Shown piece by piece: positions 1 to 64,000 of a stretch of 64,000 nucleotides of DNA. Positions within the stretch are counted from its first letter, which is position 1. Each line of letters starts with the position of its first letter. A program made the translations under genes and the position numbers. The notes beneath the pieces were generated by a model. That model did no database searches. It saw only the letters and a list, made by a program, of their open reading frames with translations, and had not been told where the DNA came from. Source of the DNA: Anaerolineales bacterium (GTDB lineage: Bacteria; Chloroflexota; Anaerolineae; Anaerolineales; UBA4823); the NCBI GenBank assembly GCA_046259385.1, contig JBJYWI010000048.1:464-64463 (forward strand), in the 5' to 3' direction.

Positions 1-749
1 ATATCGCCCTCATTGTTATAAGCATGGGCCACCAACACATATGAGCCGGTTTTTTCTGTTACCATTTCATGAACAAGGCTCAATGGATTCGTACCTTCAG
101 GGGTAGGACTGGATTGTGAGACAGCAATCTGATCGTCCACCCAAAGATCAATACGAGAGATGCCTTTTTCATCACGAGCAGATACAAATACAAGAAATGA
201 ACTTTTAATAGGGAATTCTTCACCTGGAGAAGGTTCAATAATAGTTACTGCTGGCCCCGAGTTGGGAAGCAGTTCATTAAAATCAGGTGCCTTGGAATAT
301 TGAGGGTATAAGTAGAAATAACCAACAATAACAGTACCAGCTAGCAATATAATAGCTAAGAGTACAATTCCAATTAATCCAAATAGGGTAGGTCGAGCGC
401 ATCCACCAGATTTTTTTGCTGATGCTATTCCCAGCGCCTCGCCCTGGGCAGTCAGCATAACATTTGGTCCCAAATTTATGCGCGTTCCCTGGCGAAGATA
501 GACCGGCTGTTTCACCCGTCTGGCGTTCACCCACACACCGCTTTTAGAGCCCAGGTCTTCGATAACCCAATCTCCCTCGCTCTTCGAAATCAACGCATGG
601 TGCTGGGAGACATCCGGGTCGTTGATGACAATATCGTTTTCCCCGGTGCTTCCGATGGTGATGATATCCTTATTCAGGCTGAATGATTTACCGACATCCG
701 GTCCCTGCTGGATTACAAGTATGGGCGGCAGATACTCTTCTTGCGGCAT
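1..749 (-). CDS. FHA domain-containing membrane protein (3' end beyond window): N-terminal FHA, one TM helix, beta-rich ectodomain
   Basis: Absent from the ORF track because it leaves the window. Hand translation of the minus strand from ATG 749 (GGAGG shortly upstream) is stop-free to position 1: MPQEEYLPPILVIQQGPDVGKSFSLNKDIITIGSTGENDIVINDPDVSQHHALISKSEGDWVIEDLGSKSGVWVNARRV (FHA core), then TM LFGLIGIVLLAIILLAGTVIVGYF. The track ORF 283..534 is out of frame with it. Confidence 0.8.
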   Translation of the reverse strand, partial: MPQEEYLPPILVIQQGPDVGKSFSLNKDIITIGSTGENDIVINDPDVSQHHALISKSEGDWVIEDLGSKSGVWVNARRVKQPVYLRQGTRINLGPNVMLTAQGEALGIASAKKSGGCARPTLFGLIGIVLLAIILLAGTVIVGYFYLYPQYSKAPDFNELLPNSGPAVTIIEPSPGEEFPIKSSFLVFVSARDEKGISRIDLWVDDQIAVSQSSPTPEGTNPLSLVHEMVTEKTGSYVLVAHAYNNEGD

Positions 750-1012
750 TGTGATTTCCTCCACAGTGGAACGAAACAATTTATAAAGTACTTGTACCCG
801 ACTAATACCTGATAATATCTAAAGATGAATGGAAAATTAGAAACCGGTTTTATTTTACTTACATCAACCCCAATTGTGAAGGTTAGAATATTCAGAATCA
901 TAATATTTAATTTGTGTACGACATCAAATTTGGTGGGATATAATCCAAATAGAAGACTGAAAACGTTCAACAATGGATCTGACACCTGCGATCCGTAACA
1001 GGTTTCTTCATC

Positions 1013-2380
1013 ATGACAGATTTGCTGCCCAGCATTCTTTTTTTAACTGGATTTCTCACTTTTCTGATTTTTGCTGTATTTGGGTTTATTTCATGGAAAG
1101 AGGGAGAAAAACGGGCGAGGCGGGTTTCTTTCACCCTTGCCGTATCGGCTGCGGTGCTGTTTGCAATTGTGCTGCTTTCCCCAGAGCTTTTTCAGGTGGT
1201 TTTTCTCTGCATGCTGTTGTTTCTGGGCATATCCTCGGCTGCCCTTCTGTTACTGCCCATTGGGAAAATCACACCTTCCATGGAAACCCCGGCACACCGG
1301 GTGGACGAGCGCGATATACCATTCGCCCGTGCCCGCCTGCAACCGGGCAGCCCGGAATATGAATCCTACTATGTTGCCCGCCCGGAAAACAAAACTGTGG
1401 ATGACCGCTTCAGGTCGAAACCCGGGCTGCTTTCACTAAGATCGAAACTGGCAAACCCCTACCTGTTCGCCTCTTCGGAGGGGAGTTTCAGCCTAACGGA
1501 TGGGCTGCGCGAATCCGTGGATGGTCCGGTTTCCGACACCAAATACAGTCTGCCAATCGAAGAGATGACTAATTTTTTAAAAAGCCTGGCGATTTATTAC
1601 GGCGCATTGGAAGTTGGAATCTGTGAGTTAAAGCCGTACCACTATTATTCCCATATTGGACGCGGTACCGGGATATACGGCGATCCAATTCGGATTGAAC
1701 ACAAATACGGGATCGCCTTCACGGTTGAGATGGACCTTAACATGGTGGGCGCCAGTCCGGGACCGCCAGTGGTGATGGAGTCCGGGCGCCAATATGTTGA
1801 AGCTGCCCGGATCGCGGTCCAGCTCGCAGCGGCGATCAGGCATTTGGGCTATCCAGCCCGGGCGCATATCGATGGAAACTACCGCGTGATCGCTCCGCTG
1901 GTCGGGCGTGATTCCGGACTGGGCGAGATCGGGCGGATGGGCATCCTGATGACTCCTCGTCAGGGATCCAGAGTCCGGGTCGGTGTGGTGACAACTGCGC
2001 TGGAACTGCTCCCGGATGATTACCAGCCGGATATGTCGATTATCGATTTTTGCACAATCTGTAAGAAATGCGCCGACAACTGCCCAAGCCAGTCAATCCC
2101 ACACGGCGGCAGGCGCGAAACCAACGGCGCCCTGCGCTGGCAGATCGATTCAGATTCATGCTTCCTGTACTGGAATGTAATCGGAACTGACTGCGCTAGG
2201 TGCATGGCGGTCTGTCCGTATTCCCATCCAGATTCCTTCAGCCACAATTTGGTCCGGAGTGGGATCTCGCGCTCAGGTGCATTCCGGCGGGCGGCGTTGA
2301 GGCTGGACGATCTTTTCTATGGAAAAAAACCAGCGCCAAGGCGGGCACCCGCATGGACAGCAGTATACGAAAGGAGATAG
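1013..2380 (+). CDS. Membrane-anchored reductive dehalogenase-like / QueG-family corrinoid Fe-S protein
   Basis: 455 aa. About three N-terminal TM helices and no twin-arginine signal. C-terminal CTICKKCADNCP (CxxCxxCxxxCP) plus C-x10-CARCMAVCP, the two-[4Fe-4S] signature typical of RdhA/QueG enzymes. No strong SD, so the start is uncertain. Confidence 0.6.
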   Translation: MTDLLPSILFLTGFLTFLIFAVFGFISWKEGEKRARRVSFTLAVSAAVLFAIVLLSPELFQVVFLCMLLFLGISSAALLLLPIGKITPSMETPAHRVDERDIPFARARLQPGSPEYESYYVARPENKTVDDRFRSKPGLLSLRSKLANPYLFASSEGSFSLTDGLRESVDGPVSDTKYSLPIEEMTNFLKSLAIYYGALEVGICELKPYHYYSHIGRGTGIYGDPIRIEHKYGIAFTVEMDLNMVGASPGPPVVMESGRQYVEAARIAVQLAAAIRHLGYPARAHIDGNYRVIAPLVGRDSGLGEIGRMGILMTPRQGSRVRVGVVTTALELLPDDYQPDMSIIDFCTICKKCADNCPSQSIPHGGRRETNGALRWQIDSDSCFLYWNVIGTDCARCMAVCPYSHPDSFSHNLVRSGISRSGAFRRAALRLDDLFYGKKPAPRRAPAWTAVYERR

Positions 2381-2385
2381 CTGGT

Positions 2386-3642
2386 ATGGAAATTAACCGG
2401 AATGGTATCCGGCGGGTTGTGATCACCGGTATGGGGGCAATTACCCCGCTTGGGGAGATTAACCAGTTATGGGCGGGTTTGCTTGCGGCCAAATCGGGAA
2501 TCCGCCGTATCACCCATTTTGATCCATCAGATCTTGAGGTTCAAATCGCTGGGGAGGTTGATTTTGACCCAAAGGATTATTTTTCACCACGGGATGCCCG
2601 CCGGATGTCGCGCGCTACCCAACTGGCTTTGATAGCAGCCAGGATGGCACAGCAGGATTGCGGGTTGACGAAGGAAAAAGTCGGGCAAAATGGAGACCGG
2701 GTTGGTGTGGTGATTGGGACAGCAAATGCAGGCTTTGAACTGCTGGTGGATATGTCCTACGAATACCTCATAAATGGGAAAAAGCCAATGCCGACCGTTT
2801 TTGTCAACGGTCTTCCAAATATACCTGGGCATTATATCAGCGTGGAAATGGGCGCGACCGGGCCCCTTGCTACAATTGTTACCGCATGCGCAAGCGGCAC
2901 CCAGGCTGTCGGTGCCGGTGTTGACATGATCAGGAACCGGAAGGCGGAACTGGTGTTTGCGGGAGGGGCTGACGGTATGATTCGCAAGGAGGTCATTGCG
3001 GCATTTGATTCGATGCGCGCCTTGCCGAGGGGTTTTAATGATAGTCCCCAACATGCCAGCAGACCATTTGATGGTAACCGGGATGGGTTTGTACTCGGTG
3101 AAGGAGCGGGAATCCTGGTGATCGAATCTCTGGAGAATGCCATCGAGAGAGGTGCGCAGATATACGCTGAAGTGCTGGGTCATGCTGCCTCTTCGGATGC
3201 CAAGAATATCACCGCGCCGGATGAGGAGGGTCTTGGGGCGCAGAAGGCGATGCGCTGGGCGCTGGAAGATGCTGGAATATCACTCGATGAGGTTGATTAC
3301 ATTAACGCCCACGGTACATCAACCAGGTTGAATGATTTAACTGAGACGAAAGCGATAAAAGCTGTTTTTGGGCAGAGAGCCTACCGGATACCGGTCAGTT
3401 CAACTAAAAGCATGCTTGGGCATTCCATGGGAGCTTCCGGTGCGCTGGAAGCGATTGTTTGCGTGCGAACAATCCGGGAAGGAATGGTGCACCCGACGAT
3501 TAATAATGAAACCGCCGACCCGGAATGCGACCTGGATTACGTACCGAACCGGATGCGACGGGAACAAGTGAAGATAGCACTCTCAAACAGCTTTGGTTTT
3601 GGAGGGCAGAACGCCTGCCTGGTTATTGGCAAATTTAATTAG
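2386..3642 (+). CDS. fabF: Beta-ketoacyl-ACP synthase II
   Basis: Start taken at M63 of track ORF 2200..3642 (AAAGGAG SD; MEINRNGIRRVVITGMGAITPLG). Catalytic motifs TACASG, NAHGTST, LGHSMGASG. The upstream 62 codons overlap the previous gene. Confidence 0.92.
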   Translation: MEINRNGIRRVVITGMGAITPLGEINQLWAGLLAAKSGIRRITHFDPSDLEVQIAGEVDFDPKDYFSPRDARRMSRATQLALIAARMAQQDCGLTKEKVGQNGDRVGVVIGTANAGFELLVDMSYEYLINGKKPMPTVFVNGLPNIPGHYISVEMGATGPLATIVTACASGTQAVGAGVDMIRNRKAELVFAGGADGMIRKEVIAAFDSMRALPRGFNDSPQHASRPFDGNRDGFVLGEGAGILVIESLENAIERGAQIYAEVLGHAASSDAKNITAPDEEGLGAQKAMRWALEDAGISLDEVDYINAHGTSTRLNDLTETKAIKAVFGQRAYRIPVSSTKSMLGHSMGASGALEAIVCVRTIREGMVHPTINNETADPECDLDYVPNRMRREQVKIALSNSFGFGGQNACLVIGKFN

Positions 3643-3656
3643 GAATTAATAGAAAG

Positions 3657-4340
3657 CTAAAAGCCGCGTTTCTGGCCCTCCCAGGGCGGTTCTTTCCCAA
3701 GCTTGAATTCCTCGACGCTGGGACCCTTCAGGTTGCTAAGGCGCCACAATCCGTAAAAGTAACTAAAAATCAGCAAAAGAATGGTTGCCGGCCAACCGCT
3801 TAGGATCTGGAAAATACCCAGGGAACTTACAGCCTGGTTTTGAAAAAGCTCGAATTGGAGAAATGTGCGCAGCCCGAAGAATACCCCCCACGCTAGGGTG
3901 ACTTCGCTGTAAGCGGGGCGCACTTTCAGGTGCCAGTACCATTCCAGCGGCCAGCGGCGGGCGATGTAACTTGTGAAAGCCACCAACGGGCGTTTGATGA
4001 TTACACTGACCAGACATAGAATAACAGTTAGGATGCCGGTGACAATCCCCGGTAAGAAGTAGCCTTCCGCGCGTCCGGTCAAGTAGGCAACCCCGGCTGC
4101 AACCAGCACCGCCCCGACCCCGCCCAAGGCATACCTGACCGGTTGGCGTCTGGCGAGACGGTAAACTGCAAAAATTGCCGATACCAATAAGGCGCCGCCA
4201 ACCGCAAGATTTACCCCCGCAAAGGCGTTTACCAGAATAAAAATAACCGGAGGCAGAACTGCATCCAGCCAGTTTCCCCTACCGGTCAAAACTGATTGGA
4301 GTTCCTCTTTAATTTCCTGGAGTCTGTTCTCTGGATTCAT
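3657..4340 (-). CDS. Polytopic membrane protein (DUF3159-like)
   Basis: 227 aa with about six hydrophobic helices. The DUF3159-like assignment is by recollection only. Convergent with fabF. Confidence 0.5.
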   Translation of the reverse strand: MNPENRLQEIKEELQSVLTGRGNWLDAVLPPVIFILVNAFAGVNLAVGGALLVSAIFAVYRLARRQPVRYALGGVGAVLVAAGVAYLTGRAEGYFLPGIVTGILTVILCLVSVIIKRPLVAFTSYIARRWPLEWYWHLKVRPAYSEVTLAWGVFFGLRTFLQFELFQNQAVSSLGIFQILSGWPATILLLIFSYFYGLWRLSNLKGPSVEEFKLGKEPPWEGQKRGF

Positions 4341-4546
4341 TTCAACCCAAACTGGCTGAGATCAAAATCGAAGCGTAGAGCGATAGCAAACAACAGGATC
4401 AATGCTATTAAAAATAAAGCGATCCATACAGGGTAGGCATTCCCAAAAGGATCGATTTTGCACCACAGACGCTCCAAAAACCCACGGTCATCGACGCAAC
4501 CGGAACTTTCTTCTTCTGATAAGGGAGATTGTTGGTTATCTGTCAT
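4337..4546 (-). CDS. Small membrane protein (one TM), translationally coupled to the downstream membrane protein
   Basis: 69 aa with TM WIALFLIALILLFAIAL. Its stop overlaps the next start (ATGA at 4337-4340). Confidence 0.5.
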   Translation of the reverse strand: MTDNQQSPLSEEESSGCVDDRGFLERLWCKIDPFGNAYPVWIALFLIALILLFAIALRFDFDLSQFGLK

Positions 4547-4563
4547 AGTTGTCCTTTCTGGAA

Positions 4564-5364
4564 TTATCGGCTGATCTCTGGACTAACAGGCTCGGGTTCA
4601 CTATTTGCCTTTTCTTCAACCAGCACATCTGATCCGGGAGTGGTTTGGATTGTGTTCGCCATACTGTCAATGGAATCCCGGTCAGTGGTAATCTGGTCAA
4701 TTATCCCATCGACCATGCTGATCACTTTATCCACATAGGTCACCATGCGCAAGTCGTGGGTTACCATGATGCCGGCTCTCTTCTGCTCGTGGATCAAATT
4801 TGCGAATGTTTCCACAACCTGATAGGCGCGCTGTGTATCGAGACTGGCAGTTGGTTCGTCGGCTAGGACCAGGCTTGGTTCGTGCACCATTGCCCGGGCA
4901 ATCGCGACCCGCTGCTGTTCCCCGCCGGACAACTGGTTCGGCAGGTTGTTCAATCTGTGGCTCAGTCCAAGGCGATCCAGCATTTCTTTTGCCCGTTTAC
5001 GACCATCCTTATTGAGAGACTTGTTAAGGCGTAGCATTAATTCCACATTTTCAAGCGCGGTCAGAAAGGGGACTAAGTTGTTCGCCTGGAAGGTAAACCC
5101 GATATTCTGACGGCGGAATCGGGTGCGCTGCCTGATTTTCATCCTTCCCAGGTCCTGTCCATCGATTTTGATTGAACCCGAGCTGGGTCGTAATAGCGTC
5201 GCCAGCATAGCAAGCAATGTGGTTTTGCCAGAACCGCTTGGGCCTACCACAGCAATAAATTCCCCATCACCAACCTCAAATGAGACCCGGTCGACTGCGG
5301 TGACTGCCGAAGAACCTTCGCCGTAGATTTTTGTTACCTGGTCTGTTGTAAGTGCAATACTCAT
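4564..5364 (-). CDS. ABC transporter ATP-binding protein (MacB/LolD-type)
   Basis: Walker [10 protein letters not shown], signature [14 protein letters not shown], Walker B LVLADEPT. Confidence 0.9.
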
Positions 5365-5378
5365 ATTTCTACTCTACT

Positions 5379-6527
5379 TTATAAACCAATCGCCCGCAAC
5401 GGCTCAACCTTCAAGGCGAGCCGGATCGATACCAGACCGCCTATCGGACCGATAATAAGCAGAGCGGCGATCGCACCTAGAATTGCGCCGCTATTGAACT
5501 CGGCTGGTATCTCCTGGGGCATTCCTAGAGAAATCAATAAAGTCCCTACCACACCCAGTACGACCCCAAATACAGATATTGTTATTATCTGCATAATTGT
5601 CATCCCAGCGACCGTGCCGTTGCTTGTCCCAATCGCTTTTAGCATTCCGATCTGGGCGATTTTTTGGATGGTTTGAATCTGGAAAAAGCCGCCTAAAACC
5701 AATACGCCGATCAGTAATGTGAACGCCTGCTGGGTGTTGAGGGTCGACTGCTGGGCGGTGTATCCCGGCAGGGAAAGAATTGCAGTTTGTTTGTCGACAG
5801 CCTGGATACCGTCAATATTCCGTTCAATAACAGGGATCATTGAATCAATATTCTCAGGACCATAAAACTGGACAGCAGCAATATTGAAAATCACCCTGGC
5901 ACTCCTGCGAGCCCCGCTGTCCTGGGGTTTGATGTCATCCCAGGTCTGAATAGGAGTGAATACCGCGGGTTGAAAAAAGTACTGGTTTGACCCGCTCAAA
6001 CCTACCACGGTCAGGTCAAAAAGTTCCTTTTCTGTACCCTGGACGGTCTGGATAACAATCTGGTCACCGGGTTTCACCCCTAACGATTCGGCAAGGGGAG
6101 TGTCAATTACAGCTTCATTTGCCCGGTCGCGGATTAATGCACGACCGTCAAGGATCTCAGGATTTCCAGGCCTGCCCGGTTCCGTTCCGATCAGACTAAC
6201 GTCTATCCCGTCTTCTACTAGTGGCGAAACAACAGTCGCAGAGCTGAATCCTATTCCACCCGCATCCGCAACTCCTTCCATCCTGCGCAAATCAGTGAGG
6301 ATATCGTTATCCAATCGGCTGGCGCTGATAATCAGGTCTGCTTCATCCTGGTAAACCAGCAGGTCAGCCTGTATGTTATCGATGTACTCACGGTTGGCTT
6401 TGCTTAAGCCGCCAGCTAGCGCTGCAATAAATAACACCAGAGTGGTGATCAGTGCAATTACCAGGCTGAATAACAAGTAGCGGCCTTTGTTTCGCCAGAT
6501 TTCTTTAAATGATAAGAAAAATGACAT
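5379..6527 (-). CDS. ABC transporter permease, FtsX/MacB-like
   Basis: 382 aa. N-terminal TM, large periplasmic domain, and a C-terminal 3-TM FtsX-type bundle. Located upstream of the ATPase on the same strand. Confidence 0.8.
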   Translation of the reverse strand: MSFFLSFKEIWRNKGRYLLFSLVIALITTLVLFIAALAGGLSKANREYIDNIQADLLVYQDEADLIISASRLDNDILTDLRRMEGVADAGGIGFSSATVVSPLVEDGIDVSLIGTEPGRPGNPEILDGRALIRDRANEAVIDTPLAESLGVKPGDQIVIQTVQGTEKELFDLTVVGLSGSNQYFFQPAVFTPIQTWDDIKPQDSGARRSARVIFNIAAVQFYGPENIDSMIPVIERNIDGIQAVDKQTAILSLPGYTAQQSTLNTQQAFTLLIGVLVLGGFFQIQTIQKIAQIGMLKAIGTSNGTVAGMTIMQIITISVFGVVLGVVGTLLISLGMPQEIPAEFNSGAILGAIAALLIIGPIGGLVSIRLALKVEPLRAIGL

Positions 6528-6529
6528 AT

Positions 6530-6877
6530 CTATAAGCCTCCGGAGTTTGTTTCTGCATGGACTCCTAGCCAGAATTTTCGCCAGTCTCCTTTACTGCTGT
6601 TAAGAGCCAGAAAGGTGTAAACAGCACCTGTAAAGAAACCGAGCACCATCATGAATACCACCCAGATTATCGCAGCAATCCAAGATTTTTCGCGGTAGAT
6701 AATCCATCCGGAGAATAGAATGAACCCAACATACAAGTCCACAATCGACACTACTCCCCAGGGATTTGAAAGGATAACTGACCCGTCTTTGAAAAAGTCC
6801 CCGGCAGTAAAACCATAAATAAGGGCTGCTGCCATAGCGAGGATGCACACCAGGGAAATAATTTTTGCAATTTTCAT
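6530..6877 (-). CDS. Small membrane protein (DUF1475-like)
   Basis: 115 aa, 3-4 TM. The segment PWGVVSIVDLYVGFILFSGWIIYREKSWIAAIIWVV resembles my recollection of DUF1475. 2-nt spacer to the permease start. Confidence 0.5.
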   Translation of the reverse strand: MKIAKIISLVCILAMAAALIYGFTAGDFFKDGSVILSNPWGVVSIVDLYVGFILFSGWIIYREKSWIAAIIWVVFMMVLGFFTGAVYTFLALNSSKGDWRKFWLGVHAETNSGGL

Positions 6878-6907
6878 CTCTCCTCCAAAAAAGATGGTGA
6901 TTAATTA

Positions 6908-7279
6908 TTATCCTGCGGGAATTATTAACCCCAGAAATATGATCAAAGTATACCCAAGAATATAAAAACCTGTTAACCCGTAGAGCAGTGTTATTGATAC
7001 GCCAGGCAACCTCAGTTGACCCTGGTATATTTCCAGTGTTTTAATCAAATCTCCAACCAGCATGAAGATTGAAAATAATAGTAGTGCGGCAATTGGAAAT
7101 GGAATAAAAAATAGCGTGAACAGCATCCCCCAGTGACCGATATTATTCATAATTACAAAAGCCATAGAGATAATTTCGCGGCGTTGTGGCCGGTCGAATA
7201 CTGCCAACGACAACCCGAGCGAAAGAAACAGCAGGGTAACGGTCTGTAAAAAGTTCTTCCCCGATGGGATCGAAAACAC
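6908..7279 (-). CDS. Membrane protein, probably 5'-truncated by a homopolymer frameshift (see findings)
   Basis: 123 aa from GTG 7279, all hydrophobic helices. The same frame continues upstream, encoding KIVAIVIIAIIALPNPVETN without any start codon, up to TAA at 7340-7342. Confidence 0.55.
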   Translation of the reverse strand: MFSIPSGKNFLQTVTLLFLSLGLSLAVFDRPQRREIISMAFVIMNNIGHWGMLFTLFFIPFPIAALLLFSIFMLVGDLIKTLEIYQGQLRLPGVSITLLYGLTGFYILGYTLIIFLGLIIPAG

Positions 7280-7538
7280 ATTGGTTTCTACAGGATTTGG
7301 TAAGGCGATAATCGCGATTATTACTATCGCAACTATTTTTTAGGATGGTCTCGAGCCACGCAAGCGCTGACCATTTGGCGATATACCATCCTTTTTTTAA
7401 TTCAACTGATTTAGCATTGTTCATATCTTGGTTTATTATGGGATAACCAGCCTTGCGATCCTTCGATCTTACAGGCTGGCCATCCCTATTTGGGCTCCTG
7501 TTGAGAGATTATCCATTTCAAATCCTAATTTACAGGGA

Positions 7539-8192
7539 TTAATCTAGTGATCCGGTTTTTATATGTGCCATAAACTCTGCCCGCGTTTTATCATTTTCCT
7601 TAAAGCATCCAAGCATTTTACTGGTGACCATCTTGGTGTTATCTTTTTTAACGCCGCGCATCATGGCGCACATATGGGCGCCTTCTACAACTACAGCAAC
7701 ACCCTGAGGGGCGAGGGTCTCCTGGATAAAATTTGCTATCTGGGAGGTCATTTGCTCCTGGATCTGCAGGCGCCTGGCGAACATCTCCACGATTCGTGGG
7801 ATTTTGCTTAAACCGATAACCTTACCGTCCGGAATGTAAGCTACATGCGCCTTTCCGTAAAATGGCAGCATATGGTGCTCGCACATGCTGTAGAAATCGA
7901 TGTCTTTGACCACTACCATTTCGTCGTAATCCACATTAAAAACTGCGCCGTTGATCATTTTCACGGGATCGATTTGATAACCGCTGGTCAGCTCGTGATA
8001 CATTCTGGCTACCCGGTTGGGCGTGTTTAACAGACCCTCCCTTTCCGGGTTTTCGCCAATATTTGAAAGTATGTTGTACACAGCTACTTCAATATTTCCC
8101 TGATTCAGCCAGGTTGGCTGGTTTGAGTTACTACTGAGGCTTTTGTCCAATTCTTCTTCCAGTAAAAGACTATTAGATTTTGTTAAATTCAT
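7539..8192 (-). CDS. folE: GTP cyclohydrolase I
   Basis: 217 aa with the CEHHMLPF zinc/active-site motif and [13 protein letters not shown]. Confidence 0.93.
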
Positions 8193-8231
8193 TTCTACCT
8201 TCCTGTTGATCTATCAATAAAATATTTGTAT

Positions 8232-9068
8232 TTATTTTGCTTTGATACATGAAAAGCCGACCACTCCCGGTCCGATGTTCGCGCCTAATGCCGGGGTAAC
8301 GTCAACTGAAAGAGGTTCTATACCTGGTGGAAAAAGGTCTCTGGATATCTCTTGCAGATGTTCAGCTTTGGAGGGAGCGTTTGTATGGACCAGATCCAGG
8401 CGTTCAAAATTGCCGAGTTCGCGCGCAAGTTGGAGCAATCTGCTGATCGCTCGGCTGTAAGTGCGGACACGCTCACCGGTCGGATCGCCTTCGTGCATTT
8501 TTAAGATGGGTTTAACGCGTAGGATATTACCCAATCTGGCAACAACCCCGCTCATGCGACCGCTGCGCTGCAGGTAATCGAGGGTTTCAAGCGCTGCAAA
8601 AACATAAGTCCTAGAGTTCAACTCGTCCAGACGGGCGATGATATTTTCCATCGTTTCATTTTCCTGGGCAGCTTCCGCAGCTGCTATAACAAGGTAGCCC
8701 ATTCCTAGGCTAAGCTGACGGGAGTCGTATATTGTAACTGGCGCTGTATCAAACTGTTTCGCAGCTGTTCGGGCGACATTCACAGTGGCGCTCAGGCTCT
8801 CAGATATATGTATGGATAAAATTTGATTCGCTCCCTCATCAACTAATTTACTGTATGCCCGCTGGAACATATCCACTCCAGGAGTAGCGGTCGTGGGCAG
8901 GGGGTCAGCGTCAATCATTCGCTCGTAAAATTCTTTGCGTGAAATTTCTACCTGGTCCAGGTAACCTTGATCACCGAAATTAATGAACAAAGGAACGGTT
9001 TCTATTCCAAACTTGTTTATGATTTCTTGCGGTAAATCATTTGTGCTGTCAGCTACAATTCTGATCAT
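8232..9068 (-). CDS. DegV family fatty-acid-binding protein
   Basis: 278 aa. N-terminal IRIVADSTNDLPQE and overall DegV pattern. Confidence 0.85.
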   Translation of the reverse strand: MIRIVADSTNDLPQEIINKFGIETVPLFINFGDQGYLDQVEISRKEFYERMIDADPLPTTATPGVDMFQRAYSKLVDEGANQILSIHISESLSATVNVARTAAKQFDTAPVTIYDSRQLSLGMGYLVIAAAEAAQENETMENIIARLDELNSRTYVFAALETLDYLQRSGRMSGVVARLGNILRVKPILKMHEGDPTGERVRTYSRAISRLLQLARELGNFERLDLVHTNAPSKAEHLQEISRDLFPPGIEPLSVDVTPALGANIGPGVVGFSCIKAK

Positions 9069-9176
9069 CGCTCACTCCTCCTGCGTTTCATTATTTAGGA
9101 ATTATCCTACCATTTTATATTAGTAATTTTGTATATGCCATTTTATTCTGTGGTTAAAAAATAAACCCTTCCTGTG

Positions 9177-9210
9177 GAACCGGGCGGCAGTTATTTCTGC
9201 CACCCGGTTC
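9177..9210 (-). terminator. Stem-loop downstream of the fasciclin gene (candidate intrinsic terminator)
   Basis: GAACCGGGCGGCAG-ttattt-CTGCCACCCGGTTC, 13 of 14 bp paired. On the minus strand a T-rich run (TTTATTTTTT) follows about 11 nt 3' of the stem. Lies between the fasciclin stop (9294) and the degV start (9068). Confidence 0.55.
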
Positions 9211-9293
9211 TGGCGATCCGGAATTATTGTGTGTTTTTGATGTGTTATCCGGGCGCCATCAAATAGGAGGAGAGAAAATGTTTGTATTGCCCC

Positions 9294-10700
9294 TTAGGGT
9301 AGTAATACCGCATCTATCACATGAATTACGCCGTTAGAAGCTTCGATGTCAGGAATGATCACTGCAGAATCGTTTACTTTCAGTATTTCACCGTCCAGGC
9401 TAATCAGAATGTTTTCGCCTGAAAGCATCTCAACTTCCTGTCCTGCGAGTTCGATCGCCTGTGTTGACATCACCTTGCCTTCAAGAACGTGGTATAGAAG
9501 GAGATTTGTGAGCGCTTCTTTATCTGCAATTAATTCATCCAATGCTCCTTCAGGCAGTGCTGCAAAGGCATCATCCGTCGGCGCAAATACGGTGAATGGT
9601 CCTTCCGACTGCAACGCTTCAACCAGTTCTGCCTCTTGTAGAGCGGTCACCAGGGTGGTGAAACGACCATCTTCAACTGCGATCTCGACGATTGTTTTGT
9701 TTTCTTCCATCGCTTCGTCAGCCGGAGGCAGCAGTACTGAGTCAATGACGTGAATAACGCCGTTAGAGGCTTCGATGTCAGGAATGATCACTTTCGATTC
9801 ATTGATCAAAACATTTTCACCATCCAGAGCAACCATAATCTTGTCTCCGGAAAGCGTCTCGACTTCCTGCCCATCGAGATCAATAACATCAGCCGCCATC
9901 ACCTTACCGTCAACGACGTGGTAGAGGAGGACATTTGTAAGAGCTTCTTTGTCCGCCAGAAGCCCTTCCACTGTCCCTTCTGGTAAAGCAGCAAAAGCGT
10001 CATCGGTAGGCGCAAATACAGTGAAAGGTCCTTCAGCCTGCAGTGCTTCAACTAGCTCGGCTTCCTGCAGCGCGGTCACCAAGGTAGTAAATCGGCCGTC
10101 TTCGACTGCGATATCAACGATTGATCTGCTTTCTTCCATCATCTCTTCGCCTTCAATTGGCGGCAGAATAACAGAATCAATCACGTGAATTACACCATTA
10201 GAGCCAACAATGTCAGTTGCGACAACTTTAGCATCGTTGATCATTACATTCTCGCCATCAACGGTAACCTTGAACATCTTACCTGACATAGTTTCGACGT
10301 CCTGACCGTTCAATCCGATTGCATCAGCTGCCAGAACTTCAGCCCCAACTACATGGTAAAGGAGAATATTCTTGAGGGCTTCTGGATCTTCTAGCAAACT
10401 TTCTACAGTTCCTTCAGGAAGGGCTGCAAAAGCTTCATCTGTAGGGGCAAAGACCGTAAAAGGACCGTCTCCCTGCAGGGTCTCAACCAGACCGGCAGCC
10501 TGGAGGGCAGTAACCAGGGTTGAAAAATTACCATCAGCAACTGCAATATCGACAATTGTTGGAGGAGTTTCTTCAACCGGCTCTTCTGTTACCTCTTCAA
10601 CAGGCGGCTCAGTTGGCTCTGGTGTTGGCGCTGCGCCAGCGCAGGCTGCCAGCACTAATGAGACTAAAACGATTATCGAGGGGATTGTATATTTCTTCAC
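9294..10700 (-). CDS. Lipoprotein with three tandem FAS1 (fasciclin) domains
   Basis: Start moved to GTG 10700 (AGGAG 5 nt upstream), giving [20 protein letters not shown] with lipobox LAAC. Each repeat carries [18 protein letters not shown] and [10 protein letters not shown]. Confidence 0.88.
9297..10559 (-). repeat. Three in-frame FAS1 repeat units of about 133 codons (10559-10158, 10121-9723, 9692-9297)
   Basis: Units 2 and 3 are roughly three-quarters identical at protein level by eye (IV[DE][25 protein letters not shown][AS][20 protein letters not shown]). Unit 1 is more diverged. Confidence 0.85.
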
Positions 10701-10748
10701 TTGTACTCCTTTTTTTATTTTTTTATTTATCCGGTTTATTTCTCTCAA

Positions 10749-10770
10749 TTGCAAAGGTATTGTACACATT
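10749..10770 (-). promoter_or_regulatory. Two phased 11-bp CarH-type repeats overlapping a TTGCAA -35-like box upstream of the fasciclin gene
   Basis: The minus strand reads AATGTGTACAA TACCTTTGCAA. Both fit nAnnTnn(A/G)CAn. The second differs by 1 nt from the repeat TAACTTTGCAA at 12625. Only two repeats, not three. Confidence 0.3.
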
Positions 10771-10945
10771 TATTTATATTTGTCAAGATTTGGCAAAGGT
10801 TTTTTGGGATTAATCTTTTTTAATCTTTATCCATAAAAAATTTTCTTTAGAGATCTTCGATTGGTAACTAGAAAGAAATTTATGTTTATATTGGCAGTTT
10901 GTTTCCGGTTTTGGGTTTTGTTTTCGTCTTAATCTTAAGCAGATT

Positions 10946-10953
10946 TGTATAAT
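10946..10953 (+). promoter_or_regulatory. Extended -10 element (TGTATAAT) upstream of the (6-4) photolyase-like gene
   Basis: TGTATAAT lies about 105 nt upstream of ATG 11059. No good -35 box. Confidence 0.3.
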
Positions 10954-11058
10954 AGAAAAACTCATTTTCTGGTTTCATCGGATTTCGGCAAAGTAATCAT
11001 TTCTGCCCCTTTTTATTCCTGATTGACGGATCAATCATCTTGGTTTATATATTCTGGG

Positions 11059-12576
11059 ATGACGGTTACAGTTTGGATTCTTGGCGACCAGTTGTGCAAA
11101 AACCATCCGGCGCTCGATTATGCTGTAGAGCAGTACGGCAAAAGCAATATTGTTATTCTGATGCTGGAAAGTGAGAAACGCGCTGGGAGAATTTCTTATC
11201 ACGCAAAAAAACTGGTCTTGCTGTTCAGCGCAATGCGCCATATTGCCGAACATTTGCGAATGCAAGGATTTCGGGTGGATTACCGAATTTCCCCCAGAAC
11301 AGGAGAGGCGATAAATAGCCATCTCAAAGAGTTCCAGCCCGAAGCTGTGATCGCGATGTCAGCTAGCGAGTTTCGCGGTCGAATTTACCAGAAAAACCTG
11401 GAAGATAAATTTGGCATACCTGTAATTCAACTGCCAAATACGCAGTTCTTATCTGGGCGGTTTGACCCATATCCGGATCCCCAGCTAGGAAAGAGATATG
11501 TGCAGGAACAGTTTTACCGCAGAATGCGCCGGAACTTCCAACTGCTGGTCGATGCCGACGGAGAGCCATTTGGAGGAAAGTGGAACTTTGATAAAGACAA
11601 CCGGCGCCGGCTGCCATCGAATCAAAAACCGCCGCGACCGATTGCCTTTTCGCCGGATGGAATTACCATGCAAGTTATGGAAGAAGTTGGGAGGAAGTAT
11701 AGGGTGGTGGGAAATAGCGATGGATTTAATCTTGCCGTTACCCGCGAACAAGCCCGCCAGGCAGCATATGATTTTTTCGATTATCGTTTGCATGATTTTG
11801 GCGCGTACGAGGATGCCATGAGCTGTGAGAATGACATCATTTACCATTCCAAGCTTTCTCCTTATATAAATTTAGGTTTGCTGGACCCTCTCTGGCTAGC
11901 GAGAGAGGCCCAAACGAGGTATAGCGAAGGGATGGCTCCGATCAATTCCGTCGAAGGTTTCATCCGCCAGCTGGTGGGGTGGCGCGAATATATATACTGG
12001 CAGTACTGGCGATTGATGCCAGAAATCTCAGGCAGTAACTTCTGGGGATTTAACCGCGCGCTTCCGGAGTTTTTCTGGAATGGCGAAACTGAAATGAATT
12101 GTTTGAAGCATGTTATCGGAAGAGCTCTACACGACGGCTACACCCACCACATCGAACGCCTGATGGTGGTATGTAATTTTTGTTTGCTCGCGGGAATTGA
12201 CCCGGATACGGTCAACATCTGGTTCCAGAGCGTCTATATTGATGCATATGAGTGGGTTATGTTGCCAAATGTGTATGGAATGGGTCTGTATGCCGATGGG
12301 GGAATGGTGGGGACTAAACCCTATATTTCATCTGCGAATTACCTTAGCAAGATGAGTGATTATTGCCGGGCATGTGTATTTAACCATAAGCACCGTACCG
12401 GTGTAGGTGCCTGTCCTTTCAATTATCTGTACTGGAATTTCATTCTTGAGCATAACCAAATACTCAAGGCTAACCCAAGAATGAGTAGAAGCCTGTTGGG
12501 GTTGAGGCATCTGGATCAAGAAGATAAACGTTTGATTCAAGAAAGCGCGCACCAGTTTCTGAATTCACTTGTTTAG
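11059..12576 (+). CDS. Cryptochrome/photolyase family protein, FeS-BCP / bacterial (6-4) photolyase type (PhrB/CryB-like)
   Basis: Start at the first ATG (M13 of the track ORF, which begins at TTG). Four Cys in the pattern reported for the [4Fe-4S] cluster of PhrB: one in VVCNFCLLAG, then CRAC-x12-C (SDYCRACVFNHKHRTGVGACPF). Confidence 0.8.
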   Translation: MTVTVWILGDQLCKNHPALDYAVEQYGKSNIVILMLESEKRAGRISYHAKKLVLLFSAMRHIAEHLRMQGFRVDYRISPRTGEAINSHLKEFQPEAVIAMSASEFRGRIYQKNLEDKFGIPVIQLPNTQFLSGRFDPYPDPQLGKRYVQEQFYRRMRRNFQLLVDADGEPFGGKWNFDKDNRRRLPSNQKPPRPIAFSPDGITMQVMEEVGRKYRVVGNSDGFNLAVTREQARQAAYDFFDYRLHDFGAYEDAMSCENDIIYHSKLSPYINLGLLDPLWLAREAQTRYSEGMAPINSVEGFIRQLVGWREYIYWQYWRLMPEISGSNFWGFNRALPEFFWNGETEMNCLKHVIGRALHDGYTHHIERLMVVCNFCLLAGIDPDTVNIWFQSVYIDAYEWVMLPNVYGMGLYADGGMVGTKPYISSANYLSKMSDYCRACVFNHKHRTGVGACPFNYLYWNFILEHNQILKANPRMSRSLLGLRHLDQEDKRLIQESAHQFLNSLV

Positions 12577-12624
12577 CTGAAATAAGAACTAAAAGATTAT
12601 TACCCTTGAGTTAGCGAGCCCTTA

Positions 12625-12657
12625 TAACTTTGCAAAACATTGACAAAATATTTACAT
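12625..12657 (+). promoter_or_regulatory. Candidate CarH-type operator O1: three tandem 11-bp direct repeats
   Basis: TAACTTTGCAA / AACATTGACAA / AATATTTACAT at 12625, 12636 and 12647. All three fit nAnnTnn(A/G)CAn in exact 11-bp phase. The middle repeat contains the -35 TTGACA. Confidence 0.6.
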
Positions 12658-12668
12658 TATGATATAAG
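12640..12668 (+). promoter_or_regulatory. Sigma-70-type promoter (TTGACA-17 nt-TGaTATAAG)
   Basis: -35 TTGACA at 12640-12645, 17-nt spacer, TG extension at 12660-12661, -10 TATAAG at 12663-12668. Lies 26 nt upstream of ATG 12695. Confidence 0.55.
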
Positions 12669-12694
12669 ATAAAAAAATATAATGTTTGGATTAA

Positions 12695-13345
12695 ATGGGT
12701 AGATGTATGAAAAAGAATGCATTAATTTTCGGGGCGGCAGGCGCGATAGGGTCAGCAGTTCTTAAAACACTGGATAAAAATAAATGGAAGACCATTGCTG
12801 TCAGTCGTGAAACCAGTCTCATCCAAGATTACGCAGACTATGTATTTGATATATCATTCACAGATGTAAGTCAGATTGCACAAACAGCTTATCTAATCTC
12901 CCAGAAAGTTGAGGGGATTGACCTTTGGGTTTATGCAGCTGGGGATATTCTCTCCGCAAAAATATCCGATATGAGACCTGAAGAATGGGACAGAATTCTG
13001 ATGGCTAATCTCTCGGGAGCATTTTACACACTCCACTTCAGTCTGCCATTGTTAAGTGAAGGCGCTCACATCTTCCTAATTGGCGCGGTTAGTGAAAGAT
13101 TGCGCCTGCCTGGTCTATCCGCTTATGCAGTAGCAAAATCTGGGTTGGAAGCGTTTGCCGGAGTCTTGCGAAAAGAGCAGCGAAAAAAGCTCGTGACAGT
13201 TGTACGTCCCGGGGCTGTCAAGACCACATTTTGGGATAAAGTCCCGATGAAAATCCCACCTGATGCTGCATCACCTGAAAAAGTTGCTCTAAAAATAATT
13301 GCAGCATACCAGGCAGGTCATCAAGGAAACCTTGATCTTGTTTAA
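12695..13345 (+). CDS. Short-chain dehydrogenase/reductase (SDR)
   Basis: 216 aa, GAAGAIGSAV glycine-rich loop, YAVAK catalytic motif. The alternative ATG at 12707 (MKKNALIFG) is equally possible. Confidence 0.8.
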   Translation: MGRCMKKNALIFGAAGAIGSAVLKTLDKNKWKTIAVSRETSLIQDYADYVFDISFTDVSQIAQTAYLISQKVEGIDLWVYAAGDILSAKISDMRPEEWDRILMANLSGAFYTLHFSLPLLSEGAHIFLIGAVSERLRLPGLSAYAVAKSGLEAFAGVLRKEQRKKLVTVVRPGAVKTTFWDKVPMKIPPDAASPEKVALKIIAAYQAGHQGNLDLV

Positions 13346-13414
13346 CCTAAGAACTATTCTTCTTAATATCTTTAGCATCTATTGAAACTCAAATTTTATT
13401 TCTGGAAAACTAAA

Positions 13415-13918
13415 ATGCAAATCACTCAAACTTTTAAAAACATTGAATCCAAATTTGACATCATTGATATTACGATCACAAACTTGATGGCGAAGTACAG
13501 CCTTGTGGTATTGCGGATTAGTATGGGACTAGTTTTTATCTGGTTTGGAGCGCTAAAATTTTTCCCCGGATTAAGTCCTGCAGAAGAGCTAGTTCGAAAC
13601 ACTATATATTTTTTTGACCCCGAATTCGTTCTACCGGTACTTGCTGCATGGGAAGTGACAATCGGTTTAGGATTTTTAACCGGATTATTCACGAACAGGT
13701 TTCAACGCCTAACGATTTTGCTGTTATTTCTACAGATGTTTGGAGTGGCTTTACCCCTGGTGCTACTTCCCGAAGTTTGCTGGAAAAATTTTCCTTTTGT
13801 CTTGACTCTTGAGGGTCAATATATTGTAAAGAACCTTGTGATAATTGGATCCGCCCTGGTTTTAGGCGCAACTGTCCGGGGAGGATGGATTCACCCTGAG
13901 CCCAAAAAGCTTATATAG
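13415..13918 (+). CDS. DoxX-like integral membrane protein
   Basis: Start at ATG (M12 of the track ORF). Four TM helices. [20 protein letters not shown] resembles the DoxX/DUF417 type. Confidence 0.5.
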
Positions 13919-13936
13919 CAGTATTGGAGTTGTTCT

Positions 13937-14509
13937 ATGGCATACATGATCTTGATAGTAGTAATTGGATTGATTGTAATTTTTTCGATTTGGTTATGGC
14001 AGAATTCTCCTGGAAGCAGCGTTTTTGTTGCTACAGAAAAAACTGATCAGTTTCCGGAGGTTTCAGGATATAACCTCGATCGGAAGGAATTTATCTTTCC
14101 CCGGGACTTTGAGGGCGAACACAACTTGATTATGGTTGCCTTCCAACAATACCATCAGAATATTGTGAATACCTGGATACCACATGTGCAGGAATTAGAG
14201 GCAGAAACCCCCGGATTCGTTTATTATGAATTGCCGACAATCAAAGAGATGTCGCTAATAACGCGAACCTTCATTAATGAAGGTATGCGAGCTGGTATCC
14301 CGGACCAGACAGCCAGAGAAAGAACTGTTACTCTCTACATCGATAAAGATAAATTTACTGCCGCTTTGAATATCCCGGATGAAGATGATATATATTTGTT
14401 TCTGGTTGAAGAGGATGGGAGTATCATCTGGCGCGAAAAAGGTGCCTATGATGCAGAAAAAGCCGGCGCTCTTCAAGAGATTTTGCAGGAAAAGCTGAAT
14501 TTAAAATGA
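13937..14509 (+). CDS. Membrane-anchored hypothetical protein (possible cysteine-less thioredoxin-like fold)
   Basis: 190 aa with N-terminal [20 protein letters not shown]. Stop overlaps the next start (ATGA at 14506-14509). Confidence 0.45.
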
Positions 14510-15207
14510 GCACTGAAAATAATGGAAGCTATATTCGTTTGAACAATCTCTGGAAGGAGTTCAATGAAGGAAACCAGAAGCGTGAAGTCCTTCGAGGGAC
14601 TGGATCAGACTTCAAAAAGGGAGAGTTAATCGCAATTCTTGGTAAAAGCGGAAGCGGTAAAAGCACCCTTTTAAACATTATCAGCGGGATCGATATGCCG
14701 GACGAAGGGGATATTACTATCAACGGGTTAACGCTGACCCGTCTCGATGAAAACCGGCGCACTCTATTCCGGCGTGAAAATATTGGATTTATATTCCAAT
14801 TTTTTAACCTTATACCAACTCTTACAGTTGAAGAGAATGTGAGTTTGCCTTTAGAGTTGTTGGGTTCAGATACAAGCCATGCGAAATCTCAAGCTGCCGA
14901 AATATTGGATCGTGTTGGTCTGGTAGATAGACTTAACACATTCCCTGAACGATTGTCTGGCGGTGAACAGCAGCGGGTTGCGATTGCGCGCGCCTTGGTA
15001 CATGATCCCTTGCTTTTGCTGGCTGATGAACCCACAGGCAACCTGGACGAAGAAATTGGCGCGCAAATACTCTCTTTGCTTGACCAGCTTACCCGACAGG
15101 CTGGTAAAAATTTGATTTTGGTCACCCACAATAAAGAAAGTGCTGCATTTGCAGACCGGAAATTCGAACTTATTGGCGGCTGTCTCTATGAGGTAGATTC
15201 AGCTTGA
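14506..15207 (+). CDS. ABC transporter ATP-binding protein (AttE/YbbA/LolD-type)
   Basis: Walker [32 protein letters not shown]. Confidence 0.9.
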
Positions 15208-15229
15208 TACCAGATCCGGTGAACAAACA

Positions 15230-17800
15230 ATGAACAAGATTCCAGCGCTGCAGCCCTCATTGATAAAGATTGGTTGGCGGTACTTGATTCACCATTTCCA
15301 CCAGAGCATATTGATGTTGCTTGGAATTTCATTAGGAGTGGCGATGGTAATTGGTATTGATATTGCCAATCAGAGCGCAAGTCGTGCTTTCGAGTTGAGC
15401 ACCGAAGCCATCACCGGCAGAGCCACCCATCTTATCTCTGGTGGACCAAATGGAATAGCTGAAACTGTGTATTCAGATTTAAAAAAGGGGGGTATTGGAT
15501 TTCCTGCCGCGCCCGTTATCAGCGAATATGTTGTTGCATCCGAATTGGATGGGCAGACATTCCAACTGCTGGGAATTGACCCGTTTGCAGAAACTCCTTT
15601 TCGTGATTATCTGGCTGATCTAGATGGAGTCTCGCATGATTCGCTTATTCCTTTTTTGTCCAGACCCAGCAGCGTTCTGGTATCGCAGAATATAGCAAAT
15701 CGGTACGGACTTTTTCCAGATTCGGAATTTACTGTGGAGTATGCTGGTCGAGTTCACAAACTTGTCATTGCTGGGTTGTTAAGACCTTCTGACAGTCTGA
15801 GCCGACGCGCCCTTGATGGATTGATATTGGCGGATATATCAACCGCACAGGAATTAACCGGAAGGATCGGGCATATTGATAAAATTGACCTTATTCTGGG
15901 GGAAAACAATGCGGAAAATTTTTCCAAACTCGAATATATGCTGCCTTTGGGAGTTCGATTGCTACCTGTGGAATCCAGGAGTGGAACCGTTGAGCAAATA
16001 ACTGCTGCGTTTAAACTTAATCTAACAGCCTTAAGCTTACTTGCTCTTGTGGTGGCGTTGTTTCTGATTTATAACACAATGACATTTTCGGTCGTTCAAC
16101 GCCGGCCGTTATTTGGTACCCTTCGGAGCCTTGGAGTTACCCGGCGTGAGTTGTTCTTAATGGTTGTTTGCGAAGCCCTGGTAATAGGTTTATTGGGCGC
16201 TGGACTCGGTGTTGCCGCAGGTATTTTATTTGGCAGGGGCGCGGTCAATCTTGTGTCCCAAACAATTAATGATCTCTTTTTTGTTAGCACAGTCAGGTCG
16301 GTCCCGGTTGAAATTAGCAGCCTGCTAAAAGGGGCTGTTCTGGGAACACTGGCGACAGTTGCCACTGCTGCGTTTCCAGCCTGGGAAGCAGCCAGTGTAA
16401 CGCCGCGTGCTGCCCTATCCCGCGCTAATCTTGAATCAAAGGCGGAAAAAGTTGTGCGTATCCTGGGTGTGATTGGCGTCCTGGTAATACTAATTGGAGC
16501 GGGTGTGCTGTCCATCTCTCAAAATAGCCTTATTTTTAGCTTTTTGGGAACTTTTATAACAGTTATTGGCTTTGCTTTGATCACTCCCATTTTTACAGGC
16601 TGGATAATGTGGTTAGCTGTTCGATTCACAAGCAGGATGTGGGGTGTACTGGGACGTATGGCTCCCCGTGAAGTAGTAAATTCAATCAGCCGGACATCTG
16701 TAGCGGTTGCCGCCCTGATGATGGCAATTGCGGTTACGGTTGGTTTCAGCCTTATGGTGAGCAGTTTTCGTTTTACAGTTGAAACCTGGATGAGCCAGAT
16801 ACTGCATGGTGATATTTATATCTCTGTTCCTGGAGCGACAGCAAGCCAACCTCTTTATCAGATCGATCCCGAAGTACTTGCTGCTCTTAAGAATTTTTCT
16901 GGAATTGCACGGGTAGATCTTCTTCAGACAGCTGTTGTTAATTCTCCTGATGGACCTATTCAACTTTCCGCCAACAATAACCCGAATGATGGCCTGGAGC
17001 AGGTTTACTTTTCTACAGACTATCCAGCAGATGAGATCTGGAAGGCTGTAGAGAATGGGTCTGTGCTGGTTTCAGAGCCGCTAGCAAACCGGTTAGAATT
17101 GCCAAAGACCGATGGTACTTTATCTCTATACACCAATGATGGCTTGAGGAATTTTCCAATTGCCGGGATTTATTATGATTACGGTTCGAGTCAGGGGAAT
17201 GTGATTTTATCGCTGGAGAATTATAGAAATCTCTGGCAAGATGATCGTATCGCTGCCGCTGCTTTGATACTTGAGCCAGGTGCGGATGTGGAATCAATAA
17301 TTGAGAATTTAAAAATTCAACTAGCCCCAATTCAATCACTGCTTATCCGATCAAACCGAGATTTACGAGAAGAGACTTTGAAGATTTTCGACCGGACTTT
17401 CACAATTGTTAGCGCGTTACAACTGTTAACGGCATCGGTGGCTTTTATCGGGATTATGAGCGCGATGATGTCTCTTCAACTGGATAAACAGCGCCAGCTG
17501 GGCATTCTGAAAGCAATAGGATTAACCGGGGGTCAACTGTGGCGGTTGGTAACTTTAGAAGCGGGTCTAATGGGTACAGTAGCTGGGTTGCTTTCTATGC
17601 CTGCCGGTATCATGCTGGCAATCATACTGGTATATATAATAAACCGGCGTTCTTTTGGCTGGACTTTAAAGCTGCAACTTGAACCTGAACCTTTTGTACT
17701 GGCATTGCTAATTGGGATGGCAGCAGCGGTACTGGCTGGGCTGTACCCTGCATATCGAATTATGCATCGTAATACATCAGAAGCGATCCGATATGAGTAA
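15230..17800 (+). CDS. ABC transporter permease with duplicated FtsX domains (AttF/G-, YbbP-like)
   Basis: 856 aa. Two FtsX-type TM bundles, each preceded by a soluble domain. Confidence 0.82.
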   Translation: MNKIPALQPSLIKIGWRYLIHHFHQSILMLLGISLGVAMVIGIDIANQSASRAFELSTEAITGRATHLISGGPNGIAETVYSDLKKGGIGFPAAPVISEYVVASELDGQTFQLLGIDPFAETPFRDYLADLDGVSHDSLIPFLSRPSSVLVSQNIANRYGLFPDSEFTVEYAGRVHKLVIAGLLRPSDSLSRRALDGLILADISTAQELTGRIGHIDKIDLILGENNAENFSKLEYMLPLGVRLLPVESRSGTVEQITAAFKLNLTALSLLALVVALFLIYNTMTFSVVQRRPLFGTLRSLGVTRRELFLMVVCEALVIGLLGAGLGVAAGILFGRGAVNLVSQTINDLFFVSTVRSVPVEISSLLKGAVLGTLATVATAAFPAWEAASVTPRAALSRANLESKAEKVVRILGVIGVLVILIGAGVLSISQNSLIFSFLGTFITVIGFALITPIFTGWIMWLAVRFTSRMWGVLGRMAPREVVNSISRTSVAVAALMMAIAVTVGFSLMVSSFRFTVETWMSQILHGDIYISVPGATASQPLYQIDPEVLAALKNFSGIARVDLLQTAVVNSPDGPIQLSANNNPNDGLEQVYFSTDYPADEIWKAVENGSVLVSEPLANRLELPKTDGTLSLYTNDGLRNFPIAGIYYDYGSSQGNVILSLENYRNLWQDDRIAAAALILEPGADVESIIENLKIQLAPIQSLLIRSNRDLREETLKIFDRTFTIVSALQLLTASVAFIGIMSAMMSLQLDKQRQLGILKAIGLTGGQLWRLVTLEAGLMGTVAGLLSMPAGIMLAIILVYIINRRSFGWTLKLQLEPEPFVLALLIGMAAAVLAGLYPAYRIMHRNTSEAIRYE

Positions 17801-18959
17801 AAATGGGAATTCGGCTGGGATTGTTTTTATAATATTAATCACGCTCGCTGTTGTTTTGGGCGTGGCGGGCTTACGCCCGCTCGGGGCAAGCCAGGGCATT
17901 CCTGTAATTTTAACAAATTTTGATCCTCCAACTGGCTTCACCCGTGCTGAGGGCTATCGTGAATGGAATTTTCCCGAAGATTATGGACCCCACCTGGATT
18001 TCCAGACTGAATGGTGGTATTACACAGGCAATCTTCAAAGTAAAACTGGAGAACAGTTCGGATACCAGTTGACTTTTTTCAGGAGGGCGCTGCTTCCTAT
18101 TGAAGACCTCCCAGAACGCCAATCCGCATGGGCTGCAAACCAGATTTTTATGGCTCATTTTGCGATAACTGATGTTGAAGCCGGCGCGCATCACGATTTT
18201 GAAAGGTTTGCTCGCGGTGCAGCAGGATTGGCTGGTTCAGAAAACAAATTATTTCGAATATGGTTGGAAAACTGGCGGGTAGAACAGGTGGACGACCAGA
18301 GATTTACACTTCTAGCTTCCCAGGATGATATCAAACTGGATTTGTTTTTCGACAATCTCAAAGGTGTGATTTTTCATGGAGAGCAGGGTTACAGCCAAAA
18401 AGGGCCCGAACCAGGAAATGCCTCTTACTATTACAGCCAGACACGACTGGATACTTCTGGAACAATACAAATCGCCGAAGATGTATACCGTGTAAGCGGG
18501 TTGAGCTGGATGGATCATGAGTTCAGCACCAGCGCGCTCTCTGCCGGTCAGGTCGGTTGGGATTGGTTTTCAATACAGTTAGACGAAGGAAGTGAATTGA
18601 TGGTTTTTCAAATCCGCCGCGCAGATGGAAGTATCGATCTTTATTCAAGCGGCACCTGGATTGCTAAAGATGGGAAGACTCGACAACTCTCGAATGAACA
18701 GTTTGAAATAAAGGTAATAGATACCTGGCGCAGCCCAAATTCCGGGGCAGAATATCCTTCGGAATGGCTGCTGGTAGTGCCTGATCTTGAATTGCAGCTC
18801 GAGATAAAACCCTTGGTTGCAGACCAGGAAATGGATGTTTCATATGCCTACTGGGAAGGAGCGGTAAAAATTGAAGGTAACCAAAGTGATGCGCGAGTTT
18901 CAGGAATTGGTTATGTTGAGTTGACAGGATATGCGGAATCAATTGAAGGACAATTCTAG
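17793..18959 (+). CDS. Lipocalin-like CrtC/AttH family protein (carotenoid 1,2-hydratase superfamily)
   Basis: Start at M28 of the track ORF (ATG overlaps the permease stop; MSKNGNSAGIVFIILITLAVVLG signal/anchor). Motifs EWWYYTGNL, YYYSQTRL, SWMDHEF, GWDWFSIQL. Confidence 0.75.
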   Translation: MSKNGNSAGIVFIILITLAVVLGVAGLRPLGASQGIPVILTNFDPPTGFTRAEGYREWNFPEDYGPHLDFQTEWWYYTGNLQSKTGEQFGYQLTFFRRALLPIEDLPERQSAWAANQIFMAHFAITDVEAGAHHDFERFARGAAGLAGSENKLFRIWLENWRVEQVDDQRFTLLASQDDIKLDLFFDNLKGVIFHGEQGYSQKGPEPGNASYYYSQTRLDTSGTIQIAEDVYRVSGLSWMDHEFSTSALSAGQVGWDWFSIQLDEGSELMVFQIRRADGSIDLYSSGTWIAKDGKTRQLSNEQFEIKVIDTWRSPNSGAEYPSEWLLVVPDLELQLEIKPLVADQEMDVSYAYWEGAVKIEGNQSDARVSGIGYVELTGYAESIEGQF

Positions 18960-20421
18960 GGCGTTATCAGTTGAGAAAATCCTGGTCACGGGTGCCACCG
19001 GTTATATTGGCGGCAGGCTGGCGCCTGTCTTGCTTGATAAGGGTTACCATGTTCGGGTTATGGTTAGAGACCCTGCTCGTTTGCAGGGCCGGTCATGGGC
19101 TGACTTGGTAGACATAAAGAAGGGTGATGTACTAAAGCCGGGTACACTTCCGAAGGCGATGGAGGGGGTCGATACGGCGTATTATCTGATTCACAGCATG
19201 AGCGGAAGCGGGAATTTTCACGAACGCGACTTAATTGCGGCAGGTAATTTCGGATCAGCCGCGAAATCATCCGGGATTAAGCGAATTATTTACCTGGGAG
19301 GATTAGGTAATCCGGATGAAAATCTTTCGGAACACCTGAAATCGAGGCAGGAAACCGGGGCTGCGCTGGCGGAAGGCGGGGTTCCTGTGACTGAGTTCAG
19401 GGCGGCGATTATTGTTGGGTCCGGGAGTATATCATTTGAGATGATCCGCTACCTGACCGAGAGATTACCGGTCATGATCTGTCCGCGCTGGGTGTATACA
19501 CGTGTACAACCTATCGCGATCTCTGATCTGCTGGATTATCTTACTGCTGCCCTGGAAAATGAAGAAAGTATCGGCAGGATAGTTGAGGTTGGCGGTGTTG
19601 AGGTGATGACCTACGGAGATATGATGCTGGGATACGCACGCGAACGCGGCTTGAAGCGCTACCTGATCCCGGTGCCTGTCTTAACGCCCAGGCTGTCATC
19701 ATACTGGGTGCACTGGATGACACCTGTTCCATCAGACATTACCCGACCGCTGGTGGAAGGGCTGAAGAATGAGGTGATTGTTCATGACTTCAGCGCAGAA
19801 GAACTCTTTCCTGAAATTAAGCCGGTTGATTATGCTAGCGCTGTCAGGTCTGCTCTGGAAAACTTGGATTTAGGTGAGGTAGAAACCCGCTGGACAGACG
19901 CAATATCTTCCAGCTTAGGGGATCAGGATCCGGTGGTGATGAAAACCCAGGAAGGTATGATCATTGAACAACGGAAGATAAGGATAAATGCATCTCCAGA
20001 GCAAGTGTACACAGTATTTTCCCGCCTGGGAGGGGAAGCAGGCTGGTTGTATTTTGATTGGGCTTGGGAAATCCGGGGCATTATCGACCGTGTGTTCGGC
20101 GGGGTTGGTTTGCGTCGCGGCAGACGCGATCCTGTGGATATCCGGGTCGGTGATGCGGTTGATTTCTGGCGGGTTGAAACACTTGACCCGGGACGATTAA
20201 TATCACTTCGGGCTGAAATGAGACTGCCCGGAGAAGCCTGGCTGCAGTTTGAAGTCAAAAAAGATCAAGATGGCAGTTCTCGTCTTACGCAGACAGCCTT
20301 CTTTGCGCCAAAAGGTTTATTGGGTTTTTTATACTGGTACGGTTTGTATCCCATCCACAGGTTGATCTTCTCTGGGTTAATTCGCAAACTTAAACTAGTC
20401 TCAGAAATCGAAGAAGAATGA
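18931..20421 (+). CDS. NAD(P)H-binding SDR (NmrA-like) fused to a DUF2867-like C-terminal domain
   Basis: ILVTGATGYIGG Rossmann motif. C-terminal LISLRAEMRLPGEAWLQFEV resembles DUF2867. The start overlaps the previous gene by 29 nt and is uncertain. Confidence 0.7.
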   Translation: MRNQLKDNSRALSVEKILVTGATGYIGGRLAPVLLDKGYHVRVMVRDPARLQGRSWADLVDIKKGDVLKPGTLPKAMEGVDTAYYLIHSMSGSGNFHERDLIAAGNFGSAAKSSGIKRIIYLGGLGNPDENLSEHLKSRQETGAALAEGGVPVTEFRAAIIVGSGSISFEMIRYLTERLPVMICPRWVYTRVQPIAISDLLDYLTAALENEESIGRIVEVGGVEVMTYGDMMLGYARERGLKRYLIPVPVLTPRLSSYWVHWMTPVPSDITRPLVEGLKNEVIVHDFSAEELFPEIKPVDYASAVRSALENLDLGEVETRWTDAISSSLGDQDPVVMKTQEGMIIEQRKIRINASPEQVYTVFSRLGGEAGWLYFDWAWEIRGIIDRVFGGVGLRRGRRDPVDIRVGDAVDFWRVETLDPGRLISLRAEMRLPGEAWLQFEVKKDQDGSSRLTQTAFFAPKGLLGFLYWYGLYPIHRLIFSGLIRKLKLVSEIEEE

Positions 20422-20956
20422 GGAGCATTTGTTGAGTAAGGGTCGAAATGCGCATAAAGATTACCTGGAAAAAGTCCTATTCCGATCCGTACAGCTTGCA
20501 GCATGATGAATGGTTAGCCAGTGGTTATCTCATTGTAGTACCCCTATGAGGATGGACGTCTTTTTTTACGCAGCTTAAAATCAGCATGATTGTTGAATAA
20601 TTGCACATCGATCATAGCTGTGGTTTCGAATTCACCGTGGATCAGCCTTCTTACTGTGGGAATCGCGGGCAGGCAAAGCCCGAATTGATAAAGCGATCGG
20701 ATTAGAAATCGCGATTATTCTGGAACCCAGCCAGATTTACGCCAGGGAAAACCCAGATCGCATGTCCAAACTGGATCACATAATAAAGGCTGAAAAGGTT
20801 TACCCTTGAGTTTGTGTTAATCAATTAGCCCAGGAAGCTGCACCAATAACGCAAGCATTTATTGGATTTTTTTAACCTTAGCTAGATCATTTACCCAACC
20901 CTTCGAAATTTAAAATACAAACGCCTGCCCCAAAATAAATGTTTAAATCCCCTTCA

Positions 20957-20989
20957 AATTTGCGCAAAAAATGTGCAAATACTTGACAA
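20957..20989 (+). promoter_or_regulatory. Candidate CarH-type operator O2: three tandem 11-bp direct repeats upstream of the carH-like gene
   Basis: AATTTGCGCAA / AAAATGTGCAA / ATACTTGACAA at 20957, 20968 and 20979, in exact 11-bp phase. Fit nAnnTnn(A/G)CAn, with one deviation at position 2 of repeat 3. Repeat 3 contains the -35 TTGACA. Confidence 0.6.
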
Positions 20990-21011
20990 AACAACCTAAG
21001 TAATATAAACT
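20983..21011 (+). promoter_or_regulatory. Sigma-70-type promoter candidate for the carH-like gene
   Basis: TTGACA at 20983-20988. -10 candidates are TAAACT (17-nt spacer) or TATAAA (15-nt spacer). About 50 nt upstream of GTG 21061. Confidence 0.4.
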
Positions 21012-21060
21012 TATTCCGATTTAACTAAATTATCAATGCAAGAGAAAAAAGGTGAATTAA

Positions 21061-22377
21061 GTGGCAGAGATCAGTATTATTCCGACTTACAACTTAAAAG
21101 TGGTATTGAAGGAGACCGGGATAAAAGCGGACACATTACGGGCATGGGAACGCCGTTACGGTTTACCCCACCCTGACCGTACGGACGGCGGGCACCGTCT
21201 TTATTCGCAGTACGACATCAAGACCATTAGGTGGTTGCAGGCTCGTATTGATGAGGGACTCCGCATAAACCGGGCGGTCAAATTATGGCGCGGTATAGAA
21301 GAGTCTGGTCGGGACCCATTGCTAGAAATGCCTTTAGTGGATGCAGTTCGAGAACCCCAGCCATTTCCGGCTGTTTTGGGAGCATCAATCGTTGATCTAC
21401 GTAATCATTGGGTTGAAGCCTGTATGGATTTCAATGAAAGACAAGCGGAATACATCCTCGCACAGGCTTTTGCGAGTTATTCTGTTGAAGTAGTCTGTCT
21501 CGATATTATGGGAGCGGGTATATCTGAAATTGGAAAGCGCTGGTATCAGGGTAAAAGTACTGTGCAGCAGGAACATTTCGCTTCATCTCTGATTGTCAGG
21601 CGTTTAAATACTCTGATCTCAGCTGCTCCAGCGCCTACAAGAAGCGAGTGTGTTCTGGTTGCCTGCCCGCCACAGGAAGACCACATCATTTCCCCACTAA
21701 TGGTTACTTTGTTCCTGCGAAGAAGGGGGTTGAATGTTATTTATCTAGGAGCGAATGTCCCAATTGAGCGATTGGATAATGCGATCGAATCATCTGAATC
21801 CGATTTGGTTATTATGATCGCTCAGCAGTTATTCACCGCTGCGAATCTGCTTGAAGCAGCCCGTTTTATGGAAGAAAAGAACATGGCTTTTGGATTTGGG
21901 GGATTAGTATTTACTCTACTCCCTGAACTCAAGCAGAAAATTCCAGGCCATTATCTGGGCGATAAGCTGGATAGTGCGGTCAGTGTAATTGAGGATATTT
22001 TATTACGCCATCCATCTATCGATTCAAGTATCTCAGTGCCTGATAAATACTTAAAATCATGGAAGAAATTTACTGATCAGCAACCCCAAATAGAGGCGCA
22101 CCTGCGGGGAGTAATACAAAGAAATGGGATGCATGAAAGCCATCTCGAAATTGCCAACGAATACCTTGGACTTGATATAAGCGCTGCGCTGAGTCTTGGG
22201 GATATGGGACTGCTTAGCGAAGAGATCAACTGGGTGAAATTCCTACTCAAGAATTACGCGGTGCCTGTGGAACGGTTGCATGAGTACTTAGCACATTTCG
22301 GTAAAGCGATAGAGTTATATATGGAAGATGACGGAAAACCGATCCTGGAATGGTTAGACAGTGTGGAAGTGAGCTGA
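21061..22377 (+). CDS. MerR-family, cobalamin-binding light-responsive regulator (CarH/LitR-like) with about 130-aa C-terminal extension
   Basis: GTG start with AAAGGTGA SD. N-terminal MerR HTH (YNLKVVLKETGIKADTLRAWERRYGLPHP). Wx9EH motif (RWYQGKSTVQQEHF). B12 lower-ligand motif ExH in VLVACPPQEDHIISPLMV, followed by a Rossmann-type B12 domain. 438 aa versus about 290-300 aa for characterised CarH proteins (recollection). Confidence 0.8.
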   Translation: MAEISIIPTYNLKVVLKETGIKADTLRAWERRYGLPHPDRTDGGHRLYSQYDIKTIRWLQARIDEGLRINRAVKLWRGIEESGRDPLLEMPLVDAVREPQPFPAVLGASIVDLRNHWVEACMDFNERQAEYILAQAFASYSVEVVCLDIMGAGISEIGKRWYQGKSTVQQEHFASSLIVRRLNTLISAAPAPTRSECVLVACPPQEDHIISPLMVTLFLRRRGLNVIYLGANVPIERLDNAIESSESDLVIMIAQQLFTAANLLEAARFMEEKNMAFGFGGLVFTLLPELKQKIPGHYLGDKLDSAVSVIEDILLRHPSIDSSISVPDKYLKSWKKFTDQQPQIEAHLRGVIQRNGMHESHLEIANEYLGLDISAALSLGDMGLLSEEINWVKFLLKNYAVPVERLHEYLAHFGKAIELYMEDDGKPILEWLDSVEVS

Positions 22378-22472
22378 CCCTGTAATTCTATTTTTGATTT
22401 GATTCCAATACAGATCAAATGGAAATCTGTGATGCGAAATCGAAATATTGAAAAAGGTTTATGGAGGATACG

Positions 22473-23411
22473 ATGATTGTCGTTACCGGAGGTTCGGGTT
22501 ATATCGGTAGCCATATAGTCAAGAGATTAGCCAGCGAGGGGAGACATGTCCGCGCTATGATTCGCAGCCGGCAGCGAACATTACAGGAAAGCCGCCTGGC
22601 TGGATTCGATATAGAACTAGTTGAGGCGGATGTAACTGATGCAGATTCATTAAAACCCGCCTTTACGAAAGCAGATGCGGTCATCCATACTGTTGCAATC
22701 GCGATCGAAAGAGAAGGTACTACATATGAGGAAATAAATTTGATGGGTACAGTGAATGTCCTCCGAGCAGCCCGGGATGCCGGTATCCAGAGATTCATCA
22801 ACTTATCCCAGTTAGGAGCGGATTCGGGGCTTCCGTACCGATTCTTGGCATCGAAAGGCAGAGCCCAGGAGTATGTAGCCCGTTCGGAATTGGATTGGAC
22901 TGCGTTTCGACCATCAGTGATATGGGGTCCGGAAGACGAGTTCGCGAATACATTTGCCAGGTTGATCCTGATAACTCCGATTATCTTTCCGAATGTTGAC
23001 AAAAAAGCCAGGTTTCAGCCGCTCTGGGTTGAAGACCTGGTTACCTGCATCTTCAAGTCGCTGGAAGATAAAAATACATACCGCCAGCAATATGAAATTG
23101 GCGGTCCAGAGATACTGACCCTTGAAGAGATTGAGAGACGCACTCTAGAAGCGATGGGTACTCGAAGAATTATGGTCCCATTTCCGAAACCTCTATTGAA
23201 AACTGCAGTTGGGCTGATTGAAAAAGTGCTGCCTAACCCTCCGGTAACTCAAAGTCTGCTCGAATTGCTTCAAGTTGATAATGTCACCAGCGAAAACACT
23301 GTTTATCAATTCGTTGAAAACCCGAAGGCATTCACGCCTGATGCAATAAAGGGTTATATGCAGGAATTTAAAGCGCGCGATACGCTATCGCAATACCTCG
23401 GGCGATCATAG
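22473..23411 (+). CDS. NAD(P)H-binding atypical SDR (NDUFA9/NmrA-like epimerase family)
   Basis: Start at M5 of the track ORF (GGAGGA SD). MIVVTGGSGYIGSHIV. Confidence 0.8.
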   Translation: MIVVTGGSGYIGSHIVKRLASEGRHVRAMIRSRQRTLQESRLAGFDIELVEADVTDADSLKPAFTKADAVIHTVAIAIEREGTTYEEINLMGTVNVLRAARDAGIQRFINLSQLGADSGLPYRFLASKGRAQEYVARSELDWTAFRPSVIWGPEDEFANTFARLILITPIIFPNVDKKARFQPLWVEDLVTCIFKSLEDKNTYRQQYEIGGPEILTLEEIERRTLEAMGTRRIMVPFPKPLLKTAVGLIEKVLPNPPVTQSLLELLQVDNVTSENTVYQFVENPKAFTPDAIKGYMQEFKARDTLSQYLGRS

Positions 23412-23432
23412 AACTGTGGGGTTTTCATCAAT

Positions 23433-23876
23433 ATGAAGATTTATAAGCACGAATTCAGGGTAACCGCACCCGTAGCTGAGGTGGCGGAGTTTCACGGCGA
23501 CACTCGGGCGCTGAAATTACTCACGCCACCCCCTTTAGTGGTCAAATTCCATGAGGTGGAAAGTTTAGCTGAAGGCTCACTCTCTGATTTTACATTCTGG
23601 TTGGGACCAATCCCTGTACGCTGGAAAGCCATCCATAAAGATGTGGACTTAAATTCGGGCTTTAAGGATATTCAACTTGAAGGGCCTTTCAAATTCTGGG
23701 AGCATACTCATACTTTCTTAGAAAGTGAATCCGATCGAACGATCGTCAGGGATGAGATCAAAGCTGAGTTCAGCAATCATCCTTACCGGAGATTGGTTTG
23801 CCGGATGATGTGGGCAAATCTGCCAGGCCTTTTTGCTTACCGAAAATCGAGAACGAAATTAGCGCTTGAACCATGA
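23433..23876 (+). CDS. SRPBCC (START/cyclase-dehydrase fold) ligand-binding protein
   Basis: 147 aa. Size and pattern are typical of SRPBCC. Stop overlaps the next start (ATGA at 23873-23876). Confidence 0.55.
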   Translation: MKIYKHEFRVTAPVAEVAEFHGDTRALKLLTPPPLVVKFHEVESLAEGSLSDFTFWLGPIPVRWKAIHKDVDLNSGFKDIQLEGPFKFWEHTHTFLESESDRTIVRDEIKAEFSNHPYRRLVCRMMWANLPGLFAYRKSRTKLALEP

Positions 23877-25426
23877 AAAGAGTTGTTGTTATTGGGGCGG
23901 GTTTCGGCGGACTGACAACTGCAGCTGAAATAGCTAGGCAGGGTCTGGATGTGACTGTGCTCGAGGCGCATGTGTATCCTGGAGGCAGCGCTGGAACTTT
24001 TTTCCATCAAGGTTATCTTTTTGATGCCGGGGCAACTTTAGCAGGAGGATTTGCTGAAGGCGCGCCTATGAATATGCTGGGCAGCAGGTTTGATATAGAC
24101 TGGCAGGAAAAATATGTAAAAGAAGCTATGGTTGTCCATCTTCCGGATGGAGAAACGGTGACCCGCTGGACGGATGATGGTCGCTGGCGTGAAGAGAGAA
24201 CTTCTGTTTTTGGAACGGATGCAGAACCATTCTGGAATTGGCAGGAGCGAACAGCTGAAGGTCTATGGGATTTAGCCCAGCGAAATCCTGAATGGCCTCC
24301 ACAGTCGGTAAGAGGTGCTATCAATTTACTCCAGACTGGTTACTCATGGTTGAGTGCCCGCCGGTTGGATAAAAGAGAAATTAACTTAACTGCATATATG
24401 CCATATATGTTCCTGCCGGTTTCTTCAAAAATGAAAAACATCCCCGACCTCCTGCGATTGTATATTAACGGCCAACTTTTAATCTCCGCGCAGGATACAA
24501 GCGATAAGGTCAACGCCCTCTACGGTGCTGCGGCGCTTGACCTGCCCAGAAGAGGTGTGGCGAATGTTCCTGGGGGGATGGGGGGTATGGCTAAAAAACT
24601 TGTCGAAAGGGTAGTGAACTATGGGGGAAAAGTAATATTCAGAAAGGAAGTAATTAGTGTTTCGGATTTTTCTGATAAAAAATTTTTAATCCGCACTAAA
24701 CGGGGTGGGGAATATATTTCGGATGCGGTTGTCTTTAACCAGACTCCCTGGAATGTGGCGAAACTATTGGAGACGCAAGAATACAGGAAGCTGAATACTC
24801 TTGGTGAGCTCCCCAGGGATAACTGGGGCGCCTTTGTTGTTTACGCCGGCATAGATTCCAAAGGTGTACCGGATAATTTCCCCGAGCACCACCAGGTAAT
24901 CCATTCAGAACCTTTAGGTGAAGGAAATAGCATTTTCCTGTCAATTTCTCCAGCCTGGGACAATACCCGTGCTCCGGAAGGAAAACGGTCGATCACGATA
25001 TCAACACACACCAGACTGGATACATGGTGGCGTTTATATCGAAATAGCCGTCCAGAATATGAAGACCGTAAATCGCGCTACATTGAGAGGATTCTCAATG
25101 TGGCTGAGCAGGCATTCCCCGGTATTAAATCATATGCAGAAATGTTACTCCCTGGTTCGCCGGTCACATTCGAACGGTTTACGCGAAGGGAAAAAGGCTG
25201 GGTTGGAGGTTTTCCGCAAACCAGCCTATTCCGTACTTGGGGACCAAAAATTGCTCCCGGAATATGGATAGTTGGCGATTCAATATTCCCCGGACAGTCC
25301 GTGCCAGCAGTTGTGTTAGGAGGATTGCGAGTTGCAGATGGATTGATGGGGGAACTGGCTTATAGAAATCAGAAATCCTGGTTCTACAAACAGGGGAAAA
25401 CCGGTGAGATTCAATGCGCCGGATGA
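23873..25426 (+). CDS. CrtI/phytoene-desaturase-family FAD-dependent oxidoreductase (CrtD/CrtH/UfaD-like)
   Basis: N-terminal dinucleotide fold VVVIGAGFGGLTTAAEIARQGLDVTVLEAHVYPGGSAGTF. 517 aa. C-terminal GDSIFPGQSVPAV. Confidence 0.8.
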   Translation: MKRVVVIGAGFGGLTTAAEIARQGLDVTVLEAHVYPGGSAGTFFHQGYLFDAGATLAGGFAEGAPMNMLGSRFDIDWQEKYVKEAMVVHLPDGETVTRWTDDGRWREERTSVFGTDAEPFWNWQERTAEGLWDLAQRNPEWPPQSVRGAINLLQTGYSWLSARRLDKREINLTAYMPYMFLPVSSKMKNIPDLLRLYINGQLLISAQDTSDKVNALYGAAALDLPRRGVANVPGGMGGMAKKLVERVVNYGGKVIFRKEVISVSDFSDKKFLIRTKRGGEYISDAVVFNQTPWNVAKLLETQEYRKLNTLGELPRDNWGAFVVYAGIDSKGVPDNFPEHHQVIHSEPLGEGNSIFLSISPAWDNTRAPEGKRSITISTHTRLDTWWRLYRNSRPEYEDRKSRYIERILNVAEQAFPGIKSYAEMLLPGSPVTFERFTRREKGWVGGFPQTSLFRTWGPKIAPGIWIVGDSIFPGQSVPAVVLGGLRVADGLMGELAYRNQKSWFYKQGKTGEIQCAG

Positions 25427-25450
25427 GTGAATTCTGAAAGGAGAAGAAAT

Positions 25451-26401
25451 ATGAAAGTAGGTATTGTAGGCGCAGGACAGGTAGGTGCTACGGCAGCCTA
25501 TTCACTTGTAATGCGTGGAATCGGGCGTGAGTTGATCCTGGTTGATATAAATAACCAGCGCGCAAAGGCGGAAGCAGATGATATTCTGCATGCAGTTCCT
25601 TTTGCTCACCCGCTTCAGATTTCAGCTGGCGGGTACTCTGACCTGAGCGGTTGCCGGGTTGTGGTTATAACAGCCGGCGCAGCTCAAAAACAGGGGGAAA
25701 CCCGTTTGCAGCTCCTGGAGCGCAACGCGGCGATCTTCAGTCAGATTATTCCCCGGGTACTTGAGAACGCCTCGGATGCAGTTCTGCTGGTTGCAACCAA
25801 TCCAGTGGATGTCTTAACCCATCTGACAGCCCATATCGCCTCCGGGTACAGTGTCCCCAGCTCACGGGTGATTGGTTCCGGAACCACACTTGATACTGCC
25901 CGTTTCCGGGCACTTCTGGGACAGCACCTTGGTATTGACCCGCCGCATGTCCATGGTTATGTCCTGGGCGAACATGGCGATTCCGAAGTTTTAACCTGGT
26001 CCCTGGTGAAGGTAGGTGGTGTGCCTCTCGCCGAATTCTGCCGCCAGTGGGATATATGCACAGATGAAAAGGTTCAGCAGGATATAACAAATTGGGTTCG
26101 CAATGCTGCATACTCGATTATTGAAGGCAAGGGTAGCACCAATTTTGGGATCGGCAGCGCGCTTACGAGGATTGTGGAGGTGATACTGGGGAACCAAAGG
26201 TCCCTGCTTACAGTTTGCACTCCCATTAAACGGGTGGCAGGGGTAGAAAACGTCACCATATCAATGCCCCATCTTATTGGTGGCAGCGGAATTATGGATA
26301 CTATCCTGCTGCCGCTTGCTTTGAATGACGAGGAAGAGGCAGCATTGCACAGCTCGGCGAAAACGGTAAAAGAGGCGATTGATACTCTTGATTTGAGGTA
26401 G
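25451..26401 (+). CDS. ldh: L-lactate dehydrogenase
   Basis: Start at M9 of the track ORF (AAAGGAGAAG SD). [16 protein letters not shown] signature LGEHGDSEV. Gln at the substrate-specificity position ([11 protein letters not shown]). Confidence 0.85.
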
Positions 26402-26410
26402 GGTTTTTCT

Positions 26411-27838
26411 ATGCAGGCGATTTCTATATGGTGGATCAGGCGTGACCTGAGACTTTCTGATAACCATACTCTTAATGCTGCGATAAATTATTCCGAGCAG
26501 GTTGTTCCGCTGTTTATTATCGACCCCAAGCTGGTTTCTTCAGAACGGGTTGGCTCGAAAAGGTTGGAATTTTTATGGGGAGGTCTGGCTGAGCTGGATA
26601 GATCATTGCGTGAACGTGGCAGCCGTCTGGTTATTCGAAAAGGATCGCCTCTTGAGATATTAACGACTGTGATTGATGAGTGTGGAGCTTCGAAAATATT
26701 CGCGGAGGCTGACTATTCTGCCTATGCCCGCCAACGAGATAAAAAGATCGCTCAAAATCTTCCACTGGTTCTTATGGGTTCGCCGGGAGTGTCAGCACCG
26801 GGTCAGGTGCTTAAGTTGGATGGTTCCCCCTACACTGTGTTTACGCCATATAAAAAAAGATGGTTGTCTGAAGTCCTGCCTTTGGATAGTGATATATTGC
26901 CAGTTCCCGAACAAATCAAATCGCCGGACAAGTTATTTGGCGAGGATATATCAAACCGGTTAAATTCGGCGGATACGATTGGATTTTTACCCGGTGAAAA
27001 TGAAGCTCTCCAGCGGCTTCAGAGATTCACCCGAATTGATAATGGCGCCATTTTTATGTATTCCGCTGAGCGGGATCGTATGGACCTAGAAGGGACTTCC
27101 AAGCTATCTCCTTATCTTAAATTCGGAATGATTTCTGCCAGTCGAGCAGTGAGTAATGCTGTTGAGTTGATTGATTCTGTTCCAGGGGGCACGGCTCAGA
27201 AAAGTGCTGAGACCTGGTTGAACGAGTTGATCTGGCGTGATTTCTACATTTCTATCTTGTATCACTTTCCCTTTGTGGCGGATACGAGCTTTAGAGCTGA
27301 TATGAGGAATATCCGCTGGGTGAATTCCCACTGGGAGTTTAAACAGTGGTGCCAAGGACAGACCGGGTATCCCGTGGTTGATGCCGGGATGCGCCAGCTT
27401 GCCCAAACCGGCTGGATGCACAACCGGGCCAGGATGATCACTGCCTCTTTCCTAGTCAAGGATTTGTTGATCGATTGGCGTTGGGGGGAGGCTTGGTTCA
27501 TGAAGCAACTGATCGATGGTGATCCGGCTGCAAACAACGGAGGGTGGCAGTGGACTGCCGGCACAGGAACGGATGCTGCGCCTTATTTCCGAATTTTTAA
27601 CCCGGTAACCCAGGGAATAAAATTTGATCCTTCGGGTGTCTATATCCGCCGGTGGGTGCCTGAACTTCAAAATGTTCCAGACAAATATATCCATAAGCCC
27701 TGGGAAATGCCGGTGGATACTCAATTATCATGTGGCTGCCGAATTGGAACGGATTATCCTGAGCCGTTAGTCGATCACATCTTCGCACGCCAAAGGGCTC
27801 TTGAAACGTATAAAACTGCCAAAGTGCAAAATAGGTGA
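26411..27838 (+). CDS. phr: Deoxyribodipyrimidine photo-lyase (class I CPD photolyase)
   Basis: 475 aa with TSKLSPYLKFGMIS, WRDFY, GWMHNRARMITASFLVKDL, DGDPAANNGGWQWTAGTGTDAAPYFRIFNP. Confidence 0.92.
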   Translation: MQAISIWWIRRDLRLSDNHTLNAAINYSEQVVPLFIIDPKLVSSERVGSKRLEFLWGGLAELDRSLRERGSRLVIRKGSPLEILTTVIDECGASKIFAEADYSAYARQRDKKIAQNLPLVLMGSPGVSAPGQVLKLDGSPYTVFTPYKKRWLSEVLPLDSDILPVPEQIKSPDKLFGEDISNRLNSADTIGFLPGENEALQRLQRFTRIDNGAIFMYSAERDRMDLEGTSKLSPYLKFGMISASRAVSNAVELIDSVPGGTAQKSAETWLNELIWRDFYISILYHFPFVADTSFRADMRNIRWVNSHWEFKQWCQGQTGYPVVDAGMRQLAQTGWMHNRARMITASFLVKDLLIDWRWGEAWFMKQLIDGDPAANNGGWQWTAGTGTDAAPYFRIFNPVTQGIKFDPSGVYIRRWVPELQNVPDKYIHKPWEMPVDTQLSCGCRIGTDYPEPLVDHIFARQRALETYKTAKVQNR

Positions 27839-27844
27839 TTACTT

Positions 27845-28369
27845 GTGAAAATTTTTAACCGGAAGGATATTACTGAAAAGAAGACCGAAACTCACTTAAA
27901 CAACCATGCCCCCGATTTTTCCGCGAAGGATATTGATGGAAATATGATAGCCCTTTCACAATTCCGGGATAAGAAAAATGTATTCCTGGTATTTAATCGA
28001 GGCTTTACATGACCTTACTGCCGAAGGCATATGGCGCAGTTGCGCCGTGATTACGAAAAGTTTAAAGAAAGGGGAGTCGAGGTCATTATAGTTGGTCCGG
28101 AAGAAGAAGAGGTTTTCAGATACCATTGGAAAAAGGGTGAATATCCATTTGTTGGAATCGCTGATCCAGACCATAAAATTGCGGATTTATACAACCAACA
28201 GGTCAAAATATTAAAAATGGGCCGGATGCCGGCTCAAGTAATTATTGATAAGGATGGTTTCATCAGATCCCAACATCACGGAGTTTCGATGCGTGACATC
28301 CTTGAAAATACAACTGTTTTGAATCTATTTGACAAAATTAACTCAGAGAATGAGATCATTAATTATTAA
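27845..28369 (+). CDS. Peroxiredoxin-like/redoxin (AhpC-TSA fold) selenoprotein candidate, UxxC active site (TGA 28010-28012 read as Sec)
   Basis: GTG 27845 lies 6 nt after an AGGTGA SD. Hand translation: VKIFNRKDITEKKTETHLNNHAPDFSAKDIDGNMIALSQFRDKKNVFLVFNRGFT-U-PYCRRHMAQLRRDYEKFKERGVEVIIVGPE... The TGA occupies the first Cys of the redoxin CxxC motif. The track lists only the 3' part (28031..28369). Confidence 0.7.
28031..28048 (+). promoter_or_regulatory. SECIS-like hairpin 18 nt downstream of the in-frame UGA
   Basis: AUGGCGC-AGUU-GCGCCGU: 7-bp stem (one G-U pair) and a 4-nt loop containing GU. A smaller UGCC-GAA-GGCA hairpin precedes it. Confidence 0.5.
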
Positions 28370-28433
28370 AAGCGTGAAAAATTTCCGAGAGGTTAAATCC
28401 AAAAATCTGAACTGATAACCTTTCCTGATTTTA

Positions 28434-28907
28434 TTGATAGGGAATTCTGTGAGCGAACTAAGAACAGAGAAGTTGCATGTTGAGTTGTTGGATGGCATAG
28501 GAGAAGATGGACCAGTAATGCCAAGAAGGTATACTCTGACCCATTCAGACAGAACAGGGGATTTATTTCTCAGTATTGGACCAGATTACAATCATCCTCA
28601 GATATCAGGTTTATATACTCGATTGATGCGTGATGAGGTGCTGGCTGAATGGGTTCTTGATGGAAATGATGTGCAATTAATCATTCATTGTCATGTAAGC
28701 GGAGGCTTTGCATTTGGCCCTGCCAGCTGGCGGATGTCTATATTCAGGCAGCATTTACCGATGGTGATTACGGCTTTTAAATTCGGTGATTCGGATTTAT
28801 TTGCTGCACATCAGGAATTAAGCAAATCGAGAGTTTCCATCCATTTCCACTCGGTTCAGGACAGGTATAACATCGTTGAAGATTGGGGATCGATAGACAA
28901 CTTTTAG
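28434..28907 (+). CDS. Stay-Green (SGR) family protein, Mg-dechelatase homolog
   Basis: PRRYTLTHSDRTGDLFLSIG ... RLMRDEVLAEWV ... LIIHCHVSGGFAFG ... FRQHLPMVITAF parallels plant SGR (PRTYTLTHSDIT..., YRDEVVAEW, HVHCHISGG, ELPVVLKAF) as I recall it. The start (TTG 28434 or GTG 28449) is uncertain. Confidence 0.75.
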   Translation: MIGNSVSELRTEKLHVELLDGIGEDGPVMPRRYTLTHSDRTGDLFLSIGPDYNHPQISGLYTRLMRDEVLAEWVLDGNDVQLIIHCHVSGGFAFGPASWRMSIFRQHLPMVITAFKFGDSDLFAAHQELSKSRVSIHFHSVQDRYNIVEDWGSIDNF

Positions 28908-28954
28908 ATTGATTAAGCCGCAATTGAGGTATTGAATCTTTCAGGTTTATAGTA

Positions 28955-29803
28955 ATGTTGAAGAATAGAGTGGCGATTATCACCGGTGGCACCCGAGGTC
29001 TTGGGTTTGGAATTGCAAAGGCTTTTGTTCAGGCGGGAGCGAAAGTATTTGTAGCTTCAAGGTCAGCTGATTCGGTCGAGCAATCTATTTCTGTGTTGAG
29101 ATCGATGGGTGGGGAAGTAGATGGAAAGGTATGCGATGTTGGTTCACTGAGTGATGTTGAAGATATATCTCTTAGAGCAGTTAAACAACTTGGAAAAATC
29201 GATATCTGGGTAAATAATGCCGGTATATCCGCGCCGTATGGTCCGACCATCCATATACCTTATGAAGAGATTCTTAAGGTAATCCAAACTAACATCCTCG
29301 GCACATATCACGGGTCGCTGGTTGCAATGCGGTATTTCCTGAAACAGGGTCAGGGTAAACTCATTAATGTTTCCGGGAGGGGAGATAAAGGACCGGTACC
29401 GCTTCAGAATGCTTATGCTTCCTCTAAAAGCTGGGTTCATAGTTTCACATTGGCGCTGGCGGATGAGTATAAAAACAGCGGGGTTGGTGTTTATTTGTTC
29501 AGACCTGGAATCGTGGATACGGATATGTTGAGAAAAGTGGAAGTGATTGAAGGTTATCAGTCTCGGATTGAACCATTAAAAACGGTAATTCGGATGTGGG
29601 GTAATAAACCCGAGGTTCCTGCCATGAAAGCAGTCTGGCTGGCTTCACATGCAACGGATGGGAAAACCGGTCTTGTGGTAAATGTTTTCAACCCTCGGCT
29701 TATGTTTTGGGGATTGTTTCGAGAGACACTTGGAAGAATCTTGCGGCGTGACATTGAGCAAATTGAGATTGCGGTAAATACAATAGAGCCGGATATTAAT
29801 TAG
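28955..29803 (+). CDS. Classical SDR with resemblance to chlorophyll b reductase NOL/NYC1
   Basis: ITGGTRGLGFGIA, IDIWVNNAG, VSGRGDKGPVPLQNAYASSKSWVHSFT, RPGIVDTDML. Recalled NOL: IDIWINNAG, DGAGSDGRPTPRFAAYGATKRSVVHLT, SPGMVTTDLL. The SDR call is firm; the NOL likeness is tentative. Confidence 0.8.
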   Translation: MLKNRVAIITGGTRGLGFGIAKAFVQAGAKVFVASRSADSVEQSISVLRSMGGEVDGKVCDVGSLSDVEDISLRAVKQLGKIDIWVNNAGISAPYGPTIHIPYEEILKVIQTNILGTYHGSLVAMRYFLKQGQGKLINVSGRGDKGPVPLQNAYASSKSWVHSFTLALADEYKNSGVGVYLFRPGIVDTDMLRKVEVIEGYQSRIEPLKTVIRMWGNKPEVPAMKAVWLASHATDGKTGLVVNVFNPRLMFWGLFRETLGRILRRDIEQIEIAVNTIEPDIN

Positions 29804-29912
29804 GTAAAGCCTGAGGCCGTATTGATCGCCATTTTGTTAGACTCATTGTTAAGAATTGCTGGTATATTAAAATCAAGAGTTTCTCAAAAATATTTTTGAT
29901 GAAGGAAGGAAC

Positions 29913-30200
29913 ATGGCAAATATCAGACGCCTTGTGCTGGATACACTTAAACCGCACGAACCAGGCATCATAGAAATGGCAGAAGAGCTGGGAGACATTG
30001 TTGGGATTATGGCAGTTAATATAAGCATATATGAACTTGACCGAAAAGTTGAGAACGCAAAAATCACAATAGAGGGAGAGAATGTACCTTACATTCAGGT
30101 CGTAAAAGTGATCGAAGAGATGGGCGGATCGATCCATTCGGTTGATGAAGTTGTAGCGGGCAAGAAAATTATTGATGATGCCGCCACCTTGCTGGATTGA
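29913..30200 (+). CDS. DUF211 (COG1888) family protein
   Basis: 95 aa. MANIRRLVLDTLKPHEPGIIEMAEEL matches my recollection of DUF211. The antisense ORF 29796..30239 is rejected. Confidence 0.6.
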   Translation: MANIRRLVLDTLKPHEPGIIEMAEELGDIVGIMAVNISIYELDRKVENAKITIEGENVPYIQVVKVIEEMGGSIHSVDEVVAGKKIIDDAATLLD

Positions 30201-30269
30201 ATCTGCACAATCCATGCTGGAATAAGATAATACAAGCAAGGGTTAATAAAAGACGAGGAGCTGCTTAAT

Positions 30270-30866
30270 ATGAGATCCTTACTGGATGCAGTTTCGTATT
30301 TAAGAGAATATGACAAGCTGGCAAATATCGGTGAGATCGCCAGGCGTTATTTTGCAATGAATGCTTTCGATGGGGTGCTGACAATCATCGGCGTTTTGAT
30401 GGGTAACTTCATGGCTGGAGTGCAGGAGCCAAGAATTGTTGTCAGCACTGGACTTGCTACATGCGTTGCGATGGGAGTATCGGGGTTATGGGGCGCTTAC
30501 CTTACAGAAGCAGCCGAACGAAAGCGGGACCTTAACGAGTTAAGCCGGTATACACTGACCGACCTGAACCAAACCAGGATCGGACGGGCATCACGCGCTG
30601 CGGTTGTAGTTGTGGCGGTGGTGGATGGCTTGTCACCGTTTATGGCAGCAATGATCGTCCTGACACCGTTCTTTTTTGCCCCCATATTTCCCTCAATTCA
30701 AATGGTTTATTTTGTTGCGCTTGGGATGGCGCTGGTGACCCTGTTTGCGTTGGGGCTGTTCCTGGGCCGCGTTTCACAAGGCAACCTGCTTGTTTACGGG
30801 CTTAAAACAATATTTGCCGGAGTGATCTCAATTGGTATCAGCTTTCTACTGGGGGAATGGAGATAA
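30270..30866 (+). CDS. VIT1/CCC1-like membrane protein (possible Fe/Mn transporter)
   Basis: 198 aa with about five TM helices. MNAFDGVLTIIGVLMG resembles the VIT-family N-terminal motif. Confidence 0.5.
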   Translation: MRSLLDAVSYLREYDKLANIGEIARRYFAMNAFDGVLTIIGVLMGNFMAGVQEPRIVVSTGLATCVAMGVSGLWGAYLTEAAERKRDLNELSRYTLTDLNQTRIGRASRAAVVVVAVVDGLSPFMAAMIVLTPFFFAPIFPSIQMVYFVALGMALVTLFALGLFLGRVSQGNLLVYGLKTIFAGVISIGISFLLGEWR

Positions 30867-31036
30867 CGCATTTTTATTGCTCAAATTGATGGTTCATTAA
30901 TATAATGAGCTGTACCATGTGGATTTTTTACAGTCTACTAATTATTTGATTTTAAATTGGCGTTAATTGGTTGTTGACGTATTTGATATATGTTCATCTA
31001 AGTATCGAATGTAATTGGGCAGAGAGGAGCATATTT

Positions 31037-31099
31037 ATGCGTCGGTTAAGGACAAATATCATCGTGATTCTGTTGATTATTTCACTCGTTTTGTTTTAA
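31037..31099 (+). CDS. Candidate 20-aa hydrophobic peptide (MRRLRTNIIVILLIISLVLF)
   Basis: GAGAGGAG SD 7-8 nt upstream of the ATG. Basic N-terminus followed by a single hydrophobic stretch. Lies in a 439-bp convergent intergenic region. Confidence 0.3.
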   Translation: MRRLRTNIIVILLIISLVLF

Positions 31100-31305
31100 T
31101 TTCCTGCACTGCTTATGGCTGGTGTTAATACTTCAGTTGAGATAATGAATGGGTTTAGGAAGATTAAGAATTTTAATCCCTGCAAGCAGTGAATAGATGT
31201 TGGAAAAAGTTCGGATTGGGATGTCATTCCCAGGTGCGATTATTACTTGCTTTATGTTACCTATATGAAATATGATCAATAAGGTCGATATCTATAATCA
31301 GAAAT

Positions 31306-32082
31306 TTATCCTGCGGTGCCTCCACCGTCGACTGCAAGTACGGCGCCGGTAATAAAGGAAGCGCCATCGCTGCATAGAAACAGAACTGTCCGGGCGATTT
31401 CCTCCGGCAAACCAATCCTTCCCATTGGTCGTCCCGCTGAAGCCTTCATAAATTCATCTTCCGGCACATTGAGCTGGAGGGCTTCATCACGCAGCATTGG
31501 CGTTGATGTATCACCAGGACAGATGCAGTTCACCCGTATGTTGTCGGGACTGTGATCGATTGCCATAGCCCGGGTCATGTTAACCACCCCGCCCTTGGAT
31601 GCACAGTAGGATACGGCGTCCTGTCCGCCCAACAACCCCCAACCGGATGAGGTATTTACGATCGCTCCACCCCCAGATTTCACCATAAATGGGATGGCGT
31701 ATTTGCTCATCAGAAAAATTGATTTCAGATTTACTGCCATAACCCTATCCCAATCTTCTTCAGAGAGAGTCAGCACGGATGCCCTGCGGATAATCCCGGC
31801 ATTATTGAAAAGGAAATCGATCCCGCCGTAAGTTTCAACAGTTCTGGAAACCGCATTCTGGCAATCAAACGACGAGGTCACATCGCATGGGATGAAGATA
31901 ACCTCACCTCCGGAGATTTGTAATTCATCCTCAGCATGCCGCCCAGCAGATTCATCGATGTCAGCGATTGCTACTCGCGCGCCTGCCATGGCGAAGAGCC
32001 GTGCGGTTTGGAAGCCAATACCAGATGCTCCACCGGTGATGAGAACGGTTTTTCCCTCAAAATGGAATTCAATCTGATTCAT
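31306..32082 (-). CDS. SDR family oxidoreductase (FabG/glucose-1-dehydrogenase-like)
   Basis: Start at M10 of the track ORF (AGGAGA SD). VLITGGASGIGF, NNAG, YCASKGG. Confidence 0.85.
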   Translation of the reverse strand: MNQIEFHFEGKTVLITGGASGIGFQTARLFAMAGARVAIADIDESAGRHAEDELQISGGEVIFIPCDVTSSFDCQNAVSRTVETYGGIDFLFNNAGIIRRASVLTLSEEDWDRVMAVNLKSIFLMSKYAIPFMVKSGGGAIVNTSSGWGLLGGQDAVSYCASKGGVVNMTRAMAIDHSPDNIRVNCICPGDTSTPMLRDEALQLNVPEDEFMKASAGRPMGRIGLPEEIARTVLFLCSDGASFITGAVLAVDGGGTAG

Positions 32083-32109
32083 CTTTCTCTCCTGCTGGAA
32101 CGGATTCAA

Positions 32110-33225
32110 TCATTTCGCCACTGGGTAGATTATGCTTTCCCCAAATCCGGTAATTATACGCATATAACCCGAGAGTTCTTCATCCAGGATTGCATCACCG
32201 CTGTCAACCAGCAATGGGTAGCCCATCAATGAGCGGATTTTTTCCGGAACGCAGATGACCCAGATGTTGGATAAACCGACCTTCCGAATCACCCCTGGGC
32301 TGATCTGCTGGTTGCCGCGTCCAAAAAGGAAACCTTGACCGCCTATCGGCGACACGATGATTCTGCCGGTATATTTATCGAGAACATCCAGCAATTGTTT
32401 CTCATTTGCATCTTTTAAGATAACCTGTTTCCCTTTAATTACATCAACCCCGAGAAGCGTTTTTTCAAGGTCTAGAGCCCGGGTTACCGCCCGGGTGGTT
32501 GTCCCTGGACCAAGAATATAAATGAGCTCGGGCTGCATCTTATTGATCACTTCGCTTGCAATATCTGTAAAAGAGATTTTTTCAGACGGGTGGATGGGTG
32601 TTTTTGTCCCCTGAAGTCTGTTTTTCGTACGCGGGACGAGCAGGTAGCCGAATAATTCAACGGCAAGCCTACCCTGACGATAGAGCTCTTCATCGACATC
32701 GATAACCTCTGCTTCTGATGATTTTGGAGATTCATCAAACAGGAATTGGAGCGCAATGTCACCGGATATACTTGGGTTTCTTGCAAATACACCCGAGTGA
32801 ACCTTGACCCCAGCTGGAATCCCCAGAACCGGGATTTTCTGACCGACCGCGCGGTGAATGTCCCTGGCGGTTCCATCCCCACCAGCAAACAGGATTAAAT
32901 CAACCTTTTCGTCCAGGAGCTGCCTGGCAGCCATGATCGTGTCCCGGGCGGTTGTCTTTGCGGGTTTGATGGATCCATGTTCGGCAGGCTGGAAACCGAG
33001 CGAGCGGCAAACATCGGCGCCCATCTCCCCGGGATAAGTGTGGATTAGGATTTCGCCTTTGCGGGGTTTAAGTCTCTCGAGGGCTTGAACTGCGCGCCTG
33101 CCTGAAATTGGAGTAGCGCCCAGGGCGAAAGCCTGTTCTTGCAGTTCGGTTCCGTCACTGCCTTTTAACCCAACCCGACCGCCGATTCCAGCGATAGGAT
33201 TGATGATCAATCCCAGTTTCTTCAT
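32110..33225 (-). CDS. ATP-NAD kinase family protein (COG3199/AcoX-like)
   Basis: 371 aa. GGDGT motif (LILFAGGDGTARDI) and N-terminal IINPIAGIGG. Confidence 0.7.
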   Translation of the reverse strand: MKKLGLIINPIAGIGGRVGLKGSDGTELQEQAFALGATPISGRRAVQALERLKPRKGEILIHTYPGEMGADVCRSLGFQPAEHGSIKPAKTTARDTIMAARQLLDEKVDLILFAGGDGTARDIHRAVGQKIPVLGIPAGVKVHSGVFARNPSISGDIALQFLFDESPKSSEAEVIDVDEELYRQGRLAVELFGYLLVPRTKNRLQGTKTPIHPSEKISFTDIASEVINKMQPELIYILGPGTTTRAVTRALDLEKTLLGVDVIKGKQVILKDANEKQLLDVLDKYTGRIIVSPIGGQGFLFGRGNQQISPGVIRKVGLSNIWVICVPEKIRSLMGYPLLVDSGDAILDEELSGYMRIITGFGESIIYPVAK

Positions 33226-33254
33226 TCTCTTGGATTATCTTGAACCGCAATTGG

Positions 33255-34850
33255 TCACGAGTTTTCGGATTCCTGAGAAATTTTACGTAGATAAGCTCTC
33301 CAGGTCATCGCCCATTGGTCAGGGTCATCCAGCGGATCATGGATAATTGAGTGGATCGTGCTGTTGTGCGGAGCGGTTCTGACTGTTTCTGGATCCCGGT
33401 AGGCTTCTGAAGCGACATTCTCAATAATGCGCAAATACTCATCAAGTTCTTCTTTTGAGTATGATTCGGTAGGTTCCAGAGTACATGGTTCGGGGACGAT
33501 AAAAGGATGGTGGCTGGTCCAGTAGTGGACGCCGTAATCAGCCGCCCGAAGCCCGACTGATTCCGAATGGACAGATGTATCTTCATAAAGTTTTTCCAGG
33601 CTGTACCGCACCTGTTCAATCCTCCGTTTGCCTTCTGCAAATGGAATGCTGATGCCCCTGATCCGGCGCATTTTCTCCATAAGATAATTATTATTCAGAA
33701 CTGCGATTTCGGAAGCCGCGCGAAGTCCCTTAGCTCCCAAGCTCATCACCCAGGCGTATGCTCTCAGAATAACAGCAGCGTTGCCGTAGAAGGGGCTGAT
33801 TTTCCCAATGCTTTGCGGGTGGTTATAGTCAAGGTAATAACGTTTGCCGTCGAATTCCACAGTAGGCACCGGTAGAAATTCTGCCAATTCCGCAATGACG
33901 CCGGAAGCGCCGCCGCCTGGTCCGCCGCAGCCGTGTGGGGTGGAAAAAGTTTTGTGCAGGTTGAAATGGCAAAGGTCAAAACCGGCTTCTTTAGCGCGGG
34001 TGATGCCCAGTATACCGTTGGCGTTAGCCTGGTCGTATGAACACAACCCGCCGACTTCATGTACCAGGTCGACAAATTCCTTAATCCTGGGATTGTATAT
34101 GCCGGTATCCTCTGGATTTGTGATCATCAGCCCGGCTGTTCTCTCGGAGAGAGCAGCCTTCAAAGCTTCAATATCCGGATACCCATGCTGGTCGGGATAT
34201 AAAGTAATTACTTTAAAACCAGCTGTTTTTGCGCAGGCTGCGTTAGAAGGATGTGAGAAAATGGTTGTGATAATTTCATCCCGCTGATCCGCTTCTCCAT
34301 TTGATCTGTGAAATGCACGCATAATTGCTGCGTTTGTGTAAATTGCTGAAGAGCCGGCGCTGGGCTGCAGTGAAAACCGGTTCAAGCCCGAAATGCTCTT
34401 CAGAATCTGTTCGAAGCGGTACATAATTTCCAGTATCCCCTGAGCAGTATCTTGGTCCTGCAGCGGGTGGAGTGCAGTCATCGCAGGTGATCTGGCCAGG
34501 TGCTCGTTGATCTTGGGGTTGTATTTCATTGTGCAGGTGCCCTGACCTACATCAATGTTCAGATCGGCTCCCAGATTCTCCTGGGAAAGGCGCAGGTAAT
34601 GGCGCTGTATCTGCGGCTGGGAGATCTCAGGAAGTGCAGGAGAAACCACCCGGCGGACGCCATCCGGAAGATCAGCGAGGACGTCCCCGACCTGCGAGGT
34701 AATTTCAGGTTCCATTTCGGGTACCAGGATCCCCCTTTGACCTGGAGAGTGGAGATCGAATATGATCGGCTCGTCCCATTTTGCCTGGTGGAACCGGCGC
34801 AAATTTGGTTTACCTTTTTTGTACCTTTTCGATTTAATATTTTCCATCAT
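33255..34850 (-). CDS. gcvPB: Glycine dehydrogenase (aminomethyl-transferring) subunit 2
   Basis: 531 aa with GTCTMKYNP and the PLP-lysine motif NLHKTFSTPHGCGGPGGG. The start overlaps the gcvPA stop (ATGA). Confidence 0.88.
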   Translation of the reverse strand: MMENIKSKRYKKGKPNLRRFHQAKWDEPIIFDLHSPGQRGILVPEMEPEITSQVGDVLADLPDGVRRVVSPALPEISQPQIQRHYLRLSQENLGADLNIDVGQGTCTMKYNPKINEHLARSPAMTALHPLQDQDTAQGILEIMYRFEQILKSISGLNRFSLQPSAGSSAIYTNAAIMRAFHRSNGEADQRDEIITTIFSHPSNAACAKTAGFKVITLYPDQHGYPDIEALKAALSERTAGLMITNPEDTGIYNPRIKEFVDLVHEVGGLCSYDQANANGILGITRAKEAGFDLCHFNLHKTFSTPHGCGGPGGGASGVIAELAEFLPVPTVEFDGKRYYLDYNHPQSIGKISPFYGNAAVILRAYAWVMSLGAKGLRAASEIAVLNNNYLMEKMRRIRGISIPFAEGKRRIEQVRYSLEKLYEDTSVHSESVGLRAADYGVHYWTSHHPFIVPEPCTLEPTESYSKEELDEYLRIIENVASEAYRDPETVRTAPHNSTIHSIIHDPLDDPDQWAMTWRAYLRKISQESENS

Positions 34851-36247
34851 GTATATAGAACCTGTTTCATGGTGTTTACAAGATGATCGATTGTTGCCTT
34901 GCTATGAACTTCGGAGATGCAGTAAAGAGCGCACTGCCCCATCCCCGGAAAATCCCTGCTCAGATCCACACCACCGAATATTTTGTAATTCAGAAGGGAT
35001 TTATTGACGCTCTCTACAGTTTTTCCAGCTCCGTCAAAATTCACCACGAATTCATTAAAATGCGGAATATTCATAAAAGGAATCTGGAGGCCTTCAATTC
35101 TGCTGAACTCCTGCATCGCGTAGCGTGTACGCGCCATTATTCCTTCACCTATATCGTGCATTCCTTTCGGACCCATAAGTGCGAGGTAAACCCCTGCAGT
35201 TATCCCCCAGAGCGCTGCGGCAGTCCCAACCCATTCTTTCCCCTTTTCACGGATTGCAAAGGAGGTTCTCTCATATGCGACATCCCCGAAACCATATTCT
35301 CCTTCTATAACCGTAGGAGCAATACCAAAAAGGCGGGATGGGAATTCCATCACAAAATTCTCCTCATCCCGGGTTGCGATAAAACCAGCCCCTCCACCTC
35401 CGTACTGCATGTGTATGCCTAGAGGTTGAATATCTCCACAGACGATGTCCGCGCCATAATCAGCAGGAGGTTTAAGTACACCCAGCGTGATTGGGTTGAC
35501 GCTGACTATGCTTAATGCACCGCTGGTTTTTGCTGTTGAACATATCCGTTCGCCCTGAGTTTCTATCATTCCCAGGAAAGCAGGGTTTTCAAAATAGACT
35601 GCAGCTGTCTCTTCAGATATCAACCCCGCAAGCGTGGATGTACTGCACATGCCGCTGCCAGGGTCAAAATCAATTAGTTTAAGATCAACTTCGTGCTGGT
35701 TATAATCCTTGATTTTTGATAACTTCGCGGGGTTGATATTGCTGCTTATTAAAACTTGATTTCTTCCAGTTATTCTTGTAGCCATTCTGATTGCGGTTGC
35801 GGATGCCTGAAAACCATCATATGTCGGTACATTAACAACATCCATGTTCAAGAGTTCGCCCATAAGGCTGGTGTATTCAAATAAAGCTTGAAATCGTCCA
35901 TGGTCATCGTAGGGTTCACCCGCGTAGGCAGTCAGGAACTCGGCCCGCTGGTTTATCTCATCACATACTGCAGGTATATGGTGCTGATAGCAGCCTGCGC
36001 CTAAAAAACTGCTGAATTCATTGCAGTTTGAGTTTCTGGCTAATATTGACTCAACGTGTTTTTTTAATTCATATTCTGAGAGCATAGGCTGGGGGAGATC
36101 CAATGCTGATTCCAACCGGAGTTCCTCGGGAATGTCTTCATAAAAGTCCTCAATCGATTGGGCGCTCACTTCAGACAGCATTTCCTGCCTGGTTTTCGGA
36201 GTGGAGTTTGGAATATAGGGGTGCACAATTTCATCGTTCATTTTCAT
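34847..36247 (-). CDS. gcvPA: Glycine dehydrogenase (aminomethyl-transferring) subunit 1
   Basis: Start at M11 of the track ORF (AAGGAAG SD). HPYIPNSTPKTRQEMLSEVSAQSIEDFYEDIPEELR is a typical GcvPA N-terminus. Confidence 0.88.
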   Translation of the reverse strand: MKMNDEIVHPYIPNSTPKTRQEMLSEVSAQSIEDFYEDIPEELRLESALDLPQPMLSEYELKKHVESILARNSNCNEFSSFLGAGCYQHHIPAVCDEINQRAEFLTAYAGEPYDDHGRFQALFEYTSLMGELLNMDVVNVPTYDGFQASATAIRMATRITGRNQVLISSNINPAKLSKIKDYNQHEVDLKLIDFDPGSGMCSTSTLAGLISEETAAVYFENPAFLGMIETQGERICSTAKTSGALSIVSVNPITLGVLKPPADYGADIVCGDIQPLGIHMQYGGGGAGFIATRDEENFVMEFPSRLFGIAPTVIEGEYGFGDVAYERTSFAIREKGKEWVGTAAALWGITAGVYLALMGPKGMHDIGEGIMARTRYAMQEFSRIEGLQIPFMNIPHFNEFVVNFDGAGKTVESVNKSLLNYKIFGGVDLSRDFPGMGQCALYCISEVHSKATIDHLVNTMKQVLYT

Positions 36248-36448
36248 TATTACTTCCTTTTCGGTTTCCGGGCCCAATTCAGACCAATACCGGGGCAGTC
36301 ACCAAATTGGGCAGAAATTGAGCGGCTTAATTTGGTTATCAGCAGCAGGAAGAAACCGAATATCGCCGCATTATGGGAGGCGAATAATCTACCGGGTCCA
36401 GCTTCATTGGCCATGAATGGAGATTTATTGGGCAAAAGTTTTAATTTA

Positions 36449-37705
36449 TTAAACCGCTATTTCAGACAGGGCTTCTTTAAGGCGTGTGATTTCTCCTAAT
36501 GTGTTGTAGTGGACTGGTCCAATTCGGACCAATCCGCCGTCTTTTTCAACGCCCAGTCGTTCAGTAACCGAAAGGGCGTAGTAATTCCCATCCCATACAA
36601 AAATCCCGAATTCATCCAGTTTCTGGGCTACTACCCTGGGATGGATATCTTTGAGGGCGAATGCAAATGTTGGAACTCGTTCCTCAAGACGGCGGATATC
36701 GTTTATACCGTAAAGGGTTAAGCCAGGGATTTCTTCCAGAAAATCCAGTATCGATCGGCTGAGCTCGTATTCATTTGCCCGGATTGCATACAACGCTTTT
36801 TTTAACTGGAGCTTTCTTCCCTTAAAGGAATGCCCCTTAGAGATATCGGCTTCCTCGTTCTGCATATCCCCTAACTGACTTAAATATTCAATCACACCCA
36901 GTACACCTGCGATGCCTTCGTGGTTTTTGGTGCCGGTTTCGAATTTTTCCGGCGGATAGATTGATGCTGGTCGGACCTTGTAAGCATTCAAGGAATCCAG
37001 CAAATCGTATCTCCCGTAGAGCACGCCTATATGTGGTCCAAACAATTTGTAAGCGGAAAATACAAGGAAATCGCAACCTAATTCTTGAACATCAATTGGA
37101 CCGTGGGGAGCATACTGGACAGCGTCTATGTATACCAATGCTCCAGCTTTATGCGCTGAGAGCGTGATTTTTTTAACTGGATTTATCGTTCCAACAGCGT
37201 TGGAAGCGTACCCCAGAGCGACGAATACCGGGTTTTGGTCCAGTGCATCCTTCATTTCTTCCATGTTCAGGGAGCAGTCTTCTGGGTGGAAATCCACATA
37301 AATGACGCTGCAGCCGCGCTCCTGGGCTGCGATAACCCATGGAGTGATATTTGCATCGTGTTCGAGGCGAGTTACAACGATTTTATCTCCCTTGTTCCAT
37401 GTACGGGCGATTGACCGGCTTATGTTGAATGTCAAAGTTGTCATATTCGGACCGAATACGATCTCCTCTGGTCGGCTTGCATTGATTAAATCTGCCACCC
37501 CGGTACGTGCTTCAAGGATAATTTCATCGGACTTCCGGCTGGACTCAAAAGCGCCATGAAAATTAGAATTGCAGTGGGTAAGGTAATCATTGATCCGGTC
37601 AAGGCTGTCCTGGACGATTTGTGTCCCCCCAGGGTTGTCCAGGTGAACAGTTGAGTCATTCAGAGCGGGAAACCTGTCCCGCACCCAATTAATATTTAAC
37701 ATCAT
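36449..37705 (-). CDS. Class V aminotransferase / cysteine desulfurase-like PLP enzyme
   Basis: 418 aa. PLP-lysine context FSAYKLFGPHIG. N-terminal VRDRFPAL. Confidence 0.8.
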   Translation of the reverse strand: MMLNINWVRDRFPALNDSTVHLDNPGGTQIVQDSLDRINDYLTHCNSNFHGAFESSRKSDEIILEARTGVADLINASRPEEIVFGPNMTTLTFNISRSIARTWNKGDKIVVTRLEHDANITPWVIAAQERGCSVIYVDFHPEDCSLNMEEMKDALDQNPVFVALGYASNAVGTINPVKKITLSAHKAGALVYIDAVQYAPHGPIDVQELGCDFLVFSAYKLFGPHIGVLYGRYDLLDSLNAYKVRPASIYPPEKFETGTKNHEGIAGVLGVIEYLSQLGDMQNEEADISKGHSFKGRKLQLKKALYAIRANEYELSRSILDFLEEIPGLTLYGINDIRRLEERVPTFAFALKDIHPRVVAQKLDEFGIFVWDGNYYALSVTERLGVEKDGGLVRIGPVHYNTLGEITRLKEALSEIAV

Positions 37706-37932
37706 ATGGATGCTCCGTTTGTTTCATGGTTGAGAGTATAAATAATTATCTGTTTTACTGTAATAAATCATCTATCTTGGAGTAAATTTAAGATCAGCGG
37801 ATTTAGAGGTATTCGATAAGACATATCATTAGCTGAACAAGTACAATTTATACCATGGTTGGGCAGCTGGTCTAGCTTTATGGTTAATAATGTGTATGGA
37901 TAATTTCTGGAAAATGCACTAATAGATACCAA

Positions 37933-38538
37933 CTATTCGTCTGGAATTTGAGAGGCAATTTGTTCCGCTTTTTTTAGTTCATTGGGAGTATTAACATTCA
38001 GAAAACTCAACAACCTTTGGTCGTATTTTCGCAGTTGTTCAGGAGGGATAATCAACACTTTCATGTTTTTAAACCAGCAATCCACACGCCATAAACCTGC
38101 ATCCAAAGCTGATTTTATTGGATGTAGACACGTCACGCGGCGGTAAACTGCATGAAACGGTTCCAAGCCGGCGTTTGTCTTTGGTATCACAATGTCATAT
38201 GGCTCATTGACCATTTGGTCTCTCTCATATTCAAGCAAGGCAACATTGATGAATGGCATATCACAGGCCAGAACCGCAACCAGAGGGTTGCTTGCAGCAG
38301 ATAAGGCAGTGTACAACCCGCCCAACGCACCACGATTGGGGACAATATCTTTATGCAGCGGCAGACCGAGGAATGAATAGTTTTCTGGATGGTTTGTGGT
38401 TACCAGCAGTTCATCAGCCGAATTCTGGACTCGATTGATGACGCGCTCGATAAGCGGTCTGTCTTTGAACAAAACCAGACCCTTATCGCGCCCCATCCTG
38501 CGCGATTTTCCCCCTGCTTGTATCACTATGGTAAACAT
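37933..38538 (-). CDS. mobA: Molybdenum cofactor guanylyltransferase
   Basis: 201 aa with IVIQAGGKSRRMGRDKGLV. Confidence 0.88.
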   Translation of the reverse strand: MFTIVIQAGGKSRRMGRDKGLVLFKDRPLIERVINRVQNSADELLVTTNHPENYSFLGLPLHKDIVPNRGALGGLYTALSAASNPLVAVLACDMPFINVALLEYERDQMVNEPYDIVIPKTNAGLEPFHAVYRRVTCLHPIKSALDAGLWRVDCWFKNMKVLIIPPEQLRKYDQRLLSFLNVNTPNELKKAEQIASQIPDE

Positions 38539-38694
38539 CTTTTTGATCCAGATGAAAGATCAGCTTGAAAACAAGCGCGACCTACAGGGTATTGTGTAAA
38601 AAAAATATATCGCAGCGGATTAGACTCTTCCAGGTGATCCGGTTGGGGAAAAGGCTTCACTGATTGGCCATAGAATCATCAAGCATGCAAAGGA

Positions 38695-39729
38695 TTAAAC
38701 TGCTTTCCGAGAAATTTTTACTCTTTCTACAAAACGATTGATTCCCCCAAAACGGTATTTGTAATCTTCATCGCCGCGCATAAAATCGAATTCCTGGCGC
38801 TGGTTTTCAATTGCCCACTCCAGCAAGTAGCCAAGCAGCACCCAACCAGGAGATAGGTCACTGTATTTATAGTTAATACCTGAGTTATAAACCCAGATAT
38901 GATCGGAGTAATCAAAGTTGAGGTAGCCGCCTGCTTTCTGCCCGTTCACTTGCATAAAAGCCAGCTGAAGCCATCCGGCATCGAAAGCAGCGAAAACCGT
39001 TTCTCGTAACTGTGTGCGCATTGTCGGCGTTAGAAAATCCTTTTTCTCGCTGTCCTGAGACATTAACTCCATAAAATCTTCAACTTCCTGGTCGAGTTTG
39101 TCCCTGTCACTGACTATGTACCAGCAGACATTATCCGGATGGTTTTCCACCCGGCGCATTTTTCTTCTGATTTCATGACGCTGTTTCTTTTTGATTGATG
39201 CGAGATATTCATCCCAATCACCCGAAAGCGGGATATAGGGACAGGGTTGAAGTTGTTCCTGTTCATATGCCCAACCCAGCTCTTCAGCTGCAGTTTTCAG
39301 AGCTGGAAGCGTGGGAGAATCTTCTGGAAGGTTATATAGATCAATCGCAGTCCAGTACTCGTGCGTCGTACTAGCAAGAAGTCTGAACAGCTCAGTGATG
39401 AATTTGTCTATCTCGTTGGGATGTATGATCAGATCAAGATAATCCGAAATCTCGATGCTGCCTAGCATCATCAGAGCGGGTTCGCCCTCCAGATTTCTTG
39501 TGCGGAAGAAAGGAGCCACGCCCACCAGCCGTTCGCTCTCATCCCTCGCAATTACAATATTTAATTTCCCAGTCTGCCATTCCCCTCCGCCCAATGTCTT
39601 CCACCAGGTTGCCTGGTATTCATGTCGTAAAAATGGCACATGACTTGCACTACAGCATTCTAGCAACTCGTTCCATTCTAAAGCAAGCCCCTGGAATTCA
39701 TCTACAGTCTGTATTGTGGTGAGTTTCAT
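38695..39729 (-). CDS. GNAT-fold acetyltransferase, CelD/BcsL-like
   Basis: 344 aa. C-terminal EFDFMRGDEDYKYRFG is typical of the CelD/BcsL GNAT family (recollection). Confidence 0.65.
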   Translation of the reverse strand: MKLTTIQTVDEFQGLALEWNELLECCSASHVPFLRHEYQATWWKTLGGGEWQTGKLNIVIARDESERLVGVAPFFRTRNLEGEPALMMLGSIEISDYLDLIIHPNEIDKFITELFRLLASTTHEYWTAIDLYNLPEDSPTLPALKTAAEELGWAYEQEQLQPCPYIPLSGDWDEYLASIKKKQRHEIRRKMRRVENHPDNVCWYIVSDRDKLDQEVEDFMELMSQDSEKKDFLTPTMRTQLRETVFAAFDAGWLQLAFMQVNGQKAGGYLNFDYSDHIWVYNSGINYKYSDLSPGWVLLGYLLEWAIENQRQEFDFMRGDEDYKYRFGGINRFVERVKISRKAV

Positions 39730-39934
39730 TTTTAGATTTTTTGTGATTAATGTATTATTCGTATATTTTCATGGAAAGAAATACTTCTGGTATAACCTTA
39801 TAGGATTTTGTCCATAAGGTCAAGGTTTGGATGCACACTACTAATATTGTATTGATTTATGTGGAATTTATAAAGTATATTCTACTCAGGGTGGGGTTGA
39901 TGTTCCATCAGAAACCGACGGGCAGGTAAAGTCT

Positions 39935-42238
39935 ATGAATCGTGATATTGACTTATATCTTACACCAATTGGACGGATCGCTGGAGAGGCTGATCCGGGA
40001 TTATTAAGTTTACATGTGAGCGATCCAACCGGAAAAGCTACCCGCAGCAGAAAGTTTGATCGATTGATTCTATACCTGGTAATGGTAGGTGATAGATTGC
40101 TTCGTTCCGACCAGCAGAAACAGTTATTGGTCTACCTGTCAGATTTCTACTTTAAAAAACCTGGTTCAACAACCGCCGCTATGCGTTCTGTCGCTGAAGA
40201 ATTAAATAAGATTCTGCTTGAGATCAATTTACGATATGCAAAAAAGGGACAGCAGGGAATTGGCTTGTTGACCCTGCTGGTTTTTCGGAAGCATCAATTG
40301 TATTTAACCCAATCTGGACCCATGCAAGCTTTCCATATTTCAGGGGATAATGTCCAGCATCTCTATGATTCATCAATGATCTCCAAAGGTTTGGGACAGG
40401 GAAGCAGCATCCCGATAAGTTATTACCCACTGCAGGTAAAACATGATGACGGAATCCTGTTAGCTGCTAAACCTCCTTTAAACTGGAGCACTGCCGCCGT
40501 ACTTGAAGTCCCAAAATTAACTCAGGAAGAAATCAGCAGCCGGCTGAGCGCTCAGTTAGCGCCTGATTTGAATGTTGTCGTAATAAACGTGAAGAAAGGA
40601 AAAGGGGATTGTTATATTGTTAAAGATGGTGATGCCGTCAATGAAGTCGAGAGGAATTACCCGCCGACAGAAGAAGAAATCCTGGAGGGTCCAACTGTCT
40701 CTCCTTTAGGGATTGAGGCAGAGCGGGAGCCGGAAGGCAGAAAGGAGGCATCTGCTGAATTGAACCCGGGCGAACCCAGTGAAACCACCCCGGAATATAT
40801 ACGCGAAGTACCATCTATTCCATCCGAGCCTGTTACATTGGCTGAAATGACTCCACCATCTACAACAGGAATTTATGCAGATCCTGAAGATCGGAGTAGG
40901 GAAGTTGCAGCTGGAGACAAGGTTGAAGATATAGATACAATCTGGACAAAAACTGCTGTCCTTGTTGCAGGCATACTCGCGTTTGTGGGTCGTCTGTTTA
41001 GGGGCGTGGCTGCTCTATTAACCAGAGTCCTGCCAGGTGAAGATTATTTCAAACTACCGTCCGGGACGATGGCATTTATTGCAGTTGTCGTGCCGATACT
41101 GGTCGTGGGAATCGCAAGCGGTGCTTATTACAAGCTGGGAAGGGAAGCCCAGTATGATGCCTATTATAGCCAGGCACAGGAGATGGCTAACAATGCCGTG
41201 AACCAGGCGGATGATGATTTAAGACGATCTGAGTGGGCTGCATTGCTGGATTTTCTGGAACAAGTTGAATCTGTTAACAAAACTGAAGATACTCAGGCGC
41301 TGAAGCTGGAAGCAGTTGCAGCTCTTGATAATCTGGACCTCGTGAAAAGAGTAAATTACCAGCCTGCGATAATTGGTGGGCTGCCAGAATCAGCCCGGAT
41401 AATCAAAATGGTGGTATTTGATAATGATCTGTATATGCTGGATGGTACCAGTGGGAGTGTATTTTATGCCCAGCTCACCAGCCAGGGCTATAAACCTGAT
41501 GCTTCATTTCAGTGTGGACCTGCTGCGTTGGACAGTGTTTTAAGTGGACCGATTATTGATATCGCCCGCTGGCCTAAAGGGCTGACTCCGGATGCAGATA
41601 TTGTTGGGATGGACTCAATGGGGAACCTGATCTTTTGCGAGCCAGGAGATTCCCCGCAGGGTTCCGCTATATTTCCCCCAAATTCTGTGCAGTACCAAAA
41701 CTTAGCTGCTATGACCATCCACCAGGGTGATTTATATGTTCTGGACCCGACTTCAAACGGAGTTTGGATCTATTGGAATGGTGCGATTGCAATGGAGCCG
41801 GAATTATTCTTTGATGTGGAGATACCGCCTCTTGATAGTGTGGTCGATCTCACAGTTAATAACAACGAATTGTATTTGCTCCATGATGATGGAAGCACTA
41901 CCTTATGTGTATACAGCAGTATTGGCGTAGCTCCAACCCGATGTTCAAACCCTCAATATCTGGATACCCGCGCTGGTCATGAAAACGAACCCATGGAACT
42001 TGAAAATGCTTTCAGCCAGATAGAATTCAACCCGCCGCCAGATCCTTCTCTTTTCATGCTCGACCCTAACGCTCAATCGATTTATCATTTTAGTTTAAGA
42101 AACCTGACCTACCAAAAGCAGTTCAAGCCAGATTTCCCTCCGGAATCCGGAAAAGCGACTGCTTTTGCTTATGATCCACTCAAGCGGAATTTCTTCCTAG
42201 CTGTCGGAAATGATATATATTACGGTTTAGTCCCTTAA
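39935..42238 (+). CDS. Large membrane protein: degenerate PP2C-like N-domain, P/E-rich linker, 2 TM, extracytoplasmic beta-rich (propeller-like) C-domain
   Basis: 767 aa. GLLTLLVFRKHQLYLTQSGPMQAFHI and DDGILLAAKPP resemble PP2C strands but lack the GDSR/DG metal ligands. TM AVLVAGILAFVG and MAFIAVVVPILVVGIASGAY. The PP2C assignment is weak. Confidence 0.45.
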   Translation: MNRDIDLYLTPIGRIAGEADPGLLSLHVSDPTGKATRSRKFDRLILYLVMVGDRLLRSDQQKQLLVYLSDFYFKKPGSTTAAMRSVAEELNKILLEINLRYAKKGQQGIGLLTLLVFRKHQLYLTQSGPMQAFHISGDNVQHLYDSSMISKGLGQGSSIPISYYPLQVKHDDGILLAAKPPLNWSTAAVLEVPKLTQEEISSRLSAQLAPDLNVVVINVKKGKGDCYIVKDGDAVNEVERNYPPTEEEILEGPTVSPLGIEAEREPEGRKEASAELNPGEPSETTPEYIREVPSIPSEPVTLAEMTPPSTTGIYADPEDRSREVAAGDKVEDIDTIWTKTAVLVAGILAFVGRLFRGVAALLTRVLPGEDYFKLPSGTMAFIAVVVPILVVGIASGAYYKLGREAQYDAYYSQAQEMANNAVNQADDDLRRSEWAALLDFLEQVESVNKTEDTQALKLEAVAALDNLDLVKRVNYQPAIIGGLPESARIIKMVVFDNDLYMLDGTSGSVFYAQLTSQGYKPDASFQCGPAALDSVLSGPIIDIARWPKGLTPDADIVGMDSMGNLIFCEPGDSPQGSAIFPPNSVQYQNLAAMTIHQGDLYVLDPTSNGVWIYWNGAIAMEPELFFDVEIPPLDSVVDLTVNNNELYLLHDDGSTTLCVYSSIGVAPTRCSNPQYLDTRAGHENEPMELENAFSQIEFNPPPDPSLFMLDPNAQSIYHFSLRNLTYQKQFKPDFPPESGKATAFAYDPLKRNFFLAVGNDIYYGLVP

Positions 42239-42324
42239 ACAATTTCCTCCAATTTAGTTCAATTTACGGAGCAGCGTTGTAATATTCAAGCTGTATTCTT
42301 TACAGTGTTAACAGCAAATTACCA

Positions 42325-44295
42325 TTATTCAATTTGCTTATCGGGTTCAATAAAATCAGGGTAAACCGCGCCTTTTTTGATCACAGGTTTTTGATTCCTT
42401 GGCGGATTCTTTAAAATGAAGAGAAATCCAATCCTGCCGAAGTGAATCAGGTCGTTTTGTTTGAGAGATTTACCGTCCCATGTTACCTGTTCATAGTTCA
42501 CCCAGGTACCAGCGATGGTGTGCTCATCCGTGACCCAGAATTCTTCATCAGAAATTCTCTTTATGCGGGCGTGAATACATTCAATAGAATTGTCCTCGAG
42601 AACGATGTTCACCATCTTTGGATCTGATCCAATAGAAATTTCATCATTGTATAGAGGAATACTGGCAAATTTTTGGTTATCTGGCATATCTTTTAGTGGG
42701 GTTAACACAGCCAGAGCCTCAAGAGTAGATCCATCCTCTTTTTGCTTCTTATGATCTTTCTCAGTTGTATTCTCTTTGTCATGATTTTCTTTTGATTGTG
42801 AGGTTTTTTTCTTTTTAGTCCCACGCCGGAATCTGGATGTGATTCCCGGTGTTGTGGGTTTGATTTTTCCACTCAGAATCAGAATTAGAAAAACAACTGA
42901 ACCGGATAACAAGAGAGTAAGAATGATAATTGTGGGCAGGTTGCTGAAAATAGTCACCCAGAGGTTGGGCTCCGGCAATTCTATAATAATTTCAACGGGA
43001 ATTACTGCGCTTTGCCCCCTTATTCCAAATATATCCTCGATTTCAACCTGGATCTGATAGGTGCCCTGTGAATTGACATTTTCTAAATTCCATGTGAAAG
43101 AATCATAAGGGGGTTCGCGGTTCTCATCTACTATACTGCCGTTTACAAATAATGTTGAACGCACGAGCGAACGCGGTTTACCATCCGGGAAATCCACCGC
43201 GATGGACAACAATTGCTCCTCAGGAAATAATTGAATATCTGTTTTTGAAAGGAAATCTGACCAATTGTTTTCGTTCTGCTGAGCGCGTGTGATTCTGATT
43301 GGGGGTGCAATCAGAGATGGTGCAGGTGGAAGTATTTCGAATTCAAAATTAACAGGCAGGGTACTGACTGGTTCTGTTCTGGTTTCAACCTGGGCTTGCA
43401 GTTGATGAGTGCCGCTTCGGGAAATTTTTGAACGATATTCAATTGTGTACAAGTTTCTGAGCGGTTCAAAATAATTTTCTAAGTCAGGAAATTCTTCTTC
43501 ACCTGTGTATAAAAAATAATTTCCCTGAGTCTCCTGGGCGAGTCTTGATAATTGTTCAGCCGCTTTTGCGGAGTATGTACCTGGGGAAGTGACCATCCAG
43601 ACGTTTATTCGGACGCCGTGTTGCTGGGCTTGAGCTATAACATTGTCGAAAGGCTCGTCTGGTAATCCTTCGAGCGGGGCTGTGATAAATAGAACCGCTT
43701 TCCCCATACCTGAGCGGACCGGGCTGTCTGATGCCAGGCTGACAGCCCTGAATAAGGTATCCAGATTGGGCGCCACAGACCTAGAGTCAACCTGGCTGGA
43801 TGTTAACACCGTTACCCAATCGGAGGGATTATTCATATGGTTCGAAGAAGCGCCTCCAGTTGTTATCAAGCTGAGGTCATCAATATTTGTGCCAATTCGG
43901 CTTTTCCCCCAATCTGCTAGTGAATTAATGATATTGTCGTACCGGGAAACAGCCTGGCTGTCCTGAATCGCGAATGGTGGACCTGGATTGAGTGCAAAAA
44001 CCAATTGTGCGCCAGGGCGGATTTCTTGCAAACCAGTTATCTCGACCGGGATTCCGTTCTCTAGCAGCTGGATATTCTCATTTTGCAGATTGTGAATAAA
44101 CATTCCCTGAAAGTCGTAAATTTTCAGGTTCGTTTTGAAAATGGGGTAATTTTCCGTTTCTGGCGGGGAAATTTCCGCTTCTCCTGACGATTGCGCTTTT
44201 ATTACAGCGTTTGGTGAAGCGTGTACTAATAAATTCAATAGCAGTATCAAACAAGAAAAAGCTAGACCTTTCCGATGCTTTCTTAATATTCGCAT
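42325..44295 (-). CDS. Signal peptide - vWA-like ectodomain - Ig-like region - TM - Lys-rich linker - C-terminal FHA domain protein
   Basis: 656 aa. vWA-like segment GKAVLFITAPLEG...GVRINVWMV. TM LPTIIILTLLLSGSVVFLILIL. FHA core ISIGSDPKMVNIVLEDNSIECIHARIKRISDEEFWVTDEHTIAGTWVNYEQV. Confidence 0.7.
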   Translation of the reverse strand: MRILRKHRKGLAFSCLILLLNLLVHASPNAVIKAQSSGEAEISPPETENYPIFKTNLKIYDFQGMFIHNLQNENIQLLENGIPVEITGLQEIRPGAQLVFALNPGPPFAIQDSQAVSRYDNIINSLADWGKSRIGTNIDDLSLITTGGASSNHMNNPSDWVTVLTSSQVDSRSVAPNLDTLFRAVSLASDSPVRSGMGKAVLFITAPLEGLPDEPFDNVIAQAQQHGVRINVWMVTSPGTYSAKAAEQLSRLAQETQGNYFLYTGEEEFPDLENYFEPLRNLYTIEYRSKISRSGTHQLQAQVETRTEPVSTLPVNFEFEILPPAPSLIAPPIRITRAQQNENNWSDFLSKTDIQLFPEEQLLSIAVDFPDGKPRSLVRSTLFVNGSIVDENREPPYDSFTWNLENVNSQGTYQIQVEIEDIFGIRGQSAVIPVEIIIELPEPNLWVTIFSNLPTIIILTLLLSGSVVFLILILSGKIKPTTPGITSRFRRGTKKKKTSQSKENHDKENTTEKDHKKQKEDGSTLEALAVLTPLKDMPDNQKFASIPLYNDEISIGSDPKMVNIVLEDNSIECIHARIKRISDEEFWVTDEHTIAGTWVNYEQVTWDGKSLKQNDLIHFGRIGFLFILKNPPRNQKPVIKKGAVYPDFIEPDKQIE

Positions 44296-44398
44296 TCAAA
44301 AATTTTAACATAGGAAATCACGGCAAACCCAAGGAAAGGAATCACCTCTTTGGATGATTAATTATTCAAATTTTTGACTATGTTAGAATCTGCGTCTG

Positions 44399-45127
44399 AT
44401 GTTAGTGCTCGCCTCTCAATCTCCGAGAAGAAGACGGTTAATCAGCCTTCTTGGTTGCGACTTTACAGTTATCCCTGCTGAAGTTGATGAAAAAATATTT
44501 CCAAAGGAACTGCCAGGAGAATATGTAAGAAGAATGGCGCTGGAAAAAGCGCTCAATACTTCCAGCAAACTGGGTAAAGACACGGAGGATGAGATTTTTG
44601 TTGTTGGTGCTGACACTGTAGTGGTGGATTGGGGAATAATTTCTCAAGCTGACAGCATTTCAAACCAATTGCACAGAATTCCAGGCGCTTTGGAAGCTGA
44701 TTTTGAAATTTTAGGAAAACCGGCTGACCTTTTTGAGGCCAGAAAGATTTTGTACAGACTGCGTGGTAGAAGCCACCAGGTCTTCTCAACGATCGCTGTA
44801 ATTCGAAGAAGCGATGGAAAACAATTTGTTGACAGCTGCATCACGGAGGTTCCAATGCGCGCGTATAGTGATGCGGAAGTCGAAGAATATGTCGCTTCAG
44901 GGGATCCAATTGATAAGGCGGGATCATACGCGATCCAGCATCCGGAATTTCACCCGGTACAGAACTTGCAGGGGTGTTACGCAAATGTAATGGGACTACC
45001 TCTGTGCCACCTGTTTAGAACATTATTGAAAGCTGGTTTTCTTATTTCTAAAGATGTTCCTGCAGCCTGCCAGGCATTCCTCGAATATGATTGTCCTGTG
45101 TTCGACAAAATACTTGAGAGCATTTAA
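44399..45127 (+). CDS. maf: Maf-like nucleoside triphosphate pyrophosphatase (with internal insertion)
   Basis: LVLASQSPRRRRLISLLG, GADTVVV, GKP, DKAGSYAIQ. 242 aa versus about 190-200 typical. Confidence 0.85.
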   Translation: MLVLASQSPRRRRLISLLGCDFTVIPAEVDEKIFPKELPGEYVRRMALEKALNTSSKLGKDTEDEIFVVGADTVVVDWGIISQADSISNQLHRIPGALEADFEILGKPADLFEARKILYRLRGRSHQVFSTIAVIRRSDGKQFVDSCITEVPMRAYSDAEVEEYVASGDPIDKAGSYAIQHPEFHPVQNLQGCYANVMGLPLCHLFRTLLKAGFLISKDVPAACQAFLEYDCPVFDKILESI

Positions 45128-45205
45128 TTGGAAATCCTTCACATATTATTCTTTAAGGTTTCTACCGTCTGGCTGGTTTAAATTACCCCCTTTTCTTTAT
45201 ACCGC

Positions 45206-47455
45206 ATGAAGCGCGAGTTCAATATCTATAAAATTCTATTGACACTAATTATCCTCCTGGGCGTGGGATGTACAAGAAGGACTGATGGTGAATTAACCAG
45301 AAACCTTGCCCCCCAGCAGGAGGCAGTCATCTCTGCTGAAGTCCAGGAGGTAAAATCCAGCGCGCAGGCTTTCCTGAATGATTGGAAGCAAGATAATCTC
45401 GCAGGCATGTACTTGCGTTTGACATCTGTCAGCAAGGATGCCATATCAGAGGATGAATTCAAAGATCATTTTAACGGCGTCTCCGCTGAAGCGGCTCTAA
45501 CCGGGATCGAATACGAGCTTAGTTCGGCGCTGGTCGATGCAGATACCGCCCAGGTTGGCTATAGAATCACGCTCAAAAGCCTGCTTGTGGGTGGAATTAC
45601 CCGCAGTACCGTAATGAACTTGAGCAAAGAAGGGGAAGAATGGCGGGTGCAATGGGATGATACGCTTGTCCTGCCAGAGCTGGAAGGCGGCAATTATTTA
45701 TACATGGATAGAGCGGGTTATACCCCCTCCCGAGCCAATATATACGATCGAAATGGGCATGCGCTGGTTGCTCAGACGGATGTAACCGCAGTGGGGCTCT
45801 ATCCTGATAAGATTACACCCGAACAGGAGAAGCAGGTACTGGAGATGGTTACCGAACTGACTGGATTGAGCATGGAATCCGTGAAACAGATGTATTCTGG
45901 ATATCCGAGCGGAGCCGGCTGGTATTTGCCCCTCGGTGAGATTTCTACGGATGCGAAGATTGACTATAACAAAATTAACAAGCTGGAAGGACTGGCGTTG
46001 AGCCCGTATAAATCACGGTTTTATTTTAACGGAGGCGTCGCGCCGCATGTGGTAGGTTACGTAAGTGCGATCCAACCCGATGAGGTTCAGGATTATCTGC
46101 GCCTTGGATACAGCCCAGATGAGCGGGTTGGTCGGAGCGGACTGGAAAAATGGGGAGAATCCTACCTTGCCGGCTCCCGCGGGGGAGCTTTGTATGTTTT
46201 CAATGAACAGGACCGACCGCTGACCAGGTTGGCGGAAGCGGTTGCAGAACCATCACAGGCAATACATACAACACTGGACAAAGAATTCCAGACAGCGGTA
46301 GAGCAGGCTGTTGGTTCGTTTACCGGGGCAGTGGTGGTTCTTGAGAGAGACAGCGGACGAGTTCTTGCACTGGTCTCTTCCCCGGATTTCGACCCTAATG
46401 CTTTCGAACCGGTTAATTTTGACAGTGATGCATTATTGCAGGAGATACTCAATAATCCAGACCAGCCGCTCCTAAACAGGGCAACCCAGGGTTTATATCC
46501 GCTGGGATCGGTTTTTAAAATTATTACTATGGCAGCCGGGCTTGAAAGCGGATTATATACTCCGGACACCACATACCAGTGCGGGTATGTGTTTGAAGAA
46601 TTAGAAGGTACCAAGCTTTACGATTGGACTTACGAGTATTTCCAACAGGACGGTCGGACTATTCCAAGCGGTTTACTTACGTTGCCAGAAGGTTTAATCC
46701 GTTCCTGCAATCCTTTTTTCTGGCATATAGGTCTGGGTTTATTCAATCAGGGTCATGAAAAAGCTGTCTCGGAAATGGCGCGTGGATTTGGTTTGGGTTC
46801 GTCGACTGGAATTGTGGGCTTGGAAGAATTAGAAGGCCAGGTGCTTGACCCTGCCAGCCAGGTGGACGCAGTCAATACCGCCATAGGTCAGGGCGAATTA
46901 TTGGTGACCCCACTGCAGGTCGCCAATTTTGTGGCTGCGGTTGGTAACGGGGGTACACTTTACAAACCTCAGGTGATTGAAAAAATCGCTCCTCCTGACA
47001 GAGATCCTGAAGTTGTTTTTAAAAAGGAGGAAATTGGAAGGCTGCCTGTCAGCGCAGAAAATTTGAAGGTAATTCAGGATGCCATGGTTGGTGTGATACG
47101 AAACGAAAAACCACGCGGCACGGCATGGCATAGTTTTACGGGTCTGGATATACCCGTGGCAGGCAAAACCGGAACAGCCCAGACCAGCTCCGGAGAACCC
47201 CATGCCTGGTTTGCGGGATATACTTACGCCGAGCAGCTTGAAAGACCTGATATTGCTATCGCAGTTGTATTGGAGAACGCAGGCGAGGGATCAGTATATG
47301 CGGCTCCAATTTTTCGCAGAATTGTGGAAATCTACTTTGGAGGCCAGCCTCAGAAATTGTACCCCTGGGAGACGGAGTTAAACATCAATTCAGATTCTGA
47401 CCAAGATTCCATAATAACCCCAGTGATTGAACCTACAGCTACACCAGAACAATAG
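45206..47455 (+). CDS. Penicillin-binding protein 2-type transpeptidase with NTF2-like N-terminal domain
   Basis: 749 aa with SxxK (GSVFKIIT), SxN (RSCNPFF) and KTG (GKTGTAQ). Lipoprotein-like N-terminus LLGVGC. Confidence 0.88.
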   Translation: MKREFNIYKILLTLIILLGVGCTRRTDGELTRNLAPQQEAVISAEVQEVKSSAQAFLNDWKQDNLAGMYLRLTSVSKDAISEDEFKDHFNGVSAEAALTGIEYELSSALVDADTAQVGYRITLKSLLVGGITRSTVMNLSKEGEEWRVQWDDTLVLPELEGGNYLYMDRAGYTPSRANIYDRNGHALVAQTDVTAVGLYPDKITPEQEKQVLEMVTELTGLSMESVKQMYSGYPSGAGWYLPLGEISTDAKIDYNKINKLEGLALSPYKSRFYFNGGVAPHVVGYVSAIQPDEVQDYLRLGYSPDERVGRSGLEKWGESYLAGSRGGALYVFNEQDRPLTRLAEAVAEPSQAIHTTLDKEFQTAVEQAVGSFTGAVVVLERDSGRVLALVSSPDFDPNAFEPVNFDSDALLQEILNNPDQPLLNRATQGLYPLGSVFKIITMAAGLESGLYTPDTTYQCGYVFEELEGTKLYDWTYEYFQQDGRTIPSGLLTLPEGLIRSCNPFFWHIGLGLFNQGHEKAVSEMARGFGLGSSTGIVGLEELEGQVLDPASQVDAVNTAIGQGELLVTPLQVANFVAAVGNGGTLYKPQVIEKIAPPDRDPEVVFKKEEIGRLPVSAENLKVIQDAMVGVIRNEKPRGTAWHSFTGLDIPVAGKTGTAQTSSGEPHAWFAGYTYAEQLERPDIAIAVVLENAGEGSVYAAPIFRRIVEIYFGGQPQKLYPWETELNINSDSDQDSIITPVIEPTATPEQ

Positions 47456-47464
47456 TCAGGAAGA

Positions 47465-48367
47465 ATGCAGGGAGTTATCACAAAGACGCAGTCCGGTTTT
47501 TACACTGTTGAAGCTGAAAGCGGTATTTATGTTTGCCAGTTGCGTGGAAAATTAAAACGGGGCAAACCAATGGGCGATATCGCCGCGGTAGGTGACCAGG
47601 TGGATATCTCCGTTATCAATAAAGAGACTGGGGTTATTGAAGAGGTACAACCGCGCCGTTCATCTTTCATAAGGCTTGCCCCAACCCCAAAAGGAGAATA
47701 TCAGCAGGTTATCATCTCTAACCTGGATCTGGCAGTTTTTGTTTTCTCATGCGCAAAACCTGCTCCACGCCTCAGTATGCTGGATCGGTTTCTTGTGATT
47801 GCGGAAAAGAACCAGGTTTCATGTTTGATCTTAGCAAATAAGATTGATCTTGTTTCAAAAAAGGAGGCAGGTTCATATTTCCAGAGGTATAAAAAGATAG
47901 GGTACAAATTGCTTTATACCTCTGCGAAAACCGGAGTTGGGATCAAAAAGTTAAAAAAGATGTTGCAGGGAAAAATTTCATTATTTACCGGACCTTCGGG
48001 AGGCGGTAAATCCAGTTTGCTGAATAAAGTACAGCCGGGCTTAGGACTGCAGGTTAAAAGCGTAAGCCGCGCTACAGAAAAGGGCAGACACACCACTGTG
48101 GCAAGGGAGATGTATTCTTTAGACGGCGGCGGTTATATTGCCGATACCCCCGGGCTGAAAGCGCTCAGTATGTTCGATGTTGAACCAGAGGAGCTCGATG
48201 GTTATTTTCCGGAAATGCGAAACCTTGTCGAAAATTGCGCCTTTAGCGATTGCACGCATTACCATGAACCTGATTGTGCGATCCAGGATGCTGTTGATGC
48301 AGGAATGATCCATCCTGAGCGCTACATATCTTATCTCAAGATGCGTTTTGAGGAAGAGATTGAATAG
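47465..48367 (+). CDS. rsgA: Ribosome small-subunit-dependent GTPase A
   Basis: 300 aa with NKIDL, GPSGGGKSSLLN and Zn-finger CAFSDCTHYHEPDC. Confidence 0.92.
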   Translation: MQGVITKTQSGFYTVEAESGIYVCQLRGKLKRGKPMGDIAAVGDQVDISVINKETGVIEEVQPRRSSFIRLAPTPKGEYQQVIISNLDLAVFVFSCAKPAPRLSMLDRFLVIAEKNQVSCLILANKIDLVSKKEAGSYFQRYKKIGYKLLYTSAKTGVGIKKLKKMLQGKISLFTGPSGGGKSSLLNKVQPGLGLQVKSVSRATEKGRHTTVAREMYSLDGGGYIADTPGLKALSMFDVEPEELDGYFPEMRNLVENCAFSDCTHYHEPDCAIQDAVDAGMIHPERYISYLKMRFEEEIE

Positions 48368-48510
48368 GCTTGTAAGTCTCCAGCAAGTTTGGAATTTCAA
48401 CGATTTAATTCAACTCTGGTAAAATTATAAGAAGTCAGACATTAGTGGTTGTGAATTAGCACCACTGTTCGGTCTTTCACTCGCCGTCCGTTGTTATTTC
48501 TGGAAAGAGA

Positions 48511-49104
48511 ATGTCCAAAATTGAAGATCGTGAAATAGTAAAACAGCTTCAGGAAGGTAGTCTGGAAGCCCTTGGTGTGCTTTATAACAGGCACCGCAAC
48601 CTGGTTTACCGGACAGCGCTTGCGATTACCGGAGATGTTGATACAGCAAGCGACTTGCTGCAGGATGTATTTTTGAGGCTCTACCGTTTTGCGGATCGAA
48701 TCGACCGCTCCCGGCCTCTGGAACCCTGGCTTTACAGGATGACAACCAATCTAGCCTACACCTGGGTAAAAAGAAACAAACGCTGGCTGCATTCGCTTGA
48801 TGATCTCGCTGAGTGGCTGGTAGGGACTAGCAAAAACACTTTGCTAGAAACTGTGGAACATAACGATGATTGGGACCAGGTGCAGAATGCTGTCACCAAA
48901 CTGCCATTCCCGCAGCGTGTGGTGGTTGTACTGTATTACCTGAATGACCTGCCTCTGCAGGAGATTGCCGATATCCTTGAAGTTCCAGTTGGAACCGTGA
49001 AATCGCGACTGTATTATGGTCGTTTAGCATTAAAGAAAAGTCTCGGAATTGGCTTGTTCGGAGCAAGCGATACCCACCCCAAATTGAATTATAAAGGCAC
49101 TTGA
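48511..49104 (+). CDS. ECF-subfamily RNA polymerase sigma factor
   Basis: 197 aa. Region 2 DLLQDVFLRLY. Region 4 HTH LPLQEIADILEVPVGTVKSRLYYGR. Confidence 0.9.
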   Translation: MSKIEDREIVKQLQEGSLEALGVLYNRHRNLVYRTALAITGDVDTASDLLQDVFLRLYRFADRIDRSRPLEPWLYRMTTNLAYTWVKRNKRWLHSLDDLAEWLVGTSKNTLLETVEHNDDWDQVQNAVTKLPFPQRVVVVLYYLNDLPLQEIADILEVPVGTVKSRLYYGRLALKKSLGIGLFGASDTHPKLNYKGT

Positions 49105-49394
49105 CCGGTGGATTGATGAACGAAGAATTTGACAAATATATTTCTGTAAGTTTAAAGAATTGGACTGCCCGTCAGAAGCTTCCGCCAGCTGGGCACATGA
49201 GATTAATTAAAAAGGTTGAATCACCCCAGCCATATAGAGCAAGTTTGCCCTGGAGGATCTGGTTTCTTTTCAAACAGTATTTGCTGGTATCTGAAAATCT
49301 TTTATACATGTACGATGAATGGGTATGGGAACCTCTTCCACAATCCAAAACATGGTATGCACATATCGCCTCCTCATGGAGGTTGTCCCATTAA
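49101..49394 (+). CDS. Hypothetical protein overlapping the sigma-factor stop (possible cognate anti-sigma or partner)
   Basis: 97 aa. The first ATG is at 49116. No zf-HC2 cysteines or obvious TM helix. Position is the only support. Confidence 0.35.
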   Translation: MTGGLMNEEFDKYISVSLKNWTARQKLPPAGHMRLIKKVESPQPYRASLPWRIWFLFKQYLLVSENLLYMYDEWVWEPLPQSKTWYAHIASSWRLSH

Positions 49395-49711
49395 ATTATG
49401 GAAAATAGTTAACCCACCCAAATAGAATTTTTGAACCTGTTGAACCTCTAGGGGGTAAATTAAGTGTATATGGGAATCTGGCTGTATATAAAAGCATGTC
49501 AATTTATTTGTTTTAAGGTTGTTAAGGTATTTCCCGGGTTCTTTCATTTTTGCACTTACACCCAGATTAAGAGGAAAGATAATCCGTTTCAAGAAATCAT
49601 GAATGTAAAGTCTGTGAGAAGATATAATTATCAATTCTGTCAGCAAATAAAGGCTAAATATTAACGAGTTCTTCTAGAAAATCGTGGCGTATTAGTAAAG
49701 GTGTTGTGAGG

Positions 49712-49739
49712 TTGACCACGGCATGAAATATGGTAATAT
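49712..49739 (+). promoter_or_regulatory. Sigma-70-type promoter candidate for the peptide ABC operon
   Basis: TTGACC-16 nt-TGgTAATAT (extended -10), about 175 nt upstream of ATG 49916. Confidence 0.35.
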
Positions 49740-49915
49740 TTATTTTATTCCCAGATGAAAGTTAAGATTGCTCAAATGGTGAAATGTCTGAATTCCAGCT
49801 TTGTTTAAAGAACGGTTCTGTTTATATTTAAGGAGGTGAAATCTCAATAAATAGGATATATAAATGAAAGAATTGTAGCTTTACCTAATCTATTTTTCTA
49901 TTTGGAGGAGAAAAC

Positions 49916-52099
49916 ATGAAACAAAAAGCTTTGATTTTCTTTAGTATGCTGATGGTACTCAGCATGATCCTGGCAGCCTGCGCTCCGGCGCAGCCCCAGG
50001 AAGTGGTGAAGACTGTGGTTGTCACCGAAGTTGTTGAGAAAGAAGGTGAGACAATCGTAGAAGAAAAAGTCATCACTGCCACTCCGTCTGAGGAAGAAAT
50101 GGCGGAAGAAGAGATGGCAGCCCCGGCTGGCCCGATCCCAGCAGATGAGATGATCCCCTGCCTGCCCATTCCAGAAGTCGCTGGAATAAATATGGAACAG
50201 GTCAGTTTCAGTGTTCCGGAAATTGCAGCAGATGCCCCTCAACCCCTTGAAGCGCCGCAGGCTCAGCTGAACCAGGGCGGAAACGTTTACCGGGTTGGCG
50301 TGTTCGAAGATGTAACCACTACCAACTTCTGGGCTGCCAATGGTCCGGATAACACGGTCTGGAATAGCTATATGCTGCCCAAGCCGCCTTCACTGTATAC
50401 TCTAACCGATAAATATTTCACTTTTGTGCCTTCCCTTGCTGCAGTAGCAACTCCAGATCCGCTGGCTGAAGAGGGCGAATTCTGGGTGACCACGGTTCCC
50501 CTTAAAGAGGGTCTGGTTTGGAGCGATGGCGAACCCATCACAGCTGAAGATGTCGCCTTCACAGCTAATGCAGTTCTTGGTCTGGGCTTGATTTCCGGCA
50601 ACTTCCAGCAATGGTACGATCCCAACTACCTGGATCGAATGGAAGCCGTAGATGATCTAACAGTAAAGATCTTCTATCACACCAAACCCGGTCTGGCACG
50701 CCATGAGTGGGGTTCGTTGCAGGCTCCAGTTGTCGCTGAGCATTACTGGGCACCAGTTGTCGAAGAAGCAATGGCTCCGGTCATGGCTCTGGGCGACAGC
50801 CCCAGCGACGAGGACCTTGCAGCTGCCCAGGCGGAAGCCCACGATATCCTTTTCTCGCACCAGGTTGAAGGCGAACCCACAGCATGGGCGTTCACGCTTG
50901 ACAGGTGGGAGCAGGGTGCTTTCATCGAAGGTTCAGCTTTCGCTGACTATATGAACACTGGCTTACAGGTTCAGCAGTGGGCGAATGGCGCCTATAGCGA
51001 CAGCGAAGGCGTTACGGTTGGCGAACCGGAAGGTGATGTGGAAACTGAATACACCGTTGGTCCTAACGTTGATTCGATTGTATACACTTACTATGGCTCT
51101 CAAGATGCTGCTATCCTGGCGATGAAGAATGGCGAGGTCGACTATGTGATCAACCCGCTCGGTCTGCAGCGCGGTCTGGCGGAACAGATGAAGACCGACC
51201 CGAACCTGACAGTTCTGGAGAACAGCGTCAATGGCTTCCGCTATATGAGCTTCAACAACCGCCGCCGCCCGATGAACGACTGCGCTTTCCGTCAGGCAGT
51301 CGCGGTTTTAATCGACAAGGAATTCGTGACCGGCACGATCCTGCAGGGTGTCGCATTCCCACTGTACACATTCGTGCCTGAGGCGAACACAGCCTGGTAC
51401 TTCGACGATGTGCCCAAGCTGGGTCAGGGTATGACTCGCGAACAGCGCACCAATCTAGCTGTAGCGATTCTAGAGCAGGCTGGCTATACCTGGGAAGGCG
51501 ATGTGAAGCCGACCTGGGACCCGGATAACCGCCAGGTGACTCAGGCTGGTCATCTGCTTATGCCCGATGGAGTACCGGTACCTGAACTTAACATCCCGGC
51601 TCCAAGCCCCGGTTACGATCCGCTGCGCTCGACCTTTGCTATCTGGATCGAGACATGGTTGAATGAGTTCGGAATTCCCGCAACAGCTCAACTGGCTGGT
51701 TTCAACGTGATCGTCCCGATCATCTTCACCGAGCAGGACTTCGACATGTACCTGCTGGGCTGGAGCTTGAGCCTCTTCCCGGACTTTCTGCGTGACTTCT
51801 TTTCGGAAGAACAGGCAGTCGAAGATGGCAACAATGCTGGCGGTTACATCAACCAGGAATTCGAAGAAATGTCGGAAGGAATTCTGACCTGCGAGACCTT
51901 CGAGGCCTGTAAGGAATTTTCGGACCAGATTCAGCTGATGCTGGCAACCGAGGTGCCCTACGTTTTGCTCTTTGACACGGGTATTATCGAGGGTTACAGG
52001 TCAGCATCCGTAGAATATCCTTTCACAGAAGCCCTCAGCGGTCTGCAGTATTTCCACCAGTACGGTGGAGAGTTGCAAGCAACTGTTAAGGTTAAATAA
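49916..52099 (+). CDS. ABC transporter substrate-binding lipoprotein, family 5 (peptide/nickel, OppA/DppA-like)
   Basis: GGAGGAG SD. Lipobox LAAC. V/E/T-rich linker. 727 aa with family-5 SBP pattern. Heads a BCDF-type operon. Confidence 0.88.
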   Translation: MKQKALIFFSMLMVLSMILAACAPAQPQEVVKTVVVTEVVEKEGETIVEEKVITATPSEEEMAEEEMAAPAGPIPADEMIPCLPIPEVAGINMEQVSFSVPEIAADAPQPLEAPQAQLNQGGNVYRVGVFEDVTTTNFWAANGPDNTVWNSYMLPKPPSLYTLTDKYFTFVPSLAAVATPDPLAEEGEFWVTTVPLKEGLVWSDGEPITAEDVAFTANAVLGLGLISGNFQQWYDPNYLDRMEAVDDLTVKIFYHTKPGLARHEWGSLQAPVVAEHYWAPVVEEAMAPVMALGDSPSDEDLAAAQAEAHDILFSHQVEGEPTAWAFTLDRWEQGAFIEGSAFADYMNTGLQVQQWANGAYSDSEGVTVGEPEGDVETEYTVGPNVDSIVYTYYGSQDAAILAMKNGEVDYVINPLGLQRGLAEQMKTDPNLTVLENSVNGFRYMSFNNRRRPMNDCAFRQAVAVLIDKEFVTGTILQGVAFPLYTFVPEANTAWYFDDVPKLGQGMTREQRTNLAVAILEQAGYTWEGDVKPTWDPDNRQVTQAGHLLMPDGVPVPELNIPAPSPGYDPLRSTFAIWIETWLNEFGIPATAQLAGFNVIVPIIFTEQDFDMYLLGWSLSLFPDFLRDFFSEEQAVEDGNNAGGYINQEFEEMSEGILTCETFEACKEFSDQIQLMLATEVPYVLLFDTGIIEGYRSASVEYPFTEALSGLQYFHQYGGELQATVKVK

Positions 52100-52137
52100 T
52101 TCTCTGGCAGCCTATAGGCTGAAAGTGATTTAATGAT

Positions 52138-52167
52138 GAGAGGGCAAGAGAAAAATCTTGCCCTCTC
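52138..52167 (+). terminator. Strong hairpin after the SBP gene (attenuator/terminator candidate)
   Basis: GAGAGGGCAAGA-gaaaaa-TCTTGCCCTCTC, a perfect 12-bp stem. Only a weak T-tract follows. Confidence 0.5.
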
Positions 52168-52291
52168 TATCCTAAATCTACTTTTTCTAATTTGCTAAAC
52201 TAGAAATTCAGAAAAAAGATTTTTGTGAAATGAATCCCTGGTTGATTTCCTACATTTGTTATATTAATCCAAACGGGGACGGAGGTTCTTC

Positions 52292-53443
52292 ATGCGTCAT
52301 TACCTATTAGTGAGAATTGCTCAAAACATCTTCACATTTATCCTGTTTTTGACAATCGTTTTTATTTTGATCGATGCCCAACCGGGAGATTATGGCAACC
52401 AGTTCCTGAATGACCCCCGTTTGACTCCAGCGCAGCGTCAGACGATACGCTCTCAAATGGGATTGGACGCCCCAGTTTATGAACGATATATAACCTGGAT
52501 AACAAATGCAGTAAAAGGAGATTTCGGTATATCTTTTTCAAATTACCCTCGTCCGGTGCTGGATGTCATCGCAGAGCGGGCTCCCCGCACAATAATTCTA
52601 TTCTTGAGCGCAATTATTTTATCTTATTACATCGGTTTTGTTTCTGGAAAACTGCTTGCCTGGCGAAGGGGAGGTTGGGGCGAGTATGCTGCCACGGTCG
52701 GAGGTGTCTCCCTGTACACAGTTTTCCTGCCCTGGTTTGCTTTAATGATGGTCTGGTTTTGGGCATACAAACTGGGTTGGTTTCCTATCGGGAAATTTAT
52801 TGATCCGGTTTTATGGCGCGAATCGCCTGTTGAAGCCAATTATGTGTTCAACCGGATTTTACTTTCACTCGGGATTGCATCTGTTATTCTGGTTTTGTGG
52901 TTGATTTATGCCAGCCGTTTAAATCCGAGAAACCGGCTTCCGGCCCGACTGGGCGGTATTGGTGTTATTCTGCTTGGATTAACCCTGTATTGGATCTCCT
53001 CCAGTGTCGGAAAATTTGCGTTTGATATCCTGCACCATCTTATCCTTCCTATTTGCACACTTGCAATTGTAAATTTCGCCGGCACAATGCTGTTGACCCG
53101 CAACAGCATGCTTGAGACTTTAAGGGAGGATTATATTATGGCAGCCAGGGCAAAAGGGCTTCCAGATAAAACCATCCGCGACAAGCATGCCTCCCGCAAT
53201 GCGATCCTGCCGGTTGTAACTGCTTTTGTGCTGGCTGTGGCGTTCATCCTGGATGGCGGCGTGATCACTGAAACGATTTTTTCATGGCCCGGTATGGGTT
53301 TGACCCTGTTAAACGCAGCCCTGGTTGAGGATATCCCGATGGTAATTGGCGCTCTGGTTTTCACCGGATTTATGGCTCTCACGGCTCACCTAATTGCTGA
53401 CGTCCTGTACGCGGTCCTGGACCCCCGAATTCGATATTCATGA
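52292..53443 (+). CDS. ABC transporter permease (OppB/DppB-like)
   Basis: 383 aa, GGAGG SD, six TM. Typical ending DPRIRYS. Confidence 0.88.
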   Translation: MRHYLLVRIAQNIFTFILFLTIVFILIDAQPGDYGNQFLNDPRLTPAQRQTIRSQMGLDAPVYERYITWITNAVKGDFGISFSNYPRPVLDVIAERAPRTIILFLSAIILSYYIGFVSGKLLAWRRGGWGEYAATVGGVSLYTVFLPWFALMMVWFWAYKLGWFPIGKFIDPVLWRESPVEANYVFNRILLSLGIASVILVLWLIYASRLNPRNRLPARLGGIGVILLGLTLYWISSSVGKFAFDILHHLILPICTLAIVNFAGTMLLTRNSMLETLREDYIMAARAKGLPDKTIRDKHASRNAILPVVTAFVLAVAFILDGGVITETIFSWPGMGLTLLNAALVEDIPMVIGALVFTGFMALTAHLIADVLYAVLDPRIRYS

Positions 53444-53470
53444 TTTATTAGATGGGTATAGAGGTGTTTA

Positions 53471-54433
53471 ATGTCTGAATTGGCCCAATCTTCCCCACCA
53501 CCAGTAACTTTGTTGGAAACCCCTTTATGGCAGGTGCGCCTGCGGTTAATGTTGAGGGGAATCCGCACCAACCTGGCGCTGTTTGCTGAGAATCCAATTG
53601 GATTGGTTGGTGTAGCAATTATCCTGTTTTTTCTTTCATTCATTGTGATTCACCCGATTTTAATAGAAACTGTCTGGGATCCGAATGTCTACGATCCAGT
53701 TATTGGATATGATATATCCATTGTTGCCCATCCAGCGCCCCCATCTGCCAGGCACATACTGGGTACAGATCCATTGGGTAGGGACGTGCTCAGCCAGTTG
53801 ATGTGGAGTACCCGCTCGGAGTTTATTTTAGGACTTGTTGCAGCTCTGGTGACTGTGATAATCGCGACATCGATAGGAGCAATCGCGGCGTATTATGGCG
53901 GCGCAATTGACTCTGTATTTATGCGTCTTGCAGATATTGTGATTATGATGCCGTATATCACAATCCTTATTGTAATGGCGGCTCTTTTTGATTTGACCCT
54001 TCCTGTACTCGCGCTGGTACTCGGGATTCTGGGTGGCTTTGGCGGCGCGACAATCATCATTAAATCGCAAGCTCTTACTATAAAAGTTCGTACATATATT
54101 GAAGCAGCCCGCGTGGCAGGAGGCGGCAACGCCCATATTATCATCCGCCATATCGTACCCAACCTGCTGCCGCTTTCATTCCTGTATATGATGTTCGCTG
54201 TAAACAGCGCAATTGCTTCCGAGGCGGTTCTGTCATTTTTTGGATTGCTCAACATCCGCATGTCATGGGGCTTGATGATCTACACTGCCTCCTATTCCGG
54301 ATATCTGCTCGATTTTTCCAAGTGGTGGCTGATTTTCCCGGCAAGCATTGCGATCAGTTCCCTATGTGCAGCGTTTTATCTGGTCGGCCGGGCTTTGGAT
54401 GAAATTGTGAACCCGCGCTTGCGTAAACGATAA
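53471..54433 (+). CDS. ABC transporter permease (OppC/DppC-like)
   Basis: 320 aa, GAGGTG SD. HILGTDPLGRDVLS motif. Ending NPRLRKR. Confidence 0.88.
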   Translation: MSELAQSSPPPVTLLETPLWQVRLRLMLRGIRTNLALFAENPIGLVGVAIILFFLSFIVIHPILIETVWDPNVYDPVIGYDISIVAHPAPPSARHILGTDPLGRDVLSQLMWSTRSEFILGLVAALVTVIIATSIGAIAAYYGGAIDSVFMRLADIVIMMPYITILIVMAALFDLTLPVLALVLGILGGFGGATIIIKSQALTIKVRTYIEAARVAGGGNAHIIIRHIVPNLLPLSFLYMMFAVNSAIASEAVLSFFGLLNIRMSWGLMIYTASYSGYLLDFSKWWLIFPASIAISSLCAAFYLVGRALDEIVNPRLRKR

Positions 54434-54444
54434 GGAGCAAAAAA

Positions 54445-55416
54445 GTGACCGACACTGTCTTAAATGTCAAGGATCTCACAATGCATTACACTACCCGTGC
54501 CGGGGAAGTGTCGGCTGTCAACGATGTCTCTTTCTCACTGGAAAAGGGACAGTCGATGGGATTGGTGGGGGAATCTGGATGCGGTAAAACATCCATCGCA
54601 ATATCATTGTTAAAACTGCTTCCCGATAATGCTGAGATAAAAAGCGGCAGTATTTACCTGAATAGCACTGATGTAGTTCCACTTAAAGAGGAAGAAATGC
54701 GCAGACTGCGCTGGAGTAAGATTTCCATGGTGTTCCAGGCGGCTATGAACGCATTAAATCCAGTTTATAAAGTCGGAGACCAGATCATTGAAGCTATGGA
54801 GGAACACGGGCGAGTTGAAACTAACCAGCAAGCTCGGGAACAAGTCGCAGATTTATTTAAGCTAGTCGGCTTGGAACCTCAGTTAATGGACCAGTATCCT
54901 CATGAATACAGCGGTGGGATGAGGCAGCGGGCGATTATTGCCATGGCTTTGTCCTGTTCTCCTGATATTATTATCGCTGATGAACCGACCACTGCGCTGG
55001 ATGTGATTGTTCAGGACTCATTGTTGCGCGAGATGATTGAATTGCAGAAAAAACTCGATATGAGCATGATTTATATCTCGCACGACATTGCTGTGATTGC
55101 TGAAGTCACTGAACGCATCGGGGTGATGTACGCCGGCCGATTGGCGGAATTCGGCACTGCAGAGGAAATCTTCAAGCATCCTCTGCACCCCTATACATTT
55201 GGATTGATGTCAGCGTTTCCAAGTATTGTTGGACCTAAGCGTGAATTAACCACACTGCCGGGCGAGCCGCCCGATTTGATTTCCCCGCCAACAGGCTGCC
55301 GTTTTCACCCACGCTGCCCTTATGCAAATGAGATATGTTCACAGGAAGTCCCCGAGTTTACGGATATGGGGGGAAACCATTATGTATCCTGCTGGCATCC
55401 ACTGGAGAGCAACTGA
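54445..55416 (+). CDS. Oligopeptide/dipeptide ABC ATP-binding protein (OppD/DppD-like)
   Basis: GTG start with AAGGAG SD. GESGCGKTS, YSGGMRQRAIIAMAL, IIADEPTTALD. C-terminal Cys-rich oligopeptide domain. Confidence 0.9.
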   Translation: MTDTVLNVKDLTMHYTTRAGEVSAVNDVSFSLEKGQSMGLVGESGCGKTSIAISLLKLLPDNAEIKSGSIYLNSTDVVPLKEEEMRRLRWSKISMVFQAAMNALNPVYKVGDQIIEAMEEHGRVETNQQAREQVADLFKLVGLEPQLMDQYPHEYSGGMRQRAIIAMALSCSPDIIIADEPTTALDVIVQDSLLREMIELQKKLDMSMIYISHDIAVIAEVTERIGVMYAGRLAEFGTAEEIFKHPLHPYTFGLMSAFPSIVGPKRELTTLPGEPPDLISPPTGCRFHPRCPYANEICSQEVPEFTDMGGNHYVSCWHPLESN

Positions 55417-56420
55417 TGAGCACCGATAAAATTGTACACGAACCGATCGTCCAGATCCAAAAGTTAAAGAAGTTATACCCTCTTGCCGGGGGTTTATTTA
55501 AGAAAGTAGATACTTTTATCCATGCTGTGGATGGGATCAGCTTTGACATCGCGGATGGTGAAAGCCTGGCTCTGGTGGGTGAATCCGGCTCTGGGAAGAC
55601 AACTACAGGCAAGCTTTTAGTCCGTCTGGTCGAGCCAACCAGCGGTGAAATTGTGATGCGCATCAATGGTTACGAGAAAGACATAGCCCGCCTGAAAAGT
55701 AGCGAATTGAAAGGTTTCCGCCGCCATGTTCAGATGATTTTTCAAGACCCTTACGAATCGCTTAATCCACGCCGGACAATTTTTGATACTATCGCAGAAC
55801 CCCTGGCAGTGCAGGGAATCGGAGATATTGCTGAGAGGGAACAATTAGTTGCCCACTACCTGGAACTTGTCGGGTTGATCCCACCAGAGACGTTTTTATT
55901 CCGTTACCCTCATGAACTATCAGGTGGACAGCGCCAGCGGATTGCAATTGCGCGTGCTCTAGTGGTTGTCCCGACATTTGTGGTTGCAGATGAACCAACA
56001 TCCATGCTGGATGTGTCAATTCGTACGGGGATAATGCACCTTATGCAGGATTTAGCCGAACAGATGGGTGTCACTTACCTGTATATCACCCACGACCTCG
56101 CGGTTGCGCGATACATGTCAAACAGGTTAGCTGTAATGTATCTGGGAAAAATTGTAGAGATGGGTGAAATGGAAGAGCTATTGAGAAATCCGCTCCATCC
56201 TTATACAAAGGCGCTTCTCTCTGCAGTTCCTGTGCCGGATCCGACAATTACCAGAGATGCGCCAAACATTATTGGCAGCATCGCAAAACCAATAAATCCG
56301 ATCCCGCGCTGCAGATTTTATGACAGATGCCCGGTTGCAGAAAAAGTTTGCGAGGAAAACGATCATCCACCACTAGATGATAAAGGGGCGGGACATTTAG
56401 CGGCTTGTTATCTGGTCTGA
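55416..56420 (+). CDS. Oligopeptide/dipeptide ABC ATP-binding protein (OppF/DppF-like)
   Basis: Start at M28 of the track ORF, overlapping the previous stop by 1 nt. [35 protein letters not shown]. Confidence 0.9.
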   Translation: MSTDKIVHEPIVQIQKLKKLYPLAGGLFKKVDTFIHAVDGISFDIADGESLALVGESGSGKTTTGKLLVRLVEPTSGEIVMRINGYEKDIARLKSSELKGFRRHVQMIFQDPYESLNPRRTIFDTIAEPLAVQGIGDIAEREQLVAHYLELVGLIPPETFLFRYPHELSGGQRQRIAIARALVVVPTFVVADEPTSMLDVSIRTGIMHLMQDLAEQMGVTYLYITHDLAVARYMSNRLAVMYLGKIVEMGEMEELLRNPLHPYTKALLSAVPVPDPTITRDAPNIIGSIAKPINPIPRCRFYDRCPVAEKVCEENDHPPLDDKGAGHLAACYLV

Positions 56421-56595
56421 TCAGAATTTCTTAGAAAATTCCGCTTGATGAGCAAACTATCGGGCGGGTTCTGCCCAATTCATCCCCAGGAAGTATCATT
56501 TCCTATTAATACTGCAATATTGTCACCCATATTTTCTATATGTTACAATTCAATGCCCTGGTAAAGGGATTTTTTGGCAAAATTAATGCAAATTT

Positions 56596-56668
56596 AGGGG
56601 CGTGGTGTAAAGGTAGCACAGCGGTCTTTGGAACCGTATGTCCTGGTTCGACTCCGGGCGCCCCTGCC
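56596..56668 (+). tRNA. tRNA-Gln (anticodon UUG)
   Basis: Hand-folded cloverleaf. Acceptor AGGGGCG/CGCCCCU. U8. D-arm GUGU-AAAGGUA-GCAC. Anticodon arm GCGGU-CUUUGGA-ACCGU. T-arm CCUGG-UUCGACU-CCGGG. Discriminator G followed by CC; the terminal A is not encoded. Confidence 0.85.
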
Positions 56669-56878
56669 TGATCCGCCCAAGTCAGGTTATCGCGTGGAAG
56701 AAGCTGACAGTAATCTATCAATTTTACAAAACTGGAAAAAACTACCCTTGTCCGTTTCTATACCAAAGTTGCGGTTTGTTTCCGGTTTCTTTTTTTTAAA
56801 CAAGCTTTTGAGTTCAGGGTGGAATTGTTTGGTTGGTTTTCCAGGGTTTACCTCGTCTAATTATCTTTTAGGTGATTT

Positions 56879-58231
56879 ATGGTCACAACCTCAGTAATCT
56901 TGGCGGCAGGTCAGGGAACCCGAATGAAATCTTCCCTGCCAAAGGTGCTTCATACACTGCTCGGGGTGCCGATTATCGATTATACATTGGAGGCGGCCGC
57001 AGCAGTCTCCAATGAACCACCGGTCGTAGTTGTTGGTGCTGAATCGGAATTAATTCGCGAAAGAATTGGTGAGAGGGGACGCTTCGTTACCCAAGAAACT
57101 CAGCTTGGAACGGGTCATGCAGTTCTGCAGGCTGAAGATCTGCTTAAAGGAAAATCGGACCAGATTCTGGTTACCTATGCGGACATGCCGCTGCTTTCAG
57201 CGGAAACCCTTATAAGGTTGGTGAATGAGCAGTCTAAAAAAAATGGTCCTTTCACAATGCTCACGATGGTTTCAGAGGACAGCAGAGGTTTTGGCAGAAT
57301 TCTTCGGGATAGGCACGGTAAAATCACCGCAATTGTTGAAGAGGTCCAGGCGACCCCGGAACAATTGTTAATCAAAGAGTTGAACGTAGGGGCTTACTGT
57401 TTTAACGCTGAATGGTTGTGGGAGAGTCTTAAGAAGATTCCACTTTCACCAAAAGGAGAATATTATCTGACCGACCTGGTGGACATTGCGGTTAAAGATA
57501 ACCTTCCTGTGACTTCCGTCCAGTTGGAGAATCCTGAGGAGGCAGTTGGAATTAATAACCGGATTCACCTGGCTGAGGCTGATGGGATTCTTCGGTCAAA
57601 AGTCAACCGTCAGTGGATGCTTGCCGGTGTAACAATTGTGGACCCCGGGAGAACGTATATTGAACGGAATGTCAATATTGGGTCGGATACTACACTCCTT
57701 CCGGACACATACCTTCTTGGAGAGAGTGTGGTCGGATCGGAATGTATCGTGGGACCGAATTCTTTAGTAAGGGATTCAATTGTAGGGGATAATTGTAGAA
57801 TATACGCTTCAGTTGTGGAGGGGGCATATGTCGAAGATGAGGTCAGCATTGGTCCATTCAGCCATTTGCGGAAAGGAGCGCGCCTTTCAAGAGGGGTTCA
57901 CATAGGGAATTTTGGGGAAGTTAAGAATTCAACCCTTGGTCCGGATACCAAAATGGGTCATTTTTCATATATTGGCGATGCAACAATAGGTGAGAAAGTA
58001 AATATTGGGGCAGGCACAATTACTTGTAATTTTGATGGCGTCAGGAAAAATCTTACCGAGATTGAGGATGATGTTTTTATTGGCAGCGATACGATGCTGG
58101 TCGCGCCAGTGAAAATTAAAAAAGGATCCAGAACAGGCGCTGGATCAGTGGTTACTAAAGACGTCCCGCAAAAAACCGTTGTTGCTGGTGTACCGGCGCG
58201 TGCAATACGTAAAGTGGAAGAAGATGATTGA
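56879..58231 (+). CDS. glmU: Bifunctional UDP-N-acetylglucosamine pyrophosphorylase / glucosamine-1-phosphate N-acetyltransferase
   Basis: 450 aa with ILAAGQGTRMKSSLPKVLH and a C-terminal left-handed beta-helix hexapeptide region. Confidence 0.92.
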   Translation: MVTTSVILAAGQGTRMKSSLPKVLHTLLGVPIIDYTLEAAAAVSNEPPVVVVGAESELIRERIGERGRFVTQETQLGTGHAVLQAEDLLKGKSDQILVTYADMPLLSAETLIRLVNEQSKKNGPFTMLTMVSEDSRGFGRILRDRHGKITAIVEEVQATPEQLLIKELNVGAYCFNAEWLWESLKKIPLSPKGEYYLTDLVDIAVKDNLPVTSVQLENPEEAVGINNRIHLAEADGILRSKVNRQWMLAGVTIVDPGRTYIERNVNIGSDTTLLPDTYLLGESVVGSECIVGPNSLVRDSIVGDNCRIYASVVEGAYVEDEVSIGPFSHLRKGARLSRGVHIGNFGEVKNSTLGPDTKMGHFSYIGDATIGEKVNIGAGTITCNFDGVRKNLTEIEDDVFIGSDTMLVAPVKIKKGSRTGAGSVVTKDVPQKTVVAGVPARAIRKVEEDD

Positions 58232-59507
58232 AATGCTGTTTATTATCCCTGGGTTGCTTATTCTTTTTGTTTTTGACCTGCTCACAATTGGAGTTCGTTC
58301 CGCTTATACCCAGGCAAACCCGGCTCGATTACTTGGAATGCGGGAAGAAATGGAATCTGCTGTGAACCGGACCCTCAGTTTTATACCGCTGCCGCTGCGC
58401 TTGAAAGCAAGTATCAGCATGGTTCTGGTTCTGGCACGATTTGGAACAGCAGGTTTGCTCCTGCTATTAATTTCGTTCCTTTTTCCTGCGGCGGATTACC
58501 TGGCAACGGCGGGTGTATTGCTGCTGGGCGGATTACTGCTTTTTGGAGTGGAATGGGGAATTGACAGGCTGGCTTCTAACAATCCGGAATTATGGTCTAT
58601 TCGATTTAATTTTTTCATCAAGTATTTGATTACACCGCTTTCATTTATTTTTACCGCATTTGGAGTTAAGGGACAAGTTGAATCGTCGGGCGAAACTATT
58701 TACCAGGTGACTGAAGACGATCTCAAATCCCTTGTGGATGCGGGTGAAGAGGATGGGGTGTTCGAACATGAAGAGCGCAGGATGATATATTCAATATTCC
58801 AGCTGGGCGATACCCTTGTACGGGAAATCATGGTGCCGCGTATCGATATCCTTACACTTGATGTAAATACGCCGCTCCCTGATGCAGTTGATGCATTTAT
58901 TTTTTCGGGGCACTCCAGGGTGCCTGTTCACGAGGAAACGGTTGACAATACCCTTGGATTACTTTATGCCAAGGACTTATTGAAGGTGTGGAGAGAGGGG
59001 AAACAATTGGAGACTTTGAAGGATTTATTGCGCCCAGCCTATTTTGTTCCCGAAGCGAAGAAAGTCGATGAACTGCTGGTTGAACTGCAAAACCAGCGCA
59101 TTCATATGGCTGTTGTGGTGGATGAATATGGTGGGATCGCCGGTCTAGTTACACTCGAGGATATTGTTGAGGAGATTTTTGGCGAAATTCAGGATGAATA
59201 TGACCAGGGTGAAGAATCGCCGTATCAAATTACCGCTGAAGGCGATTATCTGTTTATGGGGCGCATCGACCTTGATGATTTTAATGAGATCATGGATTGC
59301 CAGTTGCCGACTGATGAAGCGGATACCCTGGGAGGGTACATCTATAGCCAGCTTGGACATGTACCGAGCGTTGGAGAAAGCGTGGAAAATGAGAGCATAA
59401 TATTGACCGTTGAGCAGGTAAGCGCGCGCCGGATCAGAAAAGTGCGGGCGCTTAGGCTCCCAAATGGTGAAATTGAAGCGAGGAAAGAGAAACGTGTTGA
59501 CGGATGA
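58224..59507 (+). CDS. CNNM/CorC-HlyC family membrane protein (DUF21 + CBS pair + CorC_HlyC)
   Basis: Start at M16 of the track ORF, overlapping the glmU stop. CBS-pair region VREIMVPRIDI...VVVDEYGGIAGLVTLEDIVEEIFGEI. Confidence 0.85.
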   Translation: MIEMLFIIPGLLILFVFDLLTIGVRSAYTQANPARLLGMREEMESAVNRTLSFIPLPLRLKASISMVLVLARFGTAGLLLLLISFLFPAADYLATAGVLLLGGLLLFGVEWGIDRLASNNPELWSIRFNFFIKYLITPLSFIFTAFGVKGQVESSGETIYQVTEDDLKSLVDAGEEDGVFEHEERRMIYSIFQLGDTLVREIMVPRIDILTLDVNTPLPDAVDAFIFSGHSRVPVHEETVDNTLGLLYAKDLLKVWREGKQLETLKDLLRPAYFVPEAKKVDELLVELQNQRIHMAVVVDEYGGIAGLVTLEDIVEEIFGEIQDEYDQGEESPYQITAEGDYLFMGRIDLDDFNEIMDCQLPTDEADTLGGYIYSQLGHVPSVGESVENESIILTVEQVSARRIRKVRALRLPNGEIEARKEKRVDG

Positions 59508-59904
59508 GCAGCGAGAAAGCCTGATTATGGCAGCCCGTGAAGCCAGGAGATGGGCTTATGCGCCGTATTCAAAATATTATGTCGGCGCTGCGTTGCTGGC
59601 TGTATCAGGTGAAATTTATGACGGAGTTAATGTAGAAAATGCCGCTTACCCGACCAGCATGTGCGCTGAACGTACAGCAGTTTTTAAAGCTGTATCTCAG
59701 GGTGAGCGAAAATTTCTTGCGATAGCTGTTGTTACCGAAAACGGCGGTTCGCCATGCGGATCCTGCCGCCAGGTTCTCGCGGAATTTGGTTCGGATATCG
59801 TTGTTTTAATTGCGGATGAAACCGGTAAACTTATTAATGAGTCAAAACTAAGCGACCTTCTGCCGGGGGCATTTGGTCCAGAACATTTGGCGGGAAATAA
59901 ATAA
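59464..59904 (+). CDS. cdd: Cytidine deaminase
   Basis: CAERTAVFKA and PCGSCRQVL zinc motifs. The real start may be GTG 59494. Confidence 0.88.
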   Translation: MVKLKRGKRNVLTDEQRESLIMAAREARRWAYAPYSKYYVGAALLAVSGEIYDGVNVENAAYPTSMCAERTAVFKAVSQGERKFLAIAVVTENGGSPCGSCRQVLAEFGSDIVVLIADETGKLINESKLSDLLPGAFGPEHLAGNK

Positions 59905-59909
59905 ATTTG

Positions 59910-61097
59910 TCAAGGTGTTGGGGTGGGGGTGATATTTTCAATCAGTGACTGCCAAATCCAGCCCTCTTTACCATCCGGAAGCAAAACCTTTACCCAGGAT
60001 ACGCCTTCAAATTCATTTTGAGAATCTGGCAGTAGTATAACGACGGTGTTGTCTGCAATAAAGCCAATTGTAGTACCGCCTGGTTCAGTGCGGATGCGAG
60101 CGCCGTCGGTTGAGCGCACAACCACAAACACTGGTGTTGCTGTTGGTGTCGGTGTGCTGGTGGGTGTTCTGGTGGGTGTTGATGTAGAGGTTGTAGTGAA
60201 GGTTGGGGTGGGCGGAACAGGCGTTGGCGTTTCGGTTGCGGTTGGGGTTATGGTTGGAGTTGAAGTGGGAACAGGTGTGGGAAGGCCGATTTTTGCTCCG
60301 TAGACCGCGCCAATACCTCCAAATCCAATAAACATGATCACACACAACATACCTATGACTGCGCCGAGCGAATATCCGAAAAGAGTTAAGGGTCGGAATC
60401 CCAAAACTGCCAGCGTTACCGCTCCTAGAATGACTGCGAACGCTAGATGGATTGAAAAAACAACCAGACCATCATAAACCAGTCGGGTTGCGTCAATACC
60501 GAATCCGAACCCAGCGGTAACAAGCGGCAGGTATAGTTCATATGCAAGGGCAACGCTTGGCAGTGCCAAACGGGGGAGTGAATCTTTCTGGCTGCTGCGG
60601 GCAATAGCGATGGTTGTCAGAATTGCTGAAACAGCGAGCACAAAAAAGTCTGTCCATGACAGCAGCGCCTGATTGTAAAGTTGGTTAAATTCAATTGGCA
60701 GCCAGTTCGTGATAGCGTATGCCGCCAGCCAGCCTGAGGAAAACGCGAATATAGATCCAATCAGCAAGCCTACCAGACTTTTTAGGAAATAAGGGACAGA
60801 GCCAATAACAGTGCCCAGCGATATCCCCACTAGTGGAGCCATCAGAGGCGCCAGGCTTGCGCCAAGGACCAATAGTGCGGGTTCGTTGAACAAAATACCC
60901 GAACTCATCACCAATCCTGCCACAAGTGAAAACAGGAAAAAGTCGACTGAAGGAGCAGCTCTTCTGGCTACCAGATCAAGCAGTTTAGCCTGTTCGTCCG
61001 CTTCCAATGGGGCTAGAATGCGCCTTGCGCGCCGGCGACGGGCTGGCGGTAAGTTATCAGGATCGTCGGGATATTGTTCTATATTTGGTATATTCAT
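59910..61097 (-). CDS. DUF389-like polytopic membrane protein with Pro/Thr linker and C-terminal SH3b-like domain
   Basis: 395 aa. LGASLAPLMAPLVGISLG is DUF389-like. The TP-rich stretch is followed by VVRSTDGARIRTEPGGTTIGFIADNTVVILL...WVKVLLPDGKEGWIW (SH3b-like). Confidence 0.6.
   Translation of the reverse strand: MNIPNIEQYPDDPDNLPPARRRRARRILAPLEADEQAKLLDLVARRAAPSVDFFLFSLVAGLVMSSGILFNEPALLVLGASLAPLMAPLVGISLGTVIGSVPYFLKSLVGLLIGSIFAFSSGWLAAYAITNWLPIEFNQLYNQALLSWTDFFVLAVSAILTTIAIARSSQKDSLPRLALPSVALAYELYLPLVTAGFGFGIDATRLVYDGLVVFSIHLAFAVILGAVTLAVLGFRPLTLFGYSLGAVIGMLCVIMFIGFGGIGAVYGAKIGLPTPVPTSTPTITPTATETPTPVPPTPTFTTTSTSTPTRTPTSTPTPTATPVFVVVRSTDGARIRTEPGGTTIGFIADNTVVILLPDSQNEFEGVSWVKVLLPDGKEGWIWQSLIENITPTPTP
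60132..60281 (-). repeat. Low-complexity Pro/Thr-coding tract (about 50 codons)
   Basis: PTPVPTSTPTITPTATETPTPVPPTPTFTTTSTSTPTRTPTSTPTPTATP. On the plus strand it appears as GGTGTTG/GGTGGG-rich degenerate repeats. Coordinates are approximate. Confidence 0.7.
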
Positions 61098-61564
61098 TTT
61101 CGCAGGCTGGCTACTAAACGCAGCGGATTCTGGAGCAGGCCAAAAGCGGAATAAATATCCGGCACTATCAGGTCAGCTGAATTTAAGGTTTCAAGGGCAG
61201 TACCTTCGGTAGAAAAAATGCATATACCGATTGCAGATAATTCCAACATGAGAGCGTCATTTGCCCCCTGACCAATAGCAACAACCCGGTCAGAACCCAG
61301 TGCTTCTACGTAATCAGCTTTTTGCCTCTGTTCATCTCCTGGTTGTACCCGGACTGCTTTAAAATTTAATTTCTGGTCGATCAGTTTCTGGCGACCATGT
61401 GTATCGGCGGTCAATAAATGGATTTCCAGGCGGTCTTTGAGATCACCTATTTTACGCGCAATCCCCTCGATCAACTCTCCGTCAATTGCGATTGTTCCGT
61501 TCACATCGCATACAAGATGCTCCAGGAAAATGGCTCCGCGTCCGGGGATGTTGACCTCAATCAT
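61094..61564 (-). CDS. HAD-superfamily hydrolase (soluble P-type-ATPase-like, COG4087-type)
   Basis: 156 aa. LVCDVNGTIA (DxxGT-like nucleophile motif) and GQGANDALML (GDGxND-like). Stop overlaps the next start. Confidence 0.7.
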   Translation of the reverse strand: MIEVNIPGRGAIFLEHLVCDVNGTIAIDGELIEGIARKIGDLKDRLEIHLLTADTHGRQKLIDQKLNFKAVRVQPGDEQRQKADYVEALGSDRVVAIGQGANDALMLELSAIGICIFSTEGTALETLNSADLIVPDIYSAFGLLQNPLRLVASLRK

Positions 61565-61639
61565 GAACCTATTATAACCCCATCAACTCGTGTAAAATAG
61601 GGGAGTTAAATTCAGCGTTCTGAATGATTGTGGATAATT

Positions 61640-62716
61640 GTGAAAATCTCTAAGTTTGGATCTATTGGTCTACTCATTGTTTCCCTGTTTGTTTTTGCTG
61701 TGTGGACTGTGGGCTGTTCTTCTTCACCATCAAGTGAAGAGATCGCGATAACTGGAACTGTAACCGAAACTATGATACCAACCGCCACATTGGCTCCAGT
61801 TCCAACGTACACTCTGCCTCCAAACAAAATCTTGTTATATATAGGTGCTGGTTCGAATCCGGATCTCGCTGGGCAGTTAGAGAGCGAACTAGCAAAGCTT
61901 GCTGGTGAAAGCGGGTATTTCCTTGAAAGGATCTCTGACCCGATCGAATCATCTCTGCAGGGAGATGTTCGGCTTGTAGTTGTATTAGCGCCATTTGACG
62001 GCTTGAATAACCTGGCATTAAGCTATCCACAGATTCAATTTCTGGGAGTCGGGATTTCGGATGCTAACCCTTCGAACAATCTAAGTGTTGTGAGATCTGC
62101 TCTCAGCCGACCGGACCAGCAGGGATTCATAGCAGGTTACCTTGCCGCTGTGTTGACTAATGATTGGCGCGTTGGAGTGATAAGCCGTGCTGATACACCC
62201 GAAGGGAAAGCAGCCCGAAATGCGTTCATCAAAGGTGTTGTATTCTTTTGTGGTCTTTGCCGTCCGGTCACTCCGCCTTTTTACCAATACCCACTTTTCT
62301 ATGATCTCGCTGGTGAAGCGGGCGAGGGGGAACAACAAGCTTCCGCAGATTTTTTAATCAGTCAGGAAGTTAAAACCGTATATGTTTTTCCGGGGTCGGG
62401 GAGTAATTTCCTGCTTGAATACCTGGCCCAGAATGGAGTTAATATTATTGGGGGCGTTACTCCACCCGAAACCACTATGAATAACTGGATTGCTTCCATT
62501 CAGGTTGACCTGCTGGAAGCAGTGAAAGTGTTGTGGACGCGCATTTTGAATGGAGAATCTGGCATCGATCTGAACGCGCCTTTATACATTACACAAAGAA
62601 ATGAGCTGCTATTCAGTCCGGGCAGGCAGCTGCATGTGGATAAGGTTCTTGATGACCTCCTGGATGGATATATTGATACCGGGATTGATCCCTTAACTGG
62701 TGAGGATATTTATTAA
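61640..62716 (+). CDS. Divergent BMP/PnrA-like lipoprotein
   Basis: Start moved to GTG (V5 of the track ORF), giving VKISKFGSIGLLIVSLFVFAVWTVGC with lipobox. GFIAGYLAAVLT matches the BMP-family hallmark. The rest is diverged. Confidence 0.6.
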   Translation: MKISKFGSIGLLIVSLFVFAVWTVGCSSSPSSEEIAITGTVTETMIPTATLAPVPTYTLPPNKILLYIGAGSNPDLAGQLESELAKLAGESGYFLERISDPIESSLQGDVRLVVVLAPFDGLNNLALSYPQIQFLGVGISDANPSNNLSVVRSALSRPDQQGFIAGYLAAVLTNDWRVGVISRADTPEGKAARNAFIKGVVFFCGLCRPVTPPFYQYPLFYDLAGEAGEGEQQASADFLISQEVKTVYVFPGSGSNFLLEYLAQNGVNIIGGVTPPETTMNNWIASIQVDLLEAVKVLWTRILNGESGIDLNAPLYITQRNELLFSPGRQLHVDKVLDDLLDGYIDTGIDPLTGEDIY

Positions 62717-63129
62717 ACCCTGATTTCTAATCTATTAAAAAATGAAATGAGGTATACTTATTTTGCGATTACAATCAACAAATTTTGGATGTAATAAACC
62801 AGGAATCCCCAAATATTTCATGCGTTCTAATGATGGATAATATAAATATACATTGTGTTTCTTGCATTACACAACACAGTAGTACAATGTTTTTATTAAT
62901 TAAATAAGTAAAAATTGTGATAGATCAACCATAGGTGTCAAATTTTGCACAACTAGAGTAGTTCGTAAAAAAATGTATAGAATGACATATTGAATGTAAG
63001 CTGTAAATATGGAAAAAGGGTAATATGGTCTAGATAATGAAAGGAGGAAAATAAGAAAAAGGAATTTTGTATTAAAGAACTGTGCATATGAAAAAATCCT
63101 AGAATACAATTTTTGGAGGAGATGCATCC

Positions 63130-64000
63130 ATGGCTAAAAAACTTTTCTTTGTATTATCGTTGTTGGTTGTAGGGGCGATGTTGTTCACCGCCTGCGCACC
63201 ACAGACAGTGGTAGAGACTGTCGAGGTTGAGAAAGTAGTCGAAAAAACAGTCGAAGTTGAAAAAGTAGTTGAGGTTGTTGAGACCGTAGAGGTTGAGAAG
63301 GTTGTCGAAGTGCAGGTCACGGAAGAGCCAACGGAAGTGCTGAGAGTTGGATACGTTACGGACACCGGTGGAATTGATGACAAGAGCTTTAATACTGCTC
63401 AATGGAAGGGTATAGAGAAGGCGGAGGAAGAGGGAATTGCAGAGGCGCGCTTCATTCAATCCGATGAAGCCACGCAGTATGAACCAAACCTGACCGAGTT
63501 CTCCAGCCAGGGCTACGACCTGGTAATCGCTTCCGGCTTTTTCTTGGGTGGCGACCTTGCCAAAGTAGCAGCCCAATTCCCGGATGTAAAATACTCTATC
63601 GTGGATTACACCTACCCGGATCCATTTGGTGTTCCTGAAGGTGTTGTTGGTAATGCTGAATGTATCCCCAACGTTATGGGGCAAGTCTTCAAGACCGACC
63701 AGGCGGCTTTCTTAGCAGGGTATCTGGCTGCAGGTATGACCAAAACTGGCAAGATCGGCTACTTTGGGGGAGCCAAGATCCCGACTGTTACGATCTTCGG
63801 AGTGGGCTACCAGATGGGTATGGAATATTACAACGAAGTGCATGGAACGGAAGTGGAGCTGATCGGCTGGGACAACGAGACCGGTGAAGGATTGTTTACA
63901 GGCGACTTTGTAGATCTGACGAAGGGTAAGGAAGCGACTGAGTCGCTGTTTGATGAGGGGGCGGACATCTTCATTCCCGTTGGTGGCCTGATCGGATCTC
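63130..64000 (+). CDS. BMP-family (PnrA-like) ABC substrate-binding lipoprotein, 3' end beyond window
   Basis: Absent from the track because it leaves the window. GGAGGAG SD. MAKKLFFVLSLLVVGAMLFTAC lipobox. VEVEKVV-repeat linker. LRVGYVTDTGGIDDKSFN and QAAFLAGYLAAGMTKTGKIGYFGG. Antisense track ORFs 63099..63383 and 63154..63684 are rejected. Confidence 0.85.
   Translation, partial: MAKKLFFVLSLLVVGAMLFTACAPQTVVETVEVEKVVEKTVEVEKVVEVVETVEVEKVVEVQVTEEPTEVLRVGYVTDTGGIDDKSFNTAQWKGIEKAEEEGIAEARFIQSDEATQYEPNLTEFSSQGYDLVIASGFFLGGDLAKVAAQFPDVKYSIVDYTYPDPFGVPEGVVGNAECIPNVMGQVFKTDQAAFLAGYLAAGMTKTGKIGYFGGAKIPTVTIFGVGYQMGMEYYNEVHGTEVELIGWDNETGEGLFTGDFVDLTKGKEATESLFDEGADIFIPVGGLIGS

Follow-up and report, generated by a model that had tools for sequence, protein, structure and literature searches.

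The window, a 64,000-nucleotide stretch (64 kb) from an uncultured Anaerolineae bacterium, carries a cluster of about 20 genes for DNA repair, redox reactions and the handling of lipids and pigments behind three copies of a predicted operator (Table 1). Array 1 is tightly packed (spacers of 36–69, 18, −4, 22, −8 and −29 nt), as is array 2, which follows a carH-like regulator gene (spacers of 83, 21, −4, 0, 9, 6, 64 and 47 nt). The open reading frames and families listed in the first-pass annotation matched the gene calls, except that the labels 'NOL-like' for the last SDR of array 2 and 'Trx-like' for the 190-aa protein of array 1 were not confirmed, the latter protein having no Pfam or NCBIfam match. 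Similarly, the label 'SRPBCC' holds for the 147-aa family as a whole, where 6 of 11 members matched PF03364 (best E 2e-10), but not for the window copy alone. The call of an Fe-S (6-4) photolyase-type gene just upstream of array 1 was upheld by matches to PhrB (4dja, E 6e-122) and 8ijy (E 3.5e-125), with the Cys and C-x2-C-x12-C residues aligned. Likewise, the UxxC selenoprotein proved sound, as its UGA (28010–28012) lies within F-T-U-P-Y-C and the TGA and ATGGCGCAGTTGCGCC hairpin are kept in all 21 of 21 homologs. Machinery for B12, bilin or selenocysteine was not found within the 64-kb window.

Table 1 Genes and regulatory features of the proposed light-responsive gene cluster (window coordinates).
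Feature	Position	Strand	Basis or remark
GTP cyclohydrolase I	7539–8192	−	Pfam; co-directional, downstream of fasciclin gene
DegV	8232–9068	−	Co-directional, downstream of fasciclin gene
Fasciclin-domain lipoprotein	9294–10700	−	Three FAS1 repeats; Pfam Fasciclin E 2.5e-121
Third operator and promoter (fasciclin gene)	10736–10811	−	TGTACA and TTTGCA repeats 11 bp apart, overlapping −10 box
FeS-BCP / (6-4) photolyase-type gene	11059–12576	+	Pfam DPRP
Operator of array 1	12626–12659	+	Three 11-bp direct repeats; middle one is the TTGACA −35 box
Array 1	12695–20421	+	Pfam and gene calls
SDR	12695–13345	+	Array 1
DoxX-like	13415–13918	+	Array 1
190-aa protein	13937–14509	+	Array 1
ABC ATPase	14506–15207	+	Array 1
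Duplicated FtsX/MacB-type permease	15230–17800	+	Array 1
AttH/CrtC-type double lipocalin	17793–18959	+	Array 1
SDR-DUF2867	18931–20421	+	Array 1
Predicted operator of regulator gene and array 2	20958–20991	+	Third repeat is −35 box TTGACA (20983–88); −10 TAAACT (21006–11)
Regulator (438 aa)	21061–22377	+	MerR HTH, four-helix bundle and Rossmann B12 domain, C-terminal five-helix photoglobin-like domain
SDR, extended NAD(P)-binding type	22461–23411	+	Array 2
SRPBCC-family (147 aa)	23433–23876	+	Array 2
CrtD/CRTISO-like FAD oxidoreductase	23873–25426	+	Array 2
L-lactate dehydrogenase	25427–26401	+	Array 2
Class I CPD photolyase	26411–27838	+	Array 2
AhpC/TSA-fold UxxC selenoprotein	27845–28369	+	Pfam, NCBIfam, reading frame, fold
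SECIS-like hairpin	28030–28049	+	In selenoprotein gene
STAY-GREEN (Mg-dechelatase) homolog	28434–28907	+	Pfam Staygreen E 3.3e-46
Classical SDR	28955–29803	+	3′ end of array 2
VIT-family (Fe/Mn export type) gene	30270–30866	+	Pfam

Both of the promoter-overlapping triple 11-bp repeats proposed earlier are present, reading TTTGCA (12629)-N5-TTGACA (12640)-N5-TTTACA (12651) ahead of array 1 and TGCGCA (20961)-N5-TGTGCA (20972)-N5-TTGACA (20983) ahead of the regulator gene; the 64 kb contain no other copy of the pattern TNNRCA-N5 ×3, for which 0.10 occurrences were expected. They conform to the published CarH operator design (nnnnTnnACAn ×3, overlapping −35 or −10; PMC9304148), with three TnnACA repeats and the −35 box within one of them. 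A 34-nt matrix, seeded with the pattern of the window's own sites, was built from the regions upstream of carH-like genes at 80 related Chloroflexota loci in other genomes. It scored the array 1 site at 28.2 bits and the regulator site at 26.6 bits, and added a third operator (10736–10769, minus strand, 23.0 bits) at the promoter from which the divergent fasciclin-lipoprotein gene is read. Three sites of at least 23 bits compare with ~0.005 expected in a first-order Markov simulation, an enrichment that is partly circular because of the matrix's seed and carH training set, which included neither the array 1 site nor the fasciclin site. The fasciclin promoter (−35 TTGACA, 10786–10781; 16 nt; −10 TACAAT, 10764–10759) is the top sigma-70-like match of the 20-kb region (11/12). 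No operator was found inside the arrays by the matrix scan, so co-transcription of 7–9 genes is assumed from spacing only; terminator-like or promoter-like signals within them did not exceed chance. For the FeS-photolyase gene, no operator was found in the window, all plus-strand matches upstream scoring below 6 bits.

Genes flanking these units are less firmly placed. The fasciclin gene likely starts at the GTG at 10700, the start and signal peptide having been analysed together; an alternative ATG at 10769 was set aside. DegV and GTP cyclohydrolase I are separated from the fasciclin gene by a 225-nt gap and so count only as possible members; the order is identical in the closest relative (L166), and elsewhere DegV has its own operator (L113, L017) or lies within an operator-led operon (L170). 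The VIT-family gene is likewise only a possible member, given the preceding 466-nt gap and lack of an operator; in L089, a homolog with 80% identity is found downstream of the same cluster.

As expected, related Anaerolineae carry these genes together with a carH-like gene and the repeat motif, with gene orders shuffled. Matrix sites above 8 bits were found upstream of 63 of 81 carH-like genes, at a median site-to-gene distance of 63 nt for homologs of at least 40% identity. In the closest relative (L081/L166; regulator 69% identical), both arrays are kept and both operators stand out as conserved footprints in otherwise diverged spacers, the window and L081 being almost identical over the part of the regulator-gene operator that runs from its first repeat through the −35 box. 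In L166 and L168 array 1 follows an operator, and in L167 it is part of the carH operon; fasciclin homologs are preceded by operators in L166 (23.9 and 21.4 bits) and L014 (25 bits). The families encoded from 22461 to 27838 recur downstream of carH-like genes elsewhere, and in more distant genomes the same families lie behind the same operator in different orders. Across other genomes, the cargo behind this operator includes photolyase (25 of 37 cases), selenoprotein (11 of 14), CrtD-like (10 of 12), SRPBCC (7 of 8), SDR-DUF2867 (7 of 8) and the AttH/ABC genes, alongside other cargo such as crtB/crtI, heliorhodopsin, TspO, UvrC and DegV. The STAY-GREEN homolog (SGR), selenoprotein, SDR-DUF2867 and AttH/ABC module each have an operator of their own directly upstream in other genomes (among L087, L112, L169, L151, L168 and L170) and thus belong to the regulon wherever they are located.

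In plants, STAY-GREEN is a chlorophyll-degrading enzyme. The homolog called in array 2 was corroborated by its Pfam match and catalytic residues, all six functional residues important in AbSGR-h (Anaerolineae bacterium SM23_63), of the same family and phylum, being invariant (PMC8531759). Work on AbSGR-h dealt with the enzyme in isolation, its physiological role was stated to be unknown, and its genomic or regulatory context is absent from the literature found (Obata 2019; Dey 2021, PMC8531759); its own locus was looked for and not located. SGR lies behind the same operator on 11 independent contigs (the window, L087, L089, L100, L112, L113, L138, L151, L156, L169 and L170). Among SGR loci for which 6 kb or more of upstream sequence is available, only about half are linked in any way to the regulon gene set. 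The pair formed by SGR and the last SDR is kept in L088, L089 and L090 and missing from the operon of L081, and forms a movable module at the operon's 3′ end.

[quoted passage not shown] The proposed CarH-type photoreceptor therefore retains the AdoCbl residues but is not a minimal CarH, carrying an extra C-terminal domain of five helices (about residues 300–438, ~130 aa) that is conserved across the whole subfamily; the NCBIfam CarH model matched with E 1.8e-39 and a score of 135.7, far under the equivalog cut-off of 400. In Foldseek comparisons of an AF2 model (pLDDT 86), TM-scores by target were 0.77–0.85 for photocobilins (8j2w/x/y) versus 0.56–0.67 for full-length TtCarH chains. The model can be superposed along the entire photocobilin chain (SasPcob 8J2W/8J2X, AbPcob 8J2Y), in which a CarH-type B12 domain is also followed by a helical globin-like domain, so that the predicted architecture of MerR-HTH, B12 and photoglobin-like domains is photocobilin-like rather than that of a minimal CarH. 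Schneider et al. 2021 (PMC8717448) listed this architecture, whereas characterised photocobilins are stand-alone or diguanylate cyclase fusions and not DNA-binding (PMC8717448; Zhang et al. 2024, PMC10979010); no operator or regulon for the MerR-fused form is described in the literature found. Unlike in photocobilins, the C-terminal domain has no Cys and lacks a significant sequence match to the bilin domain (E 2.1), and the key biliverdin-binding Asp is not clearly kept, the aligned position appearing to be His or variable. The extra domain could alter oligomerisation or signal logic.

Taken together, a light-responsive regulon under one autoregulated CarH-type repressor is the probable reading of the locus. 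Gene identities, the anatomy of the operators and the conservation of operators and regulon across genomes are established here; repression, the light response, cofactors and substrates are predicted. The subfamily-wide photoglobin-like domain, the better fit of the model to photocobilins, which respond to red light through biliverdin (PMC10979010), and the score below the CarH cut-off would also suit a B12- or bilin-dependent sensor of cobalamin availability, redox state or red light via bilin rather than a simple green/blue-light switch. This is unlikely given the invariant light-specific W-x9-EH signature, the apparent His or variable residue at the position of the bilin-binding Asp, the non-significant bilin-domain match, and a cargo made up mainly of photolyases, carotenoid genes, heliorhodopsin and TspO, which points to light.

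Light control might also extend only to the regulator gene and its nearest neighbours, with SGR, the last SDR, the selenoprotein and AttH/ABC merely adjacent under their own promoters, as could be suggested by the spacers of 83 nt after carH, 64 nt before SGR and 47 nt before the last SDR, by the relative's operon without SGR and by a weak additional site (15 bits) before the selenoprotein in L113. The operators directly upstream of SGR, the selenoprotein, SDR-DUF2867 and AttH/ABC in other genomes and the absence of internal signals above chance make this slightly less likely still. That the repeats are simply strong AT-rich sigma-70 promoters, clustered by chance, is very improbable: each site does contain a perfect TTGACA and the matrix is A/T-rich, but the 11-bp phased TnnACA triplets are kept across genomes whose regulators are 33–69% identical, the 116 sites scoring 17 bits or more within the 1.9 Mb scanned are confined to the regulon's gene set, 9 of the 10 matches in SGR loci that reach 20 bits share the strand of SGR, and the window itself is enriched in sites.

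The CarH-type regulon most closely resembles CarH/LitR class I (Thermus thermophilus CarH, Bacillus megaterium CarH/LitR, Myxococcus xanthus CarH), with which it shares the MerR DNA-binding domain, the AdoCbl-binding domain with W-x9-EH and axial His, the tandem 11-bp operator over −35 or −10, autoregulation, and linkage to photolyase and, in sister genomes, to crtB/crtI. In contrast to those systems, the regulator has the conserved C-terminal domain and falls below the NCBIfam cut-off, and the regulon is far larger, lacks carotenoid backbone genes in the window and carries an SGR homolog, a selenoprotein, an AttH/MacB-type exporter, a fasciclin lipoprotein and LDH. The double lipocalin (PF07143 and PF17186), related to AttH and the carotenoid 1,2-hydratase CrtC, adjoins an ABC ATPase and FtsX-type permease as in the Agrobacterium AttEFGH-type transporter; unlike there, the permease is an 856-aa duplicated MacB/ADOP-like protein, and the genes encode a candidate exporter and putative hydratase homolog.

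By analogy with TtCarH and BmCarH, we infer that in the dark an AdoCbl-bound oligomer would sit on the three tandem 11-bp repeats and, since these overlap the −35 (array 1 and the carH array) or −10 (fasciclin gene), block RNA polymerase. Light would cleave the Co–C bond, the oligomer would fall apart and all three promoters would fire; speculatively, the globin-like domain may also bind bilin and thereby broaden the range of colours sensed. The cargo is consistent with protection from photodamage. It comprises two photolyases (one with no visible operator), a Sec-containing thiol oxidoreductase and a MacB-type exporter with AttH lipocalin, while the SRPBCC, SDR and CrtD-like enzymes probably have lipophilic isoprenoids or pigments as their substrates and the Mg-dechelatase homolog could process chlorophyll-type photosensitisers. 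The mechanism is already known, but the regulon of this regulator subtype and the STAY-GREEN link appear undescribed, and the linkage of an AttH/MacB-type exporter to a putative light operator is new.

The first-pass annotation had placed a promoter-overlapping triple-repeat site ahead of each of the two plus-strand gene arrays, and both sites were recovered where it had claimed them, three phased copies of TNNRCA-N5 occurring at these two places alone in 64 kb versus 0.10 expected. When genomes were searched with the alignment of the regulator, 80 Chloroflexota loci (at most 49% identity) were recovered, and in most of them the region upstream of the regulator gene carried a phased TnnACA pattern at 10/12 or better, versus 2e-4 per position overall. 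For 63 of 81 regulator genes, the refined matrix (34 nt, consensus ATATGTACAAAATCTGTACAAAATCTTTACAATG, three 11-bp repeats) found an upstream site scoring more than 8 bits. Within the window it matched three sites with at least 23 bits versus 0.005 expected from a Markov simulation, an enrichment that is partly circular, since the window supplied the seed pattern and regions upstream of carH the matrix; the array 1 and fasciclin sites lay outside the training set. The third site belongs to a minus-strand fasciclin-lipoprotein gene, whose promoter (TTGACA-16-TACAAT) is the top sigma-70-like promoter of the region.

CarH operators consist of three to four tandem copies of nnnnTnnACAn placed over the -35 or -10 box (PMC9304148), and the three predicted operators in the window share this design of tandem 11-bp repeats. 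As the promoter spacers are of ordinary length (16-17 nt) and the repeats lie over -35 or -10, the geometry is that of a CarH repressor and not that of the classical MerR activators. In the dark, an AdoCbl-bound oligomer of the regulator would most likely repress the three promoters, and light would most likely be the trigger for release at all three. Gene spacing suggests co-transcription within the arrays, inside which neither promoter-like nor terminator-like signals exceeded chance. The matrix scan of the window found no operator at the Fe-S photolyase gene or inside the arrays; on the question of the photolyase gene, a close relative (L166) has a 17.5-bit plus-strand match in the shared spacer. 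A 13-mer, TTACCCTTGAGTT, upstream of both plus-strand operators was considered as a shared element and set aside as unexplained and perhaps due to chance, since it is not conserved in the same relative (L081).

Features of the putative light-associated cluster and its surroundings, in window coordinates unless a comparison locus (L-number, another genome) is named
Feature	Position	Strand	Remarks
Second ABC ATPase and FtsX/MacB-type permease pair	4564-6527	-	farther along the strand of the fasciclin unit; no operator found
DegV and GTP cyclohydrolase I	7539-9068	-	after the fasciclin gene, likewise in L166
Fasciclin ORF	9294-10769	-	mechanical start ATG 10769 falls within operator; GTG 10700 a plausible start, yielding a lipoprotein-type signal peptide
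Third operator (fasciclin)	10736-10769	-	23.0 bits; covers -10
Fe-S (6-4) photolyase relative	11059-12576		upstream of array 1; full-length similarity to PhrB/CryB
13-mer TTACCCTTGAGTT	~12603-12615 and 20803-20815
Array 1 operator	12626-12659		28.2 bits
Array 1	12695-20421	+	SDR, DoxX-like, 190-aa protein, ABC ATPase, FtsX/MacB-type permease, AttH/CrtC double lipocalin, SDR-DUF2867 fusion
Interval between array 1 and regulator gene	20422-21060		640 nt
Array 2 operator	20958-20991		26.6 bits
Regulator gene	21061-22377	+	438 aa
Array 2	21061-29803	+	MerR-B12 regulator, extended SDR, 147-aa protein, CrtD/CRTISO-like flavoenzyme, L-LDH, class I CPD photolyase, TGA-interrupted AhpC/TSA-fold protein, Staygreen-family protein, classical SDR
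In-frame TGA (Sec)	28010-12	+	frame F-T-U-P-Y-C
Last SDR	28955-29803	+
VIT-family metal exporter	30270-30866	+	downstream of array 2; 80%-identical copy after the equivalent L089 cluster
M50 (site-2 protease type) + CBS protein	L138:1834-2949, L100:2188-3417		first after operator, then MFS transporters
Heliorhodopsin (PF18761, E 2e-104)	L046:9117-9908, L062 (~9100-9900)		directly behind CarH-type operator sites

The regulator belongs to a large subfamily of proteins of about 440 aa, in which the members with an organism name are from the Chloroflexota. One regulator, operator and photolyase locus of typical Chloroflexota type sits on a contig labelled Bacteroidota bacterium (L034, JBLMZU010000741.1), a label that is probably a MAG binning error. 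The window protein matched MerR_1 (2.2e-11), B12-binding_2 (3.6e-11) and B12-binding (3.5e-8), and both its DNA-binding and B12 domains aligned with CarH of T. thermophilus (TtCarH; 5c8d, E 1.8e-27), so that it has the order of CarH/LitR class I proteins, a MerR-type HTH followed by a four-helix bundle and Rossmann B12 domain. The W-x9-EH motif and the lower axial His (E/DxH) are likewise retained, with W161, E171, H172 and H208 (TtCarH W131, E141, H142 and H177) invariant across a 22-member alignment of the subfamily. Its score against the curated NCBIfam CarH equivalog model NF052513 was 135.7 bits, under the cut-off of 400 bits, and it is therefore regarded as a CarH relative rather than an equivalog.

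Unlike TtCarH, members of the subfamily share about 130 further residues at the C-terminus, in which Pfam found no match and which contain no Cys. An AlphaFold (AF2) model (pLDDT 86) placed five helices in this region, and when the whole model was compared with the PDB using Foldseek, photocobilins superposed best (8j2y_A, TMq 0.65, TMt 0.85, rmsd 3.2, 333 columns; 8j2w/x, 0.77-0.79 by target), versus 0.56-0.67 for full-length CarH chains. Photocobilins are B12 photoreceptors in which an additional globin-like domain holds biliverdin (PMC10979010); this helical domain packs C-terminally on the B12 domain, an arrangement that the modelled regulator appears to share. A profile of the C-terminal domain retrieved 8j2y_A with an E-value of only 2.1, which is marginal, yet in the matching region, and in that marginal alignment the invariant W391 lies opposite W289 of the photocobilin AbPcob and H361 opposite H265. 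In SasPcob the bilin is contacted by Asp270 and Trp296 (PMC10979010), and H361 may be the counterpart of the His that replaces this Asp in AbPcob; photoglobins have conserved Cys, Asp and Leu residues (PMC8717448). The C-terminal domain may carry a second chromophore. Schneider et al. catalogued the MerR-HTH, B12 and photoglobin architecture, and none of the photoglobin loci they surveyed had been studied experimentally (PMC8717448).

The gene list of the first-pass annotation was reproduced by ORF mapping and family scans except for two labels: the 190-aa protein of array 1, which had been called Trx-like, gave no match in family scans, and generic SDR models were the sole matches of the last SDR, which had been called NOL-like. 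For the photolyase-type gene adjoining array 1, the Fe-S (6-4) assignment was supported by PhrB (4dja, E 6e-122) and by 3zxs (E 3.5e-107), with the four Fe-S cysteines (Cys and C-x2-C-x12-C) aligned to those of PhrB/CryB. The array 1 permease is a duplicated protein of 856 aa, while in array 2 the flavoenzyme scored 249 bits against TIGR02733, under the cut-off, and the L-LDH exceeded that of TIGR01771. The SRPBCC label given to the 147-aa protein stands for its family, since Polyketide_cyc was matched by 6/11 members (best E 2e-10) and the family profile matched the N-terminal domain of 3oh8 in a PDB profile search (E 1.8e-8), but not for the window copy alone, which had no match; a single-sequence AF2 model of this protein (pLDDT 40) was unusable. 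Assignment of the family to DUF2867 was dropped, as hhalign found no similarity (probability 0.6%). DegV has its own operator in two other loci (L113 and L017), and it is conceivable that folate/pterin supply for photolyase antennae is light-induced via DegV and GTP cyclohydrolase I. Genes for carotenoids, heme oxygenase, cobalamin or selenocysteine were sought in 20 of the larger ORFs outside the cluster (up to ~52 kb) and none was found, all of these ORFs being housekeeping genes.

The UxxC selenoprotein of array 2 was also verified. The TGA occupies the redox Cys position in all 21 homologs from the fetched loci, and the stretch that follows it, ATGGCGCAGTTGCGCC, is conserved at the nucleotide level in the same number (21/21). 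It folds as a hairpin whose loop begins 28 nt past the UGA, a position and loop that we take to fit a bacterial SECIS element under the published bSECIS criteria. Among NCBIfam models the SelL-related and ResA-like ones came closest, both scoring under their cut-offs.

The proposal that the gene set co-occurs with a carH-like gene and the repeat motif in related genomes was upheld. In the relative with a 69%-identical regulator (L081/L166), a 1.5-Mb contig retains GTP cyclohydrolase I, DegV and fasciclin in order on the minus strand, then the Fe-S photolyase, array 1, carH and array 2 as far as the split (Sec) redox protein, without the STAY-GREEN homolog (SGR) and last SDR. Spacer alignments between the two genomes showed the operators as conserved islands, the carH operator being nearly identical from the first repeat through the -35 box, and matrix matches were present at all three places in L166 (23.9 and 21.4, 22.7, 25.1 bits). 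The interval between array 1 and the regulator gene holds no convincing ORF or Rfam match in the window (one tRNA was the only Rfam match in the whole 64 kb, and no riboswitch was found here). Since a PNPOx-like gene occupies the same interval in L081 and L166, together with small minus-strand ORFs (32/33 and 58 aa) arranged as two tandem pairs, the window has probably undergone a deletion.

Beyond this relative, the genes near carH-like genes (tblastn, 80 loci) included photolyase (30), the Sec protein (10), the last-SDR type (10), CrtD-like (9) and SRPBCC (8). Directly behind matrix sites were divergent phytoene synthase and CrtI-type desaturase genes (about 11 loci), heliorhodopsin, TspO, UvrC and DegV, and, in a Caldilineaceae MAG, the fasciclin lipoprotein. 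The AttH/ABC module is operator-led in L166 and L168 and lies within the carH operon in L167. The genome containing L167 and L170 (GCA_054920995.1, JBUDRX010000003.1) has three operator-led operons in ~35 kb, which make up a second supercluster whose genes stand in another order. In L046 and L062 the operator sites preceding heliorhodopsin lie ~1 kb upstream of the regulator gene, and the heliorhodopsin family was also found near SGR on four contigs.

The identity of the SGR homolog was confirmed (PF12638, E 3.3e-46). Six of its residues, D39, D67, R31, Y33, T34 and D119, do not vary among 20 homologs and correspond to D34, D62, R26, Y28, T29 and D114, all necessary in the Anaerolineae enzyme AbSGR-h (PMC8531759). 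What STAY-GREEN homologs do in bacterial physiology is a question recognised as open (PMC8531759). None of the ten papers listed by a literature search that included staygreen and CarH contained the word staygreen, prokaryotic chlorophyll degradation is the subject of a 2026 preprint that contains no operon or light analysis, and the locus of the characterised AbSGR-h (KPK94580) was not found among the cluster accessions.

A metagenome scan with the SGR alignment gave 80 loci, in which the commonest neighbours were an MFS transporter (15), photolyase (9), SDR-DUF2867 (9) and the Sec protein (8); these loci (535 kb) contained ten matrix matches of at least 20 bits, nine of them on the SGR strand. 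For example, L089 has an operator followed by carH, SDR, SRPBCC, CrtD-like, LDH, photolyase, SGR, SDR and SDR-DUF2867, while in L113 an operator and carH lead to photolyase, the Sec protein and SGR. In L087, L112 and L169 the operator lies ~50-100 nt upstream of SGR, which is followed by SDR-DUF2867. Other operator-led orders were Sec protein, one further gene and SGR (L151); SDR, one further gene and SGR (L156); SulP, carbonic anhydrase, Sec protein, DegV and SGR (L170); and an M50/CBS protease, MFS and SGR (L138 and L100), where the M50/CBS protein may add a second level of signalling. Twenty SGR loci had 6 kb or more of upstream sequence, and 10 of them showed a gene or site of the light cluster; the link of SGR to the light cluster is thus recurrent, not universal.

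Taken together, gene identities, repeat sites and comparative conservation bear out the original observation and its interpretation overall. The regulatory principle is already known; what appears to be new is the operator and regulon of this regulator subtype, the third operator, and the way in which SGR homologs, an always-Sec redox protein and the AttH exporter are consistently drawn into a predicted light regulon. For the MerR-fused photoglobin class this supplies a predicted regulon and operator, with three sites that can serve directly as DNA probes, and a red-extended DNA-binding B12 photoswitch, if it proves to be such, would be of interest to optogenetic tool builders. The cluster also offers a light-response handle for SDR-DUF2867, the 147-aa SRPBCC family, the AttH/MacB-type exporter, the fasciclin lipoprotein and the always-Sec UxxC protein. 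With SGR repeatedly found behind a light-sensor operator and beside photolyases, the question of its role becomes open to direct experiment. A joint reading, which we offer tentatively and consider rather unlikely as a whole, is that MerR-fused photocobilin-type regulators, sensing via B12 and possibly bilin, run a Chloroflexota-wide light regulon, in which the SGR homolog would be a light-induced enzyme stripping Mg from chlorophyll-type photosensitisers, acquired by non-phototrophic Anaerolineae in mats and sediments, with SRPBCC and SDR enzymes and MFS or AttH-ABC exporters processing the products. If this were true, the ancestor of plant SGR would have been a photoprotective detoxification enzyme.

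What the first reader, a model, noticed from the sequence alone, without database searches (positions are those of the whole stretch)
12625..12668. Second CarH-type triple repeat (operator O1) on a near-consensus extended -10 promoter, 8 kb from the regulator gene
TAACTTTGCAA, AACATTGACAA and AATATTTACAT (12625, 12636, 12647) all satisfy nAnnTnn(A/G)CAn without exception. They sit on TTGACA-17 nt-TGaTATAAG. Under uniform base composition the degenerate 11-mer has a per-position probability near 1/512, so three in exact tandem are expected about 0.001 times in this window on both strands. Two such sites, both on -35 boxes heading long arrays, are unlikely to arise by chance. My scan of the other larger intergenic regions found only isolated single matches.
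Basis: seen in the sequence. Interest (0 to 1): 0.75.

Follow-up and report, generated by a model that had tools for sequence, protein, structure and literature searches.

The report
Predicted light-switch operator on a promoter
Three tandem 11-base repeats covering a strong promoter are very probably the docking site of a vitamin-B12 light-sensing repressor encoded 8 kb away, so a seven-gene operon would be switched on by light in an uncultured Anaerolineae bacterium; the mechanism is a known kind, but the regulator carries an extra bilin-type globin domain whose DNA targets had not been described.

Summary
TAACTTTGCAA / AACATTGACAA / AATATTTACAT (12625-12657, +) all fit nAnnTnnRCAn and overlap TTGACA-17 nt-TGaTATAAG. 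This triple is unique in the window (0 of 100 shuffles) and occurs only twice in 1.83 Mb of related DNA.

A weight matrix was trained only on regions upstream of carH-like genes from about 80 distant Chloroflexota genomes. It ranks this site first in the window: 32.0 bits, against a maximum of 21.5 in 200 random windows.

The site is conserved upstream of the orthologous SDR gene in relatives, while the flanking DNA diverges. SDR orthologues retrieved by protein similarity alone often carry the same tandem repeats on their -35 box.

The regulator (21061-22377) has a CarH-like DNA-binding domain, the Wx9EH motif and the ExH B12 motif. It also has a C-terminal phycobiliprotein-like globin domain, as photocobilins do.

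Best reading: a dark-state, B12-dependent repressor site relieved by light. It controls an SDR-DoxX-ABC exporter-AttH lipocalin operon.

Across the family the conserved unit is two strong repeats plus a weak third. Binding itself is untested.

The parts
12625..12635 (+). Repeat 1 of operator O1, TAACTTTGCAA (TnnGCA variant), immediately upstream of the -35 box
   Evidence: PWM score 9.9 bits. The ACTTTnCAAA core is invariant in five orthologous intergenic regions.
12636..12646 (+). Repeat 2 of O1, AACATTGACAA. It contains the -35 hexamer TTGACA (12640-12645).
   Evidence: PWM score 12.6 bits. Invariant TTGACAAAA in orthologues. Family-wide, the -35 box lies inside one of the two strong repeats in 86 of 117 sites.
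12647..12657 (+). Repeat 3 of O1, AATATTTACAT, within the promoter spacer
   Evidence: PWM score 9.6 bits. In orthologues this position is a degenerate pseudo-repeat (AAAnTGGATAT, AATATTTATAT).
12660..12668 (+). Extended -10 element TG-a-TATAAG, 17 nt after TTGACA
   Evidence: TGATAT is invariant in five orthologues. Not called by the consensus scanner because the last base is G.
12707..20421 (+). Operon headed by O1. Genes in order: SDR oxidoreductase (ORF from 12695, probable ATG 12707, to 13345); DoxX-like membrane protein (13382-13918); unknown 190 aa (13937-14509); LolD/MacB-type ABC ATPase (14506-15207); duplicated FtsX/MacB permease (15230-17800); CrtC/AttH-type lipocalin (about 17800-18959); NAD(P)-binding + DUF2867 protein (about 18931-20421).
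   Evidence: ORFs. Pfam. NCBIfam. Same gene order in L001 and L002. Start of the SDR gene from alignment A2.
21061..22377 (+). Regulator gene: MerR winged helix + B12-binding four-helix bundle (W161-x9-E171-H172) + Rossmann B12 domain (E206-D-H208) + C-terminal globin-like domain (residues about 303-437)
   Evidence: invariant residues; best PDB sequence hits 3WHP and TtCarH 5C8D-F.
20957..20989 (+). Operator O2 on the regulator's own promoter: AATTTGCGCAA AAAATGTGCAA ATACTTGACAA. The -35 TTGACA (20983-20988) lies in the third repeat.
   Evidence: (26.3 bits). Conserved in L001, L002, L004 and L005.
10749..10801 (-). Third operator (O3) on the fasciclin-gene promoter. Layout: weak repeat AACCTTTGCCA (10801-10791); AATCTTGACAA (10790-10780, contains the -35); 9-nt gap; AATGTGTACAA (10770-10760, overlaps the -10 TACAAT); TACCTTTGCAA (10759-10749).
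   Evidence: (TTGACA-16-TACAAT, 11/12). Same layout in the closest relative, L086. The fasciclin gene probably starts at GTG 10700 after AGGAG.

Best explanation
O1 is an operator for the CarH-like, B12-dependent photoreceptor-repressor encoded at 21061-22377.

Proposed mechanism: in the dark, the adenosylcobalamin-loaded regulator oligomerises. It places one winged-helix domain on each 11-bp direct repeat, on one face of the DNA. This covers the -35 box (repeat 2) and the spacer (repeat 3) of the SDR-operon promoter, so RNA polymerase cannot bind. Light cleaves the Co-C bond, the oligomer falls apart, the operator is vacated and the seven-gene operon is transcribed.

The same regulator would act on its own promoter (O2) and on the fasciclin/DegV/FolE promoter (O3). 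Together these would form a three-promoter light regulon that also includes two photolyase-family genes, AhpC and a Stay-Green Mg-dechelatase homologue.

Shown here: the sequence, its statistical rarity, its conservation, its recurrence before the same gene families, and the regulator's domains and motifs.

Inferred, not shown: DNA binding, B12 dependence, oligomeric state, the direction of regulation and the light response.
For: - Rarity: the exact triple is unique in the window, with 0/100 shuffles matching. It occurs 2 times in 1.83 Mb.
- Independent matrix: a PWM trained on carH-upstream regions of about 80 distant genomes has the consensus [A/T][A/T]nnT[G/T][G/T]ACAA. It scores O1 at 32.0 bits, the best in the window. 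The random maximum has mean 10.1 and highest value 21.5 over 200 windows.
- Pairs versus singles: tandem pairs occur at only three places in the window, all promoters, against 0.22 expected. Single repeats are no more frequent than chance.
- Unseeded periodicity: there is an 11-bp periodicity of RCAA upstream of carH homologues.
- Location of hits: in 1.8 Mb of loci, 71 of 75 sites of at least 20 bits lie within 300 bp upstream of a correctly oriented ORF. The downstream genes are CarH 21, SDR 14, CrtD-like FAD oxidase 6, DoxX 3 and the unknown 190-aa protein 2, plus others. O1 ranks 4th overall.
- Conserved footprint: repeats 1-2 and TGATAT are conserved while the flanks diverge.
- Regulator: the segment LRaWERRYGlPhPdRTdGGHRLYS matches T. 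thermophilus LitR/CarH almost residue for residue. W161, E171, H172, E206 and H208 are invariant in 29 homologues.
- Literature: CarH operators are tandem 11-bp repeats nnnnTnnACAn. [quoted passage not shown] They overlap the -35 or -10, and pseudo-repeats are tolerated (PMC9304148).
- Regulon content resembles known bacterial light regulons, which include photolyase, CryB-like protein and FolE (PMC9758184).
Against: - No experiment exists, and the organism is an uncultured MAG.
- The PWM was seeded with the CarH consensus, although the spacing test was not.
- Part of the conservation must come from the promoter itself (-35, extended -10).
- The third repeat is not conserved as a full match in orthologues. 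Family-wide, 106 of 117 sites have only two strong repeats, so the 'triple' may overstate the functional unit.
- The regulator differs from characterised CarH proteins. It has an extra globin-like domain and Tyr instead of the His next to the Trp. It scores 135.7 bits against NCBIfam's CarH cut-off of 400.
- Some related genomes hold two paralogues (L006/L034, L009/L065), so another paralogue elsewhere in this genome could be the binder.
Confidence: 0.8

Rival explanations
1. The repeats are an operator, but for a different LitR/CarH-family paralogue, or another regulator encoded outside the window, rather than for the protein at 21061-22377.
For: Some related MAGs carry two homologues on separate contigs (L006 and L034 of one MAG; L009 and L065 of another). 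Only 64 kb of this genome is visible.
Against: The same repeat type sits on the promoter of this regulator's own gene, here and in dozens of genomes. The SDR operon is syntenic with this regulator in the closest relatives. No second MerR/B12 gene is present in the window.
Confidence: 0.1
2. The conserved block is only a strong promoter (UP-like A/T tract, -35, extended -10). The resemblance to CarH repeats is incidental and no repressor binds.
For: TTGACA itself matches TnnACA, so any consensus -35 box yields one 'repeat'. Single repeats are as common as chance in the window. The best-conserved columns include the -35 and TGATAT.
Against: Repeat 1 lies upstream of the -35 box, is conserved, and has the same RCAA ending in exact 11-bp register. 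Tandem pairs occur only at three promoters of one gene neighbourhood, against 0.22 expected. In other genomes the same repeats overlap the -10 or lie downstream of it. The 11-bp spacing peak is specific to carH-upstream DNA.
Confidence: 0.06
3. The regulator binds here but activates transcription, as classical MerR proteins do, or responds to a signal other than light or B12.
For: The DNA-binding domain belongs to the MerR superfamily. The extra globin-like domain could change the signalling logic.
Against: MerR-type activation needs an over-long 19-20 bp spacer and an inverted repeat (general knowledge of the MerR family, not a tool result). Here the spacer is 17 bp, the promoter elements are near consensus, and the repeats are direct, with no significant inverted repeat. 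The Wx9EH and ExH AdoCbl motifs are invariant. All characterised CarH proteins repress (PMC9304148).
Confidence: 0.03
4. Chance occurrence in A/T-rich intergenic DNA.
For: The intergenic region is A/T-rich, which raises the per-site probability somewhat.
Against: 0/100 shuffles match. The expectation is 0.0014 per window, and there are only 2 exact triples in 1.83 Mb. The score is 32 bits against a random maximum of 21.5. The site is conserved in orthologues.
Confidence: 0.01

Closest known systems
Thermus thermophilus CarH (LitR) and its operator (PDB 5C8E); class I LitR/CarH AdoCbl photoreceptor-repressors
   Same: - Three tandem 11-bp direct repeats of the nnnnTnnACAn type, one of which contains the -35 box (PMC9304148).
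- MerR-type winged helix with near-identical recognition-helix and wing sequence.
- Four-helix bundle with Wx9EH and a Rossmann domain with the lower-axial His.
- Autoregulation plus control of neighbouring photoprotection genes.
   Different: - The regulator here is 438 aa and has an additional C-terminal globin-like domain.
- Tyr, not His, follows the Trp, so the bis-His light state of TtCarH is unlikely (PMC8156234).
- It scores far below the NCBIfam CarH cut-off.
- The target operon encodes an SDR, DoxX, an ABC exporter and an AttH-type lipocalin rather than carotenoid synthesis enzymes.
- The phylum is Chloroflexota.
Myxobacterial and Bacillus megaterium CarH operators (3-5 repeats, mixtures of full repeats 'DR' and pseudo-repeats 'dr')
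   Same: The operator architecture is plastic. Full repeats are flanked by pseudo-repeats and overlap the -35 or the -10. Several operators occur per genome (PMC9304148). Here O1 is DR(G)-DR-DR, O2 is dr-DR(G)-DR, and O3 is dr-DR, a gap, then DR-DR(G).
   Different: In this Anaerolineae family the dominant unit is two strong repeats: 106 of 117 sites, and no run of four. This resembles the two-repeat footprint of a Cystobacter CarH dimer more than the four-repeat B. megaterium site. O3 has an out-of-register 9-nt gap that is conserved in the closest relative.
Photocobilins (B12-binding domain + photoglobin; PDB 8J2W, 8J2X, 8J2Y) and the photoglobin family
   Same: - The model of residues about 110-438 superposes on photocobilins, with TM-score 0.79-0.85 normalised to the target over about 335-345 columns.
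- The C-terminal domain on its own hits only phycobiliprotein-type globins, including biliverdin-bound smURFP.
- The MerR-HTH + B12 + photoglobin architecture was catalogued computationally, including in Chloroflexi (PMC8717448).
   Different: - Characterised photocobilins are stand-alone or fused to a diguanylate cyclase, not to a DNA-binding domain (PMC10979010).
- Sequence similarity of the globin part is not significant (E = 1.8).
- The family has LG[R/K/Q/L]D where photoglobins have CxQD. The Asp is invariant and the Cys is absent (PMC10151467).
- Bilin binding is untested, and no heme oxygenase gene was seen in the window.
Class II LitR light regulon of Pseudomonas putida / P. mendocina
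   Same: The content of the light-induced gene set is similar: photolyase, cryptochrome-like DPRP/CryB, FolE (GTP cyclohydrolase I) and unknown membrane proteins (PMC9758184).
   Different: Those regulators lack a functional B12 domain. They depend on a LOV partner and recognise an inverted-type site (TGTACA-N12-GGTATA), not tandem 11-bp direct repeats (PMC9758184).

Membership tests
CarH-type operator | Two or more tandem 11-bp direct repeats with T at position 5 and ACA at positions 8-10 (nnnnTnnACAn); pseudo-repeats tolerated | tested here: met
   Repeats 2 and 3 are exact matches. Repeat 1 has TnnGCA. Definition taken from PMC9304148.
CarH-type operator | Overlap with the -35 and/or -10 element of the regulated promoter | tested here: met
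   TTGACA lies inside repeat 2, and repeat 3 fills the spacer. The same arrangement occurs in 86 of 117 family sites.
CarH-type operator | Recurs in front of the regulator's own gene and of co-localised light-response genes across genomes | tested here: met
   Downstream genes: CarH 21, SDR 14, FAD oxidase 6, DoxX 3, and others.
CarH-type operator | Bound by the AdoCbl-loaded regulator in the dark and released in the light | not testable with these tools
   Needs EMSA or footprinting with purified protein.
CarH / class I LitR photoreceptor | N-terminal MerR-type winged-helix DNA-binding domain similar to CarH | tested here: met
   Pfam MerR_1/MerR. The best PDB sequence hits are 3WHP and 5C8D-F, and the recognition helix and wing are nearly identical.
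CarH / class I LitR photoreceptor | Wx9EH motif in the four-helix bundle and the lower-axial His (E/DxH) in the Rossmann domain | tested here: met
   W161-x9-E171-H172 and E206-D-H208. All are invariant in 29 homologues.
CarH / class I LitR photoreceptor | Two-module architecture of about 280-300 aa (DNA-binding domain + B12-binding domain only) | tested here: not met
   The protein is 438 aa with an extra, confidently modelled helical domain at residues 303-437. About 440 aa is the rule in this clade.
CarH / class I LitR photoreceptor | Reaches the curated NCBIfam CarH equivalog score | tested here: not met
   NF052513 scores 135.7 bits against a cut-off of 400.
CarH / class I LitR photoreceptor | His next to the Trp of Wx9EH, which forms the bis-His light state in TtCarH | tested here: not met
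   The residue after W161 is Tyr, and this is nearly invariant. The feature is described in PMC8156234.
CarH / class I LitR photoreceptor | AdoCbl-dependent oligomerisation (tetramer or dimer) in the dark | not testable with these tools
   Only single-chain modelling is available.
Photocobilin / photoglobin | B12-binding domain followed by a globin-like helical domain packed against it | tested here: met
   Foldseek TM(target) is 0.79-0.85 to 8J2W, 8J2X and 8J2Y over both domains. For the isolated domain, all of the top 50 hits are phycobiliproteins or smURFP, with TM 0.5-0.62 and E = 0.03-0.4.
Photocobilin / photoglobin | Bilin-pocket motif (CxQD in photoglobins; key Asp in SasPcob) | tested here: inconclusive
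   The family has LG[R/K/Q/L]D with an invariant Asp and no Cys. The window protein has LGLD. The profile-to-PDB sequence match to 8J2Y is only E = 1.8. Motif taken from PMC10151467 and PMC10979010.
Photocobilin / photoglobin | Binds biliverdin together with AdoCbl | not testable with these tools
   Needs reconstitution and spectroscopy.

The most novel reading that the evidence does not exclude
The regulator is a DNA-binding photocobilin: a MerR-type repressor that senses light through both adenosylcobalamin and a bilin held in its C-terminal globin domain, which would extend its sensitivity towards red light. Because the globin domain covers the face that CarH uses for tetramerisation, it would bind as dimers to pairs of 11-bp repeats. 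O1, O2 and O3 would then be the first operators described for this class. They would define a non-carotenoid photoprotection regulon in non-phototrophic Anaerolineae: an ABC exporter with an AttH-type lipocalin, photolyases, FolE and a Stay-Green Mg-dechelatase.
Probability: 0.3. Interest if true: 0.7.

Novelty: new member of a known kind. Interest (0 to 1): 0.45.

Why it matters
CarH-type light switches have been characterised in only a handful of bacteria (Thermus, Bacillus, Myxococcales, Streptomyces), where they almost always control carotenoid genes.

This site and its two companions give a concrete, testable operator set for a large, unstudied clade of Anaerolineae regulators. These regulators combine a CarH-like core with a phycobiliprotein-like globin domain. 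That architecture has so far been known only from sequence catalogues and from non-DNA-binding photocobilins.

If binding is confirmed, three things follow:
- It would show what such dual-domain photoreceptors regulate.
- It would place a bacterial Stay-Green Mg-dechelatase homologue in a light-response context.
- It would provide new parts (operator plus regulator) for optogenetic gene control.

If the globin domain turns out to be inert, the finding is simply one more well-supported CarH operator in a new phylum.

Tried and rejected
- A genome-collection scan with the single regulator protein found no relative. The alignment-based scan was needed.
- The generic repeat finder reports no direct repeats at O1, because only 5-7 of 11 positions are shared. 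It reports only a weak inverted repeat, which I disregard.
- The consensus promoter scanner does not call the O1 promoter, because the -10 ends in G. It does call the O2 and O3 promoters.
- No intrinsic terminator is predicted between the DPRP gene and O1, so some read-through from upstream cannot be excluded.
- Rfam found no riboswitch or other RNA near the site. In particular there is no cobalamin riboswitch in the window.
- Folding of the predicted 5' leader is unremarkable (z = -1.8).
- The sequence-profile search of the C-terminal domain against PDB sequences was not significant. The globin assignment rests on structure comparison only.
- Single-repeat counts carry no information: about 32 observed against 40 expected per window.
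- The Jost et al. 2015 structure paper was not held, so individual DNA-contact residues could not be checked against the primary source.
- One tblastn used a DPRP query that started one base out of frame. Its DPRP rows are ignored, and the fasciclin rows are unaffected.
- A scan of 36-52 kb of the window found only housekeeping genes and an ECF sigma factor with no evident link.

Full report
**Observation**

The window reads TAACTTTGCAA AACATTGACAA AATATTTACAT at 12625-12657 on the + strand. TTGACA is at 12640-12645, followed by a 17-nt spacer, TG at 12660-12661 and TATAAG at 12663-12668.

All three 11-mers fit nAnnTnn(A/G)CAn. The triple pattern is unique in the window on both strands and was never reached in 100 dinucleotide-preserving shuffles. 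From the window's base composition the expected number is 0.0014. In 1.83 Mb of window plus related loci it occurs only twice.

The -10 hexamer ends in G, so the consensus scanner does not call this promoter.

**Gene context**

Upstream lies a DPRP (cryptochrome/6-4-photolyase-like) gene at 11023-12576.

Downstream, on the same strand and tightly packed, are seven genes:
- an SDR oxidoreductase, with probable start at 12707 by alignment;
- a DoxX-like membrane protein;
- an unknown 190-aa protein;
- a LolD/MacB-type ABC ATPase;
- an 856-aa duplicated FtsX permease;
- a CrtC/AttH-type lipocalin;
- an NAD(P)-binding/DUF2867 protein.

At 21061-22377 is a MerR + B12-binding_2 + B12-binding protein. 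It heads an array of an epimerase, an unknown 147-aa protein, a CrtD/carotenoid-isomerase-like FAD oxidase, Ldh/Mdh, a CPD photolyase, AhpC, a Stay-Green homologue and an SDR.

On the minus strand, a fasciclin gene is followed by DegV, GTP cyclohydrolase I (FolE), DUF1475, an ABC/FtsX pair and DUF3159.

**The regulator**

It carries W161-x9-E171-H172 and E206-D-H208. All of these are invariant in 29 homologues.

Its best sequence matches among solved structures are T. thermophilus LitR/CarH (3WHP, 5C8D-F). The recognition-helix and wing segment is almost identical.

It is, however, 438 aa long. Its homologues, all about 440 aa, come from Chloroflexota MAGs: Anaerolineales, Ardenticatenaceae, Promineifilaceae, Caldilineaceae and Thermoflexales. 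An identical protein is on a contig of NCBI assembly GCA_046259895.1.

The AlphaFold model (pLDDT 86.5) has an extra helical domain at residues 303-437. The whole model superposes on photocobilins 8J2W, 8J2X and 8J2Y with target-normalised TM-scores of 0.79-0.85. The isolated domain hits only phycobiliprotein-type globins, including biliverdin-bound smURFP.

Photocobilins bind AdoCbl plus biliverdin (PMC10979010). The MerR-HTH + B12 + photoglobin architecture has been listed computationally but not studied (PMC8717448).

Sequence evidence for the globin domain is weak (E = 1.8). The family has LG[R/K/Q/L]D where photoglobins have CxQD (PMC10151467). The NCBIfam CarH model scores 135.7 bits against a cut-off of 400.

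The regulator is therefore CarH-like in its DNA-binding and B12 modules, but it is not a canonical CarH.

**Is the repeat type really linked to this regulator family?**

Two tests address this.

The first test is a trained matrix. I trained it only on the 260 nt upstream of carH-like genes in about 80 distant loci, leaving out the window and its two closest relatives. The consensus is [A/T][A/T]nnT[G/T][G/T]ACAA. This contains the published CarH repeat nnnnTnnACAn (PMC9304148).

The second test uses no seed. The spacing between RCAA words upstream of those genes has a sharp peak at exactly 11 bp: 47 cases, against roughly 0-8 at other short spacings. The rest of the loci show only codon periodicity.

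Results of scanning with the matrix:
- In the window, O1 scores 32.0 bits (rank 1) and O2 scores 26.3 bits. A minus-strand site at the fasciclin promoter comes third. The best triple in 200 random windows averages 10.1 bits and never exceeds 21.5.
- Tandem pairs occur only at these three promoters, against 0.22 expected. Single repeats are at chance level.
- In 1.8 Mb of loci there are 75 non-redundant sites of at least 20 bits. Of these, 71 lie within 300 bp upstream of a correctly oriented ORF: CarH 21, SDR 14, CrtD-like oxidase 6, DoxX 3, the 190-aa unknown 2, DegV, Stay-Green and others.

**Conservation of O1 itself**

Two relatives, with regulators 69% and 56% identical, have the same gene order. 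At the same place they have:
- AAACTTTACAA ATACTTGACAA AAAACGTGCAA cATGATATAG
- AAACTTTACAA AATCTTGACAA AATATTTATAT tATGATATGA

.

In a five-way alignment of the intergenic regions, the invariant columns are concentrated in repeats 1-2 and TGATAT, and the flanks have diverged.

SDR orthologues fetched from metagenomes by protein similarity alone (40-74% identity) carry tandem repeats on TTGACA, followed by an extended -10. About 20 of about 70 such loci do so. Most of the rest have coding sequence upstream, and in several of these it is a fasciclin gene.

In orthologues the third repeat is a conserved but degenerate pseudo-repeat, such as AAAnTGGATAT.

Family-wide, 106 of 117 sites have two strong repeats, 11 have three and none has four. 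The -35 box lies in the first or second strong repeat in 86 of them. The full triple in this window is therefore the exception. The conserved unit is a pair plus a weak third.

**Mechanism**

By analogy with characterised CarH proteins (PMC9304148, PMC8156234), the AdoCbl-loaded regulator would occupy the repeats in the dark and occlude the -35 box and the spacer. Photolysis would dissolve the oligomer and free the promoter.

Several features argue for repression rather than MerR-type activation: the 17-bp spacer, the near-consensus promoter elements, the direct rather than inverted repeats and the invariant AdoCbl motifs.

Whether the protein acts as a tetramer, as in Thermus, or as dimers on repeat pairs, as in Cystobacter, cannot be decided. 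The predominance of pairs and the added globin domain make the dimer mode plausible.

**The third operator**

On the minus strand the fasciclin promoter is TTGACA-16-TACAAT, an 11/12 match. It carries AACCTTTGCCA and AATCTTGACAA, then a 9-nt gap, then AATGTGTACAA and TACCTTTGCAA.

The closest relative has the same layout with the same 9-nt gap and one more repeat.

In more distant genomes the DegV-FolE-DUF1475-DUF3159 cluster is divergent from carH and has its own repeats.

**Comparison and novelty**

O1 fulfils the sequence and position criteria of a CarH operator, and it is in the same class as the T. thermophilus three-repeat site. As an operator it is a new member of a known kind, in a phylum where none has been described. 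My library searches found no paper on CarH operators in Chloroflexi.

The less ordinary aspects are:
- the regulator's photocobilin-like architecture;
- the two-repeat core architecture across the clade;
- the target genes, which are an SDR/DoxX/ABC-exporter/lipocalin module rather than carotenoid enzymes.

**Limits**

Everything beyond sequence, statistics, conservation and modelled structure is inference. Only 64 kb of the genome is visible, so paralogues, B12 supply and bilin supply are unknown.

Noticed in passing
window 21061-22377 (residues about 303-437 of the product): The CarH-like regulator has an extra C-terminal helical domain. With the B12 domain it superposes on photocobilins (8J2W, 8J2X, 8J2Y; TM 0.79-0.85). 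On its own it hits only phycobiliprotein-type globins, including biliverdin-bound smURFP. The roughly 440-aa architecture is the rule in this Anaerolineae clade.
   Followed up: yes
window 10749-10801, minus strand: A third candidate operator lies on the fasciclin promoter: two repeats over the -35, a 9-nt out-of-register gap, then two repeats over the -10 and the start site. The closest relative (L086 about 2140-2210) has the same layout with the same gap.
   Followed up: yes
window 28434-28907; L005 16420-16452: A Stay-Green (Mg-dechelatase) homologue sits in the regulator's operon. In L005 a 27.8-bit triple repeat lies directly upstream of the Stay-Green gene. Anaerolineae SGR homologues are active Mg-dechelatases in vitro (PMC8531759, PMC11006732). 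The context suggests light-induced handling of chlorophyll-type photosensitisers in a non-phototroph.
   Followed up: partly
window 3657-10700, minus strand: Fasciclin, DegV, FolE (GTP cyclohydrolase I), an unknown protein, DUF1475, FtsX/ABC and DUF3159 form a co-directional array behind the third operator. DegV, DUF1475 and DUF3159 recur next to carH in many Anaerolineae loci; FolE was found with them only in L005. FolE is also light-induced in Pseudomonas (PMC9758184).
   Followed up: partly
all loci: Across the clade the operator core is two strong tandem repeats (106 of 117 sites). Only 11 sites are triples and none is a quadruple. This differs from the three- and four-repeat sites of Thermus and Bacillus CarH.
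   Followed up: yes
window 12678-12683: A perfect TATAAT lies 10 nt downstream of the TATAAG -10, without a matching -35. A similar second -10-like box is present in L001. It may be a secondary start site.
   Followed up: no
window 20430-20950; L001 8358-9520; L002 7880-9819: Between the DUF2867 gene and carH, relatives carry a 154-aa gene (weak PNPOx hit) and repeated pairs of tiny minus-strand ORFs (about 58 aa plus 33 aa). The window seems to retain only remnants in its 640-nt gap.
   Followed up: no
window 10940-10953: The DPRP (CryB-like) gene has its own extended -10 (TGTATAAT) but no detectable repeat site. It may not be under the same repressor, even though it sits between two operators.
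   Followed up: partly
window 48511-49104: An ECF-type sigma factor gene lies about 36 kb from the site. No link to the light regulon was found.
   Followed up: no

Follow-up and report, generated by a model that had tools for sequence, protein, structure and literature searches.

A predicted three-unit CarH-type operator upstream of a photoglobin-fused, probably B12-dependent regulator gene in an Anaerolineales bacterium

CarH proteins bind to 11-bp repeats arranged in tandem over the -35 or the -10 box (PMC9304148). Three such units are found upstream of a carH-like gene in the window, the whole stretch of 64,000 nucleotides analysed here, which raises the question of whether they form the operator through which the encoded protein controls its own synthesis and, if so, what kind of light sensor would occupy them. 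The 33-bp array at 20957-20989, termed O2, very probably serves as operator for the regulator whose gene begins 72 nt further on, which would be a CarH-like B12-dependent light sensor with an added photoglobin domain. The region contains the following features.

20957..20967, + strand: operator unit 1, AATTTGCGCAA; TnnGCA core, a pseudorepeat under the strict definition; 8.2 bits, 99.92th percentile
20968..20978, + strand: operator unit 2, AAAATGTGCAA; TnnGCA core; 11.8 bits
20979..20989, + strand: operator unit 3, ATACTTGACAA; full TnnACA repeat with embedded -35 box; 13.8 bits
20983..20988, + strand: predicted -35 hexamer TTGACA, a consensus match inside unit 3
21006..21011, + strand: predicted -10 hexamer TAAACT, a consensus match with a 17-nt spacer from the -35
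21050..21054, + strand: Shine-Dalgarno-like AGGTG, 6 nt 5' of the GTG start codon at 21061
21061..22377, + strand: regulator gene, 438 aa; MerR winged helix, four-helix bundle, Rossmann B12 domain and photoglobin-like domain

The sequence-only reading had placed the repeat starts at 20957, 20968 and 20979, and the units are indeed spaced exactly 11 bp apart; the TTGACA that it saw in the third repeat is present at 20983-20988, and the overlap with the predicted -35 box holds. The consensus it gave, nAnnTnn(A/G)CAn, stands in part: the TnnRCA core is exact in all three units, but position 2 of unit 3 is T rather than A, and because of this O2 matches three copies of nAnnTnnRCAn only with one mismatch. 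An exact search for that triple pattern accordingly passes over O2 and retrieves a second site, O1, instead. Under the strict published definition of the repeat, nnnnTnnACAn (PMC9304148), the GCA of units 1 and 2 makes these two pseudorepeats, which leaves unit 3 as the one full repeat. The units share 5-8 of 11 identities pairwise and are thus alike at the motif level only, and since they have no more than the motif core in common O2 yields no direct-repeat family in the output of a generic repeat finder. Rfam finds no RNA element near the array, its sole match being a tRNA at 56596. By consensus prediction, TTGACA-17-TAAACT is the top sigma-70-like match of the region (10 of 12 positions), and transcription would start near 21018, which would place the O2 array at about -61 to -29.

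Three TnnRCA cores in 11-bp phase are found at two places in the 64 kb, 20961 and 12629, where 0.10 occurrences would be expected. For a finer measure, a matrix of the 11-bp unit was built from 106 tandem pairs drawn solely from other genomes (L001-L080). All three O2 units score above the 99.9th percentile of this matrix and together reach 33.8 bits, compared with at most 25.3 bits when the window is simulated 200 times by a first-order Markov model. The in-phase 11-mers that flank O2 score at background, and the array therefore has exactly three units.

The array is also what has been kept in relatives. Five close relatives from the set L081-L086, with regulator proteins of 54-69% identity, were compared, and all five retain the three units 98-104 nt 5' of the start codon in flanks that are otherwise unalignable; in L081, the relative with 69% protein identity, the segment corresponding to 20954-20995 is the sole conserved island of a 640-bp intergenic region. 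The arrays of the relatives read ATTATGCGCAA ATAATGTGCAA ATACTTGACAA, ATTATTGGCAA ATATTGTGCAA ATACTTGACAA, ATTATGCGCAA TAGCTGTACAA ATACTTGACAA and ATTTTGCGCAA ATACTGTGCAA ATACTTGACAA. Unit 3 is identical in five of five relatives, the core of unit 1 is TGCGCAA or TTGGCAA in L081-L086 and that of unit 2 is TGTGCAA or TGTACAA, so that T5, R8, C9, A10 and A11 are invariant in the five relatives and the 'n' positions vary. The -10 box is TAAAAT, TAAACT or TATAAT, with the 17-nt spacing retained. Alignment of orthologous promoters, the comparison that the sequence-only reading had proposed, thus finds the repeats conserved, and the idea of an operator survives it.

The signal extends beyond the close relatives. 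A best upstream score of at least 12/15 for three 11-bp units is reached in 47 of 79 GTDB loci with an orthologue compared with 10 of 342 control segments, and upstream of about 80 orthologues the distance separating TnnRCA cores of the gene strand peaks at 11 bp, where 40 cases are observed and 2.1 expected. In most distant orthologues the unit matrix detects two strong units, not three; the flanking units (-1 and +2) exceed the 95th percentile in 21-22% of sites as opposed to 10% off-phase, and the three-unit array was set aside as a general rule, flanking units being rarely strong in these distant orthologues. An inverted outer unit (TTGTCAA) followed by two direct units is found upstream of the regulator in L003, L004, L006, L021, L030, L040 and L045, which implies that the layout of the operator is plastic across the family.

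A separate observation concerns the DNA between the upstream operon and the regulator, which in relatives carries paired small membrane-protein genes (58 aa plus 32-33 aa) that are tandemly duplicated.

L081 8902-9520; L083 8445-9552; L084 2234-3341; L086 1890-2164 (minus strand): duplicated small membrane-protein gene pairs

A tblastn search detects no trace of them in the window, and as they are absent from it they were rejected as part of the feature.

The regulator gives Pfam matches to MerR_1 (2e-11), B12-binding_2 and B12-binding. Its MerR winged-helix domain comprises residues about 9-78 and includes the RxWERRY motif (R27-A-W-E-R-R-Y33), as defined in PMC9304148, which is invariant in 26 homologues. 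In the four-helix bundle the Wx9EH signature is intact (W161, E171 and H172) and aligns to W131, E141 and H142 of Thermus CarH (residue numbers from PMC11796333), and the Rossmann B12 domain has the axial histidine H208 (E206-x-H208) along with G280-G281. Set against the full D/ExHxxG/P...SxT/V...GG pattern, the regulator has Ser211 in place of G/P and Ala254 in place of Ser, as read from the sequence. The closest solved relatives are the CarH/LitR structures of T. thermophilus (3WHP/5C8D, E 1e-27). The comparison of the DNA-recognition parts with Thermus CarH covered the RxWERRY and wing segments; identity amounts to 28/70 (40%) over the DNA-binding domain and to 19/26 over helix 2, the recognition helix, and the wing segment. 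A homologue search returns thousands of related proteins, the close ones being 436-445 aa long and coming from Chloroflexota metagenomes.

The protein is longer than a CarH, for which a two-domain architecture of about 280-300 aa is typical. A C-terminal domain at about 300-438 (window 21958-22374) adds some 140 residues to the plain CarH architecture, and against the NCBIfam equivalog model for CarH, NF052513, the regulator scores 135.7 bits with a cut-off of 400, aligned over residues 10-256 only. The low score and the presence of a fourth domain in 438 aa make it CarH-like and not a CarH equivalog. The label 'carH-like' which the gene had been given is therefore apt as regards the MerR and B12 domains, their signatures and the best solved relative, but it leaves out the photoglobin domain, with which the protein is no plain CarH. 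The family profile aligns to the photocobilin 8J2Y (E 9e-19) across positions 145-413, and an AF2 model of the regulator (pLDDT 86.6) superposes in Foldseek on chain 8J2Y_A with a TM of 0.85 and an rmsd of 3.2 Å over 333 columns, and on 8J2W with a TM of 0.77. The profile match and the superposition on photocobilins identify the additional C-terminal domain as a photoglobin. In the modelled regulator a CarH-like B12 domain is thus followed by a five-helix globin-like domain packed against it, which makes the protein a photoglobin-bearing CarH relative of the photocobilin type.

It is proposed that in the dark the cofactor-loaded protein would oligomerise via its B12 domains and set its MerR-type winged-helix domains along the same face of the DNA, one per 11-bp unit. 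By covering the -35 box together with promoter DNA further upstream, the complex would exclude RNA polymerase and so repress the regulator's own gene along with the downstream NDUFA9-like, CrtD-like and photolyase genes. Light would cleave the Co-C bond, upon which the oligomer would fall apart and the promoter would open, the expected outcome being negative autoregulation combined with light induction of the operon; the dark-state autorepression put forward in the sequence-only reading is thus kept as a prediction. In this scheme we infer that the protein binds at all and that its effect is negative, and also its cofactor, its reaction to light and its stoichiometry; the last of these may be regarded as the weakest step of the mechanism, the choice lying between the tetramer mode of Thermus CarH and dimers, either those of the photocobilins or the two of Cystobacter CarH.

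The most serious alternative accepts O2 as a real site bound by the regulator but assumes a signal or an assembly unlike that of CarH, for example two cooperative dimers, a red/far-red response through a bilin or the sensing of B12 supply, and it is possible, if rather doubtful. The C-terminal domain superposes on photocobilins (8J2Y, as above), and the two characterised photocobilins form head-to-tail dimers in the dark and bind both AdoCbl and biliverdin, the latter extending their response to red light (PMC10979010). Thermus CarH engages its three repeats with three of its four DNA-binding domains; as photocobilins are dimeric and not tetrameric in the dark this binding mode may not apply here, and with the photoglobin fusion both the oligomeric state and the light colour may differ from those of CarH. 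Cystobacter CarH dimers provide a precedent in that they bind such arrays as two cooperating dimers (PMC9304148). On the other side, the odd number of units in O2 suits the tetramer mode of Thermus better than two symmetric dimers. As regards a bilin, the invariant W391 aligns with SasPcob Trp296, which contacts both chromophores, whereas the position of Asp270, which is key for biliverdin binding in SasPcob (PMC10979010), appears from alignment offsets to be occupied by an invariant Asn (N366) here. No heme oxygenase gene is found among the scanned window ORFs of at least 120 aa or the called genes of L081-L086, and cobalamin genes are likewise not among the scanned window ORFs of at least 120 aa.

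It is very unlikely that units 1 and 2 are instead a single palindromic operator, ATTTGCGCA-N5-TGTGCAAAT, that is bound by a dimer, possibly of a different regulator, and in which the 11-bp phasing is incidental. The generic repeat finder does report inverted arms at 20958-20966 and 20972-20980 that are complementary at 8 of 9 positions, the stretch TTGCGCAA inside unit 1 is itself a palindrome, and the inverted TTGTCAA unit upstream of two direct units in some orthologues could be taken in the same sense. The palindromic reading is weakened because the complementarity of the arms drops to 6/9 in L081 (counted by eye) while the core positions of the direct repeat are invariant; moreover, unit 3 and O1 are without such symmetry, and the signal seen family-wide is one of 11-bp direct phasing.

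Many proteins of the MerR family, to which the DNA-binding domain is assigned, are activators of transcription, and MerR-type activation involves over-long spacers of 19-20 bp with the dyad within the spacer. That the regulator binds to O2 but activates from it, in MerR fashion or as a light-state activator, is nevertheless highly improbable: the array covers the -35 box, the optimal 17-bp spacer and near-consensus hexamers (10/12) leave no need for an activator, and the characterised CarH proteins are repressors (PMC9304148). Finally, it is barely credible that the array arose by chance where an A+T-rich promoter combines, for instance, a UP-like A/T tract with a -35 box. The region is A+T-rich, the units agree at only 5-8 of 11 positions and no direct-repeat family is detected, but the simulations, the independently built matrix and the position-specific conservation in five relatives with unalignable flanks all speak against it.

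If O2 is a three-unit operator of the CarH-like regulator, as is preferred here, it is probably not the only one, and two further sites in the window come into consideration.

12625..12657, + strand: second operator O1, TAACTTTGCAA AACATTGACAA AATATTTACAT; 39.3 bits, the top score in the window
10749..10801, - strand: candidate third operator O3, AACCTTTGCCA AATCTTGACAA, a 9-bp gap, then AATGTGTACAA TACCTTTGCAA; 23.2 and 18.2 bits

The same regulator probably controls O1, which is placed just 3' of a photolyase-related DPRP gene, is followed downstream by a SDR-DoxX-ABC-FtsX-CrtC-like-DUF2867 gene row (ABC denoting a transporter and the CrtC-like protein being a lipocalin) and is conserved in L081 and L083. 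Its -35 TTGACA lies in unit 2 and its unit 3 within the spacer, as in Thermus, and the -10 was read by eye as TGaTATAAG (12660-12668). Control of O3 by the regulator can be suggested only with a perhaps. On its own this site is borderline, with pairs that score 23.2 and 18.2 bits against a 95% simulated maximum of 22.1, and it has a 2+2 unit layout in which the starts of the pairs are 20 bp apart, not 22. It covers TTGACA-16-TACAAT upstream of a fasciclin-domain lipoprotein gene whose start is likely the GTG at 10700 and not the listed ATG at 10769. A fasciclin gene in L014 is also preceded by a tandem site. An identical 13-mer, TTACCCTTGAGTT, is present on the + strand at 12600-12612 and 20800-20812, 26 and 158 bp before O1 and O2, respectively; it was discarded as a second regulatory site as it is absent from all 86 related loci.

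The genes behind O2 form a probable transcription unit.

22461..27838, + strand: probable co-transcribed genes for an NDUFA9/NmrA-like NAD-binding protein, a 147-aa protein, a CrtD-like desaturase, an LDH/MDH-like protein and a CPD photolyase
28218-28236: terminator-like hairpin, 3' of the photolyase gene

The same gene order is found in L081 and L083-L085. The NDUFA9-family gene (22461-23411) stands behind the regulator gene not only in the window but in every close relative, and its Thermus counterpart (L087 2928-3210) has 29% identity to the window homologue (E 2e-9); by gene order it is a conserved partner of the regulator locus. Across all loci 120 tandem pairs are found where simulations give 29-43, a threefold excess, and for 67% of them an ORF begins within the next 250 nt, compared with 25% of random positions. 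In related Chloroflexota loci the genes behind tandem sites encode the regulator itself, CrtI-like proteins, phytoene synthase, heliorhodopsin, UvrC and NDUFA9-like proteins, and by predicted function the gene set behind O2 is one that resembles a light-protection regulon.

Several neighbouring genes deserve mention in their own right. A heliorhodopsin gene (PF18761, E 2e-104) immediately precedes the regulator gene, in the same orientation, in two Chloroflexia MAGs (L046 5034-5908 and L062 5026-), and these heliorhodopsin genes are themselves preceded by a tandem-unit site, an arrangement which suggests that a light-induced heliorhodopsin is co-transcribed with the sensor in L046 and L062. 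L040 has a uvrC gene behind such a site (minus strand; reverse-complement coordinates 7496-9513), and this gene is divergently oriented to that of the regulator. The window has a Staygreen-family gene (PF12638, E 3e-46; 28434-28907, + strand) just 3' of the photolyase gene, and L083 and L084 have one at the same position. An ECF-type sigma factor gene (48511-49104, + strand) lies 27 kb from the operator and displays no sign of a link to the light regulon.

The predicted operator itself is of the ordinary CarH kind, and because CarH operators are already well understood O2 alone would be an expected feature. What is new is the cognate regulator, a CarH relative of the photocobilin type with a fused photoglobin, for which DNA target and regulon are, as far as could be found, undescribed. 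O2 thereby becomes a concrete candidate for the DNA target of the widespread and uncharacterised MerR-B12-photoglobin regulators of Chloroflexota, with a plausible regulon of carotenoid genes and two photolyase-type genes, joined in relatives by heliorhodopsin and uvrC. A more far-reaching proposal, which is offered tentatively, is that O2 and the genes behind such sites would give a photocobilin-type (MerR + B12 + photoglobin) factor its first defined DNA target and regulon: a factor that might use two tetrapyrrole chromophores, might occupy CarH-style repeats with a stoichiometry other than that of the CarH tetramer, for instance as cooperating dimers, and might induce the genes for carotenoids, photolyase, heliorhodopsin and UvrC in Anaerolineae that are not phototrophic, under broader light colours than CarH. 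A 33-bp operator that is close to that of Thermus could also serve in optogenetics, provided that, owing to the photoglobin domain, the response is not confined to green light.

Among known systems, the photocobilins (SasPcob, 8J2W/8J2X; AbPcob, 8J2Y) share with the regulator a B12 domain followed by a C-terminal globin-like domain and give the best full-length structural superposition. AbPcob, which binds AdoCbl, additionally has, as read from the alignment, the same D/ExHxxS pattern, with Ser after the axial His, and also the same W-Y pair. Unlike the regulator, the solved photocobilins have no DNA-binding domain, one being stand-alone and the other fused to a diguanylate cyclase, and where SasPcob has the key biliverdin-binding Asp, the weak binder AbPcob has a His and the present regulator apparently an Asn. 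The combination of MerR-HTH, B12 and photoglobin domains has been catalogued computationally (Schneider et al. 2022; PMC8717448), and in the searchable literature no report was found of a DNA target for this MerR-fused form. The operators of the myxobacterial and Bacillus megaterium CarH proteins resemble O2 in their plastic arrangement of 11-bp full repeats and pseudorepeats over the -35 or -10 box, and operators with one or two full repeats plus pseudorepeats still bind (PMC9304148), but they consist of four or five units whereas O2 has exactly three.

The nearest parallel is the crtB-carH intergenic operator of Thermus CarH (LitR; 5C8D/5C8E), which consists of three tandem 11-bp repeats, one of them with the -35 box (PMC9304148), in agreement with what the sequence-only reading had said of this system. 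Both regulators have the RxWERRY motif, the Wx9EH signature and the axial His, and in both cases three tandem 11-bp units, one containing the -35 TTGACA, stand upstream of the regulator's own gene, with photolyase, carotenoid and NDUFA9-like genes nearby. The two differ in that the regulator described here has 438 aa and an extra photoglobin domain, in that the residue after the Trp is Tyr instead of the His which forms the bis-His light state of Thermus CarH (PMC9304148), and in that the -35 box lies in unit 3 of O2 but in unit 2 in Thermus; two of the O2 units also carry GCA, and the host phylum is Chloroflexota. A 3.2-kb carH-containing locus of a T. thermophilus plasmid (AP031329.1, L087) served for direct comparison, in which carH has phytoene synthase and photolyase genes on one side and ldrP and an NDUFA9-family gene on the other. 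When applied to this locus, the matrix derived from Chloroflexota picks out GAAATGTACAA AAACTTGACAA AACCTATACGT directly upstream of carH with 27.9 bits, the next best site scoring 7.3, and GAAATGTACAA AAACTTGACAA is identical to O2 units 2-3 at 19 of 22 positions. The recovery of a near-identical Thermus site by a Chloroflexota matrix therefore points to an operator logic that is common to both phyla.

What the first reader, a model, noticed from the sequence alone, without database searches (positions are those of the whole stretch)
28434..29803. Stay-Green (Mg-dechelatase family) homolog adjacent to an SDR resembling chlorophyll b reductase: a two-gene chlorophyll-breakdown-like module
In plants, NYC1/NOL (an SDR) and SGR catalyse the first committed steps of chlorophyll degradation. 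Here an SGR-family gene (PRRYTLTHSD, HCHVSGG motifs) is followed 47 nt later by an SDR. Its unusual GxGxxGxxxPxxxAYxxxKxxVH segment and C-terminal tail resemble NOL as I remember it. Bacterial SGR homologs, including Anaerolineae ones, have been reported to have Mg-dechelating activity, but their physiological role is unclear. Their location at the end of a putative light-induced operon suggests detoxification of photosensitising (bacterio)chlorophylls taken up from phototrophic neighbours.
Basis: partly seen in the sequence, partly recalled or inferred. Interest (0 to 1): 0.8.

Follow-up and report, generated by a model that had tools for sequence, protein, structure and literature searches.

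The report
Stay-Green gene in a light-stress operon
A bacterial relative of the plant "stay-green" enzyme that strips magnesium from chlorophyll sits, with an unusual reductase, inside a gene cluster that looks switched on by light, giving a first testable clue to what this enzyme does in bacteria that do not photosynthesise.

Summary
Both genes are real and lie at the stated coordinates. ORF 28434-28907 is a full-length Staygreen protein (Pfam E=3e-46). It is 57% identical to the crystallised, active Anaerolineae Mg-dechelatase homolog (PDB 7y5y) and keeps every residue shown essential by mutagenesis. ORF 28955-29803 is a NADP-type classical SDR. It shares a rare active-site loop with plant NOL: Gly replaces the catalytic Ser within G-x-G. 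It is 38-39% identical to NOL over the core. However, it forms its own bacterial family outside the NOL/NYC1 circle, and its C-terminal third is unrelated to NOL. The SGR-SDR adjacency holds only in the window's own lineage (3 syntenic relatives). It is absent from about 40 other SGR loci and from 5 of 5 other loci of this SDR family. The light-operon context holds up better. A CarH-like regulator with a conserved triple 11-bp operator over its -35 box heads an 11-gene same-strand cluster that includes photolyase and a UxxC selenoperoxiredoxin. In Chloroflexota, SGR recurrently neighbours photolyase, UvdE, CarH, RudS or that selenoprotein. Verdict: a known enzyme family in a newly noted light-stress context. 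The two-gene chlorophyll-breakdown module is only weakly supported.

The parts
20957..21011 (+). Candidate CarH operator (three tandem 11-bp repeats AATTTGCGCAA AAAATGTGCAA ATACTTGACAA, 20957-20989) overlapping the -35 box of the best sigma-70-like promoter (TTGACA-17-TAAACT, 20983-21011)
   Evidence: 10/12 promoter match; 12/15 match to nAnnTnnACAn x3, only 4 such sites in the whole window on both strands, and the same architecture upstream of carH in L037.
21061..22377 (+). CarH/LitR-like regulator (MerR HTH plus B12-binding domains; 438 aa, with a C-terminal extension of about 140 aa)
   Evidence: MerR_1, B12-binding_2, B12-binding. (NF052513 CarH 135.7 bits, below the 400 cut-off).
22461..23411 (+). 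NAD(P)-binding NmrA/epimerase-like protein
   Evidence: 71% identical in L037.
23433..23876 (+). Conserved 147-aa protein with no family match
   Evidence: no hit. 58% identical in L037. Not similar to DUF2867.
23873..25426 (+). CrtD/carotenoid-isomerase-like FAD oxidoreductase (phytoene-desaturase superfamily)
   Evidence: Amino_oxidase. (TIGR02733 249 bits, below the cut-off).
25427..26401 (+). L-lactate dehydrogenase
   Evidence: TIGR01771 344 bits, above the 303.55 cut-off.
26411..27838 (+). CPD photolyase
   Evidence: DNA_photolyase and FAD_binding_7. (PRK10674 432 bits).
27845..28369 (+). AhpC/TSA-type peroxiredoxin-like gene with an in-frame TGA at 28010-28012 (motif GFT-U-PYC). Probable selenoprotein. 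SECIS-like hairpin at about 28030-28049.
   Evidence: TGA with conserved flanks in 8 loci, and a compensatory change in the hairpin in L003. (8-bp stem, -15.7 kcal/mol).
28434..28907 (+). Staygreen-family Mg-dechelatase homolog (likely true start GTG 28449). Catalytic D39, D67 and H37 conserved.
28955..29803 (+). Atypical classical SDR: TGGTRGLG, ASRS (NADP-type), NNAG, Y154-x3-K158. G141 replaces the catalytic Ser. Family-specific C-terminal helix and strand.
29913..30866 (+). DUF211 (29913-30200) and VIT1-family metal transporter (30270-30866), the last same-strand genes of the cluster
   Evidence: Pfam on orthologues. 80-89% identical in L036 and L037.
7539..20421 (.). Flanking photoprotection-type genes: FolE (7539-8192, -), DegV (8232-9068, -), FeS-BCP/CryB-type photolyase-related protein (11023-12576, +), short SDR (12695-13345, +), CrtC-like lipocalin (17712-18959, +), NmrA-DUF2867 (18931-20421, +)

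Best explanation
The two ORFs are the eighth and ninth genes of an 11-gene, roughly 10-kb same-strand cluster. The cluster starts with a CarH-like, B12-dependent photoreceptor/repressor and its operator.

Proposed sequence of events:
- In the dark, CarH should sit on the triple 11-bp repeat over the -35 box.
- Light should release it and switch on a photoprotection set: CPD photolyase, a UxxC selenoperoxiredoxin, a CrtD-like desaturase, the Staygreen enzyme and the SDR.
- The Staygreen protein is almost certainly a working Mg-dechelatase of the AbSGR-h type. Its likely job is to demetallate Mg-chlorins, such as chlorophyll or bacteriochlorophyll derivatives picked up from phototrophic neighbours, when the cell is illuminated.
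- The SDR is an NADPH-dependent reductase of a hydrophobic carbonyl. It belongs to a widespread bacterial family distantly allied to NOL through a shared Ser-to-Gly G-x-G active-site loop. It was recruited into this operon only in the window's lineage.

SGR and the SDR are co-expressed neighbours, not a conserved two-enzyme module.

Shown: gene identities, conserved residues, the operator, synteny and neighbourhood statistics. Inferred: light induction, the in vivo substrate of either enzyme, and any coupling between them.
For: - SGR: Pfam E=3e-46. It is 57% identical and ungapped to the active, crystallised AbSGR-h. R31, Y33, T34, H37, D39, D67 and D119 equal the essential R26, Y28, T29, H32, D34, D62 and D114 of AbSGR-h (PMC8531759).
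- Operon: same strand, gaps of 0-109 nt, and no intergenic terminator-like site.
- Regulator and operator: CarH domain architecture, and a triple 11-bp repeat over the -35 box conserved in L037.
- Synteny: the whole cluster is syntenic in L036, the P0123 contig and L037 at 56-89% protein identity.
- SGR neighbourhoods: among 13 loci whose SGR is at least 51% identical, 7 carry photolyase, UvdE, CarH or RudS within about 10 kb. The count is 9 if the selenoperoxiredoxin is included and 10 with NmrA-DUF2867. None of 27 Bacillota/archaeal SGR loci do.
- Wider context: the window flanks add FolE, a CryB-type protein and a CrtC-like lipocalin. This matches the experimentally defined Pseudomonas LitR regulon of phrB, cryB, folE, an SDR and an FAD oxidoreductase (PMC9758184). 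RudS is documented in light operons (PMC11417400).
- SDR: 38-39% identical to NOL. It scores 106.5 bits on NOL's scale against 37-46 for generic SDRs. It shares Gly-for-Ser in a G-x-G loop. It is a separate family (100/100 bootstrap) with only 40/100 support for grouping with NOL. There is no C-terminal homology. The family sits in unrelated contexts in 5 of 5 other loci.
Against: - No expression data exist, and internal promoters ahead of SGR cannot be excluded.
- The CarH score is below the NCBIfam equivalog cut-off (135.7 against 400). The operator repeats read GCA where the Thermus consensus has ACA.
- The neighbourhood census has no matched random-gene control within Chloroflexota.
- From general knowledge of tetrapyrrole photochemistry, pheophytin and pheophorbide remain strong photosensitisers. 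Mg removal alone does not detoxify, and the window has no obvious PPH- or PAO-like gene.
- The in vitro chlorophyll activity of bacterial SGRs has been interpreted as promiscuous (Obata et al. 2019, as cited in PMC8531759 and PMC9306834), so the native substrate may not be a chlorin.
- The SGR-SDR pair stayed adjacent while NmrA-DUF2867 moved between the window and L037. That is weak evidence for some coupling.
Confidence: 0.6

Rival explanations
1. SGR and the SDR form a dedicated two-step chlorophyll-catabolic module. The SDR acts like NOL, reducing the 7-formyl of Chl b (or another formyl or acetyl group of a chlorin or bacteriochlorin) so that SGR can then remove Mg.
For: - Shared Ser-to-Gly G-x-G loop and P-x-P-x3-A-Y motif with NOL.
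- NADP-type signatures in both proteins (sequence).
- From NOL's side, the window SDR is closer than any PDB SDR.
- The tree places the family next to the NOL set in the point estimate.
- Adjacency is retained in three relatives despite rearrangement of a neighbouring gene.
Against: - Adjacency is absent from about 40 other SGR loci.
- The SDR family sits in housekeeping or unrelated contexts in 5 of 5 other loci.
- At least 332 representative clusters are closer to NOL.
- Bootstrap support for grouping with NOL is only 40%.
- The C-terminal substrate-side region is unrelated.
- The NOL loop has an extra residue and a Ser (GAGS) that this family lacks.
- No HCAR-, PPH- or PAO-like genes are in the window.
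Confidence: 0.15
2. SGR is a light-regulon member, but its native substrate is not chlorophyll. It acts on another metal chelate or has a non-dechelatase role. The SDR is a general reductase for photo-oxidation-derived carbonyls, like the uncharacterised SDRs of LitR regulons.
For: - SGR homologs are widespread in non-phototrophs, including Bacilli, Clostridia and Asgard archaea.
- The literature calls the chlorophyll activity promiscuous and the physiological role unknown (PMC8531759, PMC9306834).
- LitR regulons contain an SDR and an FAD oxidoreductase without SGR (PMC9758184).
- The SDR family is common in non-light contexts.
Against: - All chlorophyll-dechelation catalytic residues are strictly kept, and identity to a highly active homolog is 57%.
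- No alternative substrate is suggested by any neighbour.
- alpha/beta-hydrolases recur next to SGR in several loci. That echoes the plant SGR-then-pheophytinase order.
Confidence: 0.2
3. The arrangement is inherited synteny with no shared regulation. SGR and the SDR are transcribed from their own promoters, independent of CarH and light.
For: - Gaps of 64-79 nt before SGR and 47 nt before the SDR contain weak promoter-like matches (28508-28535, 28924-28953).
- Promoter-like sites occur in the region at the level expected by chance.
Against: - The light/UV theme around SGR recurs in independently arranged Chloroflexota loci (L002, L003, L005, L045, L048).
- No terminator-like site lies between photolyase and the SDR outside coding sequence.
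Confidence: 0.05

Closest known systems
AbSGR-h, the Mg-dechelatase homolog of Anaerolineae bacterium SM23_63 (PDB 7y5y; Obata 2019; Dey 2021, PMC8531759; PMC11006732)
   Same: Same Pfam family and the same length class. 57% identity without gaps. All residues essential by mutagenesis are conserved. Same phylum-level source.
   Different: The sequences differ at 43% of positions. Nothing was published, in the library searched, on the genomic context of AbSGR-h. Here the gene lies in a CarH-headed cluster.
Plant chlorophyll(ide) b reductase NOL / NYC1
   Same: Classical SDR with NADP-type basic residues. Gly replaces the canonical catalytic Ser within an N-x-x-G-x-G loop followed by P-x-P-x3-A-Y-x3-K. 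38-39% identity over about 195 residues.
   Different: Separate family. The loop is one residue shorter and lacks the GAGS serine. The C-terminal 90 residues are unrelated. There is no transit peptide. Hundreds of clusters are closer to NOL.
CarH/LitR light-inducible regulons (Thermus, Myxococcus, Bacillus; class II LitR of Pseudomonas, PMC9758184)
   Same: A MerR plus B12-binding regulator at the head. Tandem 11-bp repeats over the -35 box. The cargo includes photolyase, a CryB-type protein, FolE, an SDR and an FAD oxidoreductase.
   Different: The cargo includes a Staygreen protein, a UxxC selenoperoxiredoxin, LDH and DUF211/VIT1. No crtB or crtI is in the window. The regulator carries an extra C-terminal region of about 140 aa.
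Actinorhodin ketoreductase and glucose 1-dehydrogenase type SDRs
   Same: Best sequence hits (about 105 bits) and best structural hits (TM about 0.77) among solved structures.
   Different: These have the canonical catalytic Ser and lack the C-terminal helix and strand extension.

Membership tests
Staygreen / Mg-dechelatase (PF12638) | Full-length match to the family model above its gathering score | tested here: met
   157.2 bits against a cut-off of 27, profile positions 2-146 of 147
Staygreen / Mg-dechelatase (PF12638) | Catalytic D34 and D62 (and H32) of AbSGR-h conserved | tested here: met
   D39, D67 and H37 in the ungapped alignment to 7y5y. Roles from mutagenesis in PMC8531759.
Staygreen / Mg-dechelatase (PF12638) | Structural residues R26, Y28, T29 and D114 conserved | tested here: met
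   R31, Y33, T34 and D119
Staygreen / Mg-dechelatase (PF12638) | Mg-dechelating activity on chlorophyll a | not testable with these tools
   Needs a recombinant enzyme assay
NOL/NYC1 chlorophyll b reductase | Classical SDR core with NADP-type residues | tested here: met
   TGGTRGLG, ASRS, NNAG and Y154-x3-K158
NOL/NYC1 chlorophyll b reductase | Active-site loop with Gly at the canonical Ser position inside G-x-G | tested here: met
   G141-R-G143 against NOL D-G-A-G-S. All 11 generic SDRs have Ser. The loop is one residue shorter and lacks the GAGS Ser. The background sample is small.
NOL/NYC1 chlorophyll b reductase | Phylogenetic placement within the NOL/NYC1 clade | tested here: not met
   106.5 bits, while at least 150 representatives score 164 bits or more and 332 have E<=1e-30. 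Own family 100/100, nested in the NOL set 10/100.
NOL/NYC1 chlorophyll b reductase | Homologous C-terminal (substrate-side) region | tested here: not met
   Residues 190-282 hit 0 of 270 NOL-like proteins at E<=10, against 119 of 119 in the SDR's own family
NOL/NYC1 chlorophyll b reductase | Chl b to 7-hydroxymethyl-Chl a activity | not testable with these tools
   Needs an enzyme assay
Conserved SGR-SDR two-gene module | Adjacency conserved across SGR loci of different lineages | tested here: not met
   Adjacent only in the window, in L036 and the P0123 contig, and in L037. Absent in L001-L035 and L045-L048.
Conserved SGR-SDR two-gene module | Members of the SDR family elsewhere lie next to SGR | tested here: not met
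   0 of 5 (L039, L041, L043, L049, L050)
CarH/LitR light-regulated operon | Regulator with a MerR HTH plus a B12-binding domain | tested here: met
   MerR_1, B12-binding_2 and B12-binding
CarH/LitR light-regulated operon | Reaches the curated CarH equivalog score | tested here: not met
   NF052513 135.7 bits against a cut-off of 400
CarH/LitR light-regulated operon | Tandem 11-bp direct repeats overlapping the -35 box | tested here: met
   20957-20989, 12/15 to the consensus, conserved in L037, 4 such sites in the window. The consensus was recalled from the Thermus CarH literature.
CarH/LitR light-regulated operon | Light- and AdoCbl-dependent derepression | not testable with these tools
   Needs expression or binding experiments
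Bacterial UxxC selenoprotein (AhpC/TSA fold) | In-frame UGA at the redox Cys position, conserved with coding flanks | tested here: met
   8 loci, 7 of them independent
Bacterial UxxC selenoprotein (AhpC/TSA fold) | SECIS-like hairpin downstream of the UGA | tested here: inconclusive
   Conserved 8-bp hairpin about 20 nt after the UGA, with one compensatory pair in L003. The z-score is only -1.8, and the hairpin overlaps the conserved coding sequence MAQLR.
Bacterial UxxC selenoprotein (AhpC/TSA fold) | selA, selB, selD and tRNA-Sec in the genome | not tested
   Only 64 kb are available. No tRNA-Sec is in the window.

The most novel reading that the evidence does not exclude
In Chloroflexota, Staygreen proteins are light-induced enzymes that disarm photosensitisers. 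In this lineage a G-x-G-type SDR works with SGR on chlorins. If so, both entry enzymes of plant chlorophyll breakdown (NOL/NYC1-type reductase and SGR) would descend from a bacterial light-stress operon of this kind.
Probability: 0.08. Interest if true: 0.85.

Novelty: new variant of a known kind. Interest (0 to 1): 0.55.

Why it matters
Bacterial Staygreen homologs have a crystal structure and in vitro Mg-dechelatase activity, but their physiological role is stated to be unknown (PMC8531759). Here and in other Chloroflexota the gene sits within or beside light/UV-response genes: a CarH operon, photolyase, UvdE, RudS and a selenoperoxiredoxin. That turns the open question into a simple experiment: is SGR induced by light, and does it protect cells exposed to chlorophyll plus light?

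The work also defines a bacterial SDR family that shares NOL's unusual Ser-to-Gly active-site loop. This is useful for tracing where chlorophyll b reductases came from. I found no paper in the searched library linking Staygreen with CarH or photolyase.

Tried and rejected
- Fold search of a high-confidence SDR model (pLDDT 94) returned only generic ketoreductases, with nothing on substrate.
- The 147-aa ORF is not a split-off DUF2867 domain.
- The context of the NOL-like representative closest to the window SDR (P0467) was a 1.7-kb contig and was uninformative.
- The cluster look-up of short NOL-like representatives gave almost no taxonomy. Two are labelled chlorophyll(ide) b reductase by JGI.
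- Obata et al. 2019 is not held in the library.
- Rfam found only a tRNA.
- One of my bootstrap criteria ('fam+somegen_noNOL') is trivially satisfied by complements, so I ignored it.
- Only 11 generic SDRs were available as tree background.
It was used only to retrieve authentic, source-named NOL proteins, and it matched one at 100% identity over 74% of its length.
- I considered the 112-aa 'short AhpC' to be a pseudogene fragment and rejected that. The in-frame TGA is conserved in distant loci.
Full report
OBSERVATION. The first ORF matches Pfam Staygreen over the whole model (E=3.3e-46, 157 bits against a cut-off of 27). Its only PDB relative is 7y5y, 'Staygreen domain-containing protein' (E=6.5e-51, about 57% identity, ungapped over 148 residues). 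The second ORF is a classical short-chain dehydrogenase (adh_short E=2.6e-46). It reaches no NCBIfam cut-off. The likelier SGR start is GTG 28449, because the 98%-identical database protein P0121 is 152 aa and AGGGA precedes that codon.

THE STAYGREEN PROTEIN. In the Anaerolineae homolog AbSGR-h, mutagenesis showed that D34 and D62 are essential for catalysis. H32A is weakly active. R26, Y28, T29 and D114 are needed for a soluble fold (PMC8531759). With the ungapped offset of +5, the window protein has R31, Y33, T34, H37, D39, D67 and D119, so every one of these residues is conserved. I therefore treat it as a functional member of the family. [quoted passage not shown] PMC9306834 makes a similar point.

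THE SDR AND NOL. I recalled the Arabidopsis NOL sequence and used it only as bait. The search returned about 120 authentic plant proteins named chlorophyll(ide) b reductase NOL by their sources, one of them 100% identical to the bait over 74% of its length. The comparisons gave the following results.
- Against these NOL proteins the window SDR is 38-39% identical over about 195 residues (118 bits). Against E. coli FabG it is 29% identical (83 bits), and against the FabG-like SDR at 31306..32109 it is 30% identical (80 bits).
- On NOL's own scale (phmmer, Z=1.8e9) it scores 106.5 bits (E=1.3e-25). The generic SDRs score 37-46 bits.
- No solved structure scores above 78.9 bits against NOL. So from NOL's side this family is a comparatively close relative.
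- It is not a member of NOL's circle. An exhaustive search with Vitis NOL found 332 representative clusters with E<=1e-30, and the best 150 score 164 bits or more.
- From the SDR's side, NOL is no closer than actinorhodin ketoreductase or glucose dehydrogenase, which score about 105 bits.
- All alignments end near residue 195. Residues 190-282 hit none of 270 NOL-like proteins at E<=10, yet hit 119 of 119 members of the SDR's own family.
- In a bootstrapped NJ tree on 195 core columns, the family is monophyletic in 100/100 replicates. It groups with the NOL set against 11 generic SDRs in only 40/100, and it nests inside the NOL set in 10/100.

The most telling feature is the active-site loop. 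The canonical catalytic Ser, 13 residues before the catalytic Tyr, is an invariant Gly (G141) in this family, within N-x-[SL]-G-[RQH]-G. It is also Gly in every NOL and NOL-like representative, within N-x-[DE]-G-A-G-S. All 11 generic SDRs have Ser there. The NOL loop is one residue longer and has a Ser that this family lacks. The AlphaFold model is confident (pLDDT 94.3), but its structural neighbours are generic ketoreductases.

IS THE PAIR A MODULE? Of 35 SGR loci from species-representative genomes, none has this SDR type within 10 kb. Closer relatives do keep the pair: a 12-kb JGI contig and L036 (SGR 69%, SDR 77%) and L037 (SGR 57%, SDR 62%). In those relatives, however, the entire cluster from carH to VIT1 is syntenic at 56-89% identity. 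The adjacency is therefore no more conserved than everything around it. Four further SGR loci (L045-L048) lack the SDR. Five loci carrying members of the SDR family at 54-58% identity have no SGR and no light-related gene. Their contexts are MarR/ABC, LysR/ADH, an isolated gene, FtsJ/LepA, and GAPDH/PGK. One small point in its favour remains: the pair stayed together while NmrA-DUF2867 changed place between the window and L037.

THE LIGHT CONTEXT. Eleven genes from 21061 to 30866 lie on one strand with gaps of 0-109 nt and no intergenic terminator-like site. In order they are:
- a CarH-like regulator (MerR plus B12-binding domains)
- an NmrA-like protein
- a 147-aa protein without a family
- a CrtD-like FAD oxidoreductase
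- LDH
- CPD photolyase
- an AhpC/TSA protein
- SGR
- the SDR
- DUF211
- VIT1

The best promoter-like site in the region (TTGACA-17-TAAACT, 20983-21011) is overlapped by three tandem 11-bp repeats (AATTTGCGCAA AAAATGTGCAA ATACTTGACAA). This is the architecture I recall for the Thermus CarH operator. The same arrangement precedes carH in L037, and only four positions in the whole window on both strands score as high. Upstream, the window also encodes FolE, DegV, a CryB-type photolyase-related protein followed by another short SDR, a CrtC-like lipocalin and NmrA-DUF2867. The experimentally defined LitR regulon of Pseudomonas comprises phrB, cryB, folE, a short-chain dehydrogenase and an FAD-dependent oxidoreductase (PMC9758184). 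An SDR in such an operon is therefore expected without any link to chlorophyll.

SGR NEIGHBOURHOODS ELSEWHERE. I examined 13 loci whose SGR is at least 51% identical to the window's (L001-L006, L015, L036, L037, L045-L048).
- L002 has UvdE next to SGR.
- L003 has a CarH-like gene directly after SGR.
- L005 has a CrtD-like oxidoreductase before SGR and a photolyase two genes after it.
- L048 has UvdE and a RudS-type gene.
- L045 has a RudS-type gene, DegV and NmrA-DUF2867.
- L046 has NmrA-DUF2867 overlapping the SGR start.

RudS is a UVA-related tRNA s4U desulfidase documented in light-responsive operons (PMC11417400). Seven of the 13 loci carry photolyase, UvdE, CarH or RudS. The count is nine when the selenoperoxiredoxin is included and ten with NmrA-DUF2867. 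None of 27 Bacillota or archaeal SGR loci do. Those loci show topoisomerase IV synteny or GGDEF response regulators. There is no matched control within Chloroflexota, so this is a pattern and not a statistic. No photosynthesis gene is present in the 64-kb window.

MECHANISM. The steps that are shown are the gene identities, the residue conservation, the operator-like repeats, the synteny and the neighbourhood pattern. The steps that are inferred are the following. Light photolyses AdoCbl on the regulator and releases it from the promoter, and the cluster is then transcribed. SGR removes Mg from Mg-chlorins that entered the cell or membrane from phototrophic neighbours. The SDR uses NADPH (R14 and R36 are basic residues of the NADP type) to reduce a hydrophobic carbonyl.

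One weakness comes from general knowledge of tetrapyrrole photochemistry: pheophytin and pheophorbide remain photosensitisers, so dechelation alone is not detoxification. alpha/beta-hydrolases sit beside SGR in L015, L010 and L047 (one family) and in L048 and L007. They might supply a pheophytinase-like next step in other lineages, but the window has none.

VERDICT. The SGR call, the unusual NOL-like loop and the light-operon setting all hold. NOL/NYC1 membership, the C-terminal resemblance and a conserved two-gene module do not. The SGR is a new member of a known, already characterised family. What appears new is its placement in a CarH-type light-stress regulon. No paper in the searched library combines Staygreen with CarH or photolyase.

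Noticed in passing
window 27845-28369 (TGA at 28010-28012); also L003, L004, L006, L036, L037, L038, L045: The 'short AhpC/TSA' ORF is the C-terminal part of a 174-codon peroxiredoxin-like gene with an in-frame TGA that gives a U-x-x-C motif (NRGFx-U-P[YF]-C-R). The TGA, the coding flanks on both sides and a downstream hairpin are conserved in 7 independent loci, and L003 has a compensatory base-pair change. This is a probable selenoprotein, and it is the most frequent SGR neighbour in Chloroflexota.
   Followed up: partly
window 7539-20421: A wider photoprotection-type island lies upstream of carH. It contains FolE, DegV, a CryB/FeS-BCP-type photolyase-related protein followed by a 216-aa SDR, a CrtC-like double-lipocalin protein and an NmrA-DUF2867 fusion. 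It parallels the Pseudomonas LitR regulon.
   Followed up: partly
L015:8157-8939, L010:1966-2736, L047:8859-9677; also L048:7492-8487, L007:9242-9982: alpha/beta-hydrolases lie directly next to SGR in five loci from two phyla. Three of them belong to one Abhydrolase_5 family (48-63% identical). This recalls the plant order of SGR followed by pheophytinase.
   Followed up: partly
window SDR residue G141 (about 29375-29377) and alignment A1: The whole bacterial SDR family lacks the canonical catalytic Ser. It has an invariant Gly there, with invariant N152, W160 and W215 and a conserved C-terminal amphipathic helix. Members occur in Chloroflexota, Acidobacteria and Polyangia, in unrelated contexts.
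   Followed up: partly
L045:2102-3082, L048:9470-10447, L002:10469-11374, L048:8484-9441: RudS-type (TudS desulfidase plus DUF1722) and UvdE genes lie near SGR in other Chloroflexota. UvdE in L048 is called as two pieces, so it may be frameshifted or contain a recoded site.
   Followed up: no
window 18931-20421; L037:11376-12845; L046:5505-7004; L045:1-1204: A 490-500-aa NmrA-DUF2867 fusion protein travels with SGR but changes position. It lies before carH in the window and after the SDR in L037, and it overlaps the SGR start in L046. Its function is unknown.
   Followed up: no
window 25427-26401: A bona fide L-lactate dehydrogenase (above the TIGR01771 cut-off) sits inside the putative light operon between the CrtD-like gene and photolyase. 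It is 81% conserved in L037. That is an odd cargo for a photoprotection cluster.
   Followed up: no
window 21061-22377: The CarH-like regulator is 438 aa, about 140 aa longer than canonical CarH. The extension has no Pfam match and is conserved in L037 (439 aa) and L003.
   Followed up: no
L001, L008, L009, L011: Staygreen homologs 47-56% identical to the window's occur on contigs labelled Bathyarchaeia, Hodarchaeota, Thorarchaeota and Heimdallarchaeota. This could be real transfer or binning error.
   Followed up: no
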